Below, in pieces: positions 1-64,000 of a DNA stretch of 64,000 bases (positions within the stretch are counted from its first letter, which is position 1; each line of letters starts with the position of its first letter). A program made the position numbers and the translations under genes. This DNA comes from an uncultured Planctomycetota bacterium (lineage in GTDB: Bacteria > Planctomycetota > JAJSAM01 > JAKLKS01). The stretch covers positions 25,258 to 89,257 of the forward strand of contig CAYJMF010000004.1 of the NCBI GenBank assembly GCA_964370855.1, read 5' to 3'. The notes beneath the pieces were generated by a model. The model had not been told where the DNA came from. It worked only from the letters and a program-made list of their open reading frames with translations, and searched no databases.

Positions 1-141
1 CTCGCGGCGGGGCTGACGGGGGCGGTCGTGAAGGACCCGGTGCAGGACCGCGTCGTCTGGCTCGAGTACCTCCAGACGGTGGTCAAGGAGCGCGAGGGAT
101 GGAAGGATCTCTACCGCAGTTGCACCGAGGCCCTGGGGTAG
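1..141 (+). CDS. 3' end of an upstream gene (C-terminal 46 aa; possibly the AAA/MoxR-type ATPase partner of the downstream DUF5682/VWA pair)
   Basis: Open frame from nt 1 to TAG at 139-141. Strong GC3 bias. It sits directly upstream of the DUF5682 gene, the usual position of the ATPase partner. No domain is recognisable in this short tail. Confidence 0.3.
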   Translation, partial: LAAGLTGAVVKDPVQDRVVWLEYLQTVVKEREGWKDLYRSCTEALG

Positions 142-148
142 GGACCCC

Positions 149-2374
149 GTGTCCATCCACGTCTTCGGCATCCGTCACCACGGGCCCGGCTGCGCCCGGA
201 GCCTCCGGGCCGCCCTGGAGGCGCTCGCCCCCGATGTCCTCCTGATCGAGGGGCCGCCGGACGCCGCCGACGTGCTCCCCCTCGCCGCCGACCCGGCCAT
301 GCGTCCGCCGGTGGCGCTGCTCGTCTACCCGCCGGAGGCCCCGCGGAGCGCGGTCTTCTACCCCTTCGCCGAGTTCTCGCCCGAATGGCAGGCGCTGCGG
401 TTCGGTCTCGGGCGCGGGATCCCCGTCCGGTTCATGGACCTGCCCATCGCCCTCCGGCTCTCCGCTCCCCCGGAGGGGGAAGGGGGAGGCGACGGGGAGG
501 ATCCCTCCTCCCCGAGTTTCGACGCCATCGGCCGGCTGGCCGGCGCCGCGGGGTTCGAGGACCAGGAACTGTGGTGGGAGCAGGAGGTCGAGCGCCGCCG
601 CGACCCGGCGGGGCTGTTCGACGGGATCCGGGAGGCGATGCAGGCGCTCCGCGCCGAGGCCCCGCCGCTCGTTCCCTTCGAGGCGCGAAGGGAGGCCCAC
701 ATGCGCCAGACGATCCGGGCCGCGGTCAAGGAGGGCCGGGAGCGCATCGCCGTGGTCTGCGGGGCATGGCACGCCCCGGCCCTCGCGAGTCCCGGCCCCG
801 CCAGGCCGGACGCGGAGATCCTGAAGGGACCGGGCAGGACGAAGGTGGTCGCGACCTGGGTCCCCTGGACCTACGGAAGGCTCAGCTTCCGGAGCGGGTA
901 CGGGGCCGGGGTGGCATCCCCGGGCTGGTACCAGCACCTCTGGACGAACCCCGATCGCGCCGTGGTCCGCTGGGCCACGGAGGCGGCCCGGCTCCTCCGC
1001 TCCGAGGACATCCCGGCCCCCTCCGCCGGCGTCATCGAACTCGTCCGGCTGGCCGACGCCCTGGCCGCCATGCGTGGACTCCGGGATCCCGGCCTTGCCG
1101 AGATCGACGAGTCGATGGTGGCGGTCCTCTGCGCCGGCGACGCGACGCCGCTGGCCCTCGTCCGGGAGCGGCTCGAGATCGGGGATCGGCTCGGGGAGGT
1201 CCCCGCCTCCGCGCCGACGGTGCCCCTGCGCCGGGACCTCACCGCCCTCCAGAGGTCCCTGCGCCTCAAGCCGTCGCCGGAATCCCGCCCCCTCGACCTC
1301 GATCTCCGGAAGGACATCGACCGGGAGCGGAGCCGCCTCTTCCACCGCCTCGTCCTCCTCGAGGTCCCCTGGGGGGAGAGGCGGATCACGACGGGGAAGG
1401 CGGGGACCTTCCACGAGATCTGGGAACTCTGCTGGCGCCCGGAACTGGAGCCTTCGCTGGTCGCGGCCAGCCTCTGGGGGAACACCGTCGACGAGGCCGC
1501 CGGGGCGCGACTCCGCCGCCTCGCCGACGAGACCCCCGAGCTGCCGAGGCTGACGGAACTCCTCGACGTCGCCATCCTGTGCGAGGTCCCCGACGCCGTG
1601 GAGCACCTCCTCCGGCGCGTGGAGCAGGTGGCCGCGGTCGGCGCCCACGTCCTCGAACTCCTCCATGCCCTGCCCCCGCTCGCCCGGGTCGTCCGGTACG
1701 GGGATGTTAGGGCGACCCCCCGGGAGCATGTCGCCGCCGTCATCGACGGGCTCCTCGCCCGGGTCCTCGTCGGGCTCCCCGGTGCCTGCGCGTCGCTCGA
1801 CGACGAAGCCGCCGACAGGATGTCGGAAGGCCTGGCCGGCGTCACGGGGAGCCTGCTGCTCCTCGAGCGGGAGGCGGAGCGGGCCGCGTGGGTCGGGCTC
1901 CTCGACCGCCTGGCCCTGATGGAGGGGATCCACGGCCTCGTCCGCGGCCACGCCTGCCGCCTCCTCCTCGAACAGAAGGCCCTGGCCACCGAAGAACTCG
2001 GCCGCCGCTCCTCGCTGGCCCTCTCCGCCGCCGTGCCTCCGGCGGAGGCGGCCGCCTGGCTCGAGGGTCTCCTCCGCGGCAAGGGGCTCCTCCTCCTCCA
2101 GGAGAAGGGTCTCTGGACCGCGCTCGACGACTGGACGGCTTCGCTTCCCGGGGAGACCTTCGACGCGACCCTGCCCCTCGTCCGCCGGGCCTTCTCCGGC
2201 TTCTCCTCTCCCGAGCGGAGGGCCATGGGCGAGAAGGTCCGGACCCTCGGGCGCGGTCCCGGCGGGGGGGCGGCGGCCCGCGGGACCGCCGCTCCGGCCG
2301 CGGAACCCCTCGACGAGGCCCGGGCCGCCCGCGTCCTGCCCGTGCTCGCCCGCATCCTCGGAGCGAATCCATGA
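149..2374 (+). CDS. DUF5682 family protein
   Basis: GTG start. The N-terminal motif HVFGIRHHGPG..LLIEGPPDA is characteristic of DUF5682. 741 aa. The stop overlaps the start of the downstream VWA gene (ATGA). Confidence 0.6.
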   Translation: MSIHVFGIRHHGPGCARSLRAALEALAPDVLLIEGPPDAADVLPLAADPAMRPPVALLVYPPEAPRSAVFYPFAEFSPEWQALRFGLGRGIPVRFMDLPIALRLSAPPEGEGGGDGEDPSSPSFDAIGRLAGAAGFEDQELWWEQEVERRRDPAGLFDGIREAMQALRAEAPPLVPFEARREAHMRQTIRAAVKEGRERIAVVCGAWHAPALASPGPARPDAEILKGPGRTKVVATWVPWTYGRLSFRSGYGAGVASPGWYQHLWTNPDRAVVRWATEAARLLRSEDIPAPSAGVIELVRLADALAAMRGLRDPGLAEIDESMVAVLCAGDATPLALVRERLEIGDRLGEVPASAPTVPLRRDLTALQRSLRLKPSPESRPLDLDLRKDIDRERSRLFHRLVLLEVPWGERRITTGKAGTFHEIWELCWRPELEPSLVAASLWGNTVDEAAGARLRRLADETPELPRLTELLDVAILCEVPDAVEHLLRRVEQVAAVGAHVLELLHALPPLARVVRYGDVRATPREHVAAVIDGLLARVLVGLPGACASLDDEAADRMSEGLAGVTGSLLLLEREAERAAWVGLLDRLALMEGIHGLVRGHACRLLLEQKALATEELGRRSSLALSAAVPPAEAAAWLEGLLRGKGLLLLQEKGLWTALDDWTASLPGETFDATLPLVRRAFSGFSSPERRAMGEKVRTLGRGPGGGAAARGTAAPAAEPLDEARAARVLPVLARILGANP

Positions 2375-3531
2375 GCCCGGTCCGCGTGGAGGAGGAGGAG
2401 CGCCTGCGTCGCTGGCGTCTGGTCCTCGGGAAGCCCGCCGACGAATCCCTGGGCCGTCCCCTGACGGTGGTGGACCTCGGGATGGACCGCGTCCTCGACG
2501 CGCTCTACGACCGGGAGCGGGGAGGGGACCTCGGCGCCTCGGCCCCCTCGGTCGCCCGATGGCTCGGCGACATCCGGACCTACTTCCCCTCCCCGGTGGT
2601 GCGGGTCCTCCAGAAGGACGCCCTGGATCGGCTGGACCTCCGGCAGATGCTCCTCGAGCCGGAACTCCTCGGCTCGGTGGAGCCGGACATCCACCTGGTG
2701 GCCACGCTCGTCGCCCTCGGCCGGGTCATCCCCCGGAGGACCAGGGAGACCGCGCGCCAGGTGGTCCGCAAGGTCGTCCGCGATCTCGAGAGGAGGCTGG
2801 CCGAGCCGATGCGCCGTGCCGTGACGGGCGCCCTCAACCGGGCCATCCGGTCGCGTCGCCCGCGCCTGGCCGAGGTGGACTGGGACCGCACCATCCGCGC
2901 GAATCTCTCCCGCTACGACCTCGATCGCCGCCTGCTCGTGGCAGAGACGATCGTCGGCCGCGGCCGGCGGGGGACCTCCCTCCGGGACGTGATCCTCTGC
3001 GTGGATCAGAGCGGCTCCATGGCGGCCTCGGTGGTGTACGCGAGCCTCTTCGCGGCGGTCCTGGCCTCCCTCCGCTCGGTCACGACGCGGATGATCGTGT
3101 TCGACACCGCGGTGGTGGACCTCACGCCGGAGATCTCCGACCCGGTGGACCTCCTCTTCGGCACCCAGCTCGGCGGCGGGACCGACATCCACCGCGCCCT
3201 CGGCTACTGCCAGCAGGTGGTCACCCGGCCTTCGAACACGATCCTCGTCCTCGTCACCGACCTCTACGAGGGGGGGGACGCCGCCGCCATGCTCAAGCGC
3301 GCCGCGGCGCTGGTCGCGTCGGGAGTGAACGTCGTCTGCCTCCTGGCCCTGAGCGACCAGGGAACGCCCGGCTACGACACGGGGAACGCGGCCGCCTTCG
3401 CCGCCCTGGGGATTCCGACCTTCGCCTGCACCCCCGACCTCTTCCCCGACCTCATGGCGGCGGCGATCCAGCGCCGCGACCTCGCCCTGTGGGCGGCGCG
3501 CCGGGGAATCGTGACGGCGCGGGGGGAGTGA
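2371..3531 (+). CDS. VWA (von Willebrand factor A) domain-containing protein
   Basis: MIDAS-type motif LCVDQSGSM. Translationally coupled to the DUF5682 gene. Typical third member of MoxR-like ATPase/DUF5682/VWA modules. Confidence 0.7.
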   Translation: MSPVRVEEEERLRRWRLVLGKPADESLGRPLTVVDLGMDRVLDALYDRERGGDLGASAPSVARWLGDIRTYFPSPVVRVLQKDALDRLDLRQMLLEPELLGSVEPDIHLVATLVALGRVIPRRTRETARQVVRKVVRDLERRLAEPMRRAVTGALNRAIRSRRPRLAEVDWDRTIRANLSRYDLDRRLLVAETIVGRGRRGTSLRDVILCVDQSGSMAASVVYASLFAAVLASLRSVTTRMIVFDTAVVDLTPEISDPVDLLFGTQLGGGTDIHRALGYCQQVVTRPSNTILVLVTDLYEGGDAAAMLKRAAALVASGVNVVCLLALSDQGTPGYDTGNAAAFAALGIPTFACTPDLFPDLMAAAIQRRDLALWAARRGIVTARGE

Positions 3532-3715
3532 GGGGCCGCACGGCTGCACCCTGGGTCGGTGGATGCCCGGGCGCCCTGGACCCCGGGAACGGGAGAGGCC
3601 CTCGAGTGGACCGCACCCCGATCGGGGTCCCATCGGACCCGGAACTGGTAGGATCCCCTTCGCAGGACGGATTCCACGCGGCGGTCCGGGCGGCCGCCGC
3701 GGCAGCAGGGCGGCC

Positions 3716-4438
3716 ATGGCGGACACGGGGTGCGCGACGCCGGGCGGGAAGTGCGTGCTCGTCACGATCCTCGGGGCGGCCGTCATCGGCGGCCCCCTCC
3801 TCGGCCTCGGGGTGATCCTCGCGTGGTGCGCGGTGTCCGGCCGGGGAGCCTCCTGGCCCGTCGACCTGCTCGGCTCCGCGGTCCTCTGCTGCCTCGGGGC
3901 CGTGGCGCTGTTCGGATCCTCCTGCCTGATGAGGCGTGCCGCGGCGGGGCGGGCCGGGCTCGCGATCCGGGCCGGGGGCGGCAGGCGGTGGATCGTCGCC
4001 GCGGGAGTCTCCGGGGGAATCGTCCTGCCATGCGCCATCGCGCGGTGGCTCCTGCCCATGGACGCCCTCCCCGGGGCGGAGCGGTGGACGGGTCTCCTGA
4101 TCGGATGGGGGATCCTGGCCGCCCTGGCGCTCGGGAAGTGCCGCCCGGTCGGTACCGGCCGGGTGAAGGGGATCCTCGCCGGGGCGTGGATGATCGCGAT
4201 GGGCGCGGGACGGACGGGCGCCGCGGTCCTGCTGATGGATGCCATCGACGGCGTGGCGTGCCAGGCACTTCCGCGACTCGCCCCCGACGGGTGGGGGCCG
4301 GCGGGGTGGGTGCTGGGCATGACGGGAGTGATCCTGCTTGACGAGCGGGGCCTCCTCCCGCTGCACCTCCTCGGCAGCGACGGATGCGGGAGCGGCAGGC
4401 CGGGCTGCGTCCTCCGCGAGGGCGCGCGTCCCGCCTGA
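3716..4438 (+). CDS. hypothetical integral membrane protein
   Basis: ATG at 3716. Several hydrophobic helices (e.g. LVTILGAAVIGGPLLGLGVILAW). Strong GC3 codon bias. No recognisable family. Confidence 0.3.
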   Translation: MADTGCATPGGKCVLVTILGAAVIGGPLLGLGVILAWCAVSGRGASWPVDLLGSAVLCCLGAVALFGSSCLMRRAAAGRAGLAIRAGGGRRWIVAAGVSGGIVLPCAIARWLLPMDALPGAERWTGLLIGWGILAALALGKCRPVGTGRVKGILAGAWMIAMGAGRTGAAVLLMDAIDGVACQALPRLAPDGWGPAGWVLGMTGVILLDERGLLPLHLLGSDGCGSGRPGCVLREGARPA

Positions 4439-4480
4439 AGTTCCCGGGGACCCCCCGCCTCCGGAGAGGGGAATCCGGAT

Positions 4481-4520
4481 GTGACTTCTATTCGTGATGT
4501 ACATCACAGTTGGGTTGACA
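4481..4520. promoter_or_regulatory. ~40-bp promoter/operator element upstream of aprB: a palindrome followed by a TTGACA -35-like hexamer
   Basis: Sequence gtgacttctattcgtgatgtacatcacagttgggttgaca. It contains the perfect 14-bp palindrome GTGATGTACATCAC (4494-4507), i.e. GTGA-N6-TCAC. A near-identical element occurs at 60453-60490. Confidence 0.5.
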
Positions 4521-4716
4521 GCGCCTTTCGAGTTGGTACTCTTCCCCGATAAGCGCGGGGGCCGACCGGCAAGACGCCCTCCGCGCGAGGATGCAACCGG
4601 CCGCACGAGAAGGCTGCGGCAACCCGTCGCGAAGGCCCCGCCCCCGTTCCAACCGGGGCGCCGGGGCCCCGGTCGCCACCCCACGCAGGAGTCGGAAGAG
4701 CGGAACACCGTCGTCG

Positions 4717-4731
4717 ATCTATTCGTGATCG
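4717..4731. promoter_or_regulatory. partial copy (ctattcgtgatc) of the aprB/hemA operator half-site in the aprB leader
   Basis: The shared 10-mer CTATTCGTGA sits inside the short inverted repeat cgatc-N7-gatcg. Confidence 0.25.
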
Positions 4732-4791
4732 GATGCGCGAAAGCAGGGGGCCTCGAGAACGCGCCACCCCGCGCGGAAAGGAAGGGCAGGA

Positions 4792-5259
4792 ATGCCGAGC
4801 TTCGTGATCAGGGACAAGTGCGACGGCTGCAAGGCGCTCGACAAGACCGCCTGCCAGTACATCTGTCCCAACGACCTCATGGTCCTGGACAAGGCGACGT
4901 CGAAGGCCTTCAACCAGGATCCGCACATGTGCTGGGAGTGCTTCAGCTGCGTGAAGATCTGCCCGACCCAGGCCATCGAGATGCGCGGGTACGCGGACTT
5001 CACGCCCATGGGGGCCAGCGTCACCCCCATGCGCAGCTCCGAGGACATCATGTGGACCGTCCAGTTCCGGGACAAGTCCATCAAGCCGAAGCGGTTCAAG
5101 TTCCCCATCCGCCGCGGGGTGGCGGAGGGCAAGGCGCAGCCCTTCGACCTCTACCCGACCGGCGACGACAGCATCAAGAGCCCGACCCTGATGACGGAGC
5201 CGGCGGGGCTCAACAGGGAACTGGGCCCGGTGAAGTTCACCAAGGTCCCGACCCTCTGA
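4792..5259 (+). CDS. aprB: adenylylsulfate (APS) reductase beta subunit
   Basis: N-terminus MPSFVI.DKCDGCK and two ferredoxin-like Cys clusters. ~155 aa. Directly precedes aprA. Confidence 0.95.
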   Translation: MPSFVIRDKCDGCKALDKTACQYICPNDLMVLDKATSKAFNQDPHMCWECFSCVKICPTQAIEMRGYADFTPMGASVTPMRSSEDIMWTVQFRDKSIKPKRFKFPIRRGVAEGKAQPFDLYPTGDDSIKSPTLMTEPAGLNRELGPVKFTKVPTL

Positions 5260-5321
5260 TCGGGAACGGATAGGGAACCAGCGAGGGGCCCGGTGAACGG
5301 GCACCCGGAGGAGGGCAGGAC

Positions 5322-7214
5322 ATGAAGGGCTTCGAGACGGTCGTGGTCGAAACCGACCTCCTGATCTGCGGGGGCGGGATGGCCGCCTGCGGCGCGGCGG
5401 TGGAAGCGTCCTACTGGGCGAAGAAGCACGGACTCAAGGTGACGGTGGTGGACAAGGCCGCCATGGACCGTTCCGGCGCCGTCGCCATGGGGCTGTCGGC
5501 CATCAACCAGTACGTGGACCTCAACAGCGGCAAGAACACGCTGAAGGACTACGTGGACTACGTGCGGAACGACCTCATGGGGATCACCCGCGAGGACGTC
5601 GTCGCGAACATCGCGAGGCACGTCGACAACACGGTGCACCTCTTCGAGAAGTGGGGCCTCCCGATCTGGAAGGACAAGGAGGGCAACTACGTCCACGAGG
5701 GGCGCTGGCAGCTGATGATCAACGGGGAGTCCTACAAGGTCATCGTGGCGGAGGCGGCGAAGAACGCCCTCGCCGAGGCCGGCGGGCAGTACTTCGAGCG
5801 CGTCTTCATCACCCACCCGCTCATGGACGGCGACAGGTGCGCGGGGGCCATCGGCTTCAGCACCCGGGAGAACAAGGTCTACGTCTTCCGGGCGAAGGCC
5901 ACCCTGGCGGCCATGGGCGGTGCCGTCCACGTGTTCAAGCCCCGCTCCACGGGCGAGGGCTTCGGCCGTTCCTGGTACCCCCCCTTCAACTCCGGGGCCA
6001 GCGCCTTCTTCACCATCCAGGCGGGCGCCGAGATGACCTGCCAGGAGGTCCGCTTCATCCCCGTGCGGTTCAAGGACGCCTACGGTCCCGTGGGTGCGTG
6101 GTTCCTGCTCTTCAAGGCCGTCGCCACCAACGCCTACGGCGGCAACTACATGAAGGAGCGCGAGGGGGAACTCGACAAGTGGGCCCCCTACGGAAGGGTC
6201 AAGCCCGCCCCGGCCAACATCCGCAACTGGCTCATGATGCTGGACGTGATGGAGGGGAAGAGCCCGATCTACATGCAGACGGCGGACGCCATCAGGGCCA
6301 TCGCCGACAAGATCCCCGACGAGAAGGAGGGGAAGAAGAAGCTGAAGGAGCTCGAGAGCGAGGCGTGGGAGGACTTCCTCGACATGACCATCTCCCAGGC
6401 CATCCTCTGGGCGGCGACCAACACCGAGCCGGAGAAGAAGCCCTCCGAGATCATGGCCTGCGATCCCTACTTCATCGGCTCCCACTCGGGCGCTTCCGGC
6501 GCCTGGGTCTCCGGCCCCGAGGACCTGCAGACCGCGGAGACGAAGTCCGAGTACTTCTGGGGCTACGAGAACATGACGACCGTGAAGGGGCTGTTCGCCG
6601 CCGGCGACGCTTCCGGCGCGTCCAGCCACAAGTTCTCCTCCGGGTCCCACACGGAGGGCCGCATCGCCGCCAAGGCCGCGATCCGGTTCGTCCTGGAGAA
6701 CGCCAAGGGCCCGAAGGTCGACGAGGGCGAGGTGGAGAAGCTGAAGGCCGAGATCCTCCGCCCGATGGTCACCTTCGAGCAGCACAAGGACCTGACGACG
6801 GATCCCGACATCAACCCGAACTACATCCGCCCGACCCAGTTCATGTACCGGCTCCAGAAGATCATGGACGAGTACGCGGGCGGCGTCTCGTCGCAGTTCA
6901 AGACCAACAACAAGCTCCTCGAGAAGGGCATGGAGCTGCTGGCCTTCCTCAAGGAGGACTCGGCGAAGCTCGGGGCCAAGAACCTCCACGAGCTCATGCG
7001 CTGCTGGGAGAACGTCCACCGCACCTTCCAGGCCGACGCCCACGTGCGCTCCATCCTGTTCCGCGAGGAGACGCGGTGGCCGGGCTACTACTTCCGGGCC
7101 GACAAGCCGACCATGGACAACAAGAACTGGCTGGCGTTCTGCAACTGCCGCTACGACCGCAAGACGGGCGAGTGGACGATGATCAAGCGCCCGGTGAAGC
7201 ACGTCCTGAACTAG
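5322..7214 (+). CDS. aprA: adenylylsulfate (APS) reductase alpha subunit (FAD flavoprotein)
   Basis: 630 aa. FAD-binding N-terminus LICGGGMAACGAA. Consistent with AprA length and context. Confidence 0.95.
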   Translation: MKGFETVVVETDLLICGGGMAACGAAVEASYWAKKHGLKVTVVDKAAMDRSGAVAMGLSAINQYVDLNSGKNTLKDYVDYVRNDLMGITREDVVANIARHVDNTVHLFEKWGLPIWKDKEGNYVHEGRWQLMINGESYKVIVAEAAKNALAEAGGQYFERVFITHPLMDGDRCAGAIGFSTRENKVYVFRAKATLAAMGGAVHVFKPRSTGEGFGRSWYPPFNSGASAFFTIQAGAEMTCQEVRFIPVRFKDAYGPVGAWFLLFKAVATNAYGGNYMKEREGELDKWAPYGRVKPAPANIRNWLMMLDVMEGKSPIYMQTADAIRAIADKIPDEKEGKKKLKELESEAWEDFLDMTISQAILWAATNTEPEKKPSEIMACDPYFIGSHSGASGAWVSGPEDLQTAETKSEYFWGYENMTTVKGLFAAGDASGASSHKFSSGSHTEGRIAAKAAIRFVLENAKGPKVDEGEVEKLKAEILRPMVTFEQHKDLTTDPDINPNYIRPTQFMYRLQKIMDEYAGGVSSQFKTNNKLLEKGMELLAFLKEDSAKLGAKNLHELMRCWENVHRTFQADAHVRSILFREETRWPGYYFRADKPTMDNKNWLAFCNCRYDRKTGEWTMIKRPVKHVLN

Positions 7215-7228
7215 ACGACGGAAGCGAC

Positions 7229-7261
7229 CCGGGGCCCCCGCCTCGAATGCGGGGGCCCCGG
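7229..7261 (+). terminator. GC-rich stem-loop (13-bp perfect stem, 7-nt loop) downstream of aprA: putative intrinsic terminator/attenuator
   Basis: ccggggcccccgc-ctcgaat-gcgggggccccgg. No U-tract, as is usual in high-GC genomes. Confidence 0.45.
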
Positions 7262-7301
7262 ACGACGGCGGGGCGGGTCCGGCGGAGGGTTCGGGGCGAA
7301 C

Positions 7302-7604
7302 ATGGCGGAGACGATGACGGCGGCGGAATCGACCACCTGCCCCCACTGCGGAGGCCGCCTCGTGAAGTGGGCCCTGCCGGAGGGGGCCACCTGGAACGAG
7401 AAGCACTTCCTCGCCTGCTTCTCCGACGCCTGCCCCTACTACCGGGACGGGTGGGACTGGATGTTCGAGGAGTTCGGACAGAGGGCGTCCTTCCGGTACG
7501 CCGAGACCCCGGGGACCCGCGAGAGAAGGATGATCCCCGTGTGGTCCGGCGAGGCGACCCGGCAGCAGATCGTGGCGGGGGACGGCGAAGGAGGCGACGC
7601 GTGA
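7302..7604 (+). CDS. small Cys-rich hypothetical protein (100 aa; CPHCGG..C..C zinc-ribbon-like)
   Basis: ATG start with a GGAGGG ~15 nt upstream. Strong GC3 bias. The stop overlaps the GTG start of the next gene. Confidence 0.45.
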   Translation: MAETMTAAESTTCPHCGGRLVKWALPEGATWNEKHFLACFSDACPYYRDGWDWMFEEFGQRASFRYAETPGTRERRMIPVWSGEATRQQIVAGDGEGGDA

Positions 7605-8515
7605 ATCCGGAACGGGCGAAGGGCGGGGAAGGCGGGGGGGGCGAAGGCGCCGGGGATGACGTGCGCGGGTTCAGAGCGCGGATCGTGGCGGAGCGGCCGA
7701 GGATGGGACCGGAGGACCGGTTCCGGTTCGACTGCCACCCGGGGCTCCCCTGCTTCAACCGGTGCTGCGGCGACGTGAACATCTTCCTGACCCCCTACGA
7801 CGTGCTGCGCATGAAGCGCCGTCTCGGGATGCCGTCGGGGGAGTTCCTGCGCAGGTACACGCTCCTCCCGGTCCAGGAGGGGATGAAGACCCCCGTGGTC
7901 CTCCTCCGGATGGGGGAGGACGGGAGGAAGTCGTGCCCCTTCGTCGGGGAGAAGGGGTGCGGCGTCTATGCCGATCGCCCCTGGCCGTGCCGCATGTACC
8001 CCGTGGGCCTCGCCTCGGCGAGGGACACGGAGGACGGCTGGAGGGGGGAGCGCTTCTACTACCTCCTCGACGACGGGGAATGCCGCGGATGCGGGGAGTC
8101 CCGCGAGTGGACCGTGCGGGAGTGGATGTCGGACCAGGGCGTCGACGAGTACGACGAGTGGGGCGAGGCGTGGAAGGAGCTGACCCTCCACCGCTTCTTC
8201 GAGAAGGGGGGGACGCTCCCGCCCCAGAAGATGGAGATGCTCTTCACCGCCTGCTACGACCTCGACCGGTTCCGCGAGTTCGTCTTCCGGACCACCCTGC
8301 TCGAGCGCTTCGAGGTGGACGACGACCTCGTCGAGGAGATGCGAACGGACGACGAGGCGCTGCTCCGGTTCGGGTTCCTCTGGCTCCGGTACATCCTCTT
8401 CGCCGAGCCCACGGTGCGCATGAGGCCCGGGGCGGCGGAGCGGTACCAGGAGAAGCAGGCCCGGAAGGCCGGCCGCGAGCCGGCCCCCTCGGGGGCGGGG
8501 AGGGAGGCGCGGTGA
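7601..8515 (+). CDS. YkgJ/UPF0153-family putative Fe-S/zinc-chelating protein (CxxCxxCC)
   Basis: Motif CHPGLPCFNRCCGD. The stop (TGA 8513-8515) overlaps the GTG start of qmoA. Confidence 0.55.
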   Translation: MNPERAKGGEGGGGEGAGDDVRGFRARIVAERPRMGPEDRFRFDCHPGLPCFNRCCGDVNIFLTPYDVLRMKRRLGMPSGEFLRRYTLLPVQEGMKTPVVLLRMGEDGRKSCPFVGEKGCGVYADRPWPCRMYPVGLASARDTEDGWRGERFYYLLDDGECRGCGESREWTVREWMSDQGVDEYDEWGEAWKELTLHRFFEKGGTLPPQKMEMLFTACYDLDRFREFVFRTTLLERFEVDDDLVEEMRTDDEALLRFGFLWLRYILFAEPTVRMRPGAAERYQEKQARKAGREPAPSGAGREAR

Positions 8516-9780
8516 CCCCGGACCGGAGCCCCCCCCGCGTCCTCGTGGTCGGAGGCGGAATCACCGGGATATCCGCCGCCGTCGAGGCGTCGGAGGCCGG
8601 GGCCGACGTGGTGCTGGTCGAGAAGGATCCGTTCCTCGGGGGGCGGGTCGCCCGCTCCCACCAGTACTTCCCCAAGATGTGTCCCCCCTCCTGCGGTCTG
8701 GAGATCAGCTACCGCCGGCTCCGGACGAGCCCCCGGATCCGCGTGATCACCCTCGGCGAGGTGGAGAGCGTCACGGGCTCCGCGGGGGCCTTCCGCGCCG
8801 TGGTCCGGCGCATGCCCCGGTTCGTGAACGACCGGTGCACCGCCTGCGGTGCGTGCGTGGACGCCTGCCCCGGGGAGCGGGCGGACGACTTCAACGCGGG
8901 GATGGGCAGGACGAAGGCCGTGCACATCCCCCCGGGGATCACCCATCCCGCGATCCACGCCATCGACGCGGAGGCCTGCAGGGGGGCCGCGTGCGGAAAG
9001 TGCCTCCCCGCCTGCGCCTACGGCGCCATCGACCTCGCCATGAAGCCCGTGACGGAGACCATCGACGTCGATTCCGTCATCTGGGCCACGGGCTGGCGGC
9101 CGCCCGACGCCTCCCGCCTCGAGGGGCTCGGCTTCGGGGTCCACCGGGACGTGATCACCAACGTGATGATGGAGCGCCTCGCCGCCCCGACGGGGCCCAC
9201 GGGGGGGGGGATCGTGCGCCCCTCCGACGGGAAGGCGCCCTCCTCCGTCGCCTTCGTGCAGTGCGCGGGATCCCGGGACGTGAACCACCAGGCCTGGTGC
9301 TCGGGGGTCTGCTGCATGGCAAGCCTCAAGCAGGCGCGTTACGTCCGCGAGAAGTGCCCCGAGGCGGAGGTCTTCGTGTTCTACATCGACATCCGGGCCC
9401 CGGGCCGCATGGAGGACTTCTTCGAGGAGGCCAAGAGGGACGAACGGTTCCACCTCGTCCGCGGGAAGGCCGCGAAGGTGGCGGAGGAGGACGGGGCCCT
9501 GATCGTCGAGGCCGAGGACACCTTCACGGGGGACATGGTGGAGCGGAAGGTGGACCTCGTCGTCCTCGCGACCGGAATGGCTCCCGCGGGCACGGGGGAG
9601 GCGAGGATCGACGGGGGCCCGCGGAAGGACGAGTTCGGCTTCCTTCTCGGGGACCAGCCCCTGGCGGGGATGTTCGCCGCCGGGTGCACCCGGCGGCCGG
9701 CGGACGTCGCCACCTGCGTGCGTGACGCCACGGGGACGGCACTGCGGGCCCTGGAGTTCCACCCGGGGGCCCACGCATGA
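8512..9780 (+). CDS. qmoA: quinone-interacting membrane-bound oxidoreductase subunit A (HdrA-like flavoprotein)
   Basis: FAD fold VLVVGGGITGISAA. HdrA-like Cys cluster. Position directly after aprBA. Confidence 0.9.
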   Translation: MTPDRSPPRVLVVGGGITGISAAVEASEAGADVVLVEKDPFLGGRVARSHQYFPKMCPPSCGLEISYRRLRTSPRIRVITLGEVESVTGSAGAFRAVVRRMPRFVNDRCTACGACVDACPGERADDFNAGMGRTKAVHIPPGITHPAIHAIDAEACRGAACGKCLPACAYGAIDLAMKPVTETIDVDSVIWATGWRPPDASRLEGLGFGVHRDVITNVMMERLAAPTGPTGGGIVRPSDGKAPSSVAFVQCAGSRDVNHQAWCSGVCCMASLKQARYVREKCPEAEVFVFYIDIRAPGRMEDFFEEAKRDERFHLVRGKAAKVAEEDGALIVEAEDTFTGDMVERKVDLVVLATGMAPAGTGEARIDGGPRKDEFGFLLGDQPLAGMFAAGCTRRPADVATCVRDATGTALRALEFHPGAHA

Positions 9781-12026
9781 GCGCCCGGACCGCCGTCTAC
9801 GTCTGCAGGGGATGCGGGATCGGCGAGGCCATGGACGTCGAGGCCCTGAGGGAGGCCGCGTCCGCCGAGGAGGGCGTCGACCTCTGCAGGGACCACGCCT
9901 GCCTCTGCGGGGACGAGGGGCGCGCCCTGCTGGCGGCGGACGCCCGGGACGGCGTCTCCCGCATGGTGGTGGGGGCCTGCTCGCCCCGGTTCAAGGCCGA
10001 AGCCTTCGCCTTCGACGGGTGCGCCACGGAGCGCGTGAACCTGCGCGAGTTCGTGGCCTGGAGCCACGAGCCCGGCCACGAGGACACCCGGATGCTCGCC
10101 GAGGACTACCTCCGCATGGGGATCGCCCGGGCCCGCAAGGTCCAGCGGCCGGAGCCCCCGCGGGAGGAGATCGACGGGACTGTGCTGGTGGTGGGCGGCG
10201 GGGCCGCCGGGCTGGAGGCCGCCCTCGGCGCCGCCCGCGCGGGGTCGAAGGTCGTCCTCGTCGAGAAGGAGGACCGCCTCGGAGGGTGGATGGGGCGCTT
10301 CGCCCGCGGGATCCCCCACGGCCCGGACTGGCGCGAGCCCGTGGCCGACGGCATGCGGCGGCGCATCGAGGAGGTCGAGGCCCACGAGGGGATCCGGGTC
10401 CTCACGGGAGCGAACGTCCGGTCCTGCAGGGGGCAGCCGGGCCGGTTCGACGTCGAGGTGGAGGTCCGGGGAGCGGCGGAGCCCCTCCGGGTCGGCGCCG
10501 TGATCCAGGCCACGGGCTGGATCCCCTACGACGCCTCGAAGCTCGGGCATCTCGGCTACGGCCGATCCCCCGACGTGATCACCAACGTCCGGATGGAGGA
10601 GATGATCGCCGCGGGGGCGATCCGGCGCCCCGGCGACGGGAAGCCGCCCCGCCGCATCGCCTTCATCCAGTGCGCCGGGTCGCGGGACGCGAACCACCTG
10701 CCCTACTGCTCGGCGGTCTGCTGCCGGGTGAGCCTCAAGCAGGCCATCGTCGCCCGCGGGCTCGAACCGTCGGCGGAGGTCTACGTCCTGTACAGGGACC
10801 TCCGGGCGCCGGGGCAGTACGAGGAGTTCTACCGGCGGGCACAGGAGGACCCGGGCATCTTCTTCACGAGGGCCGAGGTCCTCGGCGTCGAGCCCGTCGA
10901 CGGCGGCGCCCTGCGGATCCGGGCGGGCGAGGGGCTCCTCGGGAAGGGGTTCGAGATCGAGGCCGATCTCGTCGTCCTCGCCACGGGCATGGTCCCCCGG
11001 GCCGCGGACGGCGAGGCCCTGCGCCAGCTCGCCGACGCGAAGGCCGTGGTGGCGAAGGGGGAGCCCGGGACCCAGCTCGACGCCGCCCGGGCGACCGTGG
11101 AACGGCTGGCCCGCCACGAGGGGACTTCCATCCTCAACCTCGACTACAGGCAGGGACCGGACCTCCCCGCCCTCCGGTACGACTTCCCCGACTCCCACTT
11201 CATCTGCTTCCCCTACGAGACGCGGCGCACGGGGATCCTGGCCGCGGGCTGCACGCGGGCCCCCGCGGACTCGCAGGCTTCGAGGGAGGACGGGGCGGGA
11301 GCCGCGCTCAAGGCGATCCAGACCCTGGAGGTCGCCCGCAGGGGGGAGACGGCGCATCCCCGGTGGGGGGACGCCTCCCGGCCCGACTTCGCGCTGCAGC
11401 GCTGCACCCAGTGCAAGCGGTGCACCGAGGAGTGCCCCTTCGGGACCCTGAACGAGGACGCCAAGGGGACCCCCCAGCCCAATCCCACGAGGTGCCGCCG
11501 CTGCGGCATCTGCATGGGAGCCTGTCCGGAGCGCATCATCTCCTTCGGCGACTACAGCGTGGACATCATCTCCTCGATGATCAAGTCGGTGCACATCCCC
11601 GAGGAGTTCGACGAGAAGCCCCGCATCCTCGGCTTCCTCTGCGAGAACGACGCCTACCCGGCCCTGGACACGGCGGGGCTCCGGAGAATCCGGCACAGCG
11701 CGTGGATCCGCTTCATCCCGGTGCGGTGCCTGGGCTCCGTGAACGTGGTCTTCGTGGCCGACGCGCTGGCCCGGGGCTTCGACGGGATCCTGATGGTGGG
11801 GTGCAGGCCGGGAGCGGACTACCAGTGCCACTTCGTCCGCGGCAGCGAGCTGATGAAGACCCGGAGCACGAACATCCGCGAGAAGCTGAAGCAGCTGGCC
11901 CTCGAGGAGGAGCGCGTCCGCCTGGTGGAGCTATCCATCGCCGAGTTCGAGAGGCTGCCCCAGGTCATCGACGAGTTCGCGGCGAAGATCGTCGAGATGG
12001 GGCCCAGCCCCTTCAAGGGGTTCTGA
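9777..12026 (+). CDS. qmoB: quinone-interacting membrane-bound oxidoreductase subunit B (HdrA-like with MvhD-like C-terminus)
   Basis: 749 aa. Two HdrA-like regions and ferredoxin Cys motifs. The start overlaps the qmoA stop. Confidence 0.9.
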   Translation: MSARTAVYVCRGCGIGEAMDVEALREAASAEEGVDLCRDHACLCGDEGRALLAADARDGVSRMVVGACSPRFKAEAFAFDGCATERVNLREFVAWSHEPGHEDTRMLAEDYLRMGIARARKVQRPEPPREEIDGTVLVVGGGAAGLEAALGAARAGSKVVLVEKEDRLGGWMGRFARGIPHGPDWREPVADGMRRRIEEVEAHEGIRVLTGANVRSCRGQPGRFDVEVEVRGAAEPLRVGAVIQATGWIPYDASKLGHLGYGRSPDVITNVRMEEMIAAGAIRRPGDGKPPRRIAFIQCAGSRDANHLPYCSAVCCRVSLKQAIVARGLEPSAEVYVLYRDLRAPGQYEEFYRRAQEDPGIFFTRAEVLGVEPVDGGALRIRAGEGLLGKGFEIEADLVVLATGMVPRAADGEALRQLADAKAVVAKGEPGTQLDAARATVERLARHEGTSILNLDYRQGPDLPALRYDFPDSHFICFPYETRRTGILAAGCTRAPADSQASREDGAGAALKAIQTLEVARRGETAHPRWGDASRPDFALQRCTQCKRCTEECPFGTLNEDAKGTPQPNPTRCRRCGICMGACPERIISFGDYSVDIISSMIKSVHIPEEFDEKPRILGFLCENDAYPALDTAGLRRIRHSAWIRFIPVRCLGSVNVVFVADALARGFDGILMVGCRPGADYQCHFVRGSELMKTRSTNIREKLKQLALEEERVRLVELSIAEFERLPQVIDEFAAKIVEMGPSPFKGF

Positions 12027-12027
12027 G

Positions 12028-13278
12028 GTGGCGACCGCCCTCCCGACCGCGCCGCTCCTGCGGCCCGACAGGGAGTTCGTGGAGGCGGTGATGGCCGCTG
12101 GCGGAGGGGACCTCAAGCGGTGCTTCCAGTGCGCCACCTGCTCCGTGGTCTGCGACCTCTCGGGGGAGAACGGGACCTTCCCGAGGAGGCAGATGCTCTG
12201 GGCCCAGTGGGGCCTCAAGGAGCGGCTCTTCTCCGATCCCGGGATCTGGCTCTGCCACCGGTGCGGCGACTGCTCCGAGCGGTGTCCCCGGGCCGCCCGT
12301 CCGGGGGACGTCATGGCCGCCGTGCGGAGGATGGTGATGGAGCACCATGCCGTCCCCCGCTCCTTCGCCTCCCTGGTGAACCGGCCATGGGGGCTCCCCG
12401 CGATGCTGGTCGTCCCGGCCGTCCTCCTGACGGCGGCGGTCCTCCTCCGGGAACCCCTCGGTGCCGCCCTCGGGATGGAGCCCCACGCTCCGGCGGAGGG
12501 TTTCTCCTTCGCCGCGTTCCTTCCCCACTGGCTCCTCGTGGGGTTCTTCTCCCTCTTCGCCGGCCTCGCGGCGGCGGCGGCGGCGGCGGGGGCCTGGAGA
12601 TTCTGGCGGGGCCTCGAGGCCGCGGCGCCCGCGGCGGGGACCGGGCGGCCGGTCCCGGGGATCCCGGCCGCCCTCTACCGCGTCCTCCGATCCGCCCTCG
12701 TCCACGAGAAGTTCGCGAGGTGCGGGGTGCGAAGGTCCGCCCGGGCGACCCACATGATGGTGGTCTACGGGTTCCTGGCGCTGTTCGCGACCACCGTCTG
12801 GGCCGTGATCGACCTCTACCTGGTCCCCCTGCTCGGAGGGAAGGCGGGCTATCCCTACGGCCCGTTCCACCCGGTGAAGTTCCTCGCCAACGCGGGCGCG
12901 ATCCTCCTGGTCGTCGGGGCGGGGAGGGCGCTCCTCGGCCGGTTCGGGGAGTCCGCCGTCGAGTCGAGCACGGCCTTCGACCTGAACTTCTCGGGCCTCC
13001 TCCTGGGTGTCGGCCTGACGGGAATCGCCCTGGAGGTCCTGCGGTTCTCCGCCGGGGCGGAGCCGGGGCGGGGATTCGTGGAGTTCACCATCGCCCTGTA
13101 CCTGGTGCACCTCACCCTCGTGTTCGGCCTCCTCGTCTACCTCCCGTACTCCAAGTTCGCGCACGTCATCTACCGGACGGTGGCCCTCGTCCACGCCGAG
13201 CGCGTCGGCGGGAGACGGGGGGCCTCCGGGAACGCGGTCGCCGCCGGTGCGGCGCCCGGGACGAAGGGACTCGTGTGA
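12028..13278 (+). CDS. qmoC: quinone-interacting membrane-bound oxidoreductase subunit C (HdrC/HdrE-like, membrane haem b)
   Basis: N-terminal CxxCxxC..CP ferredoxin-like region plus C-terminal NarI-like transmembrane helices. GTG start 2 nt after the qmoB stop. Confidence 0.85.
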
Positions 13279-13291
13279 AAGGGGGACTCGG

Positions 13292-14530
13292 ATGGCCAAG
13301 CTCGTGAATCCTCACGGCCGCGACAAGGTGCTGATGCCGCTGCTCCTGAAGGGGAGGGAACTGGAGGAGGGGAAGAAGCGGGCCGCGACCCTGAAGCGGA
13401 TCCCCATCACCTCCAGGGAGACGGGCGACGCGATCATGCTGGGCATCGGCGGATTCACCCCCCTTCGCGGCTACATGGGAAGCGCGGACTGGAAGGGCGT
13501 CGTGAAGGAGATGAGGACCGCCGACGGCACCTTCTGGCCCATCCCCGTCACGGTCTCCGCCACGAAGGAGGATGCGGCCGCGATCAAGACGGGCGCCGAC
13601 GTGACCCTGGTGGACGAGGAGACGGGGATCGACCTGGCCATCCTGCGGGTGGAGGAGAAGTACTCCATCGACAAGGCGCTCGAGTGCAAGGAGGTCTTCC
13701 GCACCAACGACGGGGAGCACCCCGGCGTGAAGATGGTGATGGGGCAGAAGGACGTGAACCTGGGCGGGCCGCTCCAGGTGCTCAGCGAGAGCTACTTCCC
13801 CACGGAGTTCAAGGACGTCTACATGCGCCCGGCCGAGACCCGCCGGATGTTCGAGGAGCGCGGGTGGAAGACCGTGGCCGCCCTCCAGCTCCGCAACCCG
13901 ATGCACCGCTCCCACGAGTACCTGGCGAAGATCGCCCTCGAGGTGCTGGACGGCCTCTTCATCCACCAGCTCGTCGGCAAGCTGAAGCCGGGCGACATCC
14001 CCGCGGCCGTCCGGGTCCGCTGCATCGACACGCTCGTGGAGAAGTACTTCGTGAAGAACACCGCCATCCAGGGGGGGTACCCGCTGGACATGCGCTACGC
14101 CGGCCCCCGCGAGGCCCTCCTGCACGCGGCCTTCCGCCAGAACTACGGGTGCAGCCACCTCATCGTCGGCCGCGACCACGCGGGCGTGGGGGACTACTAC
14201 GGTCCCTTCGACGCGCAGAGGATCTTCGAGGAGATCCCGAAAGGCTCCCTGGAGATCCAGCCCCTGAAGATCGACTGGACCTTCCACTGCTCCAAGTGCC
14301 GCGGGATGGCCTCCATGAAGACCTGCCCGCACGGCAAGGAGGACCGCCTCATGCTCAGCGGGACGGTGCTCCGCAAGACGCTCTCCGAGGGCGGCGAGGT
14401 CCATCCCGACTTCAGCCGGCCGGAGGTGCTGGCGATCCTCAGGGAGTACTACGCGGGCCTGGAGACGAAGGTGGAGGTGAAGCTGCACGGGGCCGCCACG
14501 GGGAAGGCCGCCGGGGGGGCCGGGCGCTGA
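13292..14530 (+). CDS. sat: sulfate adenylyltransferase (ATP sulfurylase)
   Basis: 413 aa. Motifs [13 protein letters not shown] and GRDHAGVG typical of Sat. Confidence 0.95.
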
Positions 14531-14541
14531 GGAGGGGTGTC

Positions 14542-14922
14542 GTGGACCTGATCACGGTCTCGAGGAAGTCCGGTCCGGAGTTCGAGGTGCGCGTGCGCGG
14601 GCACGTCGTGCGGACCAGCCTGGCCGGGGGAGGCGGGGGTTTCACCCCGGCCGAGCTCCTGGCCGGGTCCCTCGGGGCGTGCATCGCGATGCTCCTGCAG
14701 GACCGGTGCGATCGGGAGGGGCACGCGGACGGGGAGGTCGCCGTGAACCTCGCGCTGGAGCTGGCCGAGGACCCGAAGCGCGTGGGCTCCATCTTCGTCG
14801 ACGTCGACCTCCCCGCCGACGTGCCGGAGGAGCAGAAGGAGCGGATCCGCCTGCTGGCCGGGCGCTGCGTCATCCACGAGACGCTGGCCCGGCCGCCGCG
14901 CATCGACATCGAGGTCGCTTGA
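14542..14922 (+). CDS. OsmC/Ohr-family protein
   Basis: ~126 aa. The TPAELLAGSLGACIAM motif contains the conserved Cys of the OsmC fold. Confidence 0.65.
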   Translation: MDLITVSRKSGPEFEVRVRGHVVRTSLAGGGGGFTPAELLAGSLGACIAMLLQDRCDREGHADGEVAVNLALELAEDPKRVGSIFVDVDLPADVPEEQKERIRLLAGRCVIHETLARPPRIDIEVA

Positions 14923-14986
14923 GGCTCACCCGGCACCGCCGGGCCGAGAGGCCCGTCCCGGGCCGGACAAGGAACGGAGGCGTGCG

Positions 14987-15304
14987 ATGGAAAAGAAGCT
15001 GTTCGGCGGCAAGGAGCTCGAGATCGACGAGGACGGGTTCATCCAGGATCCCGCGGGATGGGACGAGGCCGTCGCCGCGGACCTCGCGAAGACGGAAGGC
15101 GTCGTGCAGATGACCGAGCAGCACTGGAAGGTCGTCCGGTACCTGCGCGACTACTACATGCAGTACAACATGGCGCCCATGATCCGGAAGCTCTGCAAGG
15201 AGTCCGGGTTCAAGCTGAAGGAGATCTACGACCTGTTCCCGAGCGGCCCCGCGAAGGGGGCCTGCAAGGTGGCCGGGCTCCCGAAGCCCACCGGGTGCGT
15301 CTGA
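14987..15304 (+). CDS. dsrC: DsrC (TusE/DsrC family sulfur-relay protein)
   Basis: 105 aa. C-terminal arm ...GLPKPTGCV carries the two conserved DsrC cysteines. Confidence 0.9.
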   Translation: MEKKLFGGKELEIDEDGFIQDPAGWDEAVAADLAKTEGVVQMTEQHWKVVRYLRDYYMQYNMAPMIRKLCKESGFKLKEIYDLFPSGPAKGACKVAGLPKPTGCV

Positions 15305-15309
15305 TCGAC

Positions 15310-15855
15310 ATGGGTCTCGTCGCCCTCCTGCAGGAGCGGAAGGAAGCCGTCCTCGAACGGTGGGTCGACGCGATTCTGGCGACCTACCCCGGGAAGGGCG
15401 CAGCCCTCTTCCGCGGCCAGAGGGACCCGTTCGCCAATCCCGTCGGCCACGGGATCCGGACGGGGACCCGGGGAGTCCTCGACGCCCTGCTCGCGGGCGA
15501 CGACGTCTCCGGGGTCCGGGAGGCGATCAGGGACATCGTCTCCATCCGCTGCGTGCAGCAGTTCCCCCCCTCCGTGGCCGTGGGGTTCGTGCTCGGCCTC
15601 AAGGGCGCGATCCGCGCCGTGCTCGCGGTCGATCTCGACGATCCCGGACTCGAGCGGAAGATGGTCGCGCTCGAGGAACGGATCGACGGGGCGGCCCTCG
15701 TCGCCTTCGATCTCTACCTCGAGTGCCGGGAGCGGGTCTCGGAGCTCCGGATCAACGAGGTGAAGCGGAGGGTGGCGTGGGTGGTGGAGCGGGCGAACCG
15801 GGAAGCCCCCCCGGGGGAGCCGGCCCCCGCGGGCGCCGGGAAGGAGTCGGGATGA
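15310..15855 (+). CDS. hypothetical protein in the dsrT position (between dsrC and dsrM); DsrT-like by context
   Basis: 181 aa. Translationally coupled to dsrM (ATGA overlap). No family confidently recognised from sequence alone. Confidence 0.4.
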   Translation: MGLVALLQERKEAVLERWVDAILATYPGKGAALFRGQRDPFANPVGHGIRTGTRGVLDALLAGDDVSGVREAIRDIVSIRCVQQFPPSVAVGFVLGLKGAIRAVLAVDLDDPGLERKMVALEERIDGAALVAFDLYLECRERVSELRINEVKRRVAWVVERANREAPPGEPAPAGAGKESG

Positions 15856-16847
15856 AGGTCCTGATCCCGCTGGCCGCCGTCGCCGCGCTCTTCCTCCTTG
15901 CGTTCCTCGGGGCGGGTGCCGGGGCGGAGCGGGTCCTCGGCGTCGCGGTCCCGTACGCCGCCCTGGGGATCCTCGTCGCCGGCCTCGTCCACCGGATCCT
16001 CGGGTGGGCGATGGTCCCCGTCCCGTTCCGCATCCCCACGACGAGCGGGCAGCAGAGGTCCCTCCCGTGGATCCGGAACGCACCGCTGGACAATCCCCAC
16101 ACGCGGGCCGGGGTGGTCGGGAGGATGGCGCTGGAGGTCCTCTGCTTCCGGTCCCTCCTCCTCAACACCAGGACGGAGATGACCCGGGACGGGAGGCTCG
16201 TCTACGGGACCAGCCTCGGCCTGTGGGCGGGGGCCCTCGCGATGCACTGGGCGCTGCTGGTCGTCCTCTTCAGGCACCTCCGCTTCGCGTTCCGCTCCGT
16301 TCCCGCTCCCGTGGCCTTCGTGGAGGGGGCGGATTCGTTCCTCGCGCCGGGGATGCCGGCGGTCTACCTGTCCGGCGCGCTCCTCGTCGCCGGCCTCCTG
16401 TACCTGCTGGCGCGGAGGGTCGCCTCCCCCCAGGTGCGCTACATCTCCCTCGCGGCGGACTACTTCCCCCTGTTCCTGCTCCTCGGGATCGGCGTGAGCG
16501 GCATCTGGATGCGGCATCTCTCCAGGACCGACGTCGCGGGGATCAAGGAGCTGGCGGTGGGGCTGGCGACCTTCTCCCCCGTGGTGCCCGGGGGGCTGTC
16601 TCCGCTCTTCTTCGGCCACCTGTTCCTCGTCTCCGTCCTCCTGGCGAGTCTCCCGTTCAGCAAGCTGCTCCACGCCCCCGGGGTGTTCTTCAGCCCGACC
16701 CGGAACATGGCGAACACGAACCGGGAGGTCCGGCACGTCAACCCGTGGGACTACCCGGTGAAGGTGCACACCTACGACGAGTACGAGGACGAGTTGAGGG
16801 AGAAGATGATCTCCGCGGGACTCCCGGTGGAGAGGGAACGCCCATGA
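15852..16847 (+). CDS. dsrM: DsrM (NarI-like membrane dihaem cytochrome b)
   Basis: Multi-pass membrane protein with the LPFSKLLH motif. Directly upstream of dsrK. Confidence 0.85.
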   Translation: MKVLIPLAAVAALFLLAFLGAGAGAERVLGVAVPYAALGILVAGLVHRILGWAMVPVPFRIPTTSGQQRSLPWIRNAPLDNPHTRAGVVGRMALEVLCFRSLLLNTRTEMTRDGRLVYGTSLGLWAGALAMHWALLVVLFRHLRFAFRSVPAPVAFVEGADSFLAPGMPAVYLSGALLVAGLLYLLARRVASPQVRYISLAADYFPLFLLLGIGVSGIWMRHLSRTDVAGIKELAVGLATFSPVVPGGLSPLFFGHLFLVSVLLASLPFSKLLHAPGVFFSPTRNMANTNREVRHVNPWDYPVKVHTYDEYEDELREKMISAGLPVERERP

Positions 16848-18469
16848 CCCGCCCCGACGAGCCGGGCCACTACAGGCGGGACGAGCTCCTGGGGGTCGAC
16901 TGGCTCCCCCCCGGCACCCCCTGGATGCGCACGCCCGTGGACCTCCGTCCCGGCACCTTCATCTACCCCGGGAAGCCGAAGCACCTCGAGACCCTGGGTC
17001 TGCCCCATCCGAGGGAGTGGGCCGTCACGGACAGGGACTGGAAGCTCCCGGAGGGATGGAGGGAGACCGTCCTCGGAGGGATGGCGGAGCGCCTGTCGCG
17101 CTACCGCAGCTTCAAGGTGTTCATGGACACCTGCGTCCGGTGCGGGGCGTGCGCCGACAAGTGCCACTTCTTCATCGGGAGCGGAGACCCGAAGAACATG
17201 CCGGTCCTGCGGGCCGAGCTCCTGCGGGCCGTCTACCGCGGGAACTTCACGGCCCTCGGGCGGGTCCTCGGCGAGCTCGCGGGAGGCCGGGAGCTGACCG
17301 AGGACGTCATCAAGGAGTGGTTCTACTACTTCTTCCAGTGCACGGAGTGCCGCCGCTGCTCGGTCTTCTGCCCCTACGGGATCGACACCGCCGAGATCAC
17401 CATGATGGGCCGGGAGCTGCTGGGGCTCCTCGGGCTCTACGTCAACTGGGTCATCGAGCCCGTGGCCAACTGCTTCCGCTTCGGGAACCACCTCGGCATC
17501 CAGCCCCACGGCATGGTGGACACGCTGGAGTTCATGGTGGACGACATCGAGGAGGCCACAGGGATCCGCGTGGACCTCCCCATCAACAAGAAGGGCGCGG
17601 AGATCCTCTTCGTCACCCCGTCGGGGGACTTCGTCGCCGATCCCGGCGTCTACACGTGCATGGCCTACATGCTCCTCTTCCACGAGCTGGGCATCGACTA
17701 CACGTGGAGCACCTACGCGTCCGACGGCGGGAACTTCGGCCTCTTCACCTCCCACGAGGCGATGAAGCGCCTCAACGCCAAGATCTACGCCGAGGCCAGG
17801 CGCCTCGGGGTGAAGTGGATCCTCGGCGGGGAGTGCGGGCACATGTGGCGCGTGCTGCACCAGTACATGGACACCATGAACGGGCCCGCGGACTTCCTCG
17901 AGGTGCCGAGGTCCCCGGTCACGGGCACCGTCTTCGAGCACGCCCGCTCCACGAAGATGATCCACATCATGGAGTTCCTGGCCGACGTGATCCGCAACGG
18001 GAAGCTGAAGCTGGATCCGTCCCGGAACGACCACATCAGGGTCACCTTCCACGACTCCTGCAACCCGGCGCGGTCCATGGGGATCCTCGAGGAGCCGCGC
18101 TACGTCCTGCGGAACGTCTGCAACCACTTCTTCGAGATGCCCGAGAACACGATCCGGGAGAAGACCTTCTGCTGCGGCGGGGGGGCGGGCCTGGGCACCG
18201 ACGAGAACATGGAGATGCGCCTGCGGGGGGGGATGCCGAGGGGCAGCGCCGTGCGCCACGTCAGGGACCTCCACGGGGTGAACTTCCTCGCCGCGATGTG
18301 CGCCATCGACCGGGCCACCCTCGTCACCGTCTGCGACTACTGGGCCCCCGGGGTCAAGGTGACGGGAATCAGCGAGCTGGTCGCCAACGCCGCGGTGTTC
18401 CGCGGGGAGAAGGAGCGGACCCACAACCTGCGCCTCGAGCCCGTCCCCGGAGCGGCCCTCCATGCGTGA
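16844..18469 (+). CDS. dsrK: DsrK (HdrD-like CCG-domain iron-sulfur protein)
   Basis: CxxCxxCxxxCP ferredoxin motifs plus CCG-domain motifs (FHDSCN, FCCGGGAG). Confidence 0.9.
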   Translation: MTRPDEPGHYRRDELLGVDWLPPGTPWMRTPVDLRPGTFIYPGKPKHLETLGLPHPREWAVTDRDWKLPEGWRETVLGGMAERLSRYRSFKVFMDTCVRCGACADKCHFFIGSGDPKNMPVLRAELLRAVYRGNFTALGRVLGELAGGRELTEDVIKEWFYYFFQCTECRRCSVFCPYGIDTAEITMMGRELLGLLGLYVNWVIEPVANCFRFGNHLGIQPHGMVDTLEFMVDDIEEATGIRVDLPINKKGAEILFVTPSGDFVADPGVYTCMAYMLLFHELGIDYTWSTYASDGGNFGLFTSHEAMKRLNAKIYAEARRLGVKWILGGECGHMWRVLHQYMDTMNGPADFLEVPRSPVTGTVFEHARSTKMIHIMEFLADVIRNGKLKLDPSRNDHIRVTFHDSCNPARSMGILEEPRYVLRNVCNHFFEMPENTIREKTFCCGGGAGLGTDENMEMRLRGGMPRGSAVRHVRDLHGVNFLAAMCAIDRATLVTVCDYWAPGVKVTGISELVANAAVFRGEKERTHNLRLEPVPGAALHA

Positions 18470-18836
18470 CCGGCGGTGGATCGGACCGGGAGCCGGGCTC
18501 CTCGGCGCCGCCGTCGTGTTCGGCGCATGGTACGGGGTCGCCGCCGGGGACGGCCCCCCCCGGCCGCGGCCGGAGCTCCCGCGCGACGGCTCCCGCTGCG
18601 TCGAGCCCGCAGCCTGGATGAGGGCGAACCACCCGGCGCTGCTCGACCGCTGGCGCAACGAGGTCGTCCGGGAGGGCCGGAGGGAGTACAGGTCCTCGAC
18701 GGGCGGGACCCACGTCATGAGCCTCACGGGGACGTGCCTCCGGTGCCACGGGGGAAGGGCGGCCTTCTGCAACCGCTGCCACGACTACGCCGGCGTCAAC
18801 GAGACCTGCTGGGAGTGCCATGTCGGACCCGTGTAG
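18462..18836 (+). CDS. dsrJ: DsrJ (trihaem cytochrome c)
   Basis: Three CxxCH motifs (CLRCH, CNRCH, CWECH). ~124 aa. Confidence 0.8.
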   Translation: MRDRRWIGPGAGLLGAAVVFGAWYGVAAGDGPPRPRPELPRDGSRCVEPAAWMRANHPALLDRWRNEVVREGRREYRSSTGGTHVMSLTGTCLRCHGGRAAFCNRCHDYAGVNETCWECHVGPV

Positions 18837-19647
18837 GACCGCGGGGCCGGACGGGAGCCGACGCCGCTTCCTCAAGGAGGCGGCGGGGACGGTGCTGGGC
18901 CTCGGATGGGGCCTGCCCCTGCTGGCCGCCGGCTGCGGGACCCCTCCGGAAGGGGCGGAGGGCGGAGCGCCGTCCCGGCAGTGGGCCATGATCGTGGACG
19001 TCGAGAAGTGCCGGAGCGAAGCGGTGCGGCGCGCCTGCATCGATGCCTGCGACAGGGAGCACAACGTTCCGCGCATCCCGGATCCCGAGGAGCAGGTCAA
19101 GTGGATCTGGGAGGCGGAGCACGCGAAGGTGTTCCCCGAGCTCGTCCATCGGAACACCCCCGGGGAGTCCCGGCGTGCGCCGGTCCTGGTGCTGTGCAAC
19201 CACTGCACGAACCCGCCCTGCACCGCGGTCTGCCCGACGGGGGCGACCTGGAAGCGCGACACCGACGGGATCGTGATGATGGACATGCACCGGTGCATCG
19301 GGTGCCGGTACTGCATGGCGGCCTGCCCCTACGGGGCGCGCAGCTTCAACTGGCGGGACCCCCGGCCGCACGTCCCGACGGGCGTGGACGGCCAGCCCGC
19401 CTCGTCCTACCCCACCCGTACCCGCGGGGTGGTGGAGAAGTGCAATTTCTGCGTGGAGCGGATCGCGGAGGGCAGGCGCCCCGCGTGCGTGGAGGCCGCC
19501 GACTCCGTCGAGGGCGGCAGGGGGGCGCTGGTCTTCGGGGACACGGGCGATCCGGACTCCGAGGCGAGCCGTCTCCTGGCCGGAAGGAGGACCGTCGTCC
19601 GGAGGAGCCAGCTGGGGACGGGGCCCAATACGTACTACGTCGTCTGA
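18820..19647 (+). CDS. dsrO: DsrO (periplasmic 4Fe-4S ferredoxin, Tat signal)
   Basis: RRRFLK twin-arginine motif. Multiple CxxCxxCxxxCP clusters. Confidence 0.85.
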
Positions 19648-19688
19648 GCCGAACCCGGCCGGCGCCGGGGTGAATTCGAGGGAGCAGG

Positions 19689-20873
19689 ATGCTCGAGTCC
19701 GCGTTCCGTGGCGGGAGGCGGTACTGGACGCTCCTCGGCTGCTGGGGGGCGCTGGTCCTGATCGGCCTCGCCGCCTACGCCCGGCAGCTCGACCAGGGCC
19801 TCGCCGTGACCGGGCTGAGCCGGGAGGTGACCTGGGGGCTCTACGTCGCCCAGTTCACCTTCCTCGTGGGCGTCGCGGCCTCCGCGGTCATGGTCGTCCT
19901 GCCGTACTACCTCCACGACTACAGGGCCTTCGGGAAGATGGTCATCGTCGGCGAGTGCCTGGCCGTCTCCGCCGTCCTCATGTGCATGACCTTCATCTTC
20001 GTGGACATGGGGCGTCCCGACCGGGTGCTGAACGTGCTCCTGCACCCGAGCCCGCGCTCCCCCATGTTCTGGGACATGCTCGCGCTGGCCGGGTACCTCG
20101 GCCTCAACCTCGTGATCGGGGCCGTGACCCTCGACGCGGAGAGGAAGGGCGCCCCTCCCCCGGGATGGGTGAAGCCGCTGATCTACCTCTCGATCCCGTG
20201 GGCCGTCGCGATCCACACCGTCACGGCGTTCCTCTACTCGGGCCTGGAGGCCCGGCCGTTCTGGATGACGGCGGTCCTCGCCCCGCGGTTCCTCGCCTCG
20301 GCCTTCGCCTCGGGCCCCAGCCTCCTGATCCTCGTGGCGCTGGTCCTCAGGCGCTTCGCCGGGTTCGACGCCGGGCGGGAGGCGATCCGGAGGCTGGCCG
20401 TGATCGTCGCCTACGCCGCCGCGATCAACATCTTCCTCGTGCTGGTCGAGCTCTTCACCGCCCTCTACTCCGGGATCCCCGAGCACGCGGAGACGTTCCG
20501 CTACATGTTCGCCGGCCTGGAGGGGCACCGGGGGCTCGTCCCCTTCATGTGGACCGGGGCGATCCTCTCGGCCGTCTGCGCGGTCGCCCTGCTGTTCCCC
20601 CGGGTGCGCGAACGGGACGGGCTCCTGGCCGCCGCGGCCGCGGGGGTGATCGTCGCCGTCTGGATCGAGAAGGGGATCGGGCTGATCGTGGCCGGTTTCG
20701 TGCCGTCACCCCTCGGCGAAGTCGTCCCCTACTCCCCGACCCTCACGGAATTCGCCGTCACCGCGGGGGTCTACGGGACGGGGCTGCTGCTCCTCACGCT
20801 GCTGAGCCGGATCGTGGTGGTGGTGCGGACGGGCCCGGGGGAAGCCTGGGAAGAGGCCGGGGGAACCCGGTGA
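19689..20873 (+). CDS. dsrP: DsrP (NrfD/PsrC-like integral membrane subunit)
   Basis: 394 aa polytopic membrane protein following dsrO. Confidence 0.85.
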
Positions 20874-20905
20874 ACGGAAAGGAAACGGTTCGAAAGGAGG
20901 CTTAC

Positions 20906-22135
20906 ATGGCGGACGCGAAGGGGAAGGGGACACCCCTCCTCGACGAGCTGGAGAAGGGACCCTGGCCGAGCTTCGTCACGCAGATCAGGAAGATGTCGGA
21001 GACGAAGGAGGAATGCGGGCAGCTCCTCGATCTCCTGGAGCGCTCCTACGGGGAGAGGGTCGGGCACTGGAAGCACGGGGGAATCGTCGGCGTCATGGGC
21101 TACGGCGGCGGCGTCATCGGCCGGTACAACGACCTGCCCGCGGACTACCCGAAGATCGCCCACTTCCACACCATCCGCGTGAACCAGCCGTCGGGATGGT
21201 TCTACACGGCGGAGGCTCTCCGGAAGATCTGCGACATCTGGGAGCGGCACGGCTCCGGACTCACGAACATGCACGGCTCCACGGGCGACATCATCCTGCT
21301 CGGGACGAGGACCGAGGAGCTGGAGCCCATCTTCAAGGAGCTCACCGACGCCGGTTTCGATCTCGGCGGATCCGGCTCCGACCTCAGGACCCCGAGCTGC
21401 TGCGTGGGCCCCGGGCGGTGCGAGTGGGCCTGCTACGACACCCTGGACCTGACCAACGACCTCACCCACCACTTCCAGGACGAGCTCCACCGGCCCGCGT
21501 TCCCGTACAAGTTCAAGATCAAGTGCGCGGGCTGCCCCAACGACTGCGTCGCCTCCATCGCCCGGGCCGACATGTCCATCATCGGCACGTGGCGCGACTC
21601 CATCAAGATCGACCAGGCGGAGGTGCAGGCGGCCGCGGCGAAGGGCCTGGACGTGCAGAAGGACGTCTGCGACCGCTGCCCGACCCGGTGCATGGCGTGG
21701 GACGGGAAGTCGCTCCGGATCGACGACGCCAACTGCGTGAAGTGCATGCACTGCATCAACGCCATGCCGAAGGCGCTCGCCCCCGGGGACGATCGGGGGG
21801 CGATGATCCTCCTCGGCGCCAAGGCTCCCATCGTGCAGGGGGCGCAGCTCTCCTCCGTGCTTGTCCCCTTCGTGAAGTTCGAGCCCCCCTACGACGAGCT
21901 GAAGGACCTCATCGAGCGCATCTGGGAGTTCTGGGGGGAGCACGGCAAGAACCGCGAGCGCGTGGGGGAACTCATGCAGCGCGTGGGACTGGGCAACTTC
22001 ATCGAGGCCATCGGGCTCGAGCCGCGCCCCGAGATGGTCGCGTACCCGAGGGACAACCCCTACGTCTTCTACGAGGAGTTCTTCGAGGAGGACGACGGGG
22101 ACGAGGACGCCGGGAAGGAAGGGGAAGGGAAATGA
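20906..22135 (+). CDS. dsrA: dissimilatory sulfite reductase alpha subunit
   Basis: Shine-Dalgarno AAAGGAGG upstream. Sirohaem/[4Fe-4S] Cys motifs (CxxxxxC..C..C). ~409 aa. Confidence 0.95.
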
Positions 22136-23214
22136 GCACCGCCACCAAGCGCACCACGGACATCGGGCCGCCCGACTTCAGGAAGTTCCTGCCGCCGATC
22201 GTCAAGGCGAACTACGGGAAGTGGAAGTACCACGAGATCCTCAAGCCCGGGGTGATGGTCCACGTCGGCCCCACCGGCGATCGGCTCTACACGGTCAGGG
22301 CGGCCTCGTCCCGGCTCCTCGGCATCTCCCGGATCCGCGACTTCGCGGACCTCGCCGAGAAGCACTGCGACGGCTACCTGCGGTTCACGAGCCGCAACAA
22401 CGTCGAGTTCCTCCTGACGGAGGAGAGGAACATCGATCCGCTCATCGCCGACCTGCGGGCCATCGGCCACCCGGTGGGGGGGATCGGGAACGCCATCTCG
22501 AACATCGTGCACACCCAGGGCTGGGTCCACTGCCACTCGGCGGCGACGGACGCCTCCGGGGTCGTGAAGTGCGTGATGGACGACCTGTGCGGGTACTTCA
22601 CCGGGCGGACGCTCCCCGGGAAGCTCCGCATCGCGCTCGCGTGCTGCCTCAACATGTGCGGGGCCGTCCACTGCTCCGACATCGCCATCCTCGGGATCCA
22701 CAGGCGGCCTCCCAGGGTCCAGAAGGGGCTGGGCAAGACGTGCGAGGTGCCCAACGTCGTCGCCTCCTGCCCGACCGGGGCCATCCGGCCGGCGTCGGTC
22801 GACGGCCAGCCGTCGGTCGAGATCGACGAGGAGAACTGCATGTACTGCGCCAACTGCTTCTCCGTCTGCCCGGCGCTCCCGATGGCCGATGCCATGAACG
22901 ACGGCATCTCGATCTGGGTCGGCGGGAAGGTCTCCAACGCGCGTTCGGAGCCGGCGTTCTCCAAGCTGGCCATCCCCTTCATCCCCAACAACCCCCCGCG
23001 GTGGCCCGAGGTGACGTCCGCCGTCCGCAACATCGTGGAGGTCTGGGCGAAGGACGCGCGCAGGTACGAGCGCATGGGGGAGTTCATCCAGCGCATCGGG
23101 TGGCCCCGGTTCTTCGAACTGACGGGAATCGAGTTCACCAAGCAGCACATCGACGACTTCAGGTACGCGGGCCTCAGCTTCAAGCGGTCCGCGCAGGTCC
23201 GGCAGAAGGCGTAG
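22132..23214 (+). CDS. dsrB: dissimilatory sulfite reductase beta subunit
   Basis: 360 aa. The start overlaps the dsrA stop. Ferredoxin-like Cys cluster. Confidence 0.95.
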
Positions 23215-23224
23215 GAGGCCAGGA

Positions 23225-23485
23225 ATGACTCCCACCGTGGAGGAGGTCGCGGACGCGATGTACGCCCTGGTGAAGGAGTACCAGGGGAGGAAGAAGTTCA
23301 AGGCCCTGGACCTGACCAAGGCCATGGTCCAGAAGTTCGGGGAGACCGACTGCGACAAGCAGAAGACCAAGGCGGCCATCCGCATCCTCATGGACTCCGG
23401 AAGGTGCGTCTACACCTACTTCGGGGGGAGCTTCATCGAGGTCCCCCACGTGGAGGGCGCGGCGGGCGGTTCGAACAACCCGTGA
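23225..23485 (+). CDS. dsrD: DsrD (small winged-helix protein, marker of reductive Dsr)
   Basis: 86 aa, Lys-rich helical protein 10 nt after dsrB. Confidence 0.85.
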   Translation: MTPTVEEVADAMYALVKEYQGRKKFKALDLTKAMVQKFGETDCDKQKTKAAIRILMDSGRCVYTYFGGSFIEVPHVEGAAGGSNNP

Positions 23486-23493
23486 CTCCGATC

Positions 23494-23517
23494 CCCCGGG
23501 GCCGCGAGGCCCCGGGG
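23494..23517 (+). terminator. perfect GC hairpin (10-bp arms, gcga loop) after dsrD: putative terminator/attenuator
   Basis: ccccggggcc-gcga-ggccccgggg. Confidence 0.4.
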
Positions 23518-23555
23518 ACCACCGGGCGGGATGCACCCAACCCTGCGAGGCAGCC

Positions 23556-25232
23556 ATGAAGGTCGTGAAGAAGAAGTCCTTCGGTACCCGGAGCTTCTCC
23601 GGTGGCGGCGGCGGCCGGGAGCAGTCCCCCCTGCGGCCGAGGCAGGTCGAGAAGAAGCCCCCGTGCCGGGACACCTGCCCCAGCGGAAACCGGATCCGGG
23701 AGTTCCTGACGGTCATCGCGCAGGCGGAACGGCTGCAGAAGCCCCCGGACGAGGCGTGGCGGGAGGCCTGGGCCATCTACACGGACACGAGCCCCTTCCC
23801 CGCGGTCTGCGGCCGGGTCTGCCCGGCGCCCTGCGAGACGCAGTGCAACCGCAGGGATCTCGACGGGGCCGTCTCCATCAACAAGGTGGAGCGGGCCATC
23901 GGGGACTACGGGATCGAGCACCGCCTTCCGCTCCTCAGGCTGACGGAGGAGCGGCGGCCCGAGCGCGTCGCCGTCGTCGGCGGCGGGCCGAGCGGCCTCT
24001 CCTGCGCCTACCAGCTCGCCCGCAGGGGCTACGGGGTGACGGTTTTCGAGGCGGCGGAGAAGGCCGGGGGGATGCTCCGGTACGGGATCCCCGGGTACCG
24101 CCTCCCCGACGCGATCCTCGATGCCGAGATCGCGAGGATCCTCGACCTCGGCGTGGAGCTGCGCTGCGGGACGAAGATCGGGACGGGCATCTCCCTCGAC
24201 GAGCTCGCGAGGACCCATGACGCGGTCTACGTCGCGCTGGGGGCCCAGCAGGGGATCCGGCTCGGCCTGGAGGGCGAGAACGCCGCCAACGTGTTCTCCG
24301 GGGTGGACTTCCTCAACCGGTTCCGCCACGGCGAGCGCCTCGACCTCGGCGAGGACGTCGTCGCCATCGTGGTCGGAGGGGGCGACACGGCCATCGACGC
24401 GGCCCGCATCTGCCGGCGCCTCCGGGCCAACGTGACCATCCTCTACCGCCGCACCCTCCAGGAGATGCCCGCCATCAAGGAGGAGGTGGAGGAGGCGATC
24501 CGGGAGGGCATCAGGGTGGAGTTCCTCGCCGCTCCCGTCGGCTTCCGGAGGGAGGGGGACCGCGTGACGGCCCTGAGGGCCGTCCGCATGTCCCTGGGCG
24601 AGCCCGACGCCTCGGGCCGCCGCCGCCCCGTCCCCATCGAGGGTTCGGAATTCGAGATCCCGGCCACCGCCGTCATCTCCGCCGTGAGCCAGGCGCCGGA
24701 CTTCACCGGCTTCGAGGCCCTCGTCGAGGGGAAGGACTGGGTGAAGGTGGACGGGGAGGGCGCCACGAAGGCGGGGAAGGTCTGGGCGGGGGGGGACGTG
24801 GTCCGGCTCGCCCTCGTCACCGACGCCGTCGGCCAGGGCCGCCGCGCGGCGGAGGCCATGGACCGGGGCTTCCGGGGCACTCCCGTCGCGGCCGAGGCCG
24901 GGCGGGTGATCCGCTCCGGGAGCATGCTCCTCGACCACTATCCCAGGGCGCCCCGGCAGGAGCCGGCGACCCTGGACCTCGAGAGCCGGATGGACTCCGT
25001 CGACAGGGAGGTCAACCTCGGCCTGAGCCGCGCCCAGGCCGTCGAGGAGTCGCGGCGCTGCATGAGCTGCGGCCGGTGCATGGACTGCGAGAAGTGCTGG
25101 ATGTACTGCCAGGCGCAGGGGATCGAGAAGCCGGCGACGAAGGGACAGGTCTACACCATCAAGACCGCCCTCTGCACGGGGTGCAGGAAGTGCGCCGAGA
25201 TCTGCCCCTGCGGGTTCCTCGAGATGGCGTGA
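23556..25232 (+). CDS. dsrL: DsrL-like NAD(P)H:acceptor oxidoreductase (GltD family, C-terminal ferredoxin domain)
   Basis: Two Rossmann motifs (VAVVGGGPSG, VAIVVGGGDTAID). N-terminal Cys cluster and C-terminal 2x[4Fe-4S] ferredoxin. Confidence 0.7.
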   Translation: MKVVKKKSFGTRSFSGGGGGREQSPLRPRQVEKKPPCRDTCPSGNRIREFLTVIAQAERLQKPPDEAWREAWAIYTDTSPFPAVCGRVCPAPCETQCNRRDLDGAVSINKVERAIGDYGIEHRLPLLRLTEERRPERVAVVGGGPSGLSCAYQLARRGYGVTVFEAAEKAGGMLRYGIPGYRLPDAILDAEIARILDLGVELRCGTKIGTGISLDELARTHDAVYVALGAQQGIRLGLEGENAANVFSGVDFLNRFRHGERLDLGEDVVAIVVGGGDTAIDAARICRRLRANVTILYRRTLQEMPAIKEEVEEAIREGIRVEFLAAPVGFRREGDRVTALRAVRMSLGEPDASGRRRPVPIEGSEFEIPATAVISAVSQAPDFTGFEALVEGKDWVKVDGEGATKAGKVWAGGDVVRLALVTDAVGQGRRAAEAMDRGFRGTPVAAEAGRVIRSGSMLLDHYPRAPRQEPATLDLESRMDSVDREVNLGLSRAQAVEESRRCMSCGRCMDCEKCWMYCQAQGIEKPATKGQVYTIKTALCTGCRKCAEICPCGFLEMA

Positions 25233-25236
25233 GCCC

Positions 25237-26679
25237 ATGAACATCCCGAGAATCCTGATCGCCGGGTTGCGCGGAGGCGGCGGCAAGACGCTCGTGGCCG
25301 TGGGGATCCAGGCGGCGTGGAGGAGGCGGGGGCTGGTCGTGGCCCCCTTCAAGAAGGGGCCCGATTTCATCGACACCGCGTGGTCCGCCGCCTCCGCGGG
25401 GCGGCCCTGCCGGAACCTGGACCTGTTCCTCTCCTCCCCGGAGAGGCTGGCGGCGTCCTTCGCCTCCGCGTGCGCGGGGGCGGAGGTCGCGGTCATCGAG
25501 GGGAACCGGGGGCTCTTCGACGGTGTGGACGCGCAGGGCTCCTGCAGCACGGCCGAGCTGGCGAAGCTCCTCCGGTGCCCCGTCATCCTCGTCGCGGACT
25601 GCGCCATGGCGACGCGGACCGTCGCGGCCATGGTCCTCGGATGCCGGGCACTCGACCCGTCGGTCCCGCTCCGCGGCGTGATCCTGAACCGCCTGGCCGG
25701 GGCCCGCCACGAGGCGGTCGTCCGGGCCGCCGTCGAGGAGGCCACCGGCCTCCCCGTGGTCGGGGCGATCCCCCGCCTGCCGACGGACATCCTCCCCGAG
25801 AGGCACATGGGGCTGGTCCCCCCCCCGGAGCGCGTCGGTCGGGAGGAGGCCATCCGGGAGGCGGGGGAGGCGGCCTCGCGGTTCCTCGATCTCGCGGCCA
25901 TCGAGGCGCTCGCGTGGACGGCACCGCCCTTCGACCCCCCCGTGCCCGCCTCCCGCAACCCGGGGACGGCGGGCCCCGGGCGCGTCCGCATCGGGGTCTT
26001 CCGCGACGCGGCCTTCCAGTTCTACTACCCGGAGAACCTCGATGCGCTGGTCCGGGAGGGGGCGACCCTGGTCGAGATCTCCCCGCTCGCGGATCGGTGC
26101 CTGCCCGAGGTGGATGCCGTGTACGCCGGGGGCGGATTCCCGGAGACCCATGCCGCGGGCCTGGCGGACAACGCCCCCTTCCGGGACTCGGTGCGCCGGG
26201 CGGCGGAGGGGGGGATGCCCGTCTACGCGGAGTGCGGCGGGGCGGTGTTCCTCGGCGAGACGCTGGACTACGGCGGAAGGGAGTACCCCATGGCCGGGGT
26301 CCTGCCCGTGGCCTTCGGATTCCAGGAGAGGCCCAGGGGGCACGGATACTCCCTCCTGGAGACGGTGGCGGAGAACCCGTTCTTCGCGGTCGGGGAGAAG
26401 CTGCGGGGCCACGAGTTCCACCACTCGTTCCCGCGGTCCGCATCGCGCGGGAACCTGGCCTTCGCCTTCCGGGTCGATCGCGGGACCGGGTTCGACGGCC
26501 GCAGCGACGGCCTCCTCGTCCGGAACGTCCTCGCCTGCTACACGCATCTCCACGCCCTCTCGGCCGAGGGGTGGGCGCCCGCGGTCGTGGCGGCGGCGAG
26601 GCGGTTCCGCGCCGGCGCCGCATCCGGCGCGGCCATGGCGGCCGCCGATCCGGTCCTCGCCGGGAGGGCCGGCCGATGA
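25237..26679 (+). CDS. dsrN: DsrN (cobyrinic acid a,c-diamide synthase-like sirohaem amidase)
   Basis: 480 aa CobB/CbiA-family protein. P-loop GLRGGGGKT. C-terminal glutamine amidotransferase region. Confidence 0.8.
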   Translation: MNIPRILIAGLRGGGGKTLVAVGIQAAWRRRGLVVAPFKKGPDFIDTAWSAASAGRPCRNLDLFLSSPERLAASFASACAGAEVAVIEGNRGLFDGVDAQGSCSTAELAKLLRCPVILVADCAMATRTVAAMVLGCRALDPSVPLRGVILNRLAGARHEAVVRAAVEEATGLPVVGAIPRLPTDILPERHMGLVPPPERVGREEAIREAGEAASRFLDLAAIEALAWTAPPFDPPVPASRNPGTAGPGRVRIGVFRDAAFQFYYPENLDALVREGATLVEISPLADRCLPEVDAVYAGGGFPETHAAGLADNAPFRDSVRRAAEGGMPVYAECGGAVFLGETLDYGGREYPMAGVLPVAFGFQERPRGHGYSLLETVAENPFFAVGEKLRGHEFHHSFPRSASRGNLAFAFRVDRGTGFDGRSDGLLVRNVLACYTHLHALSAEGWAPAVVAAARRFRAGAASGAAMAAADPVLAGRAGR

Positions 26680-27524
26680 GGTTCCTCCCCCTCGGGATCG
26701 ACCTGTTCAACAGGCCCTGCGTCGTCGTCGGCGGCGGCGTCGTGGGGACCCGCAAGGCGTTGACCCTCCTCCGGGCCGGGGCGGCGGTGACGGTGGTCTC
26801 CCCGGACGCGTCCCCGGATCTCCTCCGCGAGGTCGTCGCCGGCCGCGTCCTGTGGGTGAGGGAACGGTTCCGGAAGGAGCACCTCGAGGGGGCGTTCCTG
26901 GTGGTCATGGCCACCGACGACGGGGACCTCAACGAACGCGGGGGCCGGCTCGCCGCCGAGCGGCGGATCCTCTCCTGCGTGACCTCCGCCGCGGTCGATT
27001 CCCAGGTGATCTTCGGGGCCCTCCTGGACCACGGCGGCGCGACCGTGGCGACCTTCACCGACGGCAGGGATCCGGCCCTGGCGAAGAGGACCCGCGACGG
27101 GATCGCGGCCCTGCTCTCCCCCGGCGATGCGCCGGGGTCCGGGTCCGGCGCGCCCTGCGGCACGGTCCTCGTCCTGGTCGCCCACGGCAGCCGGAACCGT
27201 GGCTGGAGCGCCCCCCTGGAGGAGATGGTCCGGTCGATCCCCGGAGGAACGGGAACCGCGAGGGTGCGCCTGGCGTACTCCCAGTTCGCGCAGCCCACGC
27301 TGGAGCAGATCGTGGAGGAGGAGGTCCGCGCGGGCCGACGCCGGTTCCGGGTCCTCCCCCTCTTCATGACCGACGAAGGGCACGTGGAACGCGACATCCG
27401 TCCCGTGGTCGAGGGCCTGCGGGCCGCCCGCGGGTACATCGAGCTGGAGCTGCTGCCGGCGGTGGGCCGCCACCCGTCCTTCCGGGACCTGCTCGCCGGA
27501 ATCGCGAGGGAGGCGGCGAAATGA
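26676..27524 (+). CDS. bifunctional precorrin-2 dehydrogenase (SirC-like) / sirohydrochlorin chelatase (CbiX-like)
   Basis: N-terminal Rossmann VVVGGGVVGTRK as in CysG-N/SirC. C-terminal VLVLVAHGSRN as in CbiX. Confidence 0.65.
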   Translation: MRFLPLGIDLFNRPCVVVGGGVVGTRKALTLLRAGAAVTVVSPDASPDLLREVVAGRVLWVRERFRKEHLEGAFLVVMATDDGDLNERGGRLAAERRILSCVTSAAVDSQVIFGALLDHGGATVATFTDGRDPALAKRTRDGIAALLSPGDAPGSGSGAPCGTVLVLVAHGSRNRGWSAPLEEMVRSIPGGTGTARVRLAYSQFAQPTLEQIVEEEVRAGRRRFRVLPLFMTDEGHVERDIRPVVEGLRAARGYIELELLPAVGRHPSFRDLLAGIAREAAK

Positions 27525-29164
27525 GGACCGCGCGCCCGGAACCGGGAATCGTCTACCTGGTGGGAGCCGGCCCCGGCGACCCGGGACTCCTCACGCTGCG
27601 GGCCGCGGAGTGCCTGGCGAAGGCCGATCTCGTCCTGCACGACTACCTCGCCAACCCCGCGCTCCTCGAACGCGTCCGCCCCTCCGCGGAGATCGTCCGC
27701 CTCGGGCACCACTCCGACGGGAGGAGCCTCGAGCCCGACGGGATCACCGCACGGATGGTCGCGGAGGCCCTCGAGGGGAGGACCGTGGTGCGCCTCAAGG
27801 GCGGGGACCCCTCGATCTTCGGCCGCGGCGGCGACGAGGCGGACGCCCTGCGCGCCGCCGGGATCCCCTTCGAGATCGTCCCGGGGATCACCTCCGGGCT
27901 GTCCGTCGCCGCGTACGCGGAGATCCCCCTCACGCACCACGAGGACGCACCGGCGGTCGCCCTCGTGACGGCCCGGGAGCGGACCGCGAAGGGGGAACCC
28001 AACCAGGACTACGCGGCCCTGGCCTCCTTCCCGGGGACCCTCGTGTTCTACATGGGGGTCAAGGAGGTCGGGGACTGGAGCGGAGCCCTCATGGAGCACG
28101 GGAAGCCCCCGGAGACGCCGGTGGCCGTCGTGCGGTGGGCCACCCGCGCCCGGCAGCAGACCGTGCGGTGCACGCTCGGGACCGTCGCCCGGATCGTCGA
28201 GGAGCGGGGGCTCCGCCCCCCCTCCCTCTTCGTCGTGGGGAGGGTCGTCGCCCGCGCCCCCCGGCTCTCCTGGTTCGAGTCCCGCCCGCTCTTCGGCACG
28301 ACGGTCCTGGTGGCGGGTTCGGCCCCGACGTCCGGGAGGCTCCGGAAACAGCTGTCGGATCGGGGCGCCGAGGTCGTCGTCCAGGAGGCCATCCGCGTCA
28401 CCGGCCCGCCGGACCCGGCGGCCATGGACGCGGCCCTGGACGGGATCCGCCGCTACGACGGGCTGGTGTTCTCCAGCCCCAACGGCGTGGAGTCCATGAT
28501 GCGCAGGCTCTTCGAGCGCGGGGGTGACGTGCGGGGCCTGGCGGGGGTGAGGCTGATCGCGCTCGGCGCCGGGACCGCGGAGGCCCTCGTCCGCCACCAC
28601 CTCCGGCCCGATCTCGTCCCGGAGCGCATCGGGGCGGGGTCCCTCGCCCGCATCCTCGTCCTGGAGGGGGTGGAGCGGAGGTTCCTCCTGGCGAGGGCGA
28701 GCGACGACAGGTCCGTCCTGGCGAGGAAGCTGAGGGCCGCAGGGGCCGTCGTGGACGAGGTCGCGGTCTACGCGACCCGGAACGCGGACGAACCCGACCC
28801 CTTCCTGCTCCGGGCCCTGTCCGAGGGCGAGATCCACTGGGCCGCCGTCACGAGCGCCACCACCGCCCGCTCCCTGGTCCGCCTCTACGGCGACGCCCTC
28901 GCGACGGTCCGGATGGCGAGCATCAGCACGCTGACCTCCGACGCCCTGCGGGAACTGGGCCACCCTCCGGCGGCGGAGGCGGTGCCGCACACGATCCCGG
29001 GGCTCGTCGACGCCATCACGACGGCCGTGGGTGCCCTGGACCCGGAGGAGTCCGCGGTGGCCGCGAAGAGGCTCGAACTGGGCGACACGCGGTGCCGCGG
29101 TCCGGGAGAAAGGGCCTTCGAGGGCGGGACCGGATCCCCGGCCGGGATCCGGCGCGAGGGATGA
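27521..29164 (+). CDS. cobA-hemD: bifunctional uroporphyrinogen-III C-methyltransferase / uroporphyrinogen-III synthase
   Basis: N-terminal SUMT motif VYLVGAGPGDPGLLTL. The C-terminal ~250 aa are HemD-like. Confidence 0.8.
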   Translation: MRTARPEPGIVYLVGAGPGDPGLLTLRAAECLAKADLVLHDYLANPALLERVRPSAEIVRLGHHSDGRSLEPDGITARMVAEALEGRTVVRLKGGDPSIFGRGGDEADALRAAGIPFEIVPGITSGLSVAAYAEIPLTHHEDAPAVALVTARERTAKGEPNQDYAALASFPGTLVFYMGVKEVGDWSGALMEHGKPPETPVAVVRWATRARQQTVRCTLGTVARIVEERGLRPPSLFVVGRVVARAPRLSWFESRPLFGTTVLVAGSAPTSGRLRKQLSDRGAEVVVQEAIRVTGPPDPAAMDAALDGIRRYDGLVFSSPNGVESMMRRLFERGGDVRGLAGVRLIALGAGTAEALVRHHLRPDLVPERIGAGSLARILVLEGVERRFLLARASDDRSVLARKLRAAGAVVDEVAVYATRNADEPDPFLLRALSEGEIHWAAVTSATTARSLVRLYGDALATVRMASISTLTSDALRELGHPPAAEAVPHTIPGLVDAITTAVGALDPEESAVAAKRLELGDTRCRGPGERAFEGGTGSPAGIRREG

Positions 29165-29183
29165 CGATGCCGCGTCCGGCCCC

Positions 29184-29999
29184 TCAGGCGCCCGCACCCT
29201 GCAGCATCACGCGGGTCCCGTAGCGCACCTCCCGCACCCCCTCGACGGCGCGGGCCCCGGCGACGACGAGGTCGACCAGCCGCGGGTCGTCGAGCTTCCC
29301 CTCGACTTCGACACGGTCGCCCGACGCCCGGACCTCGACCTCGGCATGGGCCGTCCCCGGGTTCGCCGCGAGGGCGGCGCGCACGCGGCTCTCGAGAAGG
29401 AGATCCGCGAAGGCCCTCCGGCTCTCCTCGTCGGGCTGGAACCGGGGCCGGGAGATCGCCGCCGAGACCGCCGCACAGGCCCCCTCGATGTCGACGTGCT
29501 CCAGGTTGATCACGAGGTCGTAGAGCGACGGGTCGTGCCAGTCCACGCCGTAGAGGAACCGGGTCCACTTCACCCTCTCCCGGTCGACGCGCTCGACGTG
29601 GCGTTCGGCTCCCGCGCGGTCCAGGCCCCTTCGACGCATGACCTGCTCGACGCGGTACCCGACGGGCGCGATCAGGCGCACACGCATGACGTGCCGGACG
29701 CCCCGCAGCAGCAGGTGCCCGGCGTGCCCGTGGTAGACGACCCGGTCGTCGCGCACCCTCTCGCAGAGCGCCTCGCGGACGAAGGCGAGGTAGAGGATGC
29801 GGTCGTGGAGGAAGCGGTCCCAGAGGCCGGGTCCCTCCTCCATGACGCGGGCGAGCTCGGTCTCGGAGACGCCGTAGCGGGCGGCCGCGTCGGTGATCAC
29901 TTCGCGGCCGTAGACCCGGTAGCCGAGCATGGCCCCGAGGCGATTCGCCATCTCCTCGCCGCCGCTGAAGGTCCCACGGGAGATCGTGATGATGGCCAT
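29184..29999 (-). CDS. cytidylate-kinase-like P-loop protein with C-terminal BON-like domain (paralogue of 52309..53142)
   Basis: Starts MAIITISRG.. (ATG at 29999-29997). CMP-kinase-like family fold. C-terminus resembles a BON domain. Confidence 0.6.
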   Translation of the reverse strand: MAIITISRGTFSGGEEMANRLGAMLGYRVYGREVITDAAARYGVSETELARVMEEGPGLWDRFLHDRILYLAFVREALCERVRDDRVVYHGHAGHLLLRGVRHVMRVRLIAPVGYRVEQVMRRRGLDRAGAERHVERVDRERVKWTRFLYGVDWHDPSLYDLVINLEHVDIEGACAAVSAAISRPRFQPDEESRRAFADLLLESRVRAALAANPGTAHAEVEVRASGDRVEVEGKLDDPRLVDLVVAGARAVEGVREVRYGTRVMLQGAGA

Positions 30000-30084
30000 C
30001 AATCGCCTCCTCCGCCCGCGCCGGGAAGCTCCCGCTTGACGCCCGGACGACAAGGGGGGATCATACTCCCGGTCGACCGGCGAG

Positions 30085-31605
30085 TTGCGCCGCAATGGCG
30101 GATCGGATCCCAGGATGGAGGCGGCCCGCGGGCCGGTGGCTTCGCCCCGGTGGCACGAGGACCCCGCCGCCGCGGCGGACTTCGCCCTCCTGCACCGGCC
30201 GAGCTTCAGCGTCCGCAAGAAGATCGCGCTGAGCTTCCTCCTGTGTTTCCTGGTGATCGGGGGCGTCACCCTGGCGTCCTCCCTCATCCTGAGCCGCATC
30301 GAGGAGCGGCTGCACTTCATCGAGCTCGCGGACAACTACACCAGCCACATCCAGCAGGCGCGGCGCTACGAGAAGAACTTCCTGCTCTACGGAACGGACC
30401 TGTCCAACGCGAGGGACAACCTCCGCGCGGCCAGGGAGACCCTGCTGGGCGCGCAGCCCGAGATCGACCGGGTGGTCGGTTCCCGGACCCATCGCGAGAT
30501 GATGGGGCACCTGGATCGCTACGATCAGCTCCTCTCCCGCCTGGCAAGCGCGGAGGACAAGCAGGGGATCGAGCCCGAATTGCGGAAGCACGGCGGGGAG
30601 ATGGTGGAGGTGGCCCTGCGCGTGGCCGAGGCCGAGAGGAGAACGGTCCACGACCTGCTCCGGATCTGCAAGCTGATGCCCCTCGTGGCCATGGCGCTCC
30701 TCCTCGCCCTCATCGCCTACGTGGTCCACTTCCTGGCCCGGCAGATCCTCACGCCGCTCGGCCGGATCGTGGGGTACGCGCGGCGCATCGCGGAGGGCGA
30801 CTTCGCTCCCGTCTTCCCCACGCGGCGCTACCGGGACGAGTTCACGGACCTCGTCCTCGCCATGAACCGCATGACGAGGGAGCTCGACCGGCGGCAGGAG
30901 ATGCTCGCCTCGGCGCAGAAGCTCCGGGCCATCGGGACCCTGACCGCCGGGGTCGCCCACGAGCTCAACAACCCCATCAACAACATCTCGCTCACGGCCG
31001 AGGCGCTGCTCGAGGACGTCGGGACGCTCTCGGTCCAGGAGAGGACCGAGATGTGCCGCGACCTCCTCTCGCAGGCGGAACGCGCCCAGGGCGTCGTGCG
31101 CAACCTGCTGGATTTCTCCCGCCAGCGGGAGCCCCGCATGGTGTCGGTCGATGTCGGCCCGCTCCTCACCCGGACGTGCAAGCTGCTCTCCAACCAGGTC
31201 AGGCTGTCGCGGGCGAGGATCGAACTCGGGATCCCCGACGGCCTTCCCCCGGTCCTCGGCGACGAGCAGCAGCTCGCGCAGGTGTTCGTGAACCTCTGCC
31301 TGAACGCCCTCGAGGCCATGGACCGGCCGGGGCGGCTGGGGGTCACCGCCGAACGGGCGGCAGGGCGCCCCGGGTTCCTGCGGATCGGGGTGAGCGACAC
31401 GGGGCGGGGGATCGCCCCCGAGGTCCTCCCCTTCATCTTCGACCCGTTCTTCACGACGAAGGGGGCGGGTGGGACGGGGCTCGGGCTCTCGGTCAGCTAC
31501 GGAATCGTCGAGAAGCACGGGGGGACCATCGAGGCGGCCAGCAGGGTCGGCGAGGGGACCCGCTTCTCCGTCTACCTGCCGTTCGCCGCCGCGGCGGCTC
31601 CCTAG
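30085..31605 (+). CDS. sensor histidine kinase (TM-HAMP-HisKA-HATPase)
   Basis: H-box AGVAHELNNP. G-box FDPFFTTKGAGGTGLGL. One TM segment near the N-terminus. Confidence 0.8.
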   Translation: MRRNGGSDPRMEAARGPVASPRWHEDPAAAADFALLHRPSFSVRKKIALSFLLCFLVIGGVTLASSLILSRIEERLHFIELADNYTSHIQQARRYEKNFLLYGTDLSNARDNLRAARETLLGAQPEIDRVVGSRTHREMMGHLDRYDQLLSRLASAEDKQGIEPELRKHGGEMVEVALRVAEAERRTVHDLLRICKLMPLVAMALLLALIAYVVHFLARQILTPLGRIVGYARRIAEGDFAPVFPTRRYRDEFTDLVLAMNRMTRELDRRQEMLASAQKLRAIGTLTAGVAHELNNPINNISLTAEALLEDVGTLSVQERTEMCRDLLSQAERAQGVVRNLLDFSRQREPRMVSVDVGPLLTRTCKLLSNQVRLSRARIELGIPDGLPPVLGDEQQLAQVFVNLCLNALEAMDRPGRLGVTAERAAGRPGFLRIGVSDTGRGIAPEVLPFIFDPFFTTKGAGGTGLGLSVSYGIVEKHGGTIEAASRVGEGTRFSVYLPFAAAAAP

Positions 31606-34118
31606 GCGAACCGGGCGAAGTCCTCGGCGAGGAACCTCTCGGCGCACTCCTTCACGTCCCCGGCGTCCCCGAGGTTCATGTCCAGCTGGCGGGCGCACGC
31701 CAGGAGGAGCCCGAGCCGCAGGAGCCCCTGCTCGCAGTCCTGCCGGGGGACGGTCCGGAGCCACGCGTTGACGAGGTCACCCCGCCGATCCACGGTGAAT
31801 CCGTTCGCGCCCAGGACGGCTTCGATGAACCGCGCCCGCAGATCGCGTCGTTCCCTCGCCGCGCCTCCCCCCTGGAAACGGAAGCTCACGTAGTTGCTTT
31901 CCGTCACCTCGCCGACGACAGCGTCGATCATCGCGTAGTGGTAGGCCATGCGGGCGTTGAGGTTGAGGTAGTCGAGGGCGACGATCAGGTAGTTGCGGTC
32001 CCCCAGCCTGCGCATGCCCCGGTCGCGGGAGCCCAGGGAACCCGCCACGACCGACAGGAAGCCGGCCGGCGACACCTCGCGGCGCCCGGCCCAGGTCACC
32101 CGCGGGTCGGCGATCCCCTTCCACAGGGCGCGGAAGGGGATGCAGGTCATGGACTCCGGCGAGAGTCGACCACGCCGGCCGGGCGGATCGGAAACGCCCC
32201 CCCCCAGGTCGAGGACCTCCAGGTCGAGCGGGATCCCCGAGGCGAGGTGCCGGGCGGCGCGCCCTCCCCCGGTCGCGTAGCGATCGCCGAGGCGGAACAT
32301 CGCGTCGAGGGATCGCTCGTGCACCACCCGGACGAGATCGTGGATCGAGGAGCAGCCCTCCGCCCGGAAGGCCGCATCGGAAGGGTCGATGAGGTCGAGG
32401 CGCAGGATCCGATCCCACGGGAACCCCGGGGGCCGGCGCTCCGCCGGGGGGCGGCGCCGCCGGTTGCGGAACCCGGGCCAGGGAGTTCCGGAGTACACCT
32501 CGCCGCGGTTCCCGTCGACACCGACGACCTCGCCGGCCGCGAGGAGGGTCAGCGCATCCCGGGCATCGTAGACGGCGGGCACCTCGGCCTGGCGGACCAG
32601 GGCCGCGGCGTGGCTCAGGGGGCTCCCGGTTTCCGCGACGAGTCCCGCCACCCGGCCGAGGGCCCGGGCGAGCTCGGGCGTCGCCTGTCGGACGACGAGC
32701 ACGGATCCTTCGGGGGCTTCTCCCGCCTGCGCGGGGTTCGGGGCGAGGAAAACGGGGCCCACCGCCCGTCCGGGGGACAGGGGTCGACCACGCAGCTTCG
32801 CGGGGAGCGGCATTCCCGGATGGGCCCGGGCCGCGCGGTGCGGCAGGCGGAGCGGCCGCGCCTGGAGCACGACCAGCCGCCCCCCCTCGTCCATGGCCCA
32901 TTCGATGTCCTGGGCGCAGCCGAAGTGGCGTTCGATGTCGAGCCCCACCCGGGCGAGGCGCTCGATGTCCCCGTCCTCCAGGGCGGCGGTCTCGCGGTGG
33001 CGCTCCGGAATCGCCCTCCGGACCACGCCCGGCAGGTCCGGTTCCTCGACGAGTTCCGAGCACTTGCGGGCCACACGGCGTTCGAGGATCTCCCCCGGGG
33101 GGCGGCGCGAGAGGACGAACAGGTCGGCGTTCGCGGTGCCGCCGACGACATCGGCTCCCAGCCCGAAGGCCCCCGTGAACAGCATGCTGTTCCCCGCGGG
33201 GTCCTGGGGGTCGCGGGTGTAGAGCACCCCGGAAGCGCGCGCCGTGACCATGGGGAGGAAGAGGACGGCCATGGGGGTCTCGAACCCGGAGAGTCCCGCC
33301 CCTCGCCTGTACGCGAGGGCGCGGTCGGAGTAGCCGCTCGCGACGACGGCAAGGTAGGCGGAGGCGAGGCCGTCCCTGGGCACCCCGAGGCGGGTCTCGA
33401 ACTGGCCCGCGAAGGACAGCGGCCCGTCCTCCCCCACGGCGCTGGACCTCACCGCGAAGCGGCGGCCTTCGGGATGACGGTCCGCCCCCTCCCGGATGGC
33501 GGCCGCGATTGCCCCGGGCAATCGCGCGCCCTCCATCCTCCGGCGAAGCGACAGCGCCTCCCCGGCGAGCGCGGCCTCGTCCACGAGGGCCGCCGCGAGG
33601 AGCGCGCGCTGGCGGTCCGGGAGCCCGATCTCGCGCGCGAGAAGCCGATAGGATGCCGTGGTCGCCACGAAGCCCGGGGGCACGAGATCGGGGAGGATCC
33701 CGCGGATCTCGCCGAGGCGGGCGGCCTTCCCGCCGACCTGGTCGGGGTCGAGGGCCTCCGGGTCGTCGAGCCGGACGGCCAGGCGCCGTGCCGGACCGGC
33801 CGCGGCGGCGTCGAGTTCGGACCGGACCGCGGTCTCGATCCGATGATGGGCCGCGAAGAGCGCATCCTCGCGTCCCCCGGTCAGTTCGTTCAGGTCCTGG
33901 ACCAGTTCGAGGCTCAGCGCCAGGATCCGGAGGATGCGCTCGCGGATCGCGGTGTCGAAGGGGGCCTTCGTCCCGAGGTCGGCCTCGAGATCGGCGAACA
34001 GGGCGAGGAGCTCGCTGTTCCGGGCCAGGAGACGGCGAAAGGACGCGTACCTCCGGCGGAACTCGGGAACGTCGGCGCTCCCGGCGTGGAGCAGGCGGCG
34101 GAACCAGTCGAGGGTCAT
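31602..34118 (-). CDS. PpsA-like PEP-utilising dikinase paralogue 1 (ATP-grasp + swivelling phospho-His domain + non-canonical C-terminal domain)
   Basis: Motifs GGKAARLGE, AVRSSAVGEDG..SFAGQF, QDIEWA. His-domain motif GSPLSHAAALVRQAEVPAV. The C-terminal ~300 aa lack the canonical PEP-utilising TIM-barrel motifs. Confidence 0.8.
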   Translation of the reverse strand: MTLDWFRRLLHAGSADVPEFRRRYASFRRLLARNSELLALFADLEADLGTKAPFDTAIRERILRILALSLELVQDLNELTGGREDALFAAHHRIETAVRSELDAAAAGPARRLAVRLDDPEALDPDQVGGKAARLGEIRGILPDLVPPGFVATTASYRLLAREIGLPDRQRALLAAALVDEAALAGEALSLRRRMEGARLPGAIAAAIREGADRHPEGRRFAVRSSAVGEDGPLSFAGQFETRLGVPRDGLASAYLAVVASGYSDRALAYRRGAGLSGFETPMAVLFLPMVTARASGVLYTRDPQDPAGNSMLFTGAFGLGADVVGGTANADLFVLSRRPPGEILERRVARKCSELVEEPDLPGVVRRAIPERHRETAALEDGDIERLARVGLDIERHFGCAQDIEWAMDEGGRLVVLQARPLRLPHRAARAHPGMPLPAKLRGRPLSPGRAVGPVFLAPNPAQAGEAPEGSVLVVRQATPELARALGRVAGLVAETGSPLSHAAALVRQAEVPAVYDARDALTLLAAGEVVGVDGNRGEVYSGTPWPGFRNRRRRPPAERRPPGFPWDRILRLDLIDPSDAAFRAEGCSSIHDLVRVVHERSLDAMFRLGDRYATGGGRAARHLASGIPLDLEVLDLGGGVSDPPGRRGRLSPESMTCIPFRALWKGIADPRVTWAGRREVSPAGFLSVVAGSLGSRDRGMRRLGDRNYLIVALDYLNLNARMAYHYAMIDAVVGEVTESNYVSFRFQGGGAARERRDLRARFIEAVLGANGFTVDRRGDLVNAWLRTVPRQDCEQGLLRLGLLLACARQLDMNLGDAGDVKECAERFLAEDFARFA

Positions 34119-34137
34119 CGGGTGCCGGACGCGGAGG

Positions 34138-34536
34138 TCACCGGGCCGGCGGGGCCCCCGCCCGCTTCTCGAGGTCGGCCGCGGCCCGGAGGATCGTCTT
34201 CCGCAGGTCCTCGAGCATGAACGGCTTCGCCAGGAAGTCGAACGCCCCCAGGGTGAGGGCCTCCCGCGCGAGTTCCACGCTGGCGAATCCCGTGATCATG
34301 ATGACCCGGGTACGGGGGGACCGGTCGAGCACGTGTCGAAGGACGTCGAGCCCGTCGGTCCCCTCCATGCGCATGTCGGTCACCACGATGTCGTAGTCGT
34401 GCCCGTCGATCAGGCGGATGGCCTCGGCCCCCGTCTCCGCGGTGTCGACCTCGTACCCGGACTTCGCCAGCGCGGGTTTCAGGCGCTTTCCGACGATCGG
34501 CTCGTCGTCCAGGACAAGGATGCTGAGTCTCGCCAT
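34138..34536 (-). CDS. single-domain response regulator (CheY-like receiver, no output domain)
   Basis: MARLSILVLDDEP..VVTDMRMEG..DFLAKP. 132 aa. Confidence 0.8.
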   Translation of the reverse strand: MARLSILVLDDEPIVGKRLKPALAKSGYEVDTAETGAEAIRLIDGHDYDIVVTDMRMEGTDGLDVLRHVLDRSPRTRVIMITGFASVELAREALTLGAFDFLAKPFMLEDLRKTILRAAADLEKRAGAPPAR

Positions 34537-34552
34537 GGAGTCCTCCCCCCCC

Positions 34553-37045
34553 TCACGCGAGGGTGTAGTCGCCCCGGAGGAAGGCGTCGGCGTAGTGCCT
34601 GGACGCCTCCTCGGTGTGCATGAGCGCGTCGATCTGCCTCGTGAAGCCGATGAGCCGCCCGATGGTCTCGAGGCGGACCTCCGTCTCCGCACGGGGCAGC
34701 TTCCTGAGGCGGCCGACCACGAGGTCGCCGCTCTGCCGGGCCGCGAAGTCGAGGTGCTCGAGGATCTCGCGGACCAGGGTCGCGCGCCGGGCGCGGCGTT
34801 CCGGGTCGGAGGCGCCGCCCACGAAGCGGAAGTACACGTGGTTCGCCTCGCGCTCGTCGCAGAGGTAGGCGTCCACCATGGTGTAGTGGTACCCGAGGTT
34901 GAGGCTCAGGTTGACGTAGGAGTCCGAGACGACGGCCAGGTTGCGGCCGCTGTTCTGGCCGGCGGTCCGCGACGTGGCGCTCGCCAGGAAGGTCCTGAAG
35001 CCGACGGGAACCGGCCGGGTGCTCCACACCCCGGGAGCCGTCAACCCGGCCCAGAGCAGCCGCATGGGCGCCGACCGGACCGCGTCCGGGCGGACGGGCG
35101 CTCCGGCGGGGAGGGTCGCCACCCCCGGGTGCAGTCCGCCGCCGACGTCGATGATCCTCAGGTTCAGGGGGATCTCCGCCTCCAGCTGCCGTGCCGTCTC
35201 GGCCCCCGACACCCCGCCGCCCGCGATCAGCGCGATGATCTCCTCGACGGCCTTCTCGTGGGAGAACCGGATCACGTCGTGGAGGGTCCGGCACCGGTCG
35301 GGCCGGAACTGGTCCGACTGCGGATCGACGAGCTCGAGGGGGGTGATCCGCCTGAGGATCCTCCTCAGGAGGCGGTACTCGGGCGCGTCCTCGATCCCCG
35401 GCTCCTCCAGGAGCTGGTGGAGGAGGAGCTCCTCGACGCGTCCCCGGTAGACGACGATGTCGTCCGCGTCGATCGTGACTTCCATTCCGGCGGGGAGCCG
35501 GGAGGTGGCGTCGCCGCAGTCGACGATCGCGGGTACGCGGAACTCGCGGGCGAGCGCCGCCATGTGGCCCGTGGGAGCCCCGATGTCGGTGACGATGGCC
35601 GCGATCCGGGGCATGACGCGCACGAAGTGCGGGGAGGAGCGCCGTGCCACCAGCACCGCGCCCGGGGGAACGGCGTCGAGGTTCCCGTCGCCCTGGAGGA
35701 TGTGCACGCGGCCGACGGCCACCCCGCGGCAGGCGATGTGGCCCCTGCCCTCGAGGAGGATCTCACGGGCGCGGAGCACCTCGGGGAGGTTCCGGGGGGC
35801 TCCCCGCCGGGTGACCTTCAGGCGCCTCGCCTGGATGACGAAGAGCGTTCCGTCCGCGTCCCGCGCCCACTCGATGTCCTGCGGCTGCTTGAAGTACCGC
35901 TCGATCCTCAGCGCCATGGCGGCGAGCGCCGTCGCTTCGTCCCGGGCGAGCCCGGGAACCACCGTCACGGGCGCCGGAGCGCCCGTCGCCTCCGGGCCGC
36001 CCGCGGACGGACGGAGGGTCGCGTCGTGGGGCGGCTCCCGCGACAGCGTGTAGGTGGAGAAGCTCCGGATGCCCGCCACGGCGCGATCCGCGAGACCCGG
36101 GGTGGCCCCGAGCTGCATGAGTCCGCTTTCCGGACGCTCGGGCTCGACGGTGTAGAGCACGCCCGCCGTCGTGGCTTCGACCATGCGCATGCAGGCCACG
36201 GCCATGAGCCCGAAGGCGGAGGCGCCGCAGGCGCCGCGGTAGGAGCACGCCTCCGGGGAGTAGAGGCTCGCGAGGACCTCCCGGTAGGCGTCGACCACCC
36301 CCTCGACCGGGACATGGAGCACCGTCCGGTACTGGCCGGCGAAGGAGAGGTCGTCGTCCTCCCCGAGGGCGCTGGACCGTACCGCGAGGCGCAGGGGCCG
36401 GCCGCCGGCATCCATGGCGCGAAGGGCCTTCCCGATGGCGCGCCGGACGTCCCCGGGCACGGCGGCCGTCCGGAGCCTCCGGCAGACGTCCTCCATGGCA
36501 TGGACGTCCCCCCGGGCCGTACGCTCGATGGACTCCTCGATGACGGGTTCGAGCCGGTTCTCCTCGAGGATGCGGATGTAGGCGTGGGTCGTGATCGTGA
36601 AGCCGTCCGGAATGGGAATCTGCAGGCGGCTGGAAATCTCGCCGAGGTGCGCGCTCTTGCCTCCCACGAGGTCCGCGTTGCCTTCGTCGATCCGGCTGAA
36701 GGGCAGGCAGTACTCCGTGCGCGGGACGACCGGCCGGCCGGCGACGTCCCCGAGCGCGTCCGCGCGCAGCCGGTCCACCAGCAGGTAGAGCGCGGCGTAC
36801 CTCTGGTCGGCGATGCTGTTGAGGTCGTAGACGACCCTGTCCCCGAGGTCGAAGAGCTGGTCGACGATGGCCGCCACGTAGTGGCGGTCGAAGACGTACT
36901 CGCCGCTCTCCTTCTCGGCGGCGTCGGCGAGGATCTGGAGGATGCGGGTGTTGTTGTCGAGGAGGTTGCGGAAGCGGGCGAAGAGCAGCCTGAACGGCAC
37001 GTGCGGCCGCCCTCCGAACCCGAGCCACTTCCCGAGCCGCGACAT
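34553..37045 (-). CDS. PpsA-like PEP-utilising dikinase paralogue 2
   Basis: Internal start MSRLGKW.. (ATG 37045-37043). Motifs GGKSAHLGE, AVRSSALGEDD.SFAGQY, QDIEWA, GAPTGHMAALAREFRVPAIV. Confidence 0.8.
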   Translation of the reverse strand: MSRLGKWLGFGGRPHVPFRLLFARFRNLLDNNTRILQILADAAEKESGEYVFDRHYVAAIVDQLFDLGDRVVYDLNSIADQRYAALYLLVDRLRADALGDVAGRPVVPRTEYCLPFSRIDEGNADLVGGKSAHLGEISSRLQIPIPDGFTITTHAYIRILEENRLEPVIEESIERTARGDVHAMEDVCRRLRTAAVPGDVRRAIGKALRAMDAGGRPLRLAVRSSALGEDDDLSFAGQYRTVLHVPVEGVVDAYREVLASLYSPEACSYRGACGASAFGLMAVACMRMVEATTAGVLYTVEPERPESGLMQLGATPGLADRAVAGIRSFSTYTLSREPPHDATLRPSAGGPEATGAPAPVTVVPGLARDEATALAAMALRIERYFKQPQDIEWARDADGTLFVIQARRLKVTRRGAPRNLPEVLRAREILLEGRGHIACRGVAVGRVHILQGDGNLDAVPPGAVLVARRSSPHFVRVMPRIAAIVTDIGAPTGHMAALAREFRVPAIVDCGDATSRLPAGMEVTIDADDIVVYRGRVEELLLHQLLEEPGIEDAPEYRLLRRILRRITPLELVDPQSDQFRPDRCRTLHDVIRFSHEKAVEEIIALIAGGGVSGAETARQLEAEIPLNLRIIDVGGGLHPGVATLPAGAPVRPDAVRSAPMRLLWAGLTAPGVWSTRPVPVGFRTFLASATSRTAGQNSGRNLAVVSDSYVNLSLNLGYHYTMVDAYLCDEREANHVYFRFVGGASDPERRARRATLVREILEHLDFAARQSGDLVVGRLRKLPRAETEVRLETIGRLIGFTRQIDALMHTEEASRHYADAFLRGDYTLA

Positions 37046-37146
37046 TGCCTTGATTGGACCCCCGTCGGTTCCTCCCGGGCCGGTGATTCCCCGGGCCGCG
37101 GTCCCCCCTGCGGCGCTCCGCGGGGGCGTACCGGGCGACCGTTCCG

Positions 37147-37899
37147 CTAGTGGCCGCCTCCCTTCTTGAAGACCATCCCGATGAGGAGCCCGACGGTGAG
37201 GGCGATCCCGACCGACATCGCGCCGTACAGGGTGCTCCGGTGGAACGCCATGTGCGAGATGAACCGGGGGAATCCCACGAGTTCGACCCGGAGCCGCGCG
37301 GCCTCCTTTCCCACGACCCTTCCCCCGGCCACCTGGATGACGTCGACCGCGTAGTCCCCCGGGGGGGCGACGTCGGGCCATGGAATCGCGGCCTCGAAGG
37401 CCGGGTGGTCGCCCTGCTCGAGGCGGACGGCCCCTTCGAAGGCCCCGAAGGCGCCCTGCGAACGCTTGAGGGCGAGGTACTCGCGCCGGATGAGGGCCGG
37501 GTCGGGACCCGCGGGTGCGAAGGTCGCGGCGTTCAGGACGGCCTCGACGTCGAGGAGGTTCTCCGCGATCTCCCCCGGGGGCAGGAGTCCCGCCGCGGGC
37601 CGGCTGCAGGCGGCGAGCCACAGGCTCGGGGCCCCGGAGACCGACAGGGAGCCGACGTTGGCCCAGAAGGGACCCACGCGCCCCTTCCGCTGGTACTTCT
37701 CCTCGACCGCGGCTCCCGTGATCGTGACGAAGACGTGGGCCCCGGGCACGGCGTCGCCCCGCACGCGGATCATGGCGCCCTTGAAGGTCGCGTCGATGCG
37801 GACGGGGTCGGGCTCCACGGCGAGGTCCGCGAACGCGGTGCCCGCTCCCATGGCCCCGGCGAGGAGCGCGAGGGGGATCGCGGCCTTCATGGTGCGCAT
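37147..37899 (-). CDS. secreted protein with N-terminal signal peptide and C-terminal membrane anchor; accessory to the adjacent TauE/SafE gene
   Basis: 250 aa. Signal-like N-terminus MRTMKAAIPLALLAGAMGAG. C-terminal TM ends ..KKGGGH. Start overlaps the TauE stop. Confidence 0.5.
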   Translation of the reverse strand: MRTMKAAIPLALLAGAMGAGTAFADLAVEPDPVRIDATFKGAMIRVRGDAVPGAHVFVTITGAAVEEKYQRKGRVGPFWANVGSLSVSGAPSLWLAACSRPAAGLLPPGEIAENLLDVEAVLNAATFAPAGPDPALIRREYLALKRSQGAFGAFEGAVRLEQGDHPAFEAAIPWPDVAPPGDYAVDVIQVAGGRVVGKEAARLRVELVGFPRFISHMAFHRSTLYGAMSVGIALTVGLLIGMVFKKGGGH

Positions 37900-38816
37900 C
37901 AATGTCCTCCGGCGGGGGAGAGCAGCAGGGGAGGGGCCGCCACCATGGCGTAGACCATCCTCGCGCAGACGGCGAGCACGATGCAGGCGAGGATGATCCG
38001 GAGCTGCTCGCCGCGCAGGCGTCGCGCGACGCGGGCTCCGAACTGCGCACCGACCGCGGACCCGACGGCGAGGACGATCGCCAGGGTGAAGTCGACGGTG
38101 TGGTTCACGGATGCCTGCATGAAGGTCACCCAGCTGGAGGTGAAGAGGATCTGGAACAGATCCGTTCCGACGGCGACGTGCATCGGCATGCGGAGCATGT
38201 AGACCATCGCCGGGATCATGATGAACCCGCCCCCGACGCCCATGATGGCCGCGAGCACCCCCACGAGGGCGCAGAGGGCGATGGGGACGAACACCGACTG
38301 GCGGATGCCGGACTTGGGGAAGCTCGCCTGCAGCGGGAGGCGCTCGAGCAGCGTGGCGAGCCGCGAGGGCCCCCGCCCCCCTGCGGCTTCCTTCCGGGAC
38401 CCGCGGAGCGTCCCGAGGCTCTCGAGGAACATGTAGCCGCCGATGAGGCCGAGGACGACGACGTAGGTCGCCATGATGAGGAAGTCCGCGTTTCCCATCC
38501 GGCGCAGCACCCGGATGATCTGCACGCCGACGGCTCCGCCCGCGACCCCGCCGAGCAGCATCAGGCATCCCAGCTTGTAGTCGACGTTCCCCATCCGCGC
38601 ATGCGCGAAGGTGCCCGACGCGGAGGCGGCGACGATCTGGCAGGAATCCGTCGCGGCGGCCACCGTCGGGGGTATCCCGACCGTCATGAGGAGGGGCGTC
38701 ATCAGGAACCCTCCTCCGACCCCGAACATGCCCGAGAGGAAGCCGACCAGCACGCCGAGGCCGAGGGGGAGGAGGAGGTAGATGCATTTTCCGGCGATGG
38801 GAAGGAAGATGTACAT
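37899..38816 (-). CDS. TauE/SafE (TSUP, DUF81) family permease, paralogue 1
   Basis: Duplicated GVGGGF(L/I)M motif, the DUF81 signature. ~305 aa, 8 TM. Confidence 0.8.
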   Translation of the reverse strand: MYIFLPIAGKCIYLLLPLGLGVLVGFLSGMFGVGGGFLMTPLLMTVGIPPTVAAATDSCQIVAASASGTFAHARMGNVDYKLGCLMLLGGVAGGAVGVQIIRVLRRMGNADFLIMATYVVVLGLIGGYMFLESLGTLRGSRKEAAGGRGPSRLATLLERLPLQASFPKSGIRQSVFVPIALCALVGVLAAIMGVGGGFIMIPAMVYMLRMPMHVAVGTDLFQILFTSSWVTFMQASVNHTVDFTLAIVLAVGSAVGAQFGARVARRLRGEQLRIILACIVLAVCARMVYAMVAAPPLLLSPAGGH

Positions 38817-39244
38817 GGCTGGAATCGCGATCCATCCAGGGGTTCGTGGACTCCCGGGATGCTCCCATGCCGGACCCGCTCCATGCGTCTGCGGCTCGCC
38901 GAGGCGGCCGGAGCCGTGGAACGGGCTCCGCGCATCGGCGGCACGGGGCCCGCCTCGGTCCGGGAGTCTCTCCTCCGCATGCTGCGGGGAGGAGGAGGCC
39001 GACCTCCGCGGCGGCGAGCGGCGGGCCCGCGCTTCCTTTCAGCGGTCCAACGTACACCCGTTCCTCCCCGGGGGGAAGAGGCAGGGAGCGGGGCGGACGC
39101 GGGTCGAGACGGGCGTCAAGGAGCCGCCATCGCCACCCGGGAGCGCCGCGGCGGGAGGTCCACGCCGGCATCCGGAGGGGACCGTGACCCGGGCACACCC
39201 GGCGCCGGGGGGGAAGGGCGGGGAGGAGTAGGATCCCCCTCGTC

Positions 39245-40156
39245 ATGGACCGGTGGTACGTGCACTTTCCCGTGTCGGGGGTGGACGTCTGCCTCCTCCT
39301 TCCCCCGCTGGCGGCGTTCGCGATCTCCGCGGTGACGTCCATGGGAGGGGTGTCCGGCGCGGTCCTCCTCCTGCCCTTCCAGGTCAGCATCCTGGGGTTC
39401 ACGAGCCCCTCGGCCAGCGCCACCAACTTCGTCTACAACATCGTGGCCATCCCGGGAGGCCTCTGGTGCTACGCGAGGGAGCGGCGGATGGCGTGGCCGC
39501 TGGCGTGGATCATCGCCGCCGGCACGCTGCCGGGGGTGCTGATCGGCTTCCACGTCCGGGTCCGCTGCCTGCCCGACCCCCGTGCCTTCAAGCTGTTCGC
39601 GGGGTGCGCGCTCCTCTGCTTCGGGATGTGGCTGCTCCTCCGGAACGGCGGGAAGGCGGAGTCCGCCCGCGACGGCGGGCTCCCGGCGGGACTTCCTCCC
39701 GATGCCGTTGTGCGCACGGCCTCCTTCTCGCTCCGCCGCGCGGAGATCGAGTTCCGGGGTGAGCGGTTCCCGTTCAGCGTCCCGGGGGTGTTCGCCCTGG
39801 CGCTCGCGGTCGGTGTCTTCGGCGGGATCTACGGCGTCGGGGGCGGTGCGATCATCGCGCCCGTCTGCGTCGCCGCCTTCGGCCTCCCGATCCACGCGGT
39901 GGCGGGGGCGGCGCTGGCGGGAACGTTCCTCACCTCCGTCGCCGGGGTCGTCGTCTACGGCGCGATGCCCGTCGAACCCGGCATCGCGGTCCGCCCCGAC
40001 TGGCTCCTCGGCCTCCTGTTCGGCGCCGGCGGGCTCGCGGGGACGTACGCCGGGGCGCGGCTCCAGCGGTACGCCTCCCCCCGGTTCCTCCGGGCGATGC
40101 TGGGGCTGATCCTCCTCGGGACGGCCCTGCAGTACATCCACGGGTTCCTCCGTTGA
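39245..40156 (+). CDS. TauE/SafE (TSUP, DUF81) family permease, paralogue 2
   Basis: GIYGVGGGAIIAP motif. Polytopic. 303 aa. Confidence 0.75.
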   Translation: MDRWYVHFPVSGVDVCLLLPPLAAFAISAVTSMGGVSGAVLLLPFQVSILGFTSPSASATNFVYNIVAIPGGLWCYARERRMAWPLAWIIAAGTLPGVLIGFHVRVRCLPDPRAFKLFAGCALLCFGMWLLLRNGGKAESARDGGLPAGLPPDAVVRTASFSLRRAEIEFRGERFPFSVPGVFALALAVGVFGGIYGVGGGAIIAPVCVAAFGLPIHAVAGAALAGTFLTSVAGVVVYGAMPVEPGIAVRPDWLLGLLFGAGGLAGTYAGARLQRYASPRFLRAMLGLILLGTALQYIHGFLR

Positions 40157-40186
40157 ATCTCGCCGGAAGGGCCGTCGACCGGTATC

Positions 40187-40204
40187 CGTGATTTTTCTCA
40201 CAAT
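40187..40204. promoter_or_regulatory. conserved motif cGTGATTTTTCTCACAATt (GTGA-N6-TCAC) upstream of the RR/TauE/HK operon
   Basis: One of three copies of GTGATTT(T)CT(G/C)CACAAT in this window (also at 52044 and 59526). Confidence 0.45.
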
Positions 40205-40249
40205 TTCCTGACGGCCTTCCGTCGGCGGTGCTAGCATCGATGGTCGGCA

Positions 40250-40750
40250 GTGGTCCGGCCTCCAGCGGGTGCGGCATCCCATGCTCTTGCCGGTGTCGAG
40301 CCTTCGGTCCTCGACGGGATCGTGACGGACCCCGCCGTGCCCCCGGCCGCGCGCGTCCGCGTCCTTGTCATCGACGACGAGGCGGACTTCGCGACGGCGA
40401 CCGCCGAACGGCTGGTCCGCCGGGGCTTCCACGCGGTCCCCGTCTTCGACGGCCGCGCCGGCCTGGATCGGATCGCGGCCGGCCCCTTCGACGCGGTCCT
40501 GCTCGATCTCCGGATGCCGGGGATGGACGGTCTGGCGGTCCTCCGGGAGATCCGTCGCGTCGATCCCCACCTCCAGGTCGTGGTGCTGACCGGGCACGGA
40601 ACGGTGGCTTCCGGGATCGAGGGGATGCAGATCGGCGCCGCGGACTTCCTCCGGAAGCCCGCGGACTTCGATGGTCTGGTGACGGCGGTGCAGGCGGCCG
40701 CGGAGTCCACCCGCGCCCGCAGGGAGGCCGCCCGGGGAGGTGCCCGATGA
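40250..40750 (+). CDS. single-domain response regulator (CheY-like receiver)
   Basis: RVLVIDDEADF..LLDLRMPGMDG..DFLRKP. GTG start at 40250. True start uncertain. Confidence 0.75.
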   Translation: MVRPPAGAASHALAGVEPSVLDGIVTDPAVPPAARVRVLVIDDEADFATATAERLVRRGFHAVPVFDGRAGLDRIAAGPFDAVLLDLRMPGMDGLAVLREIRRVDPHLQVVVLTGHGTVASGIEGMQIGAADFLRKPADFDGLVTAVQAAAESTRARREAARGGAR

Positions 40751-41082
40751 GGAGGATCCCGTTCAGCGCCGTCCGCCGGAGGGCGCGCCGCTTCGCCCTT
40801 CCGCTCGCGGCGGCGGCGCTGGCGCTGGCGACGTGGTGCGCGGACGCCGCGGCCGCGGGGGGAGGAAAGCCCGCGTCGAAGCTCGTCAACGTCGCGGACA
40901 CGCGGTCCCTCGAGGCGGGCTTCTCGAGGTTCGTGGCGGACGTCTACAACGAGAGCTACTGGCTCTTCGCCCTCCTCGTGGTGGTCCTGATGGCGGGGCT
41001 CGGCCTCTTCCTGGGAATCGTGGCCGATCGCCTCTTCGCCCTCCTGGGGATCAACCTGGGGAGGATGTCGCACCACGAGTGA
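40747..41082 (+). CDS. small membrane protein (signal/TM), accessory to the TauE/SafE gene
   Basis: 112 aa. ATG overlaps the RR stop. Hydrophobic helix LFALLVVVLMAGLGLFLGIV. Confidence 0.45.
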   Translation: MRRIPFSAVRRRARRFALPLAAAALALATWCADAAAAGGGKPASKLVNVADTRSLEAGFSRFVADVYNESYWLFALLVVVLMAGLGLFLGIVADRLFALLGINLGRMSHHE

Positions 41083-41100
41083 CCGGGGGAGGCGGCGACC

Positions 41101-42147
41101 ATGGGATTCTTCGACATCTACCTGCCCATCGCGGGGCTGGAGTTCAACGTCCTCCTCCTCCTGCTCATCGGGTTCACGGTGGGGGTGTGCGGGGGGTTCT
41201 TCGGGATCGGCGGGGCCTGGATCGTCACCCCGGCGCTCAACATCTTCGGGTTCCCGATGCCCTACGCCATCGGGACCGACCTCGCCCACATGGGGGGCAA
41301 GTCCATCGTGTCCACGATGCGCCACGGGAAGTTCGGGAACGTGGACACCCGGCTGGGCGTGTCGATGATCCTGGGCACCACCCTGGGGATGGAGCTGGGG
41401 GCGAACCTCGTGCTGTACCTCGAGAGCATCGGCCTGGCGGAGACGCTGATCCGCAAGGCCTACATCGTGTTCCTGACCCTCATCGGCGGCTACGTGCTCT
41501 ACGACTACCTCACCCACACGATGCGCGCGCGACGGGCCGCGGCCGGGGGGCAACCGGTGCGGGAGGAGAACACCATCGCGCAGCGGCTCCAGAGGATCCG
41601 GATCCCGCCCATGGTCCATTTCAGGGCCTCCGGGGTCACCTGCTCGCTCTGGATCCCCGTCCTCGTCGGCCTGATGACCGGCGTCGTGGCGTCGGTCCTG
41701 GGGGTGGGAGGCGGGTTCATCCGCATGCCCGCGCTCGTCTACCTGATCGGGTGCCCCACGGTGGTGGCCGTGGGCACGGACCTCTTCGAGGTGATGATCA
41801 CCGGGGCCTACGGCGCGTTCACCTACGGACTCAAGGGCCGCGTGGACCTCGTCGCCGCGATGTGGATGCTGCTGGGCGCGGCCGTCGGGGCCCAGATGGG
41901 CACGGTCGCCGTGAAGTACGTGCGCGGCTACTCGATACGGCTGCTGTTCGCCATCACCATCTTCATCGCGTGCGCGTCGGTCCTGCTGAAGCAGCTCGAG
42001 ATGAACCTCCCCTCGGCGATCCTCATCCTCACCGCGGGCATCGTCATCAGCGGGGTGATCCTGGTGCTCCTCGTGAAGGGGATCGCGGCGGAACGGGCCG
42101 CCGCGAGGGGGACCGGCCGGGCCGGCGGGACGGGAGGCACGCCATGA
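41101..42147 (+). CDS. TauE/SafE (TSUP, DUF81) family permease, paralogue 3
   Basis: GIGGAWIVTP and GVGGGFIRMP motifs. 348 aa. Confidence 0.8.
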   Translation: MGFFDIYLPIAGLEFNVLLLLLIGFTVGVCGGFFGIGGAWIVTPALNIFGFPMPYAIGTDLAHMGGKSIVSTMRHGKFGNVDTRLGVSMILGTTLGMELGANLVLYLESIGLAETLIRKAYIVFLTLIGGYVLYDYLTHTMRARRAAAGGQPVREENTIAQRLQRIRIPPMVHFRASGVTCSLWIPVLVGLMTGVVASVLGVGGGFIRMPALVYLIGCPTVVAVGTDLFEVMITGAYGAFTYGLKGRVDLVAAMWMLLGAAVGAQMGTVAVKYVRGYSIRLLFAITIFIACASVLLKQLEMNLPSAILILTAGIVISGVILVLLVKGIAAERAAARGTGRAGGTGGTP

Positions 42148-42452
42148 GGAGGAAGGGGTGGACCCTCGCCGCGGCGGCGGTCGCGGCGCTCCTGCCGGGC
42201 TGCTGGCGGGGGCCCGCGGTCGTCCAGGGCACGGTCGTGAGCTTCGATCGGGAATCGAAGGTGGTGGTGGTCCTGGACGAGAGGGGCGGGGCCCGGTCCG
42301 CCTTCGACGTCTCGGGCGCGGAGATCGGGGCGGAGCCGGCCGAGGGGGACAGGGTGCGGCTGGCCTACAGGGAGGAGGAGGGGAAGCGGGTCGCCTCCCG
42401 GCTCATGAACCTCACCCGGCAGGCGGAGATCGGCAAGGGCTCCGGGCACTAG
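42144..42452 (+). CDS. small putative lipoprotein (LLPGC lipobox) coupled to the TauE/SafE gene
   Basis: 102 aa. ATG overlaps the TauE stop. Ends ..GKGSGH. Confidence 0.4.
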   Translation: MRRKGWTLAAAAVAALLPGCWRGPAVVQGTVVSFDRESKVVVVLDERGGARSAFDVSGAEIGAEPAEGDRVRLAYREEEGKRVASRLMNLTRQAEIGKGSGH

Positions 42453-42475
42453 CCCGGCGGACCGGGAGCGGACCC

Positions 42476-42880
42476 ATGGGCGGAGAGCCGGGCCGGGATC
42501 CCATCCGCGTCCTCCTCGTCGACGACGAGGAGACGTACCGCGAGACGCTGGCCAAGGTCCTCCGCCGCCGCGGCATGGACGTGACGACGGCCGGAAGCGG
42601 ATCCGACGCCGTCGAGCGGCTCCCCGGGGCCGTCCCCGAGGTCGTCGTCCTGGATCTCCGCATGCCGGGGCTCGACGGCCTGGACACGCTGAGGGAGATC
42701 CGGCGGCGGGAGCCCGCGGCGCGCGTCATCATCCTGACGGGCCACGGGACCCCGGAGGCGGGCCTCGCGGCGATCCGCGGGGAGGCCTGCGACTTCCTGC
42801 TCAAGCCCGTGGTCGTCGATCGCCTCGTGGAGGTCATCGAATCGGCGGCGGCCGAGGCCCGCCGATCGGGCGGCCGCTGA
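42476..42880 (+). CDS. single-domain response regulator (CheY-like receiver)
   Basis: RVLLVDDEE..VLDLRMPGLDG..DFLLKP. Confidence 0.8.
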   Translation: MGGEPGRDPIRVLLVDDEETYRETLAKVLRRRGMDVTTAGSGSDAVERLPGAVPEVVVLDLRMPGLDGLDTLREIRRREPAARVIILTGHGTPEAGLAAIRGEACDFLLKPVVVDRLVEVIESAAAEARRSGGR

Positions 42881-42884
42881 GGCC

Positions 42885-44549
42885 ATGGACCACCGGGACT
42901 ACGGCGCGCTGTTCCGGGGCACCGTCGGGAGGATGGTCCTCGTCTCGGTCGCCCCCATCCTCGCCGTGGGGGCGGTCGGCTTCCTCCAGTTCTCCCGGTA
43001 CAACCGCGCCATCGCCCTGGACCAGCACGCCGCCATCGTGCGCCAGCACCGCGAGTCCGTCGGGGCCTTCCTCGACGGACTGACCGCCCAGCTCACGACG
43101 CTCGCGCACCAGTACTCGCTCTCCGAACTCGCCGGGGGGGAGCTGGAGCGCGCGTTCCGCGTCATCCGGAGGAAGGAGGGGGTCTTCACGGACATCGGCG
43201 TCATCGACTCCCGGGGAGCCCACGTGAGGTACGTGGGGCCCTACGATCTCTCCTCCAGGAACTACCGGGAGACGGAGTGGTTCCGGCTGGTCGTGGAGAA
43301 GGGAGTGCACGTCAGCGACATGTTCCTGGGGTACCGGGGAGTGCCCCACTTCGTGATCGCGGTGCGGCGCGACGAGGGCCCGGACTTCTGGATACTCCGC
43401 GCGACGGTGGACACCGACTACTTCAGCCGGATGGTGGACGCCACCCGGGCGGGAAGGACCGGCGAGACGTTCATCGTCAACCCCGAGGGGCTGCTCCAGA
43501 CCGCGACCCTCCACGGGGGGAGGGTCCTGACCCCCTCCGGGCTCCCGGACATCGGGCCCCACGAGGGTGTCCGCGTCCGGGAAGTCGATTTCGACGGGCG
43601 GACCTTCACGTGCACCTCCACGTGGCTCGCCCGGCCGCGCTGGCTCCTGGTCTTCCGCCAGGAGAACACCGACCTGTACGCCCCTCTCCGGAGGGCCACG
43701 GCGTGGGGACTGGCGGCCGTGCTGGCCGGGGCCGCGGGGGGGGTGGGGCTGGCGGTCGTCGTGGCGCGGCGGCAGGTCGGGATGATCCGGAAGGCCGACG
43801 GGGAGAAGGAGGCGCTCGTGGGGAGGCTCCTCGTGGCGGGGAGGACCGCCGCCGTGGGCGAACTGTCCGCCGGGGTGGCCCACGGGATCAACAACCCGCT
43901 GGCGACCATCGACGTCCTGCGCACGTGGATCGCCGACATCGCCGGAGGAGGGCAGCCCGCCGGGTCGGACCGCGCCGAGATCCTGGAGTCGGCGGCCAGG
44001 ATCGGCGAGCAGGTGGCCCGCTGCAAGGCGATCACCGGGGGGCTGCTCTCCTTCTCGCGGCGCGTGGAGGCGAAGGCGGAGGCCGTCGATGTCGTCCCGC
44101 TCCTCCGGGAGCTGGCCGCCATGGCCTCGGCCAGGGCCGGGGTGGAGGGCGTCGCCCTCGTGCTGGAGCTGCAGCCGGCGCCTCCCGTCTTCGCCTCCTC
44201 CTCGCACCTCCAGCAGGTGTTCATGAACCTCGTGAACAACGCCATCGACGCCGCGGCCGGACGGCCCGGCGGGCGGGTCTCCCTCCGATCGGGGTCCGAG
44301 GCCGGAAGAGTGAGGATCGACGTCGTCGACAACGGGTGCGGGATCACCGGGGAGAACATGGCGAGGATCTTCGTGCCCTTCTTCACGACCAAGGCCGTGG
44401 GCAAGGGGACCGGGCTCGGGCTCGCCATCGCCCACGGCCTGGTCCGGAGCCTGGGGGGCGAGATCCGGGTGGAGAGCGAGGCGGGGGAGGGGGCGACCTT
44501 CACCGTGCTCCTCCCGCCGGCGGCGGGGTCCGCCGGCAGCCGCGCCTAG
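42885..44549 (+). CDS. sensor histidine kinase with extracytoplasmic Cache-like sensor domain
   Basis: Two TM segments flank a ~250-aa periplasmic region. H-box AGVAHGINNP. HATPase G-box. Paralogue of 47699..49345. Confidence 0.85.
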   Translation: MDHRDYGALFRGTVGRMVLVSVAPILAVGAVGFLQFSRYNRAIALDQHAAIVRQHRESVGAFLDGLTAQLTTLAHQYSLSELAGGELERAFRVIRRKEGVFTDIGVIDSRGAHVRYVGPYDLSSRNYRETEWFRLVVEKGVHVSDMFLGYRGVPHFVIAVRRDEGPDFWILRATVDTDYFSRMVDATRAGRTGETFIVNPEGLLQTATLHGGRVLTPSGLPDIGPHEGVRVREVDFDGRTFTCTSTWLARPRWLLVFRQENTDLYAPLRRATAWGLAAVLAGAAGGVGLAVVVARRQVGMIRKADGEKEALVGRLLVAGRTAAVGELSAGVAHGINNPLATIDVLRTWIADIAGGGQPAGSDRAEILESAARIGEQVARCKAITGGLLSFSRRVEAKAEAVDVVPLLRELAAMASARAGVEGVALVLELQPAPPVFASSSHLQQVFMNLVNNAIDAAAGRPGGRVSLRSGSEAGRVRIDVVDNGCGITGENMARIFVPFFTTKAVGKGTGLGLAIAHGLVRSLGGEIRVESEAGEGATFTVLLPPAAGSAGSRA

Positions 44550-44714
44550 AAGCGGTTTCACAGGCCCCCGCGGCCCCGCCGGGGGCGGCGGGGGGCCGTC
44601 TGCAGCGTCGGCCCTCCTCGCCTACCCTCCTGGGTATGTCTTCGTCGGGCCTCCTTGCATCCTGCCCCCCGGCGCCCCCGTCGCGACCACGGGGGCTTGT
44701 GAAACCGCTTCTAG
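44546..44714. repeat. 17-bp perfect inverted repeat (agaagcggtttcaca / tgtgaaaccgcttct) flanking a 132-bp GC-rich spacer between convergent genes
   Basis: ctagaagcggtttcacag at 44546-44563 and cttgtgaaaccgcttctag at 44696-44714. The inner GC hairpins may act as a bidirectional terminator. Confidence 0.5.
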
Positions 44715-47272
44715 AACCTCTCCATCTCCCCGGCCAGGAAGGCGCGGGCGAAGAAGCCGGGGCTGAGGTCGCTGTCCATCAGCATGTCGAGCTGCCGGGT
44801 GCAGAGGGTCAGGCGTCCGAGATCGGCCAGGCGCGGCAGGAGGTAGTCGCGGTCGTACTTCTCCAGCCCCGCGATCAGCAGGTCCCCGCGGGTGGCGACG
44901 GTGAACCCCCGGGCCTCGAGCACCCTGCGGACGAACTCGACCCGCCGCCTCCGGCGCGTCTCGTCGGCCGCACCGCCGTTGAAGCGGAAGTGGATGTAGT
45001 TCTTGTTGGTGCTCCTGCCGCAGTAGGCGTCCACGGTGGAGAAGTGCCACCCGGCCTTGGTGCTGAAGTTCATGTACCGGTCCGAGACGATGGCGAAGGA
45101 GGCGCGGCCGACCCCCAGGGACTCGTGCGGGGGGCCGGCCATCGACTCGCCCAGCACCGAGAGGAATCCGCTGGCCGAGACCGGCCGGGGCTGGGCCCGG
45201 CGCGCGCGGCGGTCGAGCAGGCCTTCCAGGAAGGCCCGCATCGGCGGGCTGGCCACCTCCTCCGTGGTGATCCTCCCGGACGCCCCGGCGCCTTCGACGA
45301 TCCCCCCGCCCACGTCGAAGACCCGCACCTCGATCGGCAGGTCCGCCTCCAGCGCCACCGAGTGCTCGCTGTCCGCCGCCGCGAGGTCCCCGAAGTGGAA
45401 CATCACCTCGTAGGCCTTCTCATGGACGTACCGCGCGAAGTCGTGCAGGGAGCGGCAGCCCCGGGGCGCGAACTCCGGCGCGGTGGGGTCCGTGAGGTTC
45501 AGCGGAACCACGAGGCGCGCGATGGGGCGCAGGGAGCGCAGCGCGGGGGAGTCCAGGAAGGGCGCCGGGCCGCGCTCCCGCGGCGGGCCGCCGGGCGCGG
45601 CGGGGAGGCCGGGGAGGGCCCCCCCGTGGACCGTGCGCCGCGTCGCGTCCACGGTGACCATCCCCCCGGGGGCGAGGGAGGTGGCGCCCTCCAGCCCCAC
45701 GATGGCGGGGACCCCGAACTCCCGGGCCAGGATCGCCATGTGGCCGGTGGGGGAACCCACGTCGGTCAGGATCGCGGCGCAGCGGCCCATCACCCTCGAG
45801 AAGAGCGGCGAGGAGTGCCGTGCGACCAGCACCCCGCCCTCCGGGAACCGGTCGAGGTCCTCCTCGGTCCGCACCAGGATCGCCGGCCCCGAGGCCGTAC
45901 CCGGGCAGGCCGACGCCCCGCCGGAGAGGAGCGCCGCGCCCTCCGGGGAGGGCCTTCCGGCGGATTCGGGAACCGGGCGCAGCGTCGCCATGGGGCGGGC
46001 CTGGAGGATCACGACGCGCCCGGACGGCTCGATGGCCCACTCCACGTCCTGGGGCGGGCCGAAGTGGGTCTCGATGGCGCGGCCCGCCGCGGCGAGCCGC
46101 AGGAGGTCCTCCGGGCCCGGGAGCCCGGACCGCGGGTCCCGGGAACCGTCCATGCGCCGTGCGGGGCCCCCGGGCGGAACCCGCCACAGGCAGGCGTCCT
46201 CGTCGCCCGAGGCCAGCCGATCCCCGCGTCCCTTCACGGCGCTGACCAGGACCTCGTCGCTCCCCGGATCCTCCGGGGGCCGCGAGAACAGGATCCCGCT
46301 CCACCGGGGCTCGATCATCCGCACGCACCCCACCGCCATCCTCCCCTCGTGGGCGGTCAGGCCCCTGTCGAAGCGGTAGGAGACCGGCCCCGGGGCGTAG
46401 GCGCTGGCGACCACGCGCCGGTATGCGTCCATGAGGCCCCCGCGATCCACGTCCAGCACCGTGAGGTACTGGCCCGCGTGGGAGGAGGCGCCGGAGTCCT
46501 CACCGACGGCGCTGCTCCGCACCGAGAACCTGGCCTCCGCCCCGCCCGCCATCCCGTCGACCGCCGCGAGGATCCCGTCGCGGATGTCCGGGGGCACGGG
46601 GGAGGCGAGGACGGCCTCCCGGACCTCGCGGCATGCCTCGGGCAGGGCCTCCGGCCCGTGGGCGTCCAGGATCCCTTCCAGCCTCTCGGCCCGGTCCCAC
46701 AGCTCGCCGTAGGTCATGAAGGTGGCGAAGGCGCTCACCGTGATCGCGAAGCCGTCCGGGACGGCGAGCCCGCAGGCCCTACCCACCTCGCCGAGGTTCG
46801 CCATCTTCACTCCCACGTTCTCGGCGTCCCGGGCACCCACCCCGGCGAGCCCGACGACGGGGGGGCCGACGAGGACGTCGGTCTGGCCCGCGAGCTCGTC
46901 CTCGATGGATGCGTTCAGGGACCGGAAGGCGTCGTAGAGGCCGGCGTGGGCCCCGCCGGAGATCTGGTCGAGGTCCTTCACCATCAGGAAGACGTCCATC
47001 GCGGCCTTGCGGACGCGCTGCCCGACGACCTCCATCGAGAAGGGGCGGCGGCCCGCGAGCCGGTCCTCGATGTCCACGATGAGCTCCAGGGTGGAGTCGT
47101 TGAGGACGAGGATCTCGCGGAACCTCTCGTACCGGAGGCGGAAGGCGGCGCTCCGCCGCGACCCGGTCCCCGAGACCCCCGCGCTCCGGCCGAAGGACCG
47201 CAGGGCCTCCCTGATCCGGGAGCCCAGCGTGCGGGGGGGCGGCGGCCGTCCGTCGGGAGGGGGCTGGAGCAT
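44711..47272 (-). CDS. PpsA-like PEP-utilising dikinase paralogue 3
   Basis: Motifs VGVKMANLGE, SVRSSAVGEDSG.SHAGQY, QDVEWA, GSPTGHMAILAREFGVPAIV. Confidence 0.8.
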   Translation of the reverse strand: MLQPPPDGRPPPPRTLGSRIREALRSFGRSAGVSGTGSRRSAAFRLRYERFREILVLNDSTLELIVDIEDRLAGRRPFSMEVVGQRVRKAAMDVFLMVKDLDQISGGAHAGLYDAFRSLNASIEDELAGQTDVLVGPPVVGLAGVGARDAENVGVKMANLGEVGRACGLAVPDGFAITVSAFATFMTYGELWDRAERLEGILDAHGPEALPEACREVREAVLASPVPPDIRDGILAAVDGMAGGAEARFSVRSSAVGEDSGASSHAGQYLTVLDVDRGGLMDAYRRVVASAYAPGPVSYRFDRGLTAHEGRMAVGCVRMIEPRWSGILFSRPPEDPGSDEVLVSAVKGRGDRLASGDEDACLWRVPPGGPARRMDGSRDPRSGLPGPEDLLRLAAAGRAIETHFGPPQDVEWAIEPSGRVVILQARPMATLRPVPESAGRPSPEGAALLSGGASACPGTASGPAILVRTEEDLDRFPEGGVLVARHSSPLFSRVMGRCAAILTDVGSPTGHMAILAREFGVPAIVGLEGATSLAPGGMVTVDATRRTVHGGALPGLPAAPGGPPRERGPAPFLDSPALRSLRPIARLVVPLNLTDPTAPEFAPRGCRSLHDFARYVHEKAYEVMFHFGDLAAADSEHSVALEADLPIEVRVFDVGGGIVEGAGASGRITTEEVASPPMRAFLEGLLDRRARRAQPRPVSASGFLSVLGESMAGPPHESLGVGRASFAIVSDRYMNFSTKAGWHFSTVDAYCGRSTNKNYIHFRFNGGAADETRRRRRVEFVRRVLEARGFTVATRGDLLIAGLEKYDRDYLLPRLADLGRLTLCTRQLDMLMDSDLSPGFFARAFLAGEMERF

Positions 47273-47287
47273 GGGGCTCGCCAGAGC

Positions 47288-47677
47288 CTACCGGGAGGAG
47301 GGCCGGGAGCGCCGGTTCGCGGCCGCTCGGCGGATGGTGCCGAGCAGCTCGTCCACCTGCACCGGCTTCAGGAGGTACTCGAAGGCGCCGAGTTCCATCC
47401 CCCGGACCCCCAGCTCCACGGAGGCGTGCCCGGTGAGGAGGATCACCTCGGTCTCCGGGAATCCGTTCCTCATGCGCCGCAGGAGGTCCAGGCCGTCCAT
47501 CCCCGGCATCTTCACGTCGACCACGGCGCAGTCGAAGTCGGTCCCGGAGAGCGCGGCGAGCGCCTCCACCCCGGACCGGGCCGTGGTGCAGTCCAACCCC
47601 CGCCTGCCCAGCAGGGTCGCCGTGGGCTCGAGGAACTCGACCTCGTCGTCCACCAGGAGCAGCTTCAGGTCCGCCAC
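47288..47677 (-). CDS. single-domain response regulator (CheY-like receiver)
   Basis: MADLKLLLVDDE..VVDVKMPGMDG..EYLLKP. 129 aa. Confidence 0.8.
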   Translation of the reverse strand: MADLKLLLVDDEVEFLEPTATLLGRRGLDCTTARSGVEALAALSGTDFDCAVVDVKMPGMDGLDLLRRMRNGFPETEVILLTGHASVELGVRGMELGAFEYLLKPVQVDELLGTIRRAAANRRSRPSSR

Positions 47678-47698
47678 TTCCCGCCTCCTCCCGCCCGG

Positions 47699-49345
47699 TC
47701 AGGCGTTCTCGGGCTCCAGGGGGAACCAGAGCGTGAACGTCGTCCCCCTGCCCGGCGCGCTCTCGACGCCGATGCGGCCGCCGAGGCCGTGCATGATCTC
47801 GCGGCACAGGGCCAGGCCGAGCCCGGAGTGGATTCCCGGCCCCGACTTGGTCGAGTAGAACGGTTCGAACACCCTCTGCAGATCCCCGGCGGGGATGCCG
47901 GGACCGTCGTCCGCCACCACCACCTCGACCCCGCCTCCCGCCGCCCGCACGGCGAGCCCGAGTTGGCCGTCCCGTCCCATGGCGTCCACGGCGTTGTTGA
48001 TCAGGTTCAGGAAGACCTGCTGCATCCGGGAGAGGCTCGACCGGAGGATCGGGACCCCGGGCCCGTAGTCCCGGACGATGCGGATGTCCGACGCCTGGAT
48101 CTCCCTCTCCACGAACCCGACCGTCTCCTCGAGGGCGGCGGCGACGTCCACGGGCTCGAGGTCCGGCCCCACCCGGCGGGAGAAGCCGAGGAGGCGGTGG
48201 GTCACCTTGCGGCCCCTCTCGACCTGGGCCTCGATCTTCCCCAGCCGGTCCCGGAACTCCCCGGCCCGCGGGAAGTCCGTGCCGTCGGCCAGGGCGTCCG
48301 CCAGCACGCCCACCTGGGCCTGGATGATGGCCAGGGGGTTGTTGATCTCGTGGGCCACGCCGGCGGCCAGCCGCCCGATGGCCGCCATCTTCTGGGACTG
48401 CGCCACCGACTCGTAGAGCGCAGCGCGCTCCGCCTGGAGGCCCCGGAGCTGCCGGAGGCGGTACCTCGCGACGAGGGCCGCGGACAGCGGGACCAGGCCG
48501 AGGCAGGCCAGGAGCCCCCAGAGGAGCGCGGGGTGGACGTCGGCGATGGAGTCCCCGGGCAGCGCCTGCCTGGCCACGAGCACCCATCGCTCCCCCCGGA
48601 GCCACGCGTTGGCGACGAGCTGGTCGTCCTGCCGGAGCATCCTCACGCCGGTGTGCACGGGGATCGGGCCGAGGTCCGCCTTCTCCATGAGGCGATGCGC
48701 GGGGGAGTAGCGGGTCTGGTACTCGCCGGCCCTGTTCAGGATGAACACGTCCGCCCCGGACTCGAGGCCGCCCTCGCGGACAAGGTCCGAGAGCCGGTCG
48801 GTGTCGATCGTAGCCCTCAGGATGAAGGCCCGGTCGCCGCTCCGCTTCGTCACCGCCATGACCATGTGCGGGAAGCGGCGGAACCCCAGGAACACGTCGC
48901 TCTCGTACCGTCCGCGAACCATTGCCTGGTGGAACCAGTCCTCGCCGCTGTAGTCCTGGTCCTCGAGGCTGTAGGGTCCCGCGTAGGCGATGTGGCGGCC
49001 GTCCCCCCCTATCAGGCCGAGATCGATGATGGCCCCCTGCCCCTGCCGCATCTGGTCGAGCAGGAACTGGATCACCACCGGGTTCGAGAGCTCCGCGACC
49101 GGCAGGGACGCGGCCACGAGGTCCAGGTCCCGCAGCTTCTCCTCGAGGAACAGCTCGATCGTCGCCCTGCGGTTCTTGACCATGGCCTCGAGGACGTTCC
49201 TCGCCCTGGCCTCCAGACCGGCCTGGTTGGCGGCGATCCCGGCGAGCCCCATGGCGGCGGTGGGCAGAAGTCCGAAGAGGAGGAGCACCCGGAACATCGA
49301 GCCCAGCAGCTTCCGGTAGGTGGTGGGCGCGGACTCAGCCTTCAT
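47699..49345 (-). CDS. sensor histidine kinase with extracytoplasmic Cache-like sensor domain
   Basis: H-box AGVAHEINNP. HATPase domain. Periplasmic domain homologous to the 42885..44549 kinase. Confidence 0.85.
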   Translation of the reverse strand: MKAESAPTTYRKLLGSMFRVLLLFGLLPTAAMGLAGIAANQAGLEARARNVLEAMVKNRRATIELFLEEKLRDLDLVAASLPVAELSNPVVIQFLLDQMRQGQGAIIDLGLIGGDGRHIAYAGPYSLEDQDYSGEDWFHQAMVRGRYESDVFLGFRRFPHMVMAVTKRSGDRAFILRATIDTDRLSDLVREGGLESGADVFILNRAGEYQTRYSPAHRLMEKADLGPIPVHTGVRMLRQDDQLVANAWLRGERWVLVARQALPGDSIADVHPALLWGLLACLGLVPLSAALVARYRLRQLRGLQAERAALYESVAQSQKMAAIGRLAAGVAHEINNPLAIIQAQVGVLADALADGTDFPRAGEFRDRLGKIEAQVERGRKVTHRLLGFSRRVGPDLEPVDVAAALEETVGFVEREIQASDIRIVRDYGPGVPILRSSLSRMQQVFLNLINNAVDAMGRDGQLGLAVRAAGGGVEVVVADDGPGIPAGDLQRVFEPFYSTKSGPGIHSGLGLALCREIMHGLGGRIGVESAPGRGTTFTLWFPLEPENA

Positions 49346-51884
49346 GGTCCCTCCGGAACGCGTAGTCCCCCGCGTTGAAGGCGTCCTCGTACTCCTTCAC
49401 CGTCGCGTCGGAGGTCAGCGACATGTCGAGGTGGTTCACGTACCCCATGACCAGGCCGACCGTGGCCAGGGCCTCCTCCATCGCCTCCGGGGGGAGGTGG
49501 CGCACCCTGGCGTTGACGAGGTCCGCGGCCTGGTCGCACTCGAACCCGCGCGCGGAGAGGAGGCGCCTGATGAGGACCGCACGGCGGCTCCTCTGCTCCA
49601 CCCCCGTGGCCCCCCCGACGAAGCGGAAGGAGGCGTGGTTGGACTCCACCCTGTCGCAGACGCGCGCGTCGACGGTCGAGAAGTGGTACCCGATCCGCGA
49701 GTTCAGGCTCATGGAGTCGGAGGAGATGAAGGCGTAGGAGGGTTCGCCCATGGGCCGCAGGCGCTGGTCCTGGTCGAAGTTGTAGTTGACGACGGCGGAC
49801 ATGAACCCCCGGAGGGACACGGGCCGGAGGGTCCGCCACCGCAGGCGCGGGTCGGTCATGCCGCGCCAGAGCGCCCTCATCGGCGCGCAGGCGACCTGGT
49901 CCATCGTGACGTCGCCTCCCGGCGCGCCCGGGGCGAGTCCGCCGCCGAGATCGAACACCCGGCAGTCGATGGGCACGGACGAGACGAGGCGGCGCGCAGG
50001 CGTTCCCCCGTTGACGGCCCCGTCCCCGAGTTCGAACATCTCCTCGACCGTCGCCTGGTGGCAGAAGCGGATGATGTCGTGGATCGTGCGGCACTCGCCG
50101 GGGGAGTAGCCGCTGGCCTGGCGATCGCGCAGGGTCAGGGGGACGATCAGGTCCTTGACGGAGGCCAGGCGCTCGACGTTGGGGTTGCGCGGCCCCGCCG
50201 GGCGCTCCGCGGCCCCCGCGAGGACCGCCTCGACGCGTCCCCGGTAGACGACACCGGCGTCGGCGTCCACGGTCACGACCTCGCCGTCCGGCGGAAGGAC
50301 CGCGGTGGCGGTCCGGGTCGCCAGCAGGGCGGGGACGCGGAGTTCGCGGGCCACGGTGGCCAGGTGGCCGGTCACCTCCCCCATGTCGGCGACGAGGGCC
50401 GCCGCCCCGGGAAGGAGGACCGCGAACCGGGGGTCCGCTTCCGCGACGGCGATCACGGACCCGGGAGCGCAGCCGAGGACGTCCGCGTCGGACCCGACGC
50501 GCCTCAGGGGGCCGGACCCCGCGCCCCTGCTCGCCCGGGAGCCGCCCTCGAGCAGGACGGCCGCCCCCGGGACCCGCGCGCCGGTGGGGCGGTCGGCCTG
50601 CTCCGCGTGCCGGGGCTGGGGCCGCACCTGGAGCACGTGGACGCGTCCGTCGCCGTCGACGGCCCACTCCATGTCCAGGGGCATCCCGAACCGGTCCTCG
50701 AGGCGCCACGCGGCGTCGGCGATCTCCAGGGCGAGTCCCGGGGAGAGGATCGCGCGGCCGGACAGGGACGCGTCGAGGTCCACCCGCTCCACCCCTCCGG
50801 CGGCCGCGCTCCGGAGGATCCCCGCCTGCACCCCCGTGCGGTACGAGGCGACCTCCCGGCGCTCGCGGTCCACGTAGCAGGAGTCCGGCTCCGCCGACCC
50901 GTCCACGGCGGAGAGCCCGAGGCCCCGGACCGCCTGGATCAGGGTCCGCTGGCCGAGGGAGGTCGCGCAGGCGCCGTAGAGCACCCCGGCCGCCCGCGCC
51001 TCCACCATCCGGACCACGCAGCAGCACATGGCGACCTCGTCGTCCTCGAAGCCCCGCCCCAGGCGGTAGGCGATGGCCTGCGGCGAGTACTTGCCCGCGA
51101 CCACCTGCCGGAACGCCTCCTCCAGGGCCGCGGGGGGGACGTTCAGGAGGGATCGGTACTGGCCGGCGAAGGACACCTCCATCCCGCCCTCCTGGAGGGC
51201 GCTCGAGCGCACCGCGAGCCGGTCCCCGGGGGAGAAGGAGGCCGCGCCGGCACGGAGCGCGGCGGCGACGGCGGCGGGCAGGGGAGACGCGAGGATGGCG
51301 CCGGTGATCCCGGCGGAGGCCCTGAAGCAGGACGCGACGTCGCCCGGATCCGCGCCCTCCATCCCGGCCGCGATCCGATCCCCCAGGCCCCCCTCCTCCA
51401 TGAGGGCGCGGTAGGCGGCGACCGTGGTGGCGAACCCGTCGGGGACCCGTCCGCCGAGGACCCTGCGCGCCTCCCCGAGGAAGGCGCTCTTCTGCCCGAC
51501 GACCTCGGACAGCGATGCGTCCACGTCGGCGAGGCCTAGGACCATCCCGACCTCCCGCAGCGAGGGCGTGATCTCGACCCCGCGGGCGATCCCGCTCTTG
51601 AGGCTCTCGAAGAGCGGGACGAGATCGCCGTACCTGTCCTCCGTCATCCGGTTCAGGTGGACCACCATCCGGTAGGTCTGGACCATGACTCCGGCCACGA
51701 GGCGGCGGAGTTCCGCCGCGGAGAGCCTCCCGGAATCCAGGGCCTCCTGGATGCGCTCCACGTGTCCCAGGGCGGAGTTGTTCGCGTGCAGGACTTCACG
51801 GAATGCGGCCATGCGGGACTCGAGGGGCGGTCCCTCGCCGTGCCCCCGACCCAGGAGTCTGGAGACGATGCCGCCGCGGGACAT
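49335..51884 (-). CDS. PpsA-like PEP-utilising dikinase paralogue 4
   Basis: Motifs GQKSAFLGE, AVRSSALQEGG.EVSFAGQY, LDMEWA, GEVTGHLATVARELRVPALL. Its 3' end overlaps the downstream HK start by 11 nt. Confidence 0.8.
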   Translation of the reverse strand: MSRGGIVSRLLGRGHGEGPPLESRMAAFREVLHANNSALGHVERIQEALDSGRLSAAELRRLVAGVMVQTYRMVVHLNRMTEDRYGDLVPLFESLKSGIARGVEITPSLREVGMVLGLADVDASLSEVVGQKSAFLGEARRVLGGRVPDGFATTVAAYRALMEEGGLGDRIAAGMEGADPGDVASCFRASAGITGAILASPLPAAVAAALRAGAASFSPGDRLAVRSSALQEGGMEVSFAGQYRSLLNVPPAALEEAFRQVVAGKYSPQAIAYRLGRGFEDDEVAMCCCVVRMVEARAAGVLYGACATSLGQRTLIQAVRGLGLSAVDGSAEPDSCYVDRERREVASYRTGVQAGILRSAAAGGVERVDLDASLSGRAILSPGLALEIADAAWRLEDRFGMPLDMEWAVDGDGRVHVLQVRPQPRHAEQADRPTGARVPGAAVLLEGGSRASRGAGSGPLRRVGSDADVLGCAPGSVIAVAEADPRFAVLLPGAAALVADMGEVTGHLATVARELRVPALLATRTATAVLPPDGEVVTVDADAGVVYRGRVEAVLAGAAERPAGPRNPNVERLASVKDLIVPLTLRDRQASGYSPGECRTIHDIIRFCHQATVEEMFELGDGAVNGGTPARRLVSSVPIDCRVFDLGGGLAPGAPGGDVTMDQVACAPMRALWRGMTDPRLRWRTLRPVSLRGFMSAVVNYNFDQDQRLRPMGEPSYAFISSDSMSLNSRIGYHFSTVDARVCDRVESNHASFRFVGGATGVEQRSRRAVLIRRLLSARGFECDQAADLVNARVRHLPPEAMEEALATVGLVMGYVNHLDMSLTSDATVKEYEDAFNAGDYAFRRDHEG

Positions 51885-52043
51885 CCGGGCTCCGCAGGGC
51901 CGCCGCGCGACCCGCGCGGGGTGATCCGCGCGGGCCGCTCGCGGCGCCCGTCAACCGGCCGCTAGATCCCCGATCCTATTCGGTCCCGGGGACTTCCGCG
52001 GCTCCTTCCCCCCTGCCCCGGGCGACGGCCCGTGACCAGCAAT

Positions 52044-52061
52044 CGTGATTTTCTGCACAAT
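52044..52061. promoter_or_regulatory. conserved motif cGTGATTTTCTGCACAATa in the divergent intergenic region between the PEP-like operon and the CMPK-like/BON gene
   Basis: Second copy of the GTGATTT(T)CT(G/C)CACAAT motif. 424-bp intergenic region. Confidence 0.45.
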
Positions 52062-52308
52062 ATCGAAGGACCCTGTTCCGGCCCCCTGCTAGGATCCCGG
52101 GCGAGATCGAGACCGGTCCGGCGACGTTCGGACGATGTGCACCATGTCCTGGTCCTTCGCGAGCCGCCCTTCCGCGCCGCGTGCGCGTCCCGCGCGCCGG
52201 CCTCCCCCTCCCGGCGATCTCCGGCCCCGCCCCCGGGAGCGGGCTCCTTCGAGGCGGGTCGCGCCCGTGCCCCCGGGGGCGGCGGGCGCGGGAAGGGGGT
52301 GAGTTCCC

Positions 52309-53142
52309 GTGGCCATCATCACGATTTCAAGGGGTTCGATGAGCGGGGGGGAGGCGCTGGCGACCCTGCTGGCCCGGGACCTGGGCTGCCCCGTCCTCGG
52401 CCGCGAGGTCGTGCTCGAGGCGGCCGCCGCGATCGGGGTCCCCGAGGAGACCCTCGGGCAGAAGTTCGAGCGGAGCCCGGGGCTCTGGGGGCGGCTGACC
52501 TCGGACCGGCGCGTCTACGTCGTCGCGGTCCAGGCGGCGCTGGCCGAGCACGCGGCCACGGGCCGTCTCGTCTACCACGGGCTCGCGGGGCACCTCCTGC
52601 TCAAGGGCGTCCCGGCGGTCCTCCGGGCACGGCTCATCGCGCCGCTGGAGATGCGCGTCCGCACCGTCATGGAGCGCCAGGGCCTGGGGCGGAGCGCCGC
52701 GGTGGAGTACATCGAGAACGTCGACGAGGACCGCGTCCGCTGGACCAGGTTCATCTACGGCGTCGACTGGCGGGACCCGGCCCACTACGACCTCGTCGTG
52801 AACCTCGAGAACATCTCCATCCCCGCCGCCGGCGAGATCATCGCGCGGGCCGCCTCCCGGGTCGAGTACGCGATCACGCCGCCGGTCCTGAAGGCGCTCG
52901 CCGACTTCCGCCTGGCCTGCCGGGTGAAGGTGGCCCTGGCCGTGAACCCCCAGACGCGGGGAATCGACCTCAAGGTGCGGGCCGACGGGGGCGCCCTGAC
53001 GGTCGAGGGCGACCTGCCCGCCGCCGGGATGCTCACCCGCGCCAGCCGAAGGGACGAGGAGGAGGTCCTGCGCACCGCCCGGGAGGTGCCCGGCGTGGTC
53101 GACGTGGCGCTGGACCTCAGGCGGTACGACCCGTCCCTCTGA
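52309..53142 (+). CDS. cytidylate-kinase-like P-loop protein with C-terminal BON-like domain (paralogue of 29184..29999)
   Basis: GTG start. MAIITISRGSMSGGE.. ~45% identical to the other copy. Confidence 0.6.
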   Translation: MAIITISRGSMSGGEALATLLARDLGCPVLGREVVLEAAAAIGVPEETLGQKFERSPGLWGRLTSDRRVYVVAVQAALAEHAATGRLVYHGLAGHLLLKGVPAVLRARLIAPLEMRVRTVMERQGLGRSAAVEYIENVDEDRVRWTRFIYGVDWRDPAHYDLVVNLENISIPAAGEIIARAASRVEYAITPPVLKALADFRLACRVKVALAVNPQTRGIDLKVRADGGALTVEGDLPAAGMLTRASRRDEEEVLRTAREVPGVVDVALDLRRYDPSL

Positions 53143-53167
53143 ACTCGACCTTCCCGAAAGAGGACCC

Positions 53168-53356
53168 GTGAACTGGATCACCTGGCTTCACGAACTGGGG
53201 CGGGACGCGAACGCCGGGGCGCCGGGGTTCCAGGCGGGCGCTTCGTACCTCCTGGTCTCCGTGTCGATGCCCGTGGCCATCGGCCTGTTCGTGGGATTCG
53301 GCTTCCGCCTCGTGGAGGCCGTCTTCGGGATCCGGCTCGGGAAGGGGGGGCACTGA
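53168..53356 (+). CDS. small hydrophobic protein (62 aa) coupled to the TauE/SafE gene
   Basis: The TGA overlaps the ATG of the downstream TauE gene. One TM helix. Ends ..GKGGH. Confidence 0.35.
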   Translation: MNWITWLHELGRDANAGAPGFQAGASYLLVSVSMPVAIGLFVGFGFRLVEAVFGIRLGKGGH

Positions 53357-54273
53357 TGTCGGCCGGCGACTTCCTCCTGGACCTCGGGCACTTCCCCTGG
53401 CTCATCCTCTTCGGCCTCGTCATCGGCGTCATCGGGGGGTTCTTCGGCGTGGGCGGGGGCTTCCTGATGGTCCCGATGCTGAACGTCGTCTTCGGGATCC
53501 CCTACAACATCTGCGTCGGGTCGGATCTCGGCCAGATGTGCGGGATGTCCACGGCGGCCACCGTGCGCCACATGCGCTTCGGCAACATCGACTTCAAGCT
53601 GGGGTTCCTGATGATCGTGGGGACCGCGACCGGGGTGGAGCTGGGCGCGATCCTCCTCGAGCTCCTGAAGCGGGCGGGGGAGACCACGATGACGGTGGTC
53701 ATGAGCCTGATCTACGCCGCCCTCCTGCTCTTCCTCGGTCAGGCCATCGTCCGCGAGTCCCTGCGGACGATCAAGGCGGGGGGCGGGGAGGGCGACGGGG
53801 GCGGGGGCGTGCCTCCGGCGTCGGGAGTCATGCTCCGGCTCCGCACGCTGAAGCTCCGGCCCATGGTGAGCCTGCCCGCTTCCGGGATCGCCTCCGTCTC
53901 GCTGTGGGTGATCCTGGGCATCGGGTTCGCCACGGGGGTCCTGTCGGGGATGCTCGGCGTGGGCGGCGGCTTCATTCGGATGCCCGCCCTCGTCTACATC
54001 CTGGGCTGTCCCACGGTGGTGGCCGTGGGGACCGACCTCTTCGAGATCATGTTCAGCTCCGGGTACGGCGTCTTCTCCCACTCCATGAAGGGGAACGTCC
54101 ACCTGGTCCTGGTCCTGGCGCTCCTGATCGGGACGACGATCGGAGCCCAGATCGGGGCCTCCTACACCCGGAAGGCGGGGGGGCCGCGCGTCCGGCTGGG
54201 CTTCGGCTGCCTGGCCTTCGTGGGGGTCCTGATGGTCGCCGTCAAGCTCTGCCTCAAGCTGACGGGGCATTGA
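53356..54273 (+). CDS. TauE/SafE (TSUP, DUF81) family permease, paralogue 4
   Basis: FGVGGGFLMVP and GVGGGFIRMP motifs. 305 aa. Confidence 0.8.
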   Translation: MSAGDFLLDLGHFPWLILFGLVIGVIGGFFGVGGGFLMVPMLNVVFGIPYNICVGSDLGQMCGMSTAATVRHMRFGNIDFKLGFLMIVGTATGVELGAILLELLKRAGETTMTVVMSLIYAALLLFLGQAIVRESLRTIKAGGGEGDGGGGVPPASGVMLRLRTLKLRPMVSLPASGIASVSLWVILGIGFATGVLSGMLGVGGGFIRMPALVYILGCPTVVAVGTDLFEIMFSSGYGVFSHSMKGNVHLVLVLALLIGTTIGAQIGASYTRKAGGPRVRLGFGCLAFVGVLMVAVKLCLKLTGH

Positions 54274-54307
54274 GGCCGGGCCGTCGGCGGTTGCTAGGAT
54301 CGCCCTG

Positions 54308-56917
54308 ATGTCCGGGCTCTACGACCGCCTCGCGCGAATCCTCTCCGGCGGCGCCGGGCGCCGCCGGAGAGTCCCGGTCGGCGAGAAGTTCCGCCGGTTC
54401 CGGGCCATCGGATCCTCCAACGACGCGTTCCTCCACCTCCTTGCCGACCTCCAGGATCGGGAGGAGGATCCCGCCGCGGAGGCGTGCGCCTCCGCGGACT
54501 CCGCCCTGGAGGAGATGGGGCGCCACGTGCACTCGATGGCGGAGGCCCTCGTCGCGCTGTCCGGAGGCCGCCACGCGGAGGTGCTGCGGCGCTGCGGGGA
54601 GATCGATCGGAACCTGCGGACGGAACTGCACGGGGCCCCGCCCGGCGACACCGGGGCGGTCATCGTGTGGCCGGGGGATCCGGACGCCCTGCGGCCCCGG
54701 GTCGTGGGCCCGAAGGCGGCGCGGCTGGCGGAGGCGACGTCGATCCCGGGCCTCGAGGTTCCGCCGTTCTTCTCCGTCTCCGCCCGGGGGTACCGCCTCT
54801 TCATGGAGGGGTCGGGCCTCGGGGAGGTCGTGGACGGCGTCCTGTCCTCCTCCGGGTCCCCGGAGCCCGGTGCGGTGAAGGCGGCCTCGGAGGCGATCGG
54901 TGCGGCCTTCGCGCGTGCCGTGGTCCCGGAGGAGATCGAGGCGGGGCTGCAGTCCGCGGTCCGCACCCTCCTCGACAGGGGCCGGTGGGAGCCCGGGGTC
55001 GCCGTCCGGTCCAGCGCCGTGGTGGAGGGATCCGCCTCCTCCTTCGCCGGCCAGTTCGAGAGCGTGCTCAACGTCCGCGGCCCGGACCTGGCGGAGGCGT
55101 ACAAGAGGGTGGTCGCCAGCAAGTACCGGCATCACGCCCTCCGGTACGCGCTCTCGCGCGGATTCCGCGAGAAGGACGTGGCGATGCCCGTCCTGGTCAT
55201 GGCGATGGTGCGCCCCTCCTCCAGCGGGGTCGCCTACTCCCGCTGTCCCGGGCGGCCGCAGTCGGTCATGATCACGGCGGTCCCGGGCCTGGCCCAGGCG
55301 GTCGTCGACGGGAGGGTGACCCCGGACACCTTCCTGGTCTCGATCCGGGACCCGGACCTGGTGGAGGAGTTCCTCCCCGGCCGACGGGGTTTCTCGCTGC
55401 GGTGCGCCGCCGACGGGGGGCTCATCGAGGTCGGGGAGCGGGTCGCGCCCGCAGGCGCCCCCGCCCTGCCCGCGGACGGGGTCCGCGAGGTGGCCCGCAT
55501 GGCGTGCAGCCTCGAGAAGCACTTCGGGTCCCCCCAGGACGTCGAGTGGGCCCGGAACGAGGCCGGGAGGGTCCTGGTGGTCCAGACGAGGCCGCTGCAC
55601 CTTCCCAGGGTGGACGCGCGGCCCCAGCCCTCCCGGCCGCCCGTGGAAGGGCACCGCGTCCTCCTGGCGGGGGGGCGGCGCGCCTCCGGAGGCGTCGCCT
55701 CGGGCCCCCTGTTCCACCTCCGCGATCCGATGCACGTCGACGCGGTCCCGGAGGGGGCGATCCTCCGCGTCCCGATGACGACGCCGCGGCTGGCGGGGGT
55801 GATGGGACTGGCGGGCGGGATCATCGCCGCCGCGGGCAGCCCCGTCGGGCACATGTCGACCATCGCCCGGGAGTTCGGGGTGCCTTGCGTGATCGGTGCG
55901 GCGGACTCCCTGGCCTCCCTGCCGCAGGGCGCGATCGTCACCCTGGACGCCGACGCCGGCATCGTCTACGAGGGCGCCGTCCCCGGCCCGCCGGGCCCCG
56001 GGCCCCATGCCCGGCCCGCCGGGAGGAGCCGGGATCCCGCCGGGGAGGACCTGGACCTCCTCCTCCAGCAGGTCTCCCCGCTGACCCTTCCCGAGCCGGG
56101 GACCCCCGGTTTCCTCCCGGAGAACTGCCGGACCTTCCACGACATCGCGAGGTACGTCCACCAGGCGGCGATGGCGGAGATGTTCGAGCTGGAGGACTCC
56201 GCGGCGGGGGAGATGCGCTCGGCCCGGCGCCTCGCCTGGGGGGTGCCCCTGCAGGTCCTCCTGGTCGACCTGGGCGGAGGGGCGGAGGCCGGCGATCCCT
56301 CGGTCGTCACGGTCGCGGAACTTCGTTCCGTGCCGCTTCTCGCCGTCATCGAGGGAATGTCGGACCCGCGCCTGCACTGGACCGGCCCCGTCGGGTTCGA
56401 TCTCAAGGGGTTCATGTCCGTCGTCGTGCACAGCGCCGCCGACGACCAGCGGTACGGGGAGCCCTGCTACTGTCTCTGCTCCCCGGACTACATGCACTTC
56501 GCTTCGCGGCTCGCCTACCACTTCGCCACCGTGGACTCGATCTGCGGCGGCTCCGTCAACGAGAACTACGCCCGCTTCCTCTTCCACGGGGGGGCGGCCG
56601 TGGCGGCCCGGCGCGAGTGGCGCGCCCACTTCCTCGCCGTGATCCTCGAATCCCACGGCTTCGCCGTCAGGCAGGCGGGCGATCGGGTCGAGGCCGTCCT
56701 GGCGAAGAGGGGGGCGGACCGGGTGGTGGAGGCGCTCGGGATGCTGGGGAGGCTGATGGTCGCCTCCCGCCACCTGGACATGGTGATCGAGAGCCGGTCC
56801 ACCGCGGACGTCCTGGCCCGGGCCTTCCTCTCGGGGGACTACTCCTTCCGGCGGCTCGCCGGCCACGGCCCCCGGGACGGCACGGGGGCCGCGCCTCCTA
56901 GTGCATCTCCCACTTGA
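54308..56917 (+). CDS. PpsA-like PEP-utilising dikinase paralogue 5
   Basis: Motifs VGPKAARLAE, AVRSSAVVEGSASSFAGQF, QDVEWA, GSPVGHMSTIAREFGVPCVIG. Same C-terminal domain as the other four. Confidence 0.8.
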   Translation: MSGLYDRLARILSGGAGRRRRVPVGEKFRRFRAIGSSNDAFLHLLADLQDREEDPAAEACASADSALEEMGRHVHSMAEALVALSGGRHAEVLRRCGEIDRNLRTELHGAPPGDTGAVIVWPGDPDALRPRVVGPKAARLAEATSIPGLEVPPFFSVSARGYRLFMEGSGLGEVVDGVLSSSGSPEPGAVKAASEAIGAAFARAVVPEEIEAGLQSAVRTLLDRGRWEPGVAVRSSAVVEGSASSFAGQFESVLNVRGPDLAEAYKRVVASKYRHHALRYALSRGFREKDVAMPVLVMAMVRPSSSGVAYSRCPGRPQSVMITAVPGLAQAVVDGRVTPDTFLVSIRDPDLVEEFLPGRRGFSLRCAADGGLIEVGERVAPAGAPALPADGVREVARMACSLEKHFGSPQDVEWARNEAGRVLVVQTRPLHLPRVDARPQPSRPPVEGHRVLLAGGRRASGGVASGPLFHLRDPMHVDAVPEGAILRVPMTTPRLAGVMGLAGGIIAAAGSPVGHMSTIAREFGVPCVIGAADSLASLPQGAIVTLDADAGIVYEGAVPGPPGPGPHARPAGRSRDPAGEDLDLLLQQVSPLTLPEPGTPGFLPENCRTFHDIARYVHQAAMAEMFELEDSAAGEMRSARRLAWGVPLQVLLVDLGGGAEAGDPSVVTVAELRSVPLLAVIEGMSDPRLHWTGPVGFDLKGFMSVVVHSAADDQRYGEPCYCLCSPDYMHFASRLAYHFATVDSICGGSVNENYARFLFHGGAAVAARREWRAHFLAVILESHGFAVRQAGDRVEAVLAKRGADRVVEALGMLGRLMVASRHLDMVIESRSTADVLARAFLSGDYSFRRLAGHGPRDGTGAAPPSASPT

Positions 56918-58508
56918 TGAACGGCTCCTTCACGTCCACCATCGCGTTCACGATCAGCTCGACGAGCCCGCCGTAGGTGATCCCGCTCTTCTCCAGGGCG
57001 CCGTAGCGCTGGAGGATGTCCCGGAGCTGGCCCTTGCAGTTGGAGCAGGGGGCGCAGAGGTACTTCTTCACCTCGGGGCCCGGATGGTCGGCGAAGGCGT
57101 CCAGGACCTGCTTGAACTTCACCCGTCCCGCGACGGCCGTGCGCCAGTCGGTGAAGTTGTTGCCGGACATCACCGCGAACCCGCTCCCGCCGCCGCAGCA
57201 GTAGTTGTCCACACCGTGGGGCGTCATCTCCCGGAACTGCGGGCAGAGGTGGCGGAGGATCCGGCGCTGGGGCTCCACGATGCCCAGGTTCCGGACGATG
57301 TTGCACGGGTCGTGGAGTGTGACCGGGAAGTCGTTCTTCGAGGGGTCGAACTTGATCTTCCCGCTGAAGACGATCCTCTCGAGGAGCGGCAGGCAGCTCT
57401 CGCGGCGGATCGACATCTCCCCCGTCAGGACCCGGTCGGCGACGGTGATCAGCGCCTTGTGCTCGTGGCCGCACTCGCCGGCGACGATCCTCTTCACCTT
57501 CAGTTTGCCGGCCGCCTGGGCGTGCTTCAACGCGACCCTGGCGAGCTGGAAGTCGTCGTAGAAGAGCCCGTAGTTGACGCCGTCGTAGCCGACCTGCTCC
57601 GAGGAGAGCGTCCAGTCCACGCCCGCGGCGTTGAGGATGATGGCGAAGGCCCCGGGGTTCTCGGGCCAGGCGAGGATCTCGCCCGCGTTGTGGAGCAGGA
57701 GGACGTCCGCCCCCTCCTTGTCCCAGGGGGTCGTCGCGTCGAGCCCCGTGAGGTCCTTCGTGTCCTCGTCGATGAAGTCGACGTTGTCCTTCACGACCTC
57801 GGGGTTCATACCCGTGGAGGAGCCGACCCCGAGCTGGAGGACCGTCCCCTTCTCGTGCAGCTCCTTCGGGGCCCATCCGAGCTCCTGGCTGAAGAGCTTC
57901 CTCAGCTCGTGGGCGATGAGCCCGTTGTCCACCCCGATGGGGCAGACCTGCGCGCAGCGGCGGCAGAGGTTGCAGCGGTAGGCCAGTTCGTAGAGGCGGG
58001 AGATCGTGGTCCAGTTGAGGTCCACGTCGGCGCCCGTGAGGAAGGACGCCGCCCTCCCCCCGGGCCTGGCGTACCTCCTCACGAGTCGGCGCAGGGCCTC
58101 GGACCTGTAGGTGGGCCTGTAGATCTCCATCCCGCCGGAGCCCTTGAAGACGTGGCAGGAATCGCTGCACGTCTGGCACCCGACGCAGTACTCCAGCGAG
58201 AGGGTGAGGGGCTGGAGGAAGGTCCAGTTGTTCTCCCTCTCCAGGAGCTTCTTCAGGCCGGAGGCGAACCGGTCCACGAGCTCCTTCTCCTCGGCCGGGT
58301 CCCGCGGGTGGGGGAGGCTCAGGGCGACGACCCCGTCGAGGTTGCAGACGAACCGCTTCCGGGCCTCGGGGGAGATCTCCTTCCACGGAGGTTCCGCGTC
58401 CGGCTCGTCGTAGGGAGGCGGCAGGGGGATCAGCATCCCCGTGTCCACGGGCGACAGGACCTCGTCCCCGTCCTCCCCGATGCCGCGCACGCCCCTGATG
58501 GCCTTCAT
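56898..58508 (-). CDS. DsrK/HdrD-like CCG-domain iron-sulfur protein (second DsrMK-like module)
   Basis: Internal start MKAIRG (ATG 58508-58506). Motifs CxxCxxCxxxCP, LHDPCN, YCCGGGSG. Confidence 0.8.
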   Translation of the reverse strand: MKAIRGVRGIGEDGDEVLSPVDTGMLIPLPPPYDEPDAEPPWKEISPEARKRFVCNLDGVVALSLPHPRDPAEEKELVDRFASGLKKLLERENNWTFLQPLTLSLEYCVGCQTCSDSCHVFKGSGGMEIYRPTYRSEALRRLVRRYARPGGRAASFLTGADVDLNWTTISRLYELAYRCNLCRRCAQVCPIGVDNGLIAHELRKLFSQELGWAPKELHEKGTVLQLGVGSSTGMNPEVVKDNVDFIDEDTKDLTGLDATTPWDKEGADVLLLHNAGEILAWPENPGAFAIILNAAGVDWTLSSEQVGYDGVNYGLFYDDFQLARVALKHAQAAGKLKVKRIVAGECGHEHKALITVADRVLTGEMSIRRESCLPLLERIVFSGKIKFDPSKNDFPVTLHDPCNIVRNLGIVEPQRRILRHLCPQFREMTPHGVDNYCCGGGSGFAVMSGNNFTDWRTAVAGRVKFKQVLDAFADHPGPEVKKYLCAPCSNCKGQLRDILQRYGALEKSGITYGGLVELIVNAMVDVKEPFIKWEMH

Positions 58509-59418
58509 TCGCCGCCTCCCTTCGAGGCGATGTCCACCCACGTCTTCCTGCCGTCGGCTCCCAGGTGCGGCGCCGCCCAGGTGGGTGACTGGCGGAGCAT
58601 CGTCCCGAGTTCCCTCTCCATGGGGCTTCCGGCCGCGAGGGGGCGGTCCTCCCACCGGACCTGGTGATAGGTGAAGTACTTGGCGACGAAGTGCATCATC
58701 TGGCTGAAGGGGAGGTAGGCCAGGAACACGAGGGCCACCACGAAGTGGAGGGCGAGGCCCCCGGGGACGGCCGCGGGGGGCCGGGCGGCGAGGAGGGCTC
58801 CCGCGAACGCGAGGACGTCGCCGGGGAAGTCCCCCGCGGAGAGGATGGCGGCTCCCCCCGTCGCGAAGAGCGCGGACAGGAGGAGGAGGTTCAGGAGGGC
58901 GACGGGCGTGGTGATCAACCTGAGCTTCGGATCCAGGAGGCGGCTCGCGAGGAGGCCGAGGGCGCCGAAGGCCCCCAGCCCGTAGGCCGTCCCCGCCAGG
59001 AGGGGGAACCCCGTCGCCATCACTCCCCATCCCGGGCCCTCCACGCCCGCGACGGCGGCGGCGCCCCGGAGGAGCGCCAGGCCGGCGGCGGCGGCCAGGA
59101 GGTACAGGCCCAGGTGGAAGGGGAAGGAGAACCACCAGAGCCGCCGGTTGTGCTCCCACAGGGCCTTGAGGAAGAGGACCTCCCTCAGCATGTAGGCCAG
59201 CTCCGCGGCATGGGACTCCTTCCGCGGCGCCTTCCACCACTCGTACTCCTCGAGGTAGGAGCCCCCGTACCGCCCGCGGCCCTTCTCCTTCGGGACCGGG
59301 GCGAGCTCCCACCGCAGGTGCACGGGCATCCTCCAGATCCGCAGGCACCGGAGGACGAAGGCGACGGCGAAGACGGCGACGGAGCCGTAGGACAGAGCCA
59401 GCAGCGTCGAGCCCGCCA
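58505..59418 (-). CDS. DsrM/NarI-like membrane cytochrome b (second DsrMK-like module)
   Basis: Polytopic. The LPFSQMMH motif is like DsrM's LPFSKLLH. The start is uncertain: an internal ATG at ~59418 or TTG at 59524. Confidence 0.65.
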
Positions 59419-59525
59419 TGGGGGCGCCCCTCTCGACGGCGAGGATCTCCGCGCTCCGGGAGTCGCCGGCTCGCGGAGCGGAGGTTTCCTCGGAGGCCCG
59501 GGGCCGCTTCCGGTCCGCGGGCAAC

Positions 59526-59545
59526 TGTGCAAGAAATCACAGTAT
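59526..59545. promoter_or_regulatory. conserved motif ctGTGCAAGAAATCACAg (GTGC-N6-TCAC) between the divergent dsrM-like and rex genes
   Basis: Third copy, as reverse complement, of the GTGATTT(T)CT(G/C)CACA motif. Candidate Rex autoregulatory operator. Confidence 0.45.
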
Positions 59546-59630
59546 AGGGAGCGAAGGGGGCGGGTGGATCGTGCGATCGGGAGCGTGGTCACAGGCGGGT
59601 CCGGGGACGCGGGCGGCCCTTCCGTGTGTC

Positions 59631-59659
59631 TTGACACGCTTCCCCCGGGCCGATAGCCT
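59631..59659 (+). promoter_or_regulatory. putative sigma70-type promoter for rex (TTGACA-17 bp-TAGCCT)
   Basis: TTGACA at 59631-59636, 17-bp spacer, TAGCCT at 59654-59659. Confidence 0.3.
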
Positions 59660-59666
59660 CCTCCTC

Positions 59667-60455
59667 GTGAAGGACACCAGGGACGTCCCCGATCGACCGC
59701 CGGGCGCCGGCGGAAAGCCCGTCGGCGCCAGGCGAAGCGGAGCCGGACGCCGCAGGAGGGCCGGGACGGCCCGTCCCGTTCCGGGGGAGCGGCTGAACCG
59801 GCTCATCCTGGATCGGCTGATCCGGTACTTCTGGCGGGTGGCCGAATTCGCGGCGGAGGGATCGGGCACCACGATCACCAGCAAGCGGCTCGGGGAGGCG
59901 CTGAACATCGACCCGAGCCAGATCCGGAGGGACTTCGCGGCCGTGGGCCTCGTGGGGATGAGCCACGTCGGCTACGACATGTGCGAGGTCTGCCGCGCCA
60001 TCCGGAACGCCGTAGGGTTCGACCGTCCGTTCCCCGCGGTCCTCCTGGGCACGGGGAACCTCGGGAAGGCGCTCCTCAGCTACGCCGGGTTCCGCCGCTA
60101 CGGACTGCAGATCGTGGCGGCCTTCGACAGCGACCCGGTGAAGCTGGGGGCGAAGGTCTCCGGGCAGATCGTCCAGTCCATGGAGGCCTTGAAGCTCTTC
60201 CTCGCGGTCCATGACGTCCGGCTGGCCATCCTCACCACCCCCGCGGAGGTCGCCCAGGGGCTGGCGGACCTCGTCGTCTCGGGGGGGGTCCGGGCGATCT
60301 GGAACTTCACCCCCACCCGGCTCGTCGTCCCGTCCGGTGTGCTGGTCCGGAACGAGCACATCTCGGTGGGGCTCGGGGAGATCTCCTACCACCTCAACTT
60401 CCCTCCTCCCTTCGCCGATGCCGTCCGGGGGCAGCGGGGCTTCGAACCCGAGTGA
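59667..60455 (+). CDS. rex: redox-sensing transcriptional repressor Rex
   Basis: Winged-helix motif ITSKRLGEALNIDPSQIRRDF plus Rossmann NADH-binding LLGTGNLGKALL. The start codon is uncertain: GTG at 59667, or the true start lies further downstream. Confidence 0.8.
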   Translation: MKDTRDVPDRPPGAGGKPVGARRSGAGRRRRAGTARPVPGERLNRLILDRLIRYFWRVAEFAAEGSGTTITSKRLGEALNIDPSQIRRDFAAVGLVGMSHVGYDMCEVCRAIRNAVGFDRPFPAVLLGTGNLGKALLSYAGFRRYGLQIVAAFDSDPVKLGAKVSGQIVQSMEALKLFLAVHDVRLAILTTPAEVAQGLADLVVSGGVRAIWNFTPTRLVVPSGVLVRNEHISVGLGEISYHLNFPPPFADAVRGQRGFEPE

Positions 60456-60490
60456 CTCCTATTCGTGACAAACATCACGAATAAGTTGAC
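60453..60490. promoter_or_regulatory. second copy of the ~40-bp aprB-type promoter/operator element (perfect 24-bp palindrome TATTCGTGA-caaaca-TCACGAATA followed by GTTGAC), upstream of hemA
   Basis: gtgactcctattcgtgacaaacatcacgaataagttgac aligns base-for-base with 4481-4520. Confidence 0.5.
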
Positions 60491-60559
60491 TCCCGCCCCG
60501 GACCGCCGTATCCTCGTGCTTTCAGGGGGAATTCGTCCGGCAGGGTGGAGTCTCGCGAG

Positions 60560-61843
60560 ATGCCCGTGGCCTCGCCGTCCGTGCCGCTCCTCGTGGTGGG
60601 CCTGAGCCACCGGACCGCGCCCGCCGAGGTGCGCGGGACGCTGGCCTTCCGCGCCGACGAGGCCGCCGACCTCCTCGTCCGGGGAAGGCGCGAGGGGGCG
60701 TGGAGCGAGGCGATGCTCCTCTCGACCTGCAACCGCACGGAGCTGTACGCGGCTCCCGGGCCCGGAGCGGAGAGCGGAGGAGGGCTCGCGGCGAGGCTCG
60801 CCGCGGCGCACGCGCCGGCGGTGCCCCCCGTGGACGGGTTCCTCTACCGGGCCGAGGGGCGCGGTGCGGTCCGGCACCTCCTCCGCGTCGCCTGCGGGCT
60901 CGACTCGATGGTCCTCGGCGAGAGCGAGATCGCGGGGCAGGTGAGGGAGGCCTACAGGCTGGCCCGGGAGGCGGGGACCGCGGGGCCGCAGCTCGATCTC
61001 GCGGTCCCCCTGGCGCTCCGTGTCTCGGCGAGGGCCAGGGAGGCGACGGGCATCCACCGCGGCGTGACCTCCGTGCCCGGGGCGGCGCTGGCGCTGGCGA
61101 GGGGGCACGCGGGGGACCTCTCCCGCGCCCGCGTGCTGATCGTCGGGGCGGGCGAAGCCGGGCGCATCGGGGCCCGCCTCTTCGCGTCGGAACGCCCCCT
61201 GTCCCTCCGGATCGCGGACCGTAAATCGGACTGCGCGGAGGCCCTGGCCGGGGAGACCCGGGGAACGGCCCTCGACTGGTCCCGCCTCGAGGAGGCCCTC
61301 GGCGATGCGGACGTCGTCCTGACCGCGGTGAGCGCGCCGGATCCGGTCCTCACCTGCGCGGCCCTGCGGGCGGCGGCCCCCCGGCGCGCGGGGAGGAGGC
61401 TCGTGATCCTCGACATCGGCATCCCCCGGAACGTCGAGGCGGGGGCGCGGGACCTCGAGGGGGTGCTCCTCTTCGACTCCGACGACATCGCGCGGCTGGT
61501 CGACGGGAACCGGGAGCAGCGGCGGACGGAGATGGCGAAGGTGGAGGCGCTGGTCGAGGAGGGGCTCGACCGGATGCACCGGGGGCGGCGGCGGGCGTCG
61601 TCGGAGCCCCTGGTGAAGGAGATACGCCTGTCCCTGGAGGGCCTGCGGCGGCGCGAGCTGGAGCGCAGCCGCCGCCACTTCACCCCCGCGCAGTACGAGC
61701 ACCTGGACCGCCTGACGAGGAGCCTCGTCGAGAAGGCCTACCACGTCCCGATGGAGGTCCTGGGCGAGCCGGACCCCGTGGTCCGGGACGATGCGTGGGT
61801 CCGGCGCCTCTTCGGCGTGGCCGGCGGGGAGGCGCCGCCGTAG
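60560..61843 (+). CDS. hemA: glutamyl-tRNA reductase
   Basis: LSTCNRTELY active-site motif. NADPH Rossmann VLIVGAGEAG. A GTG at 60545 is an alternative start. Confidence 0.9.
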   Translation: MPVASPSVPLLVVGLSHRTAPAEVRGTLAFRADEAADLLVRGRREGAWSEAMLLSTCNRTELYAAPGPGAESGGGLAARLAAAHAPAVPPVDGFLYRAEGRGAVRHLLRVACGLDSMVLGESEIAGQVREAYRLAREAGTAGPQLDLAVPLALRVSARAREATGIHRGVTSVPGAALALARGHAGDLSRARVLIVGAGEAGRIGARLFASERPLSLRIADRKSDCAEALAGETRGTALDWSRLEEALGDADVVLTAVSAPDPVLTCAALRAAAPRRAGRRLVILDIGIPRNVEAGARDLEGVLLFDSDDIARLVDGNREQRRTEMAKVEALVEEGLDRMHRGRRRASSEPLVKEIRLSLEGLRRRELERSRRHFTPAQYEHLDRLTRSLVEKAYHVPMEVLGEPDPVVRDDAWVRRLFGVAGGEAPP

Positions 61844-61993
61844 AGCGGCCCGGCACGTTGGAAGCCGGCGACCGCCCGCGGGAGGACTCGCGGGAGAACC
61901 CGGCGGTTCCCGCCGGGATGTCCCGGCGACCGGGCGGGACCCATCCGGGATTCCCGCTCCCCCGGACCCCTCCCGCCGATAGCATCCGCGGCG

Positions 61994-63481
61994 ATGGCTG
62001 CCCCCATGGCGAAGGCCGCGCTGCTCCTTGCGCTCCTCCTTCCGGCCGTTCCGGCGCTGCCTTCCCCCGCGGCCCAGGACGCACCGCCCCCGCCCGGCGC
62101 CCCCGACGCCGAACCGGCGATCGCGCAGGCGCGGATCGCGCAGGCGAGCGCCGAGGCCTCGTTCCTGACGGCGAAAGGCCTCCGCTCGCTGGCGGACACG
62201 GCCTGGGGCCTGGGTCTCAAGGCCACCGCCGCCGGGCTCTACAGGCACCTGCTCGAGTACAGCCCGGACGATCCCCACGCGCGCGACCGGCTGGGCTGGA
62301 GGCGCAGGGGCGTCCTGTGGGAGCGGGACAAGGCGCCGGAAGCCGTGGACGCGGCCGACGCCGCCAAGGCGAGGTCCTTCGCTGCCCGGCGGGCCCGCGA
62401 TCTCGCCGCTCCGGCGGAGGCGCACGCGCGGCTCGCCGCGCTCCTGGAGAAGGCGGGGCGGAAGGACGAGGCGCGAACGGCGTACGAGGCCGCCTTCCGC
62501 CTGGATCCCTCCAACGCGGCGGCGCGGACCGCCCGGGGCGACGTCCTCGTGGACGGGAAGTGGGTCCCGGCCGAGGTCGTGGCGTACCGGGGCCTCCGCA
62601 AGCGCCTGGACGAGGCCCGTCGCGGGCTCAAGGCGGCGCCGTCGCGCGCCAGGCCCGTGGCCGAGCGCACGGAGGCGGAGGAGCACCTCGGCGTGGATCT
62701 CGCGCGGGCCCGGAGCCCGCGGTTCCTGGCCCGGATCGACGGGAAGCCGGAGGACGCGGCGCGACTGTGCGACACGGCGGAGCGCGCCGTCGATCTCCTG
62801 GACGCGCTCCTCGGCACGGCCGCGACCCCGGGGGAGAGCCTGAACCCGTACCTGATCATCCTCTCCGGCGAGGGCCGCTACAGGTCCGTGGTCGGGCGCC
62901 TGCCGTTCCCCTCCCCGGAGGCGAAGGCCCTGGCCCTCTCGCAGGTGGGGATGTTCCTCGACGACGGAACCTACGTCGGGTACCTGGTCGACCCGGCCTG
63001 GACCCTCGACCTGGCGGCGCACAAGGCGGGCGAGGCGTTCCTGCGGCTGCGGTACCCGGAGGCCTACCAGAGGATGTGGCTCCGCGAGGCCTTCGGGGTC
63101 CTCGGCGCGGCCCTGCTGCTGGAGTCCCACGAGACCTTCTGCGTGCAGGTCGAGGACGGGAGCGTGCTGCGCGACGACCCGGACCTGCCCTCCCGGTGGC
63201 CCGCGCTCCTCGCGGCGGAGGTCGCGAAGGGGAAGGACCGCCCGCTCCGGGCGATCGCGGACCTCGACATGGCGCAGCTGTCGTACTCCGACGTCGCCAA
63301 GGCCTGCTGCGTGATCCTGTGGTGGGAGGCCACGCGACCGGGCTCGACGGCCCGCTTCCTCGACGCGGTCGCCCGGGGGAGGCCCGCGGAGGAGGCGGCG
63401 GTGGAGGCGTTCGGCGCCGGCCTCGACGCGCAGGACGCGGCGTGGCGTCCCTGGATCGCTGCGGTGGCCGCCGCGAAGTGA
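61994..63481 (+). CDS. secreted hypothetical protein with signal peptide and TPR-like helical repeats
   Basis: Signal MAAPMAKAALLLALLLPAVPA. Ala-rich helical repeats. No defined family. Confidence 0.45.
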   Translation: MAAPMAKAALLLALLLPAVPALPSPAAQDAPPPPGAPDAEPAIAQARIAQASAEASFLTAKGLRSLADTAWGLGLKATAAGLYRHLLEYSPDDPHARDRLGWRRRGVLWERDKAPEAVDAADAAKARSFAARRARDLAAPAEAHARLAALLEKAGRKDEARTAYEAAFRLDPSNAAARTARGDVLVDGKWVPAEVVAYRGLRKRLDEARRGLKAAPSRARPVAERTEAEEHLGVDLARARSPRFLARIDGKPEDAARLCDTAERAVDLLDALLGTAATPGESLNPYLIILSGEGRYRSVVGRLPFPSPEAKALALSQVGMFLDDGTYVGYLVDPAWTLDLAAHKAGEAFLRLRYPEAYQRMWLREAFGVLGAALLLESHETFCVQVEDGSVLRDDPDLPSRWPALLAAEVAKGKDRPLRAIADLDMAQLSYSDVAKACCVILWWEATRPGSTARFLDAVARGRPAEEAAVEAFGAGLDAQDAAWRPWIAAVAAAK

Positions 63482-63637
63482 CCGGTGCACCTTGAGCGGC
63501 ACCTGTCGAGTCCCGGGCGGAGGGAGCGTGCCATGAGTGCCGAGGAGGCCCGGCGGGGGCGCGAAGACCGGTGGCGCGGCGGGCACGGGGGACCTCGCCA
63601 GCGCCGCCTTCGTGGTCGCCTCGCCTGAAGCCCGACC

Positions 63638-64000
63638 ATGCGTCCCATCATCCGTCCAGCACATCCAGAGGACGCCGCCGGAATCGCACGGGTCCACGGG
63701 GACGCATGGCGGGCGGCCTACCGGGGCCTCGTTCCCGACGGGTTCCTCGAGGCCCGTGGAAGGGAGCCCGACACGGTGGAACGCCGGCGGCGGTGGATCG
63801 GGGACCCGAAGGTCTCCACCTTCGTCGCGGAGGAGGACGGGGAGATCCTCGGCTTCGCCAACGGGGGGCCGGCGCGGGAGGGGCCGGCGGGGTTCGACGG
63901 GGAGCTGTACGCGATCTACGTCCACCCCTCCCGCCAGCGGGAGAGGCTGGGCTGGCGGCTCCTCCTGCACCTGGCCGAAACCCTCCACGGCCGCGGGTTC
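63638..64000 (+). CDS. GNAT-family N-acetyltransferase (5' partial; continues beyond the window)
   Basis: Motif IARVHGDAWRAAYRGLVP..ELYAIYVHP typical of the GNAT fold. Confidence 0.55.
   Translation, partial: MRPIIRPAHPEDAAGIARVHGDAWRAAYRGLVPDGFLEARGREPDTVERRRRWIGDPKVSTFVAEEDGEILGFANGGPAREGPAGFDGELYAIYVHPSRQRERLGWRLLLHLAETLHGRGF

Follow-up and report, generated by a model that had tools for sequence, protein, structure and literature searches.

The 64,000-nt stretch of DNA analysed here (the window) raises the question of what is done by a 40-bp element that stands upstream of aprB and again between rex and hemA, and which protein reads it. The sequence-only reading had described two near-identical copies; both are present, the aprB copy at 4481-4520 (GTGACTTCTATTCGTGATGTACATCACAGTTGGGTTGACA) and the hemA copy at 60452-60491 (GTGACTCCTATTCGTGACAAACATCACGAATAAGTTGACT), the latter starting one base earlier than the 60453 given there, and they are identical at 30 of 40 positions in an ungapped alignment. 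The 40-mer 4481-4520 was slid ungapped along both strands of the window, with 50 block-shuffled windows as the control. The next-best matches in the window (22/40 at 52032 and 21/40 at 40175) are both further sites of the same motif; unrelated window sequence reaches at most 21/40, and the shuffled windows at most 25/40. The core GTGA-N6-TCAC occurs five times in the window against 0.51 expected, a count that none of 100 shuffles attained, and for CTATTCGTGA, one mismatch being allowed, there are four occurrences (4488, 4719, 60459 and, on the minus strand, 60475) where 0.64 would be expected. The GC content of the window is 68-75% throughout, and both copies stand out as A/T-rich. The genes named as flanking them are borne out by Pfam (aprB 4792-5259, aprA 5322-7214, the end of rex at 60455, hemA from 60560).

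Both copies share one layout, which consists of a GTGAC half-site, 8 bp, the inverted repeat (T)ATTCGTGA-N6-TCAC(GAAT), a TTGAC -35 box 7 nt on, and a TAnnCT -10 box 16-17 bp past the -35 box. The features of the two modules are:

4481 to 4485, plus strand: upstream GTGAC half-site of the aprB module
4489 to 4512 (core 4494-4507), plus strand: distal Rex-type box of aprB, TATTC-GTGATGTACATCAC-AGTTG, 29.2 bits with a matrix from other genomes
4515 to 4542, plus strand: putative aprBA promoter, -35 TTGACA (4515-4520), 16-bp spacer, -10 TACTCT (4537-4542)
4719 to 4740, plus strand: proximal degenerate box in the aprB leader, CTATTC-GTGATCGGATGCGC-GA, 7.7 bits, its GTGA at -67 from the ATG
4792 to 14530, plus strand: predicted target operon aprB, aprA, two small genes, qmoA, qmoB, qmoC, sat (Pfam and gene calls)
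59667 to 60455, plus strand: rex, candidate regulator (Pfam Put_DNA-bind_N and CoA_binding)
60452 to 60456, plus strand: upstream GTGAC half-site of the hemA module, including the rex stop codon TGA (60453-60455)
60460 to 60483 (core 60465-60478), plus strand: Rex-type box of hemA, TATTCGTGA-CAAACA-TCACGAATA, the top matrix match at 32.2 bits
60486 to 60514, plus strand: predicted hemA promoter, TTGACT-17-TATCCT (consensus scan, 9/12 positions against 0.0 expected)
60560 to 61843, plus strand: hemA, glutamyl-tRNA reductase, candidate target (Pfam GlutR_N, Shikimate_DH, GlutR_dimer; gene call)

The palindromes reported for the two copies are indeed perfect: GTGATGTACATCAC over 14 bp in the aprB copy and 9-bp arms in the hemA copy. 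The -35-like boxes noted after them are also found, TTGACA and TTGACT (60486-60491), each 7 nt past TCAC, and the third half-copy reported for the aprB leader, ctattcgtgatc, lies at 4719-4730. The distal aprB box is at -298 from the aprB ATG. The consensus promoter scan did not call the aprB promoter, because its -10 box agrees with the consensus at only 3/6 positions. A promoter further upstream, with GTGACT as its -35 box and a -10 box inside the palindrome, was considered and dropped, since no consistent -10 box could be found in both copies. Downstream of the promoter, the gene calls (ENA ERZ13693047, NODE_244) give the order aprB, aprA, two small genes, qmoA, qmoB, qmoC, sat, an OsmC-like gene and dsrC.

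Comparison with the nearest relatives reveals which parts of the element are kept. The closest AprB (L167, 97% identical) and the closest Rex (L164, 80%) come from the same JGI sample. In the alignment with L167, which covered window positions 4400-4800, the upstream genes are unalignable and conservation with relatives begins at the GTGAC half-site at 4481 (kept in L167 and L165), from which GTGACTyCTATTCGTGATGTACATCACrGwTGGGTTGAC is almost invariant; the distal box carries one substitution each at 4508 and 4510. The 16-bp spacer that follows has diverged and ends at TACTCT in the window and at TATCCT in L167, which thus has TTGACG-16-TATCCT in the same place. Further down the leader, ATTCGTGATCnGnTGCGCG of the proximal degenerate box is also kept in L167. 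The hemA box is kept in L164 and L165, in both cases 3' of a rex orthologue (80% and 77% identical): L164 reads ATTCGTGATGAACATCACGAAT-agt-TTGACT-17-TAGGCT and L165 reads GTGAC-N8-GTGATGCAAATCACGGAT-gct-TTGACT-17-TAGTCT, each followed by hemA. The half-site of L165 is GTGAC at the same offset, with its rex stop codon 13 nt further upstream, and that of L164 is GCGAC. The arrangement rex-box-TTGACT-17-TAnnCT-hemA is therefore conserved in the window, L164 and L165. In these alignments the box, the -35 box and the -10 box alone stay conserved, in agreement with the earlier reading of the element as a combined promoter and operator.

We built a 22-bp weight matrix from 47 exact-core sites located up to 600 bp upstream of aprB in other genomes, without use of the window sequence; its consensus is (A/T)(T/A)n(C/T)GTGA-wwwwww-TCAC(G/A)n(A/T)(T/A). 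Applied to the 64 kb of the window, the matrix finds five sites of 21-32 bits, the next best match having 13 bits, and shuffled windows give an expectation of 0.005 matches of at least 20 bits. All five are intergenic, with none in coding DNA. They stand at 4494 (aprB), 40188 (response-regulator/TauE), 52045 (cytidylate-kinase-like/TauE/PPDK-like), 59527 (dsrMK-like/rex) and 60465 (hemA), and those outside the two modules are:

40188 to 40201, strand not assigned: box GTGATTTTTCTCAC, upstream of a response-regulator gene (40250-40750) and a TauE gene (41101-42147), 30.1 bits; Pfam
52032 to 52058, strand not assigned: GTGAC half-site (52032-52036) and box GTGATTTTCTGCAC (52045-52058), 23.3 bits; Pfam
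59527 to 59540, strand not assigned: box GTGCAAGAAATCAC between a divergent dsrMK-like operon (56898-59419, minus strand) and rex, 21.0 bits

The core GTGA-N6-TCAC is intact at 4494, 40188 and 60465, and the sites at 52045 and 59527 each depart from it at one position. At three of the sites a GTGAC is present whose first base precedes the GTGA of the box by exactly 13 bp (4481, 52032 and 60452), and at four a -35-like (T)TGAC or GAC follows at a near-constant distance (4515, 40209, 52069 and 60486). The 40188 box is followed by cTGACg, an 18-bp spacer and TAGCAT, and on the minus strand TATACT directly precedes the 59527 box. The 52045 box lies between a PPDK-like gene on the minus strand (49335-51884) and cytidylate-kinase-like, TauE and PPDK-like genes on the plus strand from 52309. 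Two other window matches, at 47433 (inside a response-regulator gene) and at 53168 (over a TauE start codon), reach at most 8 bits with the matrix and were set aside as chance. The window also contains PPDK-like, TauE, cytidylate-kinase-like and two-component genes in modules that recur.

The claim that APS reductase and tetrapyrrole genes share the element thus holds for the boxes at aprB and hemA and needs two amendments: the element belongs to a wider regulon with five sites in the window, and the hemA copy is kept only in the immediate lineage (L164 and L165). When metagenomes were searched with HemA, 80 loci came up, and rex or a box is upstream in none of them; in the two closest, L082 (HemA 79% identical) and L083 (60%), hemA comes straight after another gene without a promoter-sized gap, and in L082 the C-terminus of the product of that gene resembles, as judged by eye, H+-pyrophosphatase. 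Because these 80 more distant hemA loci lack the box, the putative control of hemA by Rex would be confined to the immediate lineage.

The gene 5' of the hemA copy encodes a genuine Rex-family member, judging from its sequence, which matches solved Rex crystal structures (E = 8e-34) and conserves the GxGxxG NAD(H) motif and the recognition helix. The gene caller places the start of rex at 59571, and the alignment of N-termini with orthologues suggests GTG at 59667 instead. In the window rex has boxes on both sides (59527 and 60465), the upstream one being of a form, GTGC-N6-TCACAGTATAG, that is common to the window, L165 and L166. Another palindrome at the -35 box of rex (59624, GTGTGTCTTGACAC, 6.9 bits) was dropped, as it is conserved in neither L164 nor L165.

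A search with AprB of 185,579 species genomes gave 80 loci with proteins up to 85% identical, mostly from Gemmatimonadota and Planctomycetota, with some from Acidobacteriota and Desulfobacter; 78 of them have enough upstream sequence and were used for the counts at aprB. An exact GTGA-N6-TCAC is found within 700 bp upstream of aprB in 38/78 loci; if sites with one mismatch and an A/T-rich spacer are counted as well, the number rises to 73/78. The sites fall into a proximal class at -63 to -68 from the aprB ATG (e.g. ttGCGTGAAAATTTTCACAA, near a textbook Rex box) and a distal class at -115 to -540 (often GTGACAAAAATCAC). The proximal degenerate box of the window falls in the range of the former, where 17 relatives have full palindromic boxes. 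Many relatives carry two to five copies of the asymmetric GTGAnAAAAATCTC, which are not palindromes, at spacings of 31-32, 42 or 67-68 bp. Across sites, GTGA is preceded by C in 60% of cases and by T in 37%. TTGAC stands 8 nt past the box in 26 sites of relatives, and therefore the arrangement of a box followed by a -35 box is common across phyla. A further GTGA-N6-TCAC, about 2.4 kb past the aprB start in relatives, is not an operator; it encodes the motif VKY(I/L)T at the C-terminus of AprA.

Using tblastn with the window Rex, we found that aprB is directly preceded, on the same strand, by a rex homologue (47-61% identical) in 52 of the 78 loci, a linkage that spans Gemmatimonadota, Planctomycetota, Acidobacteriota and Desulfobacter. 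Sequence was sufficient in 46 loci; all 46 have boxes in the gap from rex to aprB, and 24 have them within 300 bp upstream of rex. The density of sites is 4.8 per kb in the rex-aprB gap and 2.5 per kb upstream of rex, against 0.01 per kb in the coding sequence of rex and aprBA. In L166, whose Rex is 66% identical, the order is rex, three boxes, aprB. Since this order is shared by L166 and the 52 loci, it appears to be ancestral, and the lineage of the window looks to have moved rex next to hemA. The element is thus non-random, conserved as box, -35 box and -10 box, present in five intergenic places of the window and tightly tied to rex across phyla.

Rex binds TTGTGAA-N4-TTCACAA-like sites at a low NADH/NAD+ ratio and is released by NADH (PMC7531388, PMC5355995). 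The aprB and hemA boxes agree with this motif at 10/14 specified positions, the departures being the C before GTGA and bases other than A/T at positions 7 and 12. In Streptomyces avermitilis, Rex represses rex-hemAC1DB, its footprints extend over 23-29 nt, and its operators include TCGTGAA and TTCACGA variants as well as half-sites beside full operators (PMC5355995), so that the GTGAC half-site and the C preceding GTGA both have a precedent. In Desulfovibrio, the predicted Rex regulon comprises sat, apsAB, qmoABCD, dsrMKJOP and dsrABD, and mutation of rex derepresses sat and qmo (PMC4045070, PMC7531388).

We propose, with a probability of about 0.7, that each of the two copies is a sigma-70-type promoter fused to an operator of the NAD(H)-sensing repressor Rex, which would keep the promoter off at a low NADH/NAD+ ratio and release it when NADH rises. 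A Rex dimer would sit on the inverted repeat (T)ATTCGTGA-N6-TCACGAAT(A), as a lineage variant of the TTGTGAA-N4-TTCACAA motif, perhaps with extra contacts at the adjacent GTGAC half-site, and at low NADH/NAD+ the bound protein would silence the promoter just downstream. A rise in NADH would take Rex off the DNA and turn on aprBA-qmoABC-sat, i.e. the electron-consuming activation and reduction of sulfate, together with hemA for the supply of sirohaem and haem precursors, and at least three more operons in the window. We infer Rex as the binder, repression, its relief by NADH and the placement of the start sites.

Footprinted Rex operators usually lie over the -35 box, the -10 box or the start site. 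Given the predicted -35 and -10 boxes, the box here would be centred at about -49.5 and end 7 nt before the -35 box, a position that would also suit an activator. Because the box sits so unusually far upstream, there is more doubt about the mode and direction of control than about which protein binds. A second difficulty comes from D. alaskensis, in which apsAB expression was unchanged in the rex mutant (PMC4045070). Further points against the Rex reading are the agreement with the canonical motif at no more than 10/14 positions, the asymmetric arrays that many relatives have in place of palindromes, and the 3/6 match of the aprB -10 box.

The sequence-only reading had left the choice between Rex and a regulator of the CRP/FNR family, and the core cannot in fact be told apart from the CRP-type site TGTGA-N6-TCACA, so that the motif alone does not separate the two. 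An HcpR-like protein of this family, whose dimers read such sites and usually activate from about -41 to -61, would account for the consensus core. Sites of this class at sat and apsAB of Desulfovibrio were at first attributed to HcpR (PMC545781), and a predicted centre near -49.5, just upstream of the -35 box, would look more like the place of an activator than of a repressor. However, class I activators sit at -61.5 and class II activators at -41.5, neither of which agrees with -49.5, and the Desulfovibrio sites were later reassigned to Rex, with deletion of a Rex site derepressing sat (PMC4045070, PMC7531388). Moreover, no gene for a protein with a cNMP-binding or Crp-HTH domain was found among about 40 ORFs scanned in the window, nor a CRP/FNR gene in 10 aprB-adjacent ORFs sampled at loci without rex, where the neighbours include a ferrochelatase-GlutR_N fusion, cobA-hemD, a divergent TauE gene and a CBS-domain protein, among others. 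As rex adjoins aprB in 52/78 loci, with boxes on both sides of it, and the neighbours at the rex-less loci are not CRP/FNR genes, the gene that travels with the motif is rex, and of the two proteins we favour Rex, a CRP/FNR-family operator being improbable. It is also unlikely, if a little less so, that Rex is the binder and acts otherwise than by simple occlusion, i.e. that it blocks an upstream activator or the alpha-CTD, loops the DNA between the distal and proximal sites (231 bp apart), or activates, from a place near -50 and in combination with the GTGAC half-site and the leader site (-67 relative to the ATG). The gap to the -35 box (7 nt in the window, 8 nt to TTGAC in the 26 sites of relatives), the paired or tandem boxes of relatives at fixed distances of 31-32 and 67-68 bp, the retention of the proximal site in a weak form in both the window and L167, and the half-site binding on record for Rex (PMC5355995) would all suit such an arrangement. 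On the other hand, footprints of 23-29 nt (PMC5355995) would touch the edge of the -35 box, and the value of -49.5 may be wrong, as the start sites are only predicted. Furthermore, every characterised Rex is a repressor that acts by occlusion or as a roadblock.

Two further explanations dispense with a DNA-binding regulator altogether, and we regard both as highly improbable. The copies could owe their likeness to mere shared ancestry, a promoter fragment having been duplicated when rex parted from aprBA and having no present role, or to a dispersed repeat. Their similarity does exceed a minimal operator of 16-18 bp, taking in GTGACTyC and the TTGAC box, and the ancestral rex-boxes-aprB order seen in L166 and 52 loci means that one module could have yielded both copies. 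Yet the half-sites are conserved while spacer and flanks diverge, the motif recurs at three further promoters that have no other similarity, and the copies are all intergenic with none in coding DNA; common descent is in any case compatible with a current function. Alternatively, the inverted repeat could work at the RNA level: at the 3' end of the rex mRNA it could form a terminator or a hairpin that stabilises the transcript, or it could be part of a structured leader. The hemA copy, which comes right after the rex stop codon, folds at -16.3 kcal/mol (z = -5.25), and for this copy only is a role as an RNA hairpin plausible, perhaps alongside one in DNA, whereas the aprB copy folds no better than its shuffles (z = +0.66). 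Neither copy has a T-run or a called terminator, a search of Rfam gave no match, and the 47 exact sites combine invariant GTGA and TCAC arms with a variable, non-complementary, A/T-rich spacer and show no compensatory changes.

If the copies are Rex operators, their closest counterparts are in Desulfovibrio (D. vulgaris DVU_0916; D. alaskensis G20), where a repeat of the GTGA-N6-TCAC type likewise stands upstream of genes for dissimilatory sulfate reduction, those of APS reductase among them. As here, one of the half-sites is frequently imperfect, a Rex-family protein is encoded and NADH-responsive control is predicted. The differences concern the consensus, which is (A/T)TyCGTGA here and TTGTGAA there, and the position of the box, which is upstream of the -35 box here and over the -10 box at Desulfovibrio sat and apsAB (PMC545781). 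In addition, the related lineages outside Desulfovibrio have rex in physical linkage with aprBA, and the present host has 72% GC, with aprBA, qmoABC and sat in one same-strand cluster past the box. The Desulfovibrio sites of the HcpR type (TTGTGA-N6-TCACAA) have the same core motif and were the first to be found at sat and apsAB (PMC545781), but the sites here are linked to rex and have no linked CRP/FNR gene. The hemA module resembles the rex-hemACD/ROP loci of Streptomyces (S. coelicolor and S. avermitilis), which share with it a high GC content, rex directly upstream of hemA and control of haem precursors by Rex (here predicted), as well as TCGTGAA variants and half-site operators (PMC5355995). 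In Streptomyces, however, the operator lies upstream of rex, where it covers the stretch from the -35 to the -10 box, and rex and hemA share a transcript, while here a separate operator and promoter stand between rex and hemA, beginning at the rex stop codon.

Rex sites at APS-reductase genes, the linkage of rex with hemA, and Rex as a repressor at energy-metabolism promoters are already known. What may be new, in a modest way, is the widespread linkage of rex, operator and aprBA in metagenome-assembled Gemmatimonadota, Planctomycetota and Acidobacteriota; we found no mention of rex-aprBA linkage in the literature searched, which is weak evidence of novelty. To this may be added what appears to be a lineage-specific form of the operator, (T)ATTCGTGA with an extra half-site, and the apparent fixation of the putative operator just upstream of the -35 box. 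A bolder suggestion, which we consider doubtful, is that the lineage of the window has a specialised subclass of Rex, with an Arg/Gly/Pro-rich N-terminal tail of about 40 residues and a tripartite operator (GTGAC, 8 bp, the 24-bp TATTCGTGA-N6-TCACGAATA) fixed upstream of the -35 box, and that in related phyla this operator takes the form of phased arrays of the asymmetric GTGAnAAAAATCTC 31-32 or 67-68 bp apart. Control would then come from a higher-order Rex-DNA assembly (looping, co-operative binding, blocking of the alpha-CTD) and not from simple occlusion, and rex-operator-aprBA would be a mobile, self-regulated cassette that has spread sulfate-reduction genes across Gemmatimonadota, Planctomycetota and Acidobacteriota.

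Repression by Rex at these promoters would provide a testable link from the NADH/NAD+ ratio to sulfate activation and reduction (aprBA-qmoABC-sat) and to the supply of tetrapyrrole precursors (hemA) in a little-studied, uncultured, sulfur-cycling lineage. If such control holds in Gemmatimonadota, Planctomycetota and Acidobacteriota, the expression of their dissimilatory sulfur genes should track the redox state, which would bear on the reading of metatranscriptomes from these widespread "non-classical" groups. As for the wider gene context, the window also carries dsrK/O/P-like genes, dsrAB, a dsrL-like gene, dsrN and cobA-hemD, and in some of the relatives tetrapyrrole genes adjoin aprB.

Arrays of two to five asymmetric boxes (GTGAnAAAAATCTC) were found upstream of aprB in many of the relatives (loci L002-L081), nearly always in the same orientation as aprB and with spacings of 31-32, 42 or 67-68 bp; the identical pair spacing recurs upstream of rex too. 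As judged from the sequences, the constant TCTC half and the directional A-tract of these boxes would not be predicted for a simple palindromic dimer site. Long T-runs, e.g. gttttttttgtttttgttttttgc, occur in relatives such as L016, L025 and L038 directly 5' of the proximal box at -67, and could represent either an UP-like element or an attenuator within the leader. A motif resembling the operator, GTGAAGTA(C/T)(A/C)TCAC, is recurrent at the 3' end of aprA in relatives, at positions ~+2380 to +2410 relative to the start of aprB; we rejected it as an operator and regard it as a coding look-alike, which recurs because the conserved C-terminal VKY(I/L)T of AprA is encoded there.

The aprB leader (~240 nt) is GC-rich, and an Rfam search with it returned no match. 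Alignment with L167, the locus of the closest AprB (97% identical), revealed a 23-nt block, AAGCGCGGGGGCCGACCGGCAAG, just 3' of the predicted aprB start site (window 4552-4574), which is identical in both sequences and is surrounded by diverged leader.

In some of the aprB loci without rex, the adjoining gene belongs to tetrapyrrole synthesis (a ferrochelatase-GlutR_N fusion, or cobA-hemD), and in others it encodes a divergent TauE-family exporter. These neighbours echo the hemA and TauE targets predicted in the window.

Genes adjoining aprB in rex-less loci (tetrapyrrole or TauE)
L005, 3435-5636
L077, 3640-5322
L058, 4510-5559, minus strand
L068, 4379-5452, minus strand

At the closest metagenomic hemA locus (L082, positions 1-290; HemA 79% identical), hemA starts ~12 nt past the end of the preceding gene, whose product reads by eye as the C-terminus of an H+-translocating pyrophosphatase, with a GDTVGDPFKDTAGPS motif. 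In S. avermitilis, hppA is directly targeted by Rex (PMC5355995).

The hemA copy of the box, together with the flanking GTGACT and AGTTGAC, can fold into an extended RNA hairpin (window 60445-60500; -16.3 kcal/mol, z = -5.25). The hairpin lies immediately 3' of the rex stop codon and has no U-tract; the hemA copy may also serve the rex mRNA as a 3' structure. At the other end of rex, a promoter-like TTGACA(59631)-17-TAGCCT ends ~7 nt before the likely start codon, GTG 59667, and therefore the predicted promoter and start suggest that the rex mRNA is leaderless or near-leaderless. Rex proteins of the window lineage (window 59571-59800; P0001-P0003) carry an Arg/Gly/Pro-rich N-terminal extension of ~40 residues ahead of the canonical start RLxRLVLDRLIRY. 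According to sequence comparison, this extension is present in the orthologues with 80% and 77% identity and absent from the 66% identical and remoter ones; such a basic tail might provide extra DNA contacts.

Genes encoding SWIM, DUF5691, AAA_5 (MoxR-like), DUF5682 and VWA proteins form a conserved cluster 5' of aprBA (window 149-3700 and further 5'; L001 1324-8740), which is unrelated to the Rex-box finding. The region 29184-56917 of the window contains unusually repeated gene modules, with five PPDK_N/PEP-utiliser paralogues.

PPDK_N/PEP-utiliser paralogues in the window
31602-34118, minus strand
34553-38050, minus strand
44711-47272, minus strand
49335-51884, minus strand
54308-56917, plus strand

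The same region encodes four TauE proteins, two cytidylate-kinase-like proteins, three sensor kinases and two receiver-only response regulators, and predicted Rex-type boxes stand ahead of two of its modules.

Follow-up and report, generated by a model that had tools for sequence, protein, structure and literature searches.

Positions 4792-29164 of the window, the 64-kb stretch of DNA analysed here, very likely form a supercluster of tightly coupled genes on a single strand that serves dissimilatory sulfate reduction and the synthesis of its sirohaem cofactor. GC3 frame analysis, Pfam and NCBIfam revealed 23 genes in this interval, all on the + strand and including, in this order, aprBA, qmoABC, sat, dsrC, dsrT, dsrMKJOP, dsrAB, dsrD, dsrL-2, dsrN, sirC-cbiX, cobA-hemD. 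The initial annotation had described such a colinear sulfate-reduction and sirohaem set of about 24 kb, and gene calling, Pfam and NCBIfam bear it out. It was also right about start/stop overlaps of 1-4 nt: eight junctions overlap by 4 nt and two by 8 and 17 nt, all others being gaps of 1-87 nt. Equivalog cut-offs were exceeded by AprB, AprA, QmoC, DsrM, DsrK, DsrJ, DsrO, DsrP, DsrA and DsrB, and subfamily-level cut-offs were passed by Sat (NF003166) and DsrC (TIGR03342). The cluster is real and it is not new, as both the phenomenon and the lineage are already in the literature.

The cluster opens with the APS reductase genes aprB (beta subunit, 4792-5259; TIGR02060, 185.7 bits, equivalog cut-off 135.65; PF12139) and aprA (alpha subunit, 5322-7214; TIGR02061, 895.5 bits, equivalog cut-off 641.75). 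Two companion ORFs follow. The first, o100 (7302-7604), encodes a Zn-ribbon-like protein of 100 aa with four cysteines (C13, C16, C39, C44) and no family match in Pfam or NCBIfam. It travels with aprBA, being kept 3' of aprA in the compared loci L005-L020, L035, L099, L118 and L119. The second, o304 (7601-8515), is translationally coupled to both o100 and qmoA, and encodes a CxxCxxCC (YkgJ-family) protein (PF03692, 32.1 bits, cut-off 23) for which no relative was found in the PDB. It shows 59-66% identity within the clade described below, follows aprBA-o100 in L099, L118 and L119, and occurs twice in the aprA-qmoA interval of L043 and L045. Next come the HdrA-like flavoprotein gene qmoA (8512-9780; HdrA-type matches over residues 9-415, FAD, Fer4), located upstream of qmoB and qmoC, the HdrA-like qmoB with an FlpD/MvhD-like C-terminus (9777-12026; PF02662 FlpD, 131 bits; Pyr_redox_2, Fer4; HdrA2-type, 417 bits), and qmoC for the membrane haem b/Fe-S subunit (12028-13278; NF038018 equivalog, 337.5 bits, cut-off 300). 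The sulfate adenylyltransferase gene sat (13292-14530; NF003166, 504 bits; TIGR00339, 381 bits; PUA_2 and ATP-sulfurylase domains) represents one type of sat; a second, deeply divergent from it, also fills this slot in the clade. Between sat and dsrC lies a gene for an OsmC-like protein of 126 aa with Cys47, Cys56 and Cys109 (14542-14922; PF02566 OsmC, 46.7 bits, cut-off 27.5), which is annotated as OsmC on the source contig as well, is kept at this place in the clade and adjoins dsrC in L043, L045 and L069. The absence of interrupting unrelated genes, as first described, is thus not literally true, because three conserved ORFs inside the cluster (o100, o304 and the OsmC-like gene) had been overlooked. 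To our knowledge, model sulfate reducers have no o100 or OsmC-like companions.

The dsr part starts with dsrC (14987-15304; PF04358, 132 bits; TIGR03342, 123 bits), whose product ends in …ACKVAGLPKPTGCV and has both conserved C-terminal cysteines, CysA and CysB. The RsbRD_N-domain gene directly 5' of dsrM (15310-15855; PF14361, 61.6 bits) fits the definition of dsrT by Anantharaman 2018. It is followed by dsrM (15852-16847; NF038037, 457.7 bits, cut-off 300), dsrK (16844-18469; NF045796, 708.7 bits, cut-off 400), the triheme cytochrome c gene dsrJ (18462-18836; CLRCH, CNRCH and CWECH; NF038038, 113.6 bits, cut-off 100), dsrO (18820-19647; NF045797, 272.9 bits, cut-off 200), dsrP (19689-20873; NF045798, 435.9 bits, cut-off 350), dsrA (20906-22135; TIGR02064, 571.5 bits, cut-off 392.85) and dsrB (22132-23214; TIGR02066, 485.1 bits, cut-off 341.5), all of them equivalog matches. 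DsrK has a single CCG tripeptide, at residue 443, within a Pfam CCG domain at residues 400-459.

The gene at 23225-23485 encodes a winged-helix protein of 86 aa at the DsrD position, which we call a divergent DsrD on the basis of fold, position and a weak profile match. No sequence match was found in Pfam (including PF08679), NCBIfam or the PDB. Its AlphaFold2 model (pLDDT 81.7) has an H1-β-H2-H3-hairpin topology, and Foldseek returned generic winged-helix folds only, including the Zα domain of ADAR1. Aligned with hhalign, the family matches the canonical DsrD profile weakly (P=4.5e-5 over 62 columns), and the gene is always directly 3' of dsrB in the loci compared. The initial label dsrD therefore holds as far as position, fold and the hhalign match go, and lacks a match to either PF08679 or NCBIfam; judged by its sequence, the product would be only a remote DsrD homologue. 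Downstream are a type 2 dsrL of 558 aa (23556-25232; NF009410, 550 bits; Fer4_20, Pyr_redox_2 and a C-terminal Fer4), whose YRR motif at residues 297-299 indicates the NADP(H) type according to the criterion set out in Löffler 2020, and dsrN for a CobB-like amidotransferase (25237-26679; NF002204 CobB, 421 bits; CbiA, GATase_3), a presumed sirohaem amidase from its context (Hausmann 2018). Two fusions complete the cluster. The sirC-cbiX fusion (26676-27524; NAD_binding_7, 85.7 bits; CbiX, 65.4 bits; TIGR01470 cysG_Nterm, 90 bits), equivalent to dsrV, joins a precorrin-2 dehydrogenase to a small class II chelatase, and the cobA-hemD fusion (27521-29164; TP_methylase, 169.8 bits; HEM4, 162.6 bits; TIGR01469, 261 bits), equivalent to dsrW, joins a uroporphyrinogen-III methyltransferase to the synthase. 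A CobA-HemD fusion is also known in D. vulgaris.

The pathway had been called complete. This applies to the core enzymes, but neither a sulfate transporter nor a pyrophosphatase was found inside 4792-29164. Since the window derives from metagenome assemblies, its colinearity could in principle be an artefact of assembly or binning that joined pieces of different organisms. We consider this extremely improbable: the collection has the exact DsrB in 51 indexed blocks, the same neighbourhood was present in all 23 contigs examined (≤208 kb) from independent ENA assemblies, and the order was seen again in contigs of long-read MAGs, for example L017 (803 kb). GC3 and coding frame are, moreover, uniform over all gene junctions, and the 4-nt overlaps speak against joined pieces as well.

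A non-coding leader of 353 nt upstream of aprB contains a candidate palindromic operator of the Rex/CRP type, TCGTGATGTACATCACAG (4492-4509), just 5' of a TTGACA hexamer (4515-4520). The core TGTGA-N6-TCACA, with at most one mismatch, had three matches compared to 0.30 expected, a number reached by none of 100 shuffles; in the intergenic-only test, four sites were found in 3804 nt compared to 0.10 expected (0 of 500 shuffles). We infer that a regulator of the Rex/CRP type would bind here. A rex gene is encoded within the window (NCBIfam), and sat is repressed by Rex in D. vulgaris (PMC7531388), although the operator could serve a CRP/FNR-type regulator rather than Rex. Inside the cluster, terminator and promoter-like signals did not exceed chance, and no Rfam element was found. 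The strong co-regulation proposed initially is plausible, given the tight gene coupling, the lack of an above-chance terminator and the one Rex/CRP-type operator 5' of aprB. Transcription would start in the aprB leader and yield a single long transcript or a few of them, under a redox regulator of the Rex or CRP type. DsrT is a presumed regulator.

An operator candidate of the same type also lies upstream of an accessory module beyond cobA-hemD. Its first gene, on the - strand (29184-30335), encodes a Cytidylate_kin2-BON protein (PF13189, 133.6 bits; BON), and the module comprises Cytidylate_kin2-like, TauE and PPDK_N-like genes. In 13 of the 16 metagenome loci containing close relatives, the module has sulfate-reduction genes next to it (sat, apr, qmo, dsr or sirohaem synthesis). 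In L006, L007, L017 and L089, Cytidylate_kin2 homologues directly follow dsrN, unlike in the window, and in L089 TauE comes next, before the sirohaem genes. The module is thus probably linked to the sulfate-reduction cluster. This association may be new, as may the Rex/CRP-type operator upstream of both aprB and the module.

This layout characterises one clade of uncultured bacteria with Gemmatimonadota or Planctomycetota labels. The same order, including o100, o304 and the OsmC-like gene, was found in 18 species-level MAGs with these labels (GTDB species-representative loci L005-L020, L024 and L035), and also in two published genomes, Gemmatimonas sp. SG8_17 (L090; Baker 2015) and Planctomycetes bacterium RBG_13_63_9 (L088; Anantharaman 2016/2018). 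The order sat-(osmC)-dsrC-dsrT-dsrMKJOP-dsrAB-dsrD-dsrL-dsrN is identical in all of them, and aprA-o100-o304-qmoABC lies upstream in those loci that extend far enough; protein identities are 42-87% (81% between the DsrB of SG8_17 and that of the window). None of the GTDB representatives returned is the window organism, and their DsrK proteins reach 87% identity at best. SG8_17 is without the OsmC-like gene, L011 and L014 have no sat at the sat slot, the Planctomycetota-labelled loci as well as L009, L019 and L035 carry the other sat type, SirC and CbiX are separate genes in L089, and GC is 71% in the window versus 55-69% in the relatives' loci. The position of dsrMKJOP immediately before dsrAB had been called atypical, and it is indeed clade-specific. 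It occurs in 14 of 80 DsrK-centred loci (GTDB representative genomes, where coverage allows), and all 16 such loci, counting the two published genomes, belong to this clade; in Myxococcota, Acidobacteriota, Ignavibacteriales and Desulfobacterota, the loci are either arranged as dsrAB-D-(L)-N-C-T-MKJOP or split. The order is shared by so many relatives (18 GTDB species representatives, besides the genomes published in 2015 and 2016) that a claim of novelty for the arrangement largely falls away.

Clustered sulfate-respiration genes were described by Mussmann et al. 2005, then by Anantharaman 2018 and Gong 2024, with further earlier descriptions in Baker 2015 and Löffler 2020. The fosmids ws39f7, ws7f8 and hr42c9 from uncultured organisms of marine sediment (Mussmann et al. 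2005, J Bacteriol 187:7126) carry clustered genes on one fragment, which, as summarised in PMC2702500, were read as a jointly transferred unit, the 'metabolic island' hypothesis. The idea of a concomitantly transferred set including cofactor synthesis dates from that study, and the use of such clusters for delineating a minimal gene set has likewise been made (Mussmann 2005; Neukirchen 2023). The dsrAB of SG8-17 was placed in clade DSR-J together with the fosmid sequences (Baker 2015). By accession numbers, aprBA and dsrAB share a clone at a distance of 11-17 genes, and dsrL-related genes are present, as in the window. The numbering alone suggests dsrAB...dsrMKJOP...aprBA, which differs from the permutation aprBA-qmo-sat-dsrC-T-MKJOP-dsrAB of the window. 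In the abstract of the 2005 paper, the cluster reportedly contained genes that make the prosthetic group of DsrAB, besides novel conserved hypothetical proteins.

Acidobacteriota, Myxococcota, Ignavibacteriales and others have the same dsr set (Hausmann 2018; Anantharaman 2018 Fig. 5; Neukirchen 2023), in a cyclic permutation of the window's order with dsrABDLN ahead of dsrCTMKJOP. Their clusters share the divergent DsrD family, DsrL-2, DsrN and DsrT with the window, have sirohaem genes nearby (dsrV/dsrWa in Hausmann nomenclature) and often hold the whole dsr pathway within a single region. Where the locus reaches aprBA (L023, L032, L033, L037 and L040), this gene pair is located 5' of dsrAB with the opposite orientation, and, unlike in the window, qmo and sat are not contiguous with it. 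Model sulfate reducers such as Desulfovibrio and Desulfobacterium autotrophicum have the same enzymes and presumed mechanism, a known aprBA-qmoABC linkage and Rex control of sat, but a canonical, Pfam-recognised DsrD and no DsrL. Consolidation in the window is far above theirs, as first claimed: sat, aprAB and dsrABC are scattered in D. autotrophicum and other sequenced sulfate reducers (PMC2702500).

The initial annotation also took the cluster for a transferable unit. A recently mobile genomic island would agree with a permutation shared, at 70-87% protein identity, by MAGs with two different phylum labels, and with the concomitant horizontal transfer that Mussmann 2005 proposed (summarised in PMC2702500). 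The mixed labels for the window itself would agree with it as well. The concatenated Dsr tree groups it with Gemmatimonadota-labelled loci, apart from the Planctomycetota-labelled subclades, and so points to Gemmatimonadota; an AprA fragment at least 90% identical to that of the window and the nearest named HemA (52% identity) are labelled Planctomycetota. In the same tree, however, phylum labels form coherent subclades and are not intermixed, and no sign of transfer from other phyla was reported within Gemmatimonadota (Gong 2024). The GC of the locus tracks the host, and the cluster (70.6%) shows no compositional anomaly relative to the remaining window (72.7%). The window contains no tRNA, and the Pfam or NCBIfam scans revealed neither an integrase nor a transposase among the flanking genes that they covered. 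With no signs of recent mobility, the cluster is not a currently mobile island, and we regard recent mobility as highly improbable. The sister pairs of the Dsr tree reappear in the qmo and dsrDLN trees. Inheritance would nevertheless not be strictly 'as a unit', because sat comes in two deeply divergent types at the same slot and because, for sat and qmo, L019 and L035 group with the Planctomycetota type. The trees point to an ancient exchange between the phyla and, after it, mostly vertical descent with local sat replacement. The cluster would be transferable in this ancient sense, one permutation under two phylum labels, and not in a recent one.

Genes alone cannot tell the direction of the pathway (Löffler 2020; Anantharaman 2018). 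Instead of sulfate respiration, the same genes could run in reverse, oxidizing sulfide or sulfur, or serve sulfur disproportionation, of which Desulfurivibrio alkaliphilus is an example. The cluster has a DsrL, and DsrL-2 is also known in sulfur oxidisers (Löffler 2020), the alternative was raised for Acidobacteria with the same gene set (Hausmann 2018), 14 Gemmatimonadota MAGs combine DsrAB with SQR (Gong 2024), and disproportionators and reducers are inseparable by genes (Anantharaman 2018). Nevertheless, we find it unlikely here. A DsrD homologue sits immediately 3' of dsrB, DsrL carries the YRR motif (NADPH), and dsrD and dsrL-2 beside a putative reductive-type DsrAB correspond to DsrL-2C, a published indicator of reductive operation (Diao 2023). 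Furthermore, dsrEFH, sox and sqr were not found within the 64-kb window by Pfam or NCBIfam.

For sulfate respiration, a mechanism can be proposed from established knowledge of the enzyme families, while gene identities, order, coupling and conservation of the layout are observed. CobA-HemD, SirC-CbiX and DsrN would convert hydroxymethylbilane to siro(haem)amide. Sat would activate sulfate to APS, which AprBA would reduce to sulfite and AMP with electrons from the quinol pool via QmoABC. DsrAB and DsrC would then turn sulfite into the DsrC trisulfide, with DsrL-2 passing electrons from NADPH to DsrAB and the divergent DsrD probably acting as an allosteric DsrAB activator. Finally, DsrMKJOP would reduce the trisulfide, releasing sulfide and regenerating DsrC.

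The sulfate-reduction and sirohaem genes at 4792-29164 form a real and correctly located single-strand cluster of 23 genes, every one of them on the + strand. At about 72% GC, raw ORF lists of the window consist mostly of spurious frames. Genes were called from codon-position GC and start-codon context, and each candidate was then checked against Pfam and NCBIfam. The cluster starts with aprB, aprA, o100, o304, qmoA, qmoB, qmoC, sat and an OsmC-like ORF, and continues with dsrC, dsrT (RsbRD_N), dsrM, dsrK, dsrJ, dsrO, dsrP, dsrA, dsrB, an 86-aa ORF, dsrL, dsrN, a SirC-CbiX fusion and a CobA-HemD fusion. The initial annotation had named the enzymes, but overlooked the small ORFs o100 (7302-7604) and o304 (7601-8515) and the OsmC-like gene (14542-14922). 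The product of o100 is a 100-aa, Zn-ribbon-like protein with four cysteines, and that of o304 is a 304-aa member of the CxxCxxCC (YkgJ) family. Its description of the pathway as complete holds for the core enzymes, but not for transport or pyrophosphate removal, as the cluster has no transporter or pyrophosphatase.

The curated equivalog cut-offs of NCBIfam were exceeded by AprB, AprA, QmoC, DsrM, DsrK, DsrJ, DsrO, DsrP, DsrA and DsrB, and the subfamily-level cut-offs by Sat and DsrC, while QmoA and QmoB were assigned by their HdrA-like and FlpD domains and by position. The C-terminus of DsrC, ACKVAGLPKPTGCV, contains both conserved C-terminal cysteines, DsrJ is a triheme protein with three haem c motifs (CLRCH, CNRCH and CWECH), and the CCG tripeptide of DsrK falls inside the Pfam CCG domain. 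The genes are tightly packed, with a 4-nt overlap at eight junctions, a longer overlap at two, and a widest gap of 87 nt. In mechanism, the predicted proteins of this uncultured lineage correspond to a canonical Sat-Apr-Qmo-Dsr pathway, which probably runs reductively and has a cofactor branch of its own. An assembly chimera was rejected as an explanation. The exact DsrB sequence occurs in 51 indexed blocks of the collection of assemblies, and in the 23 contigs that were read, which come from independent ENA assemblies, its neighbours are the same; the gene arrangement is therefore no artefact of assembly. Upstream of the cluster, a DUF5682 protein (857 bits) and a VWA_CoxE protein (164 bits) are encoded at 149-3531, followed by an ORF without family assignment at 3563-4438; none of the three has an apparent relation to sulfur metabolism.

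With each GTDB species represented by one genome, a scan centred on DsrK gave 80 loci with a 10-kb flank on each side, onto which the window proteins were mapped by tblastn. As far as the loci extend, the gene order of the window, including o100, o304 and the OsmC-like gene, recurs in 18 of the 80 (L005-L020, L024 and L035), whose DsrK is 78-87% identical to that of the window. These genomes are labelled either Gemmatimonadota (including Gemmatimonadales and Longimicrobiales) or Planctomycetota (Pirellulaceae and Planctomycetaceae). The same order is present in Planctomycetes bacterium RBG_13_63_9 (GCA_001828265.1) and Gemmatimonas sp. SG8_17 (GCA_001303265.1), so that aprBA-o100-o304-qmoABC-sat-(osmC)-dsrC-T-MKJOP-AB-D-L-N is shared, within locus extent, by 18 GTDB loci and two published genomes. 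A partial aprA sits at the 5' edge of the colinear loci wherever the flank is long enough.

Other lineages are organized differently. In loci from Myxococcota, Acidobacteriota, Anaeromyxobacteraceae and Ignavibacteriales, the order is permuted to dsrAB-D-(L)-N-C-T-MKJOP, with aprBA upstream of dsrAB on the opposite strand where the locus reaches that far. Two Thermodesulfobacteriota/Desulfobacterales MAGs show another consolidated order (dsrAB-N-C-osmC-T-MKJOP-aprBA-o304-o304-qmoAB), and in Syntrophaceae the dsr clusters are split. The position of dsrMKJOP upstream of dsrAB, which had been considered atypical, is indeed unusual in general, but it is the rule within the Gemmatimonadota/Planctomycetota-labelled clade of the 80-locus comparison. 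The sirohaem genes vary as well: at 8667-12036 of the related locus L089, SirC and CbiX are separate genes, and between them lies one for a 748-aa protein with Pfam hits to Ferrochelatase and GlutR_N, as opposed to the SirC-CbiX fusion of the window.

Clustering of this kind has a history in the literature. The full pathway for reducing sulfate was described in bin SG8-17, and its dsrAB was placed in clade DSR-J, which until then was known from fosmids only and was hypothesised to be horizontally transferred (Baker 2015). The fosmids of the DSR-J clade originate from Mussmann et al. 2005, and their clustered sulfate-reduction genes were taken to back a "metabolic island" and a conserved progenitor, scattered later (PMC2702500). 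Accession numbers place aprBA and dsrAB on one fosmid, 11-17 genes apart. Co-localisation of apr, qmo, sat, dsr and sirohaem genes on one fragment, as looked for in a "metabolic island" of this kind, is present in the window. The fosmid study reportedly also mentions genes that make the prosthetic group of DsrAB, along with new conserved proteins of hypothetical status. The accession numbering suggests that dsrAB comes first on the fosmids, and their gene order probably differs from that of the window. By transitivity through SG8_17, we infer that the window would belong to the same DsrAB clade as these fosmids.

Other studies cover related genes and clusters. dsrL was listed for Gemmatimonadetes and Planctomycetes (Löffler 2020), consecutive DsrABDNCTMKJOP clusters were described in several bacterial lineages (Neukirchen 2023), and the sirohaem genes dsrV and dsrWa were found in acidobacterial clusters (Hausmann 2018). 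Gemmatimonadota and Planctomycetota are not mentioned in the main text of Diao 2023 and Neukirchen 2023. Both the consolidation and the gene order typify a clade that is already known, and the idea itself has been in print since 2005. That the arrangement is common among relatives and catalogued, which the initial annotation had named as its refutation, is largely the case. As a finding on consolidation alone, the window adds little to a "sulfate-respiration island" discussed since 2005, with its layout in public genomes of 2015-2016 and in many MAGs.

Seven Dsr proteins were concatenated (2301 columns) for a neighbour-joining tree, in which the window lies within the Gemmatimonadota-labelled group, as sister to the locus L007, and the Planctomycetota-labelled loci form adjacent subclades. 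Separate trees of qmoABC with o304 and of dsrD, dsrL and dsrN give the same sister pairs. The exception is sat, whose slot (13292-14530 in the window) is filled by either of two deeply divergent types in the otherwise colinear clusters of L005-L020 and L035, with 66-79% versus 42-51% identity to the window. In two of these loci (L011 and L014) sat is absent from the usual slot, and in two (L019 and L035) both sat and qmo are of the Planctomycetota type. The sat slot looks like a case of in-place gene replacement.

The cluster had also been proposed to be a transferable unit. As a currently or recently mobile island, this is not borne out: a search of the window found no tRNA, the flanking genes scanned with Pfam or NCBIfam included no integrase or transposase, the GC content of the cluster is only about two percentage points below that of the rest of the window (70.6% versus 72.7%), and in the Dsr tree the phylum labels form coherent subclades. 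The loci of relatives have 55-69% GC. The picture is one of a transfer from phylum to phylum long ago, or of an acquisition in common; since then, descent has been mostly vertical, and genes were replaced locally. The phylum of the host is ambiguous, as the cluster tree sides with Gemmatimonadota, whereas an AprA fragment and HemA side with Planctomycetota. The AprA fragment, at least 90% identical to that of the window, is labelled Planctomycetota. For HemA, the nearest named relative is from Planctomycetota (52% identity), followed by others of mixed phyla at about 40%, with a Gemmatimonadetes-labelled sequence at 41%.

The 86-aa ORF directly after dsrB (23225-23485, +) had been called DsrD. 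It has no match in Pfam or NCBIfam, with PF08679 not reached at E values up to 0.01, and when a 19-member family of this protein was scanned at E values up to 10, none of the 19 matched PF08679. The solved DsrD structure (PDB 1UCR) was missed by PDB searches with the single sequence (phmmer) and with the family profile. The at least 1250 database relatives are all without a Pfam domain and, where named, are mostly "hypothetical protein". A comparison by hhalign of the 19-member alignment with the single D. vulgaris DsvD sequence, which was checked to be identical to 1UCR, was not significant (E=0.28). Canonical DsrD genes were recovered 3' of dsrB in Desulfobacterota loci (phmmer E 5e-11 to 3e-28), and the profile-profile comparison of the two families by hhalign gave P=4.5e-5 and a probability of 69% over 62 columns, the whole domain.

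The AlphaFold2 model has a winged-helix topology (pLDDT 81.7), and Foldseek retrieved only generic winged-helix proteins, none at E <1e-3. Among them was the Zα domain of ADAR1, which is reportedly a published structural neighbour of DsrD. The position directly after dsrB is invariant across the loci compared. The ORFs after dsrB in Acidobacteriota loci are 51-60% identical to the protein of the window, and such acidobacterial proteins were named DsrD from conserved hydrophobic residues (Hausmann 2018). We conclude that the protein is likely a remote DsrD homologue, invisible to annotation libraries. It probably works like DsrD, without being a member of PF08679; the original call therefore stands for a remote homologue in that position, but not for a recognisable PF08679 member. 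The family extends over the loci L005-L057, always 3' of dsrB, and would be overlooked by dsrD calls made via Pfam or NCBIfam. In this clade, as in many other non-Desulfobacterota clades, DsrD goes unseen by Pfam and NCBIfam; pipelines built on these libraries would count such genomes as lacking dsrD and could then get the pathway's direction wrong.

For the window itself, several lines of evidence bear on this direction. DsrL (558 aa) has an NfnB/GltD-like architecture with a C-terminal ferredoxin domain, Fe-S cysteine clusters at both the N- and C-terminal ends, and a YRR motif at residues 297-299 (…TILYRRTLQ…). YRR marks the NADP(H)-specific DsrL-2 (Löffler 2020), and the protein agrees with the DsrL-2 description of that study, having YRR and neither the insertion of about 32 aa nor the long linker of the DsrL-1A kind. 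DsrD and DsrL-2 beside a reductive DsrAB indicate reductive operation (Diao 2023). Pfam and NCBIfam scans found no dsrEFH within the 64-kb window. As an indirect indication, the nearest relatives of the window DsrAB are those of the SG8-17 clade, which were classified as reducing-type, DSR-J (Baker 2015), and the fosmid sequences of Mussmann et al. sit in the "Environmental Supercluster" (Thiel 2019). Genes alone cannot prove the direction of the pathway (Löffler 2020; Anantharaman 2018).

Downstream of the cluster, the region 29184-56917 encodes an accessory module of Cytidylate_kin2-like genes, TauE/TSUP transporters and PPDK_N+PEP-utilizers proteins, together with several histidine kinases and response regulators. 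The two Cytidylate_kin2-like genes are one with a BON domain (29184-30335, −) and cytK2 (52303-53142, +). The four TauE/TSUP genes are located at 37899-39038 (−), 39188-40156 (+), 41083-42147 (+) and, as TauE4, 53143-54273 (+). Five PPDK_N+PEP-utilizers proteins are encoded at 31602-34118, 34553-38104, 44711-47287 and 49335-51950 on the − strand, and at 54263-56917 on the + strand; they share 30-39% identity with each other, and their C-terminal 300 or so aa (the last third) had no Pfam or PDB match. Overall, the module is amplified four- to five-fold in the window, with paralogues at 30-50% mutual identity.

The module recurs with sulfur genes elsewhere. A Cytidylate_kin2 pair lies directly 3' of dsrN in four related loci (L006, L007, L017 and L089), and in L089 the pair is part of the cluster and precedes the sirohaem genes. 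A metagenome scan with cytK2 gave 16 loci that were 6 kb or longer and carried a full-length relative with at least 39% identity. In thirteen of the 16, genes of the sat, aprBA, qmo, dsr or sirohaem sets are present within 10 kb, in several orders, and the remaining three have only the TauE, dikinase and kinase module. None of these sulfur genes was present in 16 loci with more distant cytK2 relatives (34-38% identity). A literature search found no paper tying a Cytidylate_kin2-like gene to dsr, apr or sat clusters. As cytK2 has a degenerate P-loop without the canonical Walker A lysine, and its PDB matches are uncharacterised structural-genomics entries only, the idea of a dedicated AMP kinase was dropped, except as speculation. 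TSUP proteins are listed among candidate sulfate transporters (Marietou 2018). The module could serve in sulfate import or sulfite export, and in nucleotide or phosphoryl handling for the pathway.

The small ORFs of the cluster are similarly conserved. o100 and o304 remain beside aprBA even where qmo is rearranged (L118 and L119), aprBA-o100-o304 also occurs in L099, and two copies of o304 lie between aprA and qmoA in the Thermodesulfobacteriota/Desulfobacterales MAGs (L043 and L045). A search of the PDB with o304 found no relative. To our knowledge, the AprBA-Qmo electron-transfer step is poorly understood; o100 and o304, which travel with aprBA, could act there. The OsmC-like thiol protein adjoins DsrC. 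Tentatively, and with less than even confidence, we propose that sulfate respiration in these bacteria may use conserved non-textbook parts for which we found no description, namely o100 and o304, the OsmC-like protein, and the Cytidylate_kin2/TSUP/PPDK_N module.

A possible link between the cluster and this module comes from their upstream regions. Within 4300-24000, sigma-70-like promoters and intrinsic terminators gave no signal above chance, and an Rfam scan matched no family. Rex is encoded at about 59,790-60,455 (195 bits, NCBIfam), and for this reason a search for its operator was undertaken, with TTGTGAA-N4-TTCACAA as the reference and the 18-nt consensus scored at a minimum of 10 of the 14 specified positions. 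The core TGTGA-N6-TCACA, with at most one mismatch, occurs three times versus 0.30 expected (0 of 100 shuffles reach three), and the 18-nt consensus has four sites in 3.8 kb of intergenic DNA versus 0.10 expected (0 of 500 composition-matched shuffles reach four). The first candidate box (4492-4509) lies about 285 nt upstream of aprB, in its 353-nt non-coding leader (4439-4791), and adjoins a TTGACA hexamer. The others are between TauE2 and a response regulator (40186-40203), upstream of the cytK2-TauE4-dikinase operon (52043-52060), and, as a perfect palindrome, between rex and hemA (60463-60480). One operon of the accessory module thus bears the same type of candidate operator as aprB. A fifth candidate (59525-59542) lies at the 5' end of a DsrM-like gene, upstream of rex.

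The surroundings of these boxes have further features. An exact 11-nt direct repeat, CTATTCGTGAT, is present in the aprB leader at 4488-4498 and 4719-4729 and absent from the rest of the window, and its first copy overlaps the candidate box. Divergent from rex lies the pair (56898-59536, −) of a NarI-type DsrM-like gene (58505-59536, −) and a DsrK/HdrD-like gene with a CCG motif (56898-58508, −), which are translationally coupled. hemA (glutamyl-tRNA reductase, 295 bits; 60485-61843) follows rex, and in relatives hemA follows a Cytochrom_C_asm gene and precedes hemC, hemD, hemB and hemL.

Some relatives have a box of this type ahead of dsrT or dsrA, for example with a 14/14 match in L084; the loci of the closest relatives end short of the aprB leader. 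The core of the box is also the CRP/FNR consensus, so the regulator could be either Rex or of the CRP/FNR type. Rex represses sat in D. vulgaris (PMC7531388). The boxes would join the aprB leader, the cytK2-TauE4-dikinase operon, the TauE/response-regulator region and the rex-hemA region in one candidate regulon. A single candidate operator heading a 24-kb unit offers a simple and testable model, in which the entire pathway would be under redox control.

The remaining value of the cluster lies in a DsrD family invisible to Pfam, conserved ORFs without assignment, a candidate operator, and a recurrent Cytidylate_kin2/TauE/dikinase module. The three small ORFs and this module are candidates for missing functions of the pathway, for example transport, Apr-Qmo coupling or nucleotide handling.

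Follow-up and report, generated by a model that had tools for sequence, protein, structure and literature searches.

The locus and its genes

The window, i.e. the whole stretch of 64,000 nucleotides that was analysed, was searched by tblastn with paralogue A as the query and contains exactly five paralogues, A to E, of a PpsA-like family referred to here as PPSL. The region 31602-37045, to which an earlier note had drawn attention, holds two real minus-strand genes, A and B, with a receiver gene (34138-34536) between them. The features of the locus are as follows.

29184-29999, minus: Cytidylate_kin2 + BON protein, 271 aa, a recurrent PPSL neighbour
30115-31605, plus: HAMP-HisKA-HATPase histidine kinase, convergent with A
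31602-34118, minus: paralogue A, 838 aa; catalytic His503 codon at 32610-32612, C-terminal domain at 31605-32477
34138-34536, minus: single-domain receiver (REC) between B and A, 132 aa (PF00072, E 4.5e-30)
34553-37045, minus: paralogue B, 830 aa
34556-35416, minus: B residues 544-830, C-terminal alpha+beta domain according to the AF2 model; no family or PDB sequence match
35417-35770, minus: B residues 426-543, phospho-histidine swivel domain (PF00391, E 6e-20); catalytic His494 codon at 35564-35566
35771-36712, minus: B residues 112-425, ATP-grasp nucleotide-binding domain (PPDK_N)
36713-37045, minus: B residues 1-111, family-specific N-terminal extension, a three-helix bundle by AF2-predicted secondary structure
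37147-37899, minus: Alph_Pro_TM membrane protein (AlphTM), 250 aa, directly upstream of B (PF09608, E 6e-42)
37899-38816, minus: TauE/TSUP-family transporter, 305 aa (PF01925), first gene of the TauE-AlphTM-B-REC-A operon
39245-44549, plus: block between the minus-strand operons, comprising the next seven genes
39245-40156, plus: TauE
40337-40750, plus: REC
40747-41082, plus: DVU0150-family protein
41101-42147, plus: second TauE
42144-42452, plus: 102-aa lipoprotein-like ORF
42476-42880, plus: second REC
42885-44549, plus: dCache/HATPase kinase
44711-51884, minus: operon D-kinase-REC-C, comprising the next four genes
49335-51884, minus: paralogue D
47699-49345, minus: dCache-HisKA-HATPase kinase, overlapping the end of D
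47288-47677, minus: REC between the kinase and C
44711-47272, minus: paralogue C
52339-56917, plus: second cassette, comprising the next four genes
52339-53142, plus: Cytidylate_kin2 (CytK2)
53168-53356, plus: 62-aa membrane peptide
53356-54273, plus: TauE
54308-56917, plus: paralogue E

A plus-strand ORF at 34418-37150 was dismissed as a high-GC artefact. No sigma-54 promoter consensus was found in the window, and no PADLOC anti-phage model matched A, B, AlphTM, TauE, CytK2 or the DVU0150-like protein. The four receivers of the window were all assigned to PF00072 (E 2e-26 to 4.5e-30) and keep the acidic pocket, the phospho-acceptor Asp, the Thr and the Lys; for the receiver between B and A, alignment with CheY gave the canonical Asp10, Asp11, Asp54, Thr and Lys.

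Domain composition and conservation

Paralogue A shares 33-35% identity over the full length with the other paralogues (tblastn, E 1e-100 to 1e-109), and the motifs common to the five are therefore attributed to homology and not to chance. The only Pfam matches of all five were PF01326 (PPDK_N, E 1e-57 to 1e-63) and PF00391 (PEP-utilizers, E 1e-12 to 1e-20); PF02896, the PEP/pyruvate TIM barrel, matched none of them even at E≤0.1, and the NCBIfam PpsA models aligned to A-E over approximately the first 465 model positions only. The core that is invariant across A-E consists of G-K, RSSA, E, AGQ, D.EW and the catalytic His, together with C...HD..R..H, D.GGG, H....D, F.F.GG and R..R. The motifs listed in the earlier note are broadly correct, but its patterns were too strict: C carries VGVK and SHAGQ and D carries LDMEWA at the nucleotide-binding motifs, A carries LVRQAEVP in the swivel motif (with the phospho-His itself present in all five), and E carries FLFHGGA in the C-terminal blocks. 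The N-terminal motif does exist, although its conservation is weak.

Descent from PpsA with intact ATP-grasp residues and catalytic His, as that note had proposed, was supported by the domain matches and by alignment to PpsA. The ATP-grasp residues of B are Lys130, Arg223-Ser-Ser, Glu229, Ala236-Gly-Gln, Asp390, Glu392, Gln405 and Arg407, and its His494 falls on the catalytic His motif when aligned to PpsA of E. coli and Neisseria. Alignment of PpsA to B begins at B residue 112-114. The extension before this point, for which AF2 predicts helices at residues 18-45, 54-78 and 85-101, shows the lowest conservation in the protein (mean identity of the window paralogues 22%, only three positions conserved at ≥95%) and has no conserved His. 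On careful alignment, the catalytic His, whose absence or dispensability had been named as a possible objection, was present in 116 of 116 aligned PPSL members; its apparent loss in 14 paralogues was traced to an over-strict regular expression. Six homologues encoded just after a receiver have lost Lys130, Arg223, Glu392, Gln405 and Arg407 (B numbering), and these ATP-grasp-dead proteins keep the His and all C-terminal invariants.

The C-terminal domain, about 285 aa in length (AF2 model with pLDDT 86 and pTM 0.82), is the best-conserved part of the PPSL protein: 27 of the 48 positions conserved at ≥95% in the family lie in it, as against 8 in the ATP-grasp domain. Judged from this conservation, it is the functional core of PPSL. 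Its invariants in B are Cys585, His589, Asp590, Arg593, His596, Asp633-x-Gly-Gly-Gly, Pro660, His720, Asp725, Phe739-Arg-Phe-x-Gly743-Gly744, Arg751, Arg754 and Asp806. Nearly all of the 20 C-terminal invariants checked in A-E are common to the five paralogues, the exceptions being Gln for Glu597 in both D and E, Asn for Arg803 in D and Leu for Arg740 in E.

No known family or PDB sequence was matched by this domain, and comparison of the AF2 model yielded no fold match, the nearest GHKL candidate, DesKC, appearing only at a non-significant Foldseek E of 0.15. A relation to UCH-L5, suggested by a PDB search with the C-terminal profile, was at chance level (E 0.02 over 55 residues) and was rejected. 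By hhalign with the same profile, a hidden kinase core (0.3% probability against a window histidine kinase) and an internal duplication (<1% against B's own first 543 residues) were rejected at the sequence level, and no search backed an H-box-like reading of 'LHD..R..HE'. The earlier claim that the C-terminal part is without the PEP-utilising barrel was upheld by the missing PF02896 match, an hhalign probability of 0.13% against E. coli PpsA and a predicted fold that is not a barrel; the refutation proposed with it, that the domain is simply a diverged TIM barrel, failed, as sequence and predicted fold were both non-barrel. Since the C-terminal ~285 aa are not a diverged PEP/pyruvate barrel, an acceptor other than pyruvate is the natural reading.

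Family distribution and genomic context

The C-terminal domain family comprised 1,502 clusters at 50% identity, mostly from Desulfobacterota, and was almost confined to residues ~560-850 of proteins of ~850 aa, i.e. to the PPSL architecture. At least 592 PPSL matches were obtained in species-representative genomes. The members are named 'pyruvate, water dikinase' in databases, and no characterisation of the family was found in the literature searched.

The order TauE, Alph_Pro_TM, PPSL, single-domain receiver was observed in 55 of the 64 assessable loci and in many lineages, and a receiver directly follows the PPSL enzyme in 58 of 71 loci, with one receiver per 2-3 PPSL genes. Of the 63 ORFs in the AlphTM-PPSL-REC context, 57 are nearest to B, and by sequence and gene order B is the orthologue of the member that in most genomes comes after TauE and Alph_Pro_TM. 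Of the 55 TauE-AlphTM-PPSL-REC cassettes, 39 also have canonical kinases; the loci of the other 16 showed none on the same strand. In three proteins (P0074, P0076 and P0089) a receiver is fused to the PPSL C-terminus and a further free receiver lies downstream. TauE also occurs directly upstream of PPSL without a receiver, both in the window (52339-56917) and in locus L088, whose order CytK2, 63 aa, TauE, PPSL is that of the second cassette of the window. In L008 and L018, too, the cassette has the DVU0150-TauE pair upstream of it.

The five paralogues of the window lie within, or next to, an apr/qmo/sat/dsr island. A general linkage of PPSL to dsr/apr genes was rejected: apr/qmo genes were near PPSL in only 2 of 80 related loci (L006 and L007, two of the three closest), so the adjacency is not a family trait and the sulfur link is suggestive and lineage-specific. 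TauE (TSUP) is a transporter family of diverse function and substrates, so one can only guess what kind of compound a small acceptor would be. During thiosulfate disproportionation by Dissulfuribacter thermophilus, a 'PEP synthase' (a candidate PPSL) tagged beside AlphTM-like and TauE genes increases together with these (PMC13490349); that paper does not give its locus tag consistently. The sulfur-containing acceptor considered in the earlier note draws on the TauE neighbours, this proteomics paper, taxonomy and the island adjacency, the last being lineage-specific. The protein acceptor that it also considered, an adjacent response regulator, is a candidate on the strength of synteny and gene fusions.

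Proposed function and comparison with known systems

PPSL is not a PEP synthase. Most likely it is a phospho-His enzyme that is driven by ATP, has an acceptor other than pyruvate, works with TauE and is controlled by, or relays through, the receiver. The specific form preferred here, put forward tentatively and with slightly less than even confidence, is that PPSL are PEP-synthase descendants in which ATP-grasp and swivel domains were kept, a three-helix bundle was added and the barrel was replaced, with a small anionic acceptor and receiver control. As the conserved catalytic residues suggest, ATP would bind the ATP-grasp domain and phosphorylate His494 (in B), AMP and Pi being released as they are in PpsA, PPDK and rifampin phosphotransferase, after which the swivel domain would swing the phosphoryl group over to the C-terminal domain. 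Judged from conservation and the predicted model, the C-terminal invariants resemble an anion- or phosphoryl-binding, possibly metal-dependent, candidate active site, with a cluster of Arg residues at the N-terminal end of a helix, the Gly-rich strand-to-helix loops D-x-G-G-G and F-R-F-x-G-G, the Cys-x3-His-Asp-x2-Arg-x2-His-Glu helix, His720 and Asp725 as its parts. Speculatively, the acceptor would be a small anionic metabolite tied to the cargo of TauE/TSUP and its Alph_Pro_TM partner, and the dCache/HAMP histidine kinases of the same operons would feed the CheY-like receiver, which would toggle the enzyme on and off.

A regulatory role seems to suit the receiver better than that of an obligate acceptor, because there is one per 2-3 PPSL, none in the second cassette, and kinases in 39 of 55 cassettes. 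The alternative closest in weight to the preferred reading, although rather unlikely, is a PpsA-type phosphorelay from ATP through His494 to the Asp of the adjacent CheY-like receiver and then, for some operons, to the His of a second paralogue whose ATP-grasp domain is dead, with the C-terminal domain docking the receiver, catalysing or controlling the transfer, and signals passing to or from TauE/Alph_Pro_TM. The frequent position of the receiver directly after the enzyme, its preserved phospho-acceptor residues in the window and the cassettes in which no same-strand kinase was found all speak for a relay. The C-terminal receiver fusions, placed as in hybrid histidine kinases, and the six His-retaining ATP-grasp-dead homologues beside a receiver are better explained by a phosphorelay than by plain regulation. 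Several paralogues per locus are typical of signalling proteins, and five at one locus amid two-component genes look more like signalling than like a metabolic enzyme. Against the relay stand, besides the receiver count, the receiver-free cassette of E and the canonical kinases that are usually nearby and able to charge the receiver, the ~27 near-invariant polar residues (3 His, 5 Asp, 4 Arg, 1 Cys), which exceed the needs of a docking surface, the lack of sequence similarity between the C-terminal domain and histidine kinases, and an N-terminal bundle without a conserved His. It is doubtful, at a slightly lower level still, that PPSL represents a new class of phospho-donor for receivers, i.e. 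a PEP-synthase-derived ATP-grasp/swivel-His 'kinase' in a His-Asp(-His) relay wired to TSUP/TauE in sulfur-cycling anaerobes, giving an ATP-driven, PTS-like system for signalling or for transport control with a new terminal catalytic domain.

Two further explanations are improbable to the same degree. In one, the acceptor would be a nucleotide or nucleotide-like, the C-terminal domain a remote DHHA1/C-Ala-type relative, and the cytidylate-kinase-like P-loop neighbours would deal with the product or with the recycling of AMP. In the other, the C-terminal domain would have no catalytic role and would be a module for sensing, oligomerisation or membrane-partner binding, with ATP turnover or autophosphorylation as the only output, e.g. 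for TauE gating. Canonical PpsA forms large oligomers. The list of 24 chains in PDB 8a8e and 9dae, the tight conserved adjacency to TauE and AlphTM and the absence of a recognisable catalytic fold are consistent with such a module, but invariant His, Asp, Cys and Arg with Gly loops are a pattern typical of an active site, and ATP turnover as the sole output is hard to explain because the ATP-grasp-dead paralogues retain both the His and the C-terminal invariants. That PPSL are ordinary PEP synthases with a barrel diverged past motif recognition is effectively refuted, despite the database name and the clearly PpsA-like N-terminal two-thirds.

The PpsA/PPDK superfamily is a textbook case of modular phosphotransfer, in which new acceptor domains (for rifampin, prodigiosin precursors, phenol and starch) brought new chemistry. 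PPSL is a large family with an acceptor domain of no recognisable relatives and no curated family, and the label 'pyruvate, water dikinase' leads to false gluconeogenesis calls in reconstructions and omics of sediment anaerobes, sulfate reducers and disproportionators among them; in PMC13490349, a proteomics paper, such a candidate protein is already interpreted as PEP synthase. The near-universal operon with TauE/TSUP and Alph_Pro_TM offers a handle on two other poorly understood families, and a new type of two-component phospho-donor would be at hand if the receiver is in the phosphotransfer path.

Among known systems, PpsA (EC 2.7.9.2) and PPDK have the same order of ATP-grasp and then phospho-His swivel domain, and E. 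coli PpsA is 31% identical to B over residues 114-525 with the catalytic residues and His conserved. They differ in that PPSL has an unrelated alpha+beta domain in place of the TIM barrel and the extra N-terminal three-helix bundle; A-E scored 226-264 bits with the PEP synthase models TIGR01418 and NF005057 (curated cut-offs 739.75 and 598) and ≤42 bits with the PPDK model TIGR01828 (cut-off 843). Rifampin phosphotransferase (RPH) and the prodigiosin ligases PigC/RedH, with which HpeI-type PpsA relatives are grouped among the closest known systems, have the order ATP-grasp, acceptor-binding and C-terminal His domain, which PPSL lacks, and their equivalog score was not reached. Phenylphosphate synthase and alpha-glucan, water dikinase, two dikinases of the PpsA/PPDK superfamily, have non-pyruvate acceptors; both differ in subunit or domain organisation and are not known to have an equivalent of the PPSL C-terminal domain. 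Selenide, water dikinase (SelD), cited in the earlier note, belongs to an unrelated fold family; the analogy holds for the reaction type only, as A-E gave no Pfam match to the PurM-like AIRS/AIRS_C domains. PTS Enzyme I, which has an N-terminal His/HPr-binding domain, receives its phosphoryl group from PEP bound in a TIM barrel and is without ATP-grasp, whereas PPSL has the ATP-grasp and no barrel, and the swivel domain alone is in common (14-22 bits, cut-offs 341-824). Unlike histidine kinases, PPSL is without HisKA/HATPase_c (no Pfam match; hhalign value as above), but with its tight receiver linkage and, in the fused forms, an ATP module, a His and a C-terminal receiver, it matches the logic of hybrid histidine kinases and His-Asp-His relays.

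Five paralogues of PpsA ancestry

The earlier note had described five PpsA-like proteins from their shared motifs. With A as the tblastn query, the window proved to contain five full-length paralogues and no more (A to E; identity 33-35%, E 1e-100 to 1e-109), so the motif sharing is real and not a chance pattern. The motifs, checked on the five paralogues, were approximately correct but too strict in their written form. The GC content of the window was 72% and spurious long ORFs were abundant; the plus-strand ORF at 34418-37150 was rejected as one of these, the real genes in 31602-37045 being on the minus strand. The family is designated PPSL, and residues are numbered as in B.

PPSL genes and the receiver gene between A and B
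31602-34118, minus strand, paralogue A, 838 aa
34138-34536, minus strand, single-domain response-regulator receiver, 132 aa, between A and B
34553-37045, minus strand, paralogue B, 830 aa
44711-47272, minus strand, paralogue C, recovered by tblastn with A
49335-51884, minus strand, paralogue D, recovered by tblastn with A
54308-56917, plus strand, paralogue E, recovered by tblastn with A

The only Pfam matches in all five paralogues were PF01326 (PPDK_N, ATP-grasp) and PF00391 (mobile phospho-His domain), and the first ~110 and last ~290 residues had no Pfam match, even at E<=0.1. The NCBIfam PpsA equivalogs scored 226-264 bits on A-E against cut-offs of 598 and 740, with the alignment confined to model positions ~1-465, and the scores of the RPH, PigC and RedH models were far under their cut-offs. 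The match of B to E. coli PpsA covers residues 114-525 (31% identity, E 5e-50), and its match to the PpsA structures of Neisseria and archaea covers residues 112-541; these alignments placed His494 of B on the catalytic His motif, and none extended into the C-terminal domain. The N-terminal extension of B was formed by three long helices in the full-length AlphaFold2 model (pLDDT 82, pTM 0.64). Conservation was estimated from an alignment of the five window copies with 111 full-length homologues drawn from 80 genomic loci; the catalytic His, whose retention in the five had been claimed, was kept in 116/116 members, and the ATP-grasp catalytic residues in about 110/116. PPSL proteins are of PpsA ancestry, with the ATP-grasp domain and the catalytic His intact.

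A conserved non-barrel C-terminal domain

The AlphaFold2 model of the C-terminal domain, built on 33 family sequences, was confident (pLDDT 86, pTM 0.82). In it, helices lead into successive antiparallel beta-hairpins, an arrangement that cannot be reconciled with a (beta/alpha)8 barrel; the same fold was reproduced in the full-length model. No significant match was obtained with the domain profile against PDB sequences, nothing was returned by Foldseek at E<=1e-3, and hhalign of the profile against E. coli PpsA, a window histidine kinase and the first 543 residues of B gave probabilities <1%. A diverged PEP/pyruvate TIM barrel is therefore ruled out by the predicted fold and the hhalign result against E. 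coli PpsA, and the claim of a non-barrel domain held. The domain is non-barrel, unrecognised and highly conserved, and is new to the curated resources queried.

Among 1.84 billion cluster representatives, the domain profile matched 1,502 proteins at E<=1e-3, 771 of these at E<=1e-30, in nearly every case spanning residues ~560-850 of a protein of ~850 aa; the shorter matches look like contig-end fragments. The full-length B search gave >1,500 homologues, for the most part in Desulfobacterota and other anaerobes of sediments; their database name is either 'pyruvate, water dikinase' or 'PEP/pyruvate-binding domain-containing protein'. One homologue, WP_213183771.1, belongs to the cultured Desulfosarcina cetonica. 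No characterisation of the family was found in the literature search.

In the 116-sequence alignment, 48 positions were >=95% conserved, 27 of them in the C-terminal domain; the ATP-grasp domain has 8 and the N-terminal bundle 3. The conserved C-terminal residues include Cys585, His589, Asp590, His596, Glu597, Asp633, Gly637, His720, Asp725, Asn735, Arg740, Gly743, Gly744, Arg751, Arg754, Asp774, Arg803 and Asp806, and were located on the model in one long helix, two Gly-rich strand-to-helix loops and the N-terminus of an Arg-cluster helix. As judged from the alignment and the model, this would be the pattern expected for an active site that binds an anion or phosphoryl group and may depend on a metal.

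Genomic context, receivers and ATP-grasp-dead paralogues

The window gene map was taken from the pre-computed Pfam annotation of identical contigs.

Regions of the window
1-23 kb, sulfur genes aprBA, qmoABC, sat, dsrC, dsrTMKJOP and the start of dsrAB
23.5-29 kb, GltD-like (DsrL-like), CbiA-like (DsrN-like) and siroheme synthesis genes
29-57 kb, PPSL block
57-62 kb, second DsrMK-like pair, Rex and HemA

The PPSL block contains a minus-strand operon (TauE, Alph_Pro_TM membrane protein, B, receiver, A), a plus-strand unit (TauE, receiver, DVU0150-family protein, TauE, small lipoprotein-like ORF, receiver, dCache kinase), a second minus-strand operon (D, dCache kinase, receiver, C) and a plus-strand cassette (Cytidylate_kin2, 62-aa peptide, TauE, E), and is flanked by two additional genes, for a Cytidylate_kin2+BON protein and a HAMP kinase. 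The sensor kinase at 42885-44549 has dCache_1 and HATPase_c on record and no HisKA, unlike the two other kinases of the block. A secreted small protein of the DVU0150 family (40747-41082; PF28216 on record, sub-threshold in the Pfam copy scanned) is encoded upstream of a TauE gene, and downstream of the same gene is an ORF of 102 aa (42144-42452) that matches DUF4881 weakly; a DVU0150-TauE pair is also found ahead of the main cassette in two related loci (L008, L018). A D. vulgaris sigma-54 regulon paper, relevant only to this neighbouring gene, gives DVU0150-DVU0146 as a transport operon.

Just upstream of the block, a complete dissimilatory sulfur island is located at 4792-22135 (aprBA, qmoABC, sat, OsmC-like, dsrC, DsrT-like (RsbRD_N), dsrMKJOP and the start of dsrAB), itself preceded at 1-4500 by a triad of AAA_5 (MoxR-like) ATPase, DUF5682 and VWA_CoxE proteins. 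At 23556-29164, genes for a GltD-like Fe-S flavoprotein and a CbiA-like amidase, possibly DsrL and DsrN respectively (names from Pfam content only), are followed by the siroheme-synthesis genes NAD_binding_7/CbiX and TP_methylase/HEM4. On the other flank (56898-61843) are a DsrMK-like pair (Nitrate_red_gam and Fer4/CCG), a Rex-type redox repressor and HemA. E, ending at 56917, and the convergent CCG protein gene overlap at their ends.

In locus L003 (ERZ13692943 NODE_422), from another assembly, the D protein is identical to that of the window, and the C gene size and the kinase-receiver neighbours are the same; C is followed by miaA, hisS and a CTP-transferase gene, replacing the window's kinase/receiver/TauE block toward B, A and the dsr island. 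In L003, E has 796 aa, fewer than in the window, and its preceding TauE is replaced by a 334-aa ORF without a Pfam match. The discrepancy with window 29000-44700 is due either to a structural variant or to the assembly.

For the context scan, HMMs of the window proteins were run on 80 related loci from species-representative genomes. TauE, Alph_Pro_TM, enzyme and single-domain receiver followed one another in this order on the same strand in 55/64 assessable loci, with a same-strand kinase in 39 and additional enzyme paralogues in 23 of these 55. A conserved operon thus ordered joins PPSL with TauE, Alph_Pro_TM and the receiver; the order is permuted to TauE, Alph_Pro_TM, receiver, Cytidylate_kin2, enzyme in Ignavibacteria, Zixibacteria and Latescibacterota. 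Since, among the 80 loci, apr/dsr genes were <=10 kb away only in two of the three closest relatives, the conserved partners are TauE/Alph_Pro_TM and the receiver, not the sulfur island itself. An unrelated MAG (L088) repeats both window cassettes, including Cytidylate_kin2, 63 aa, TauE and enzyme. Genes for Cytidylate_kin2 (P-loop NMP-kinase-like) recur in the window (29184-29999 and 52339-53142), in L087 and L088 and in several of L017-L063, one of them bearing a BON domain, and Cytidylate_kin2, a ~62-aa membrane peptide, TauE and enzyme form a conserved sub-cassette.

The canonical acidic pocket, phospho-acceptor Asp, Thr and Lys were present in 4/4 window receivers. A receiver was fused ~10 residues past the C-terminal domain in three independent homologue clusters (P0074, P0076 and P0089); the fused-receiver genes in L087 (8001-10940) and L088 (8001-10916), the two loci examined, are followed by a second, free receiver gene and preceded by Cytidylate_kin2, kinase, TauE and Alph_Pro_TM. 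Six homologues were without Lys130, Arg223, Glu392, Gln405 and Arg407.

ATP-grasp-dead family members
L034, 11330-14014
L042, 11323-13923
L047, 4096-6789
L053, 11285-13873
L062, 11197-13929
L070, 8346-10862

In each case the gene lies after the receiver, as the second enzyme gene of an enzyme-receiver-enzyme-enzyme operon. Because they lost the ATP-grasp residues yet retained the His and every C-terminal invariant checked, their sequences imply that the His would be charged in trans, by a partner paralogue (hetero-oligomers) or by relay through the receiver.

Putative acceptor and known dikinases

His494 would be phosphorylated from ATP and the phosphoryl group would be delivered to the C-terminal domain. 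A small anionic acceptor tied to transport by TauE, the receiver acting as a switch, is tentatively favoured at somewhat under even chances, because the C-terminal domain looks catalytic, its conserved positions are nearly identical in all paralogues, one cassette is without a receiver, and canonical kinases that could charge the receiver are usually on hand. Its main rival, a His-Asp(-His) relay of the PpsA type, draws on the receiver fusions, on a gene order with translational coupling, on the ATP-grasp-dead paralogues and on a paralogue expansion like that of signalling proteins, and is set against the same catalytic appearance and receiver-free cassette; it is considered rather unlikely, at roughly one chance in four. 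A nucleotide acceptor and a non-catalytic role of the C-terminal domain are both improbable, to a similar degree.

A true PEP synthase is very improbable. In Dissulfuribacter thermophilus proteomics (PMC13490349), a 'PEP synthase' (A0A1B9F8F1; tabulated as DITHS69_1988 but called DITHS69_1161 in the text), interpreted by the authors as gluconeogenic, is followed by the tags _1989 ('transmembrane protein co-occurring with TauE') and _1990 (TauE), and DITHS69_1988, _1989 and _1990 were raised by 3.4, 1.8 and 1.6 log2 units, respectively, during thiosulfate disproportionation. Since its gene order matches the cassette, A0A1B9F8F1 is probably a PPSL member, in which case the gluconeogenic reading is probably wrong.

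The overall interpretation of the earlier note, a dikinase with a non-pyruvate acceptor, stood for the PpsA ancestry, the ATP-grasp domain, the His and the non-barrel domain, but its acceptor stays speculative. The current database name of these proteins is misleading: PPSL represents the dikinase, or PEP-utilising, theme, in which an unrecognised acceptor domain is combined with a remarkably well-conserved setting of transporter and receiver genes.
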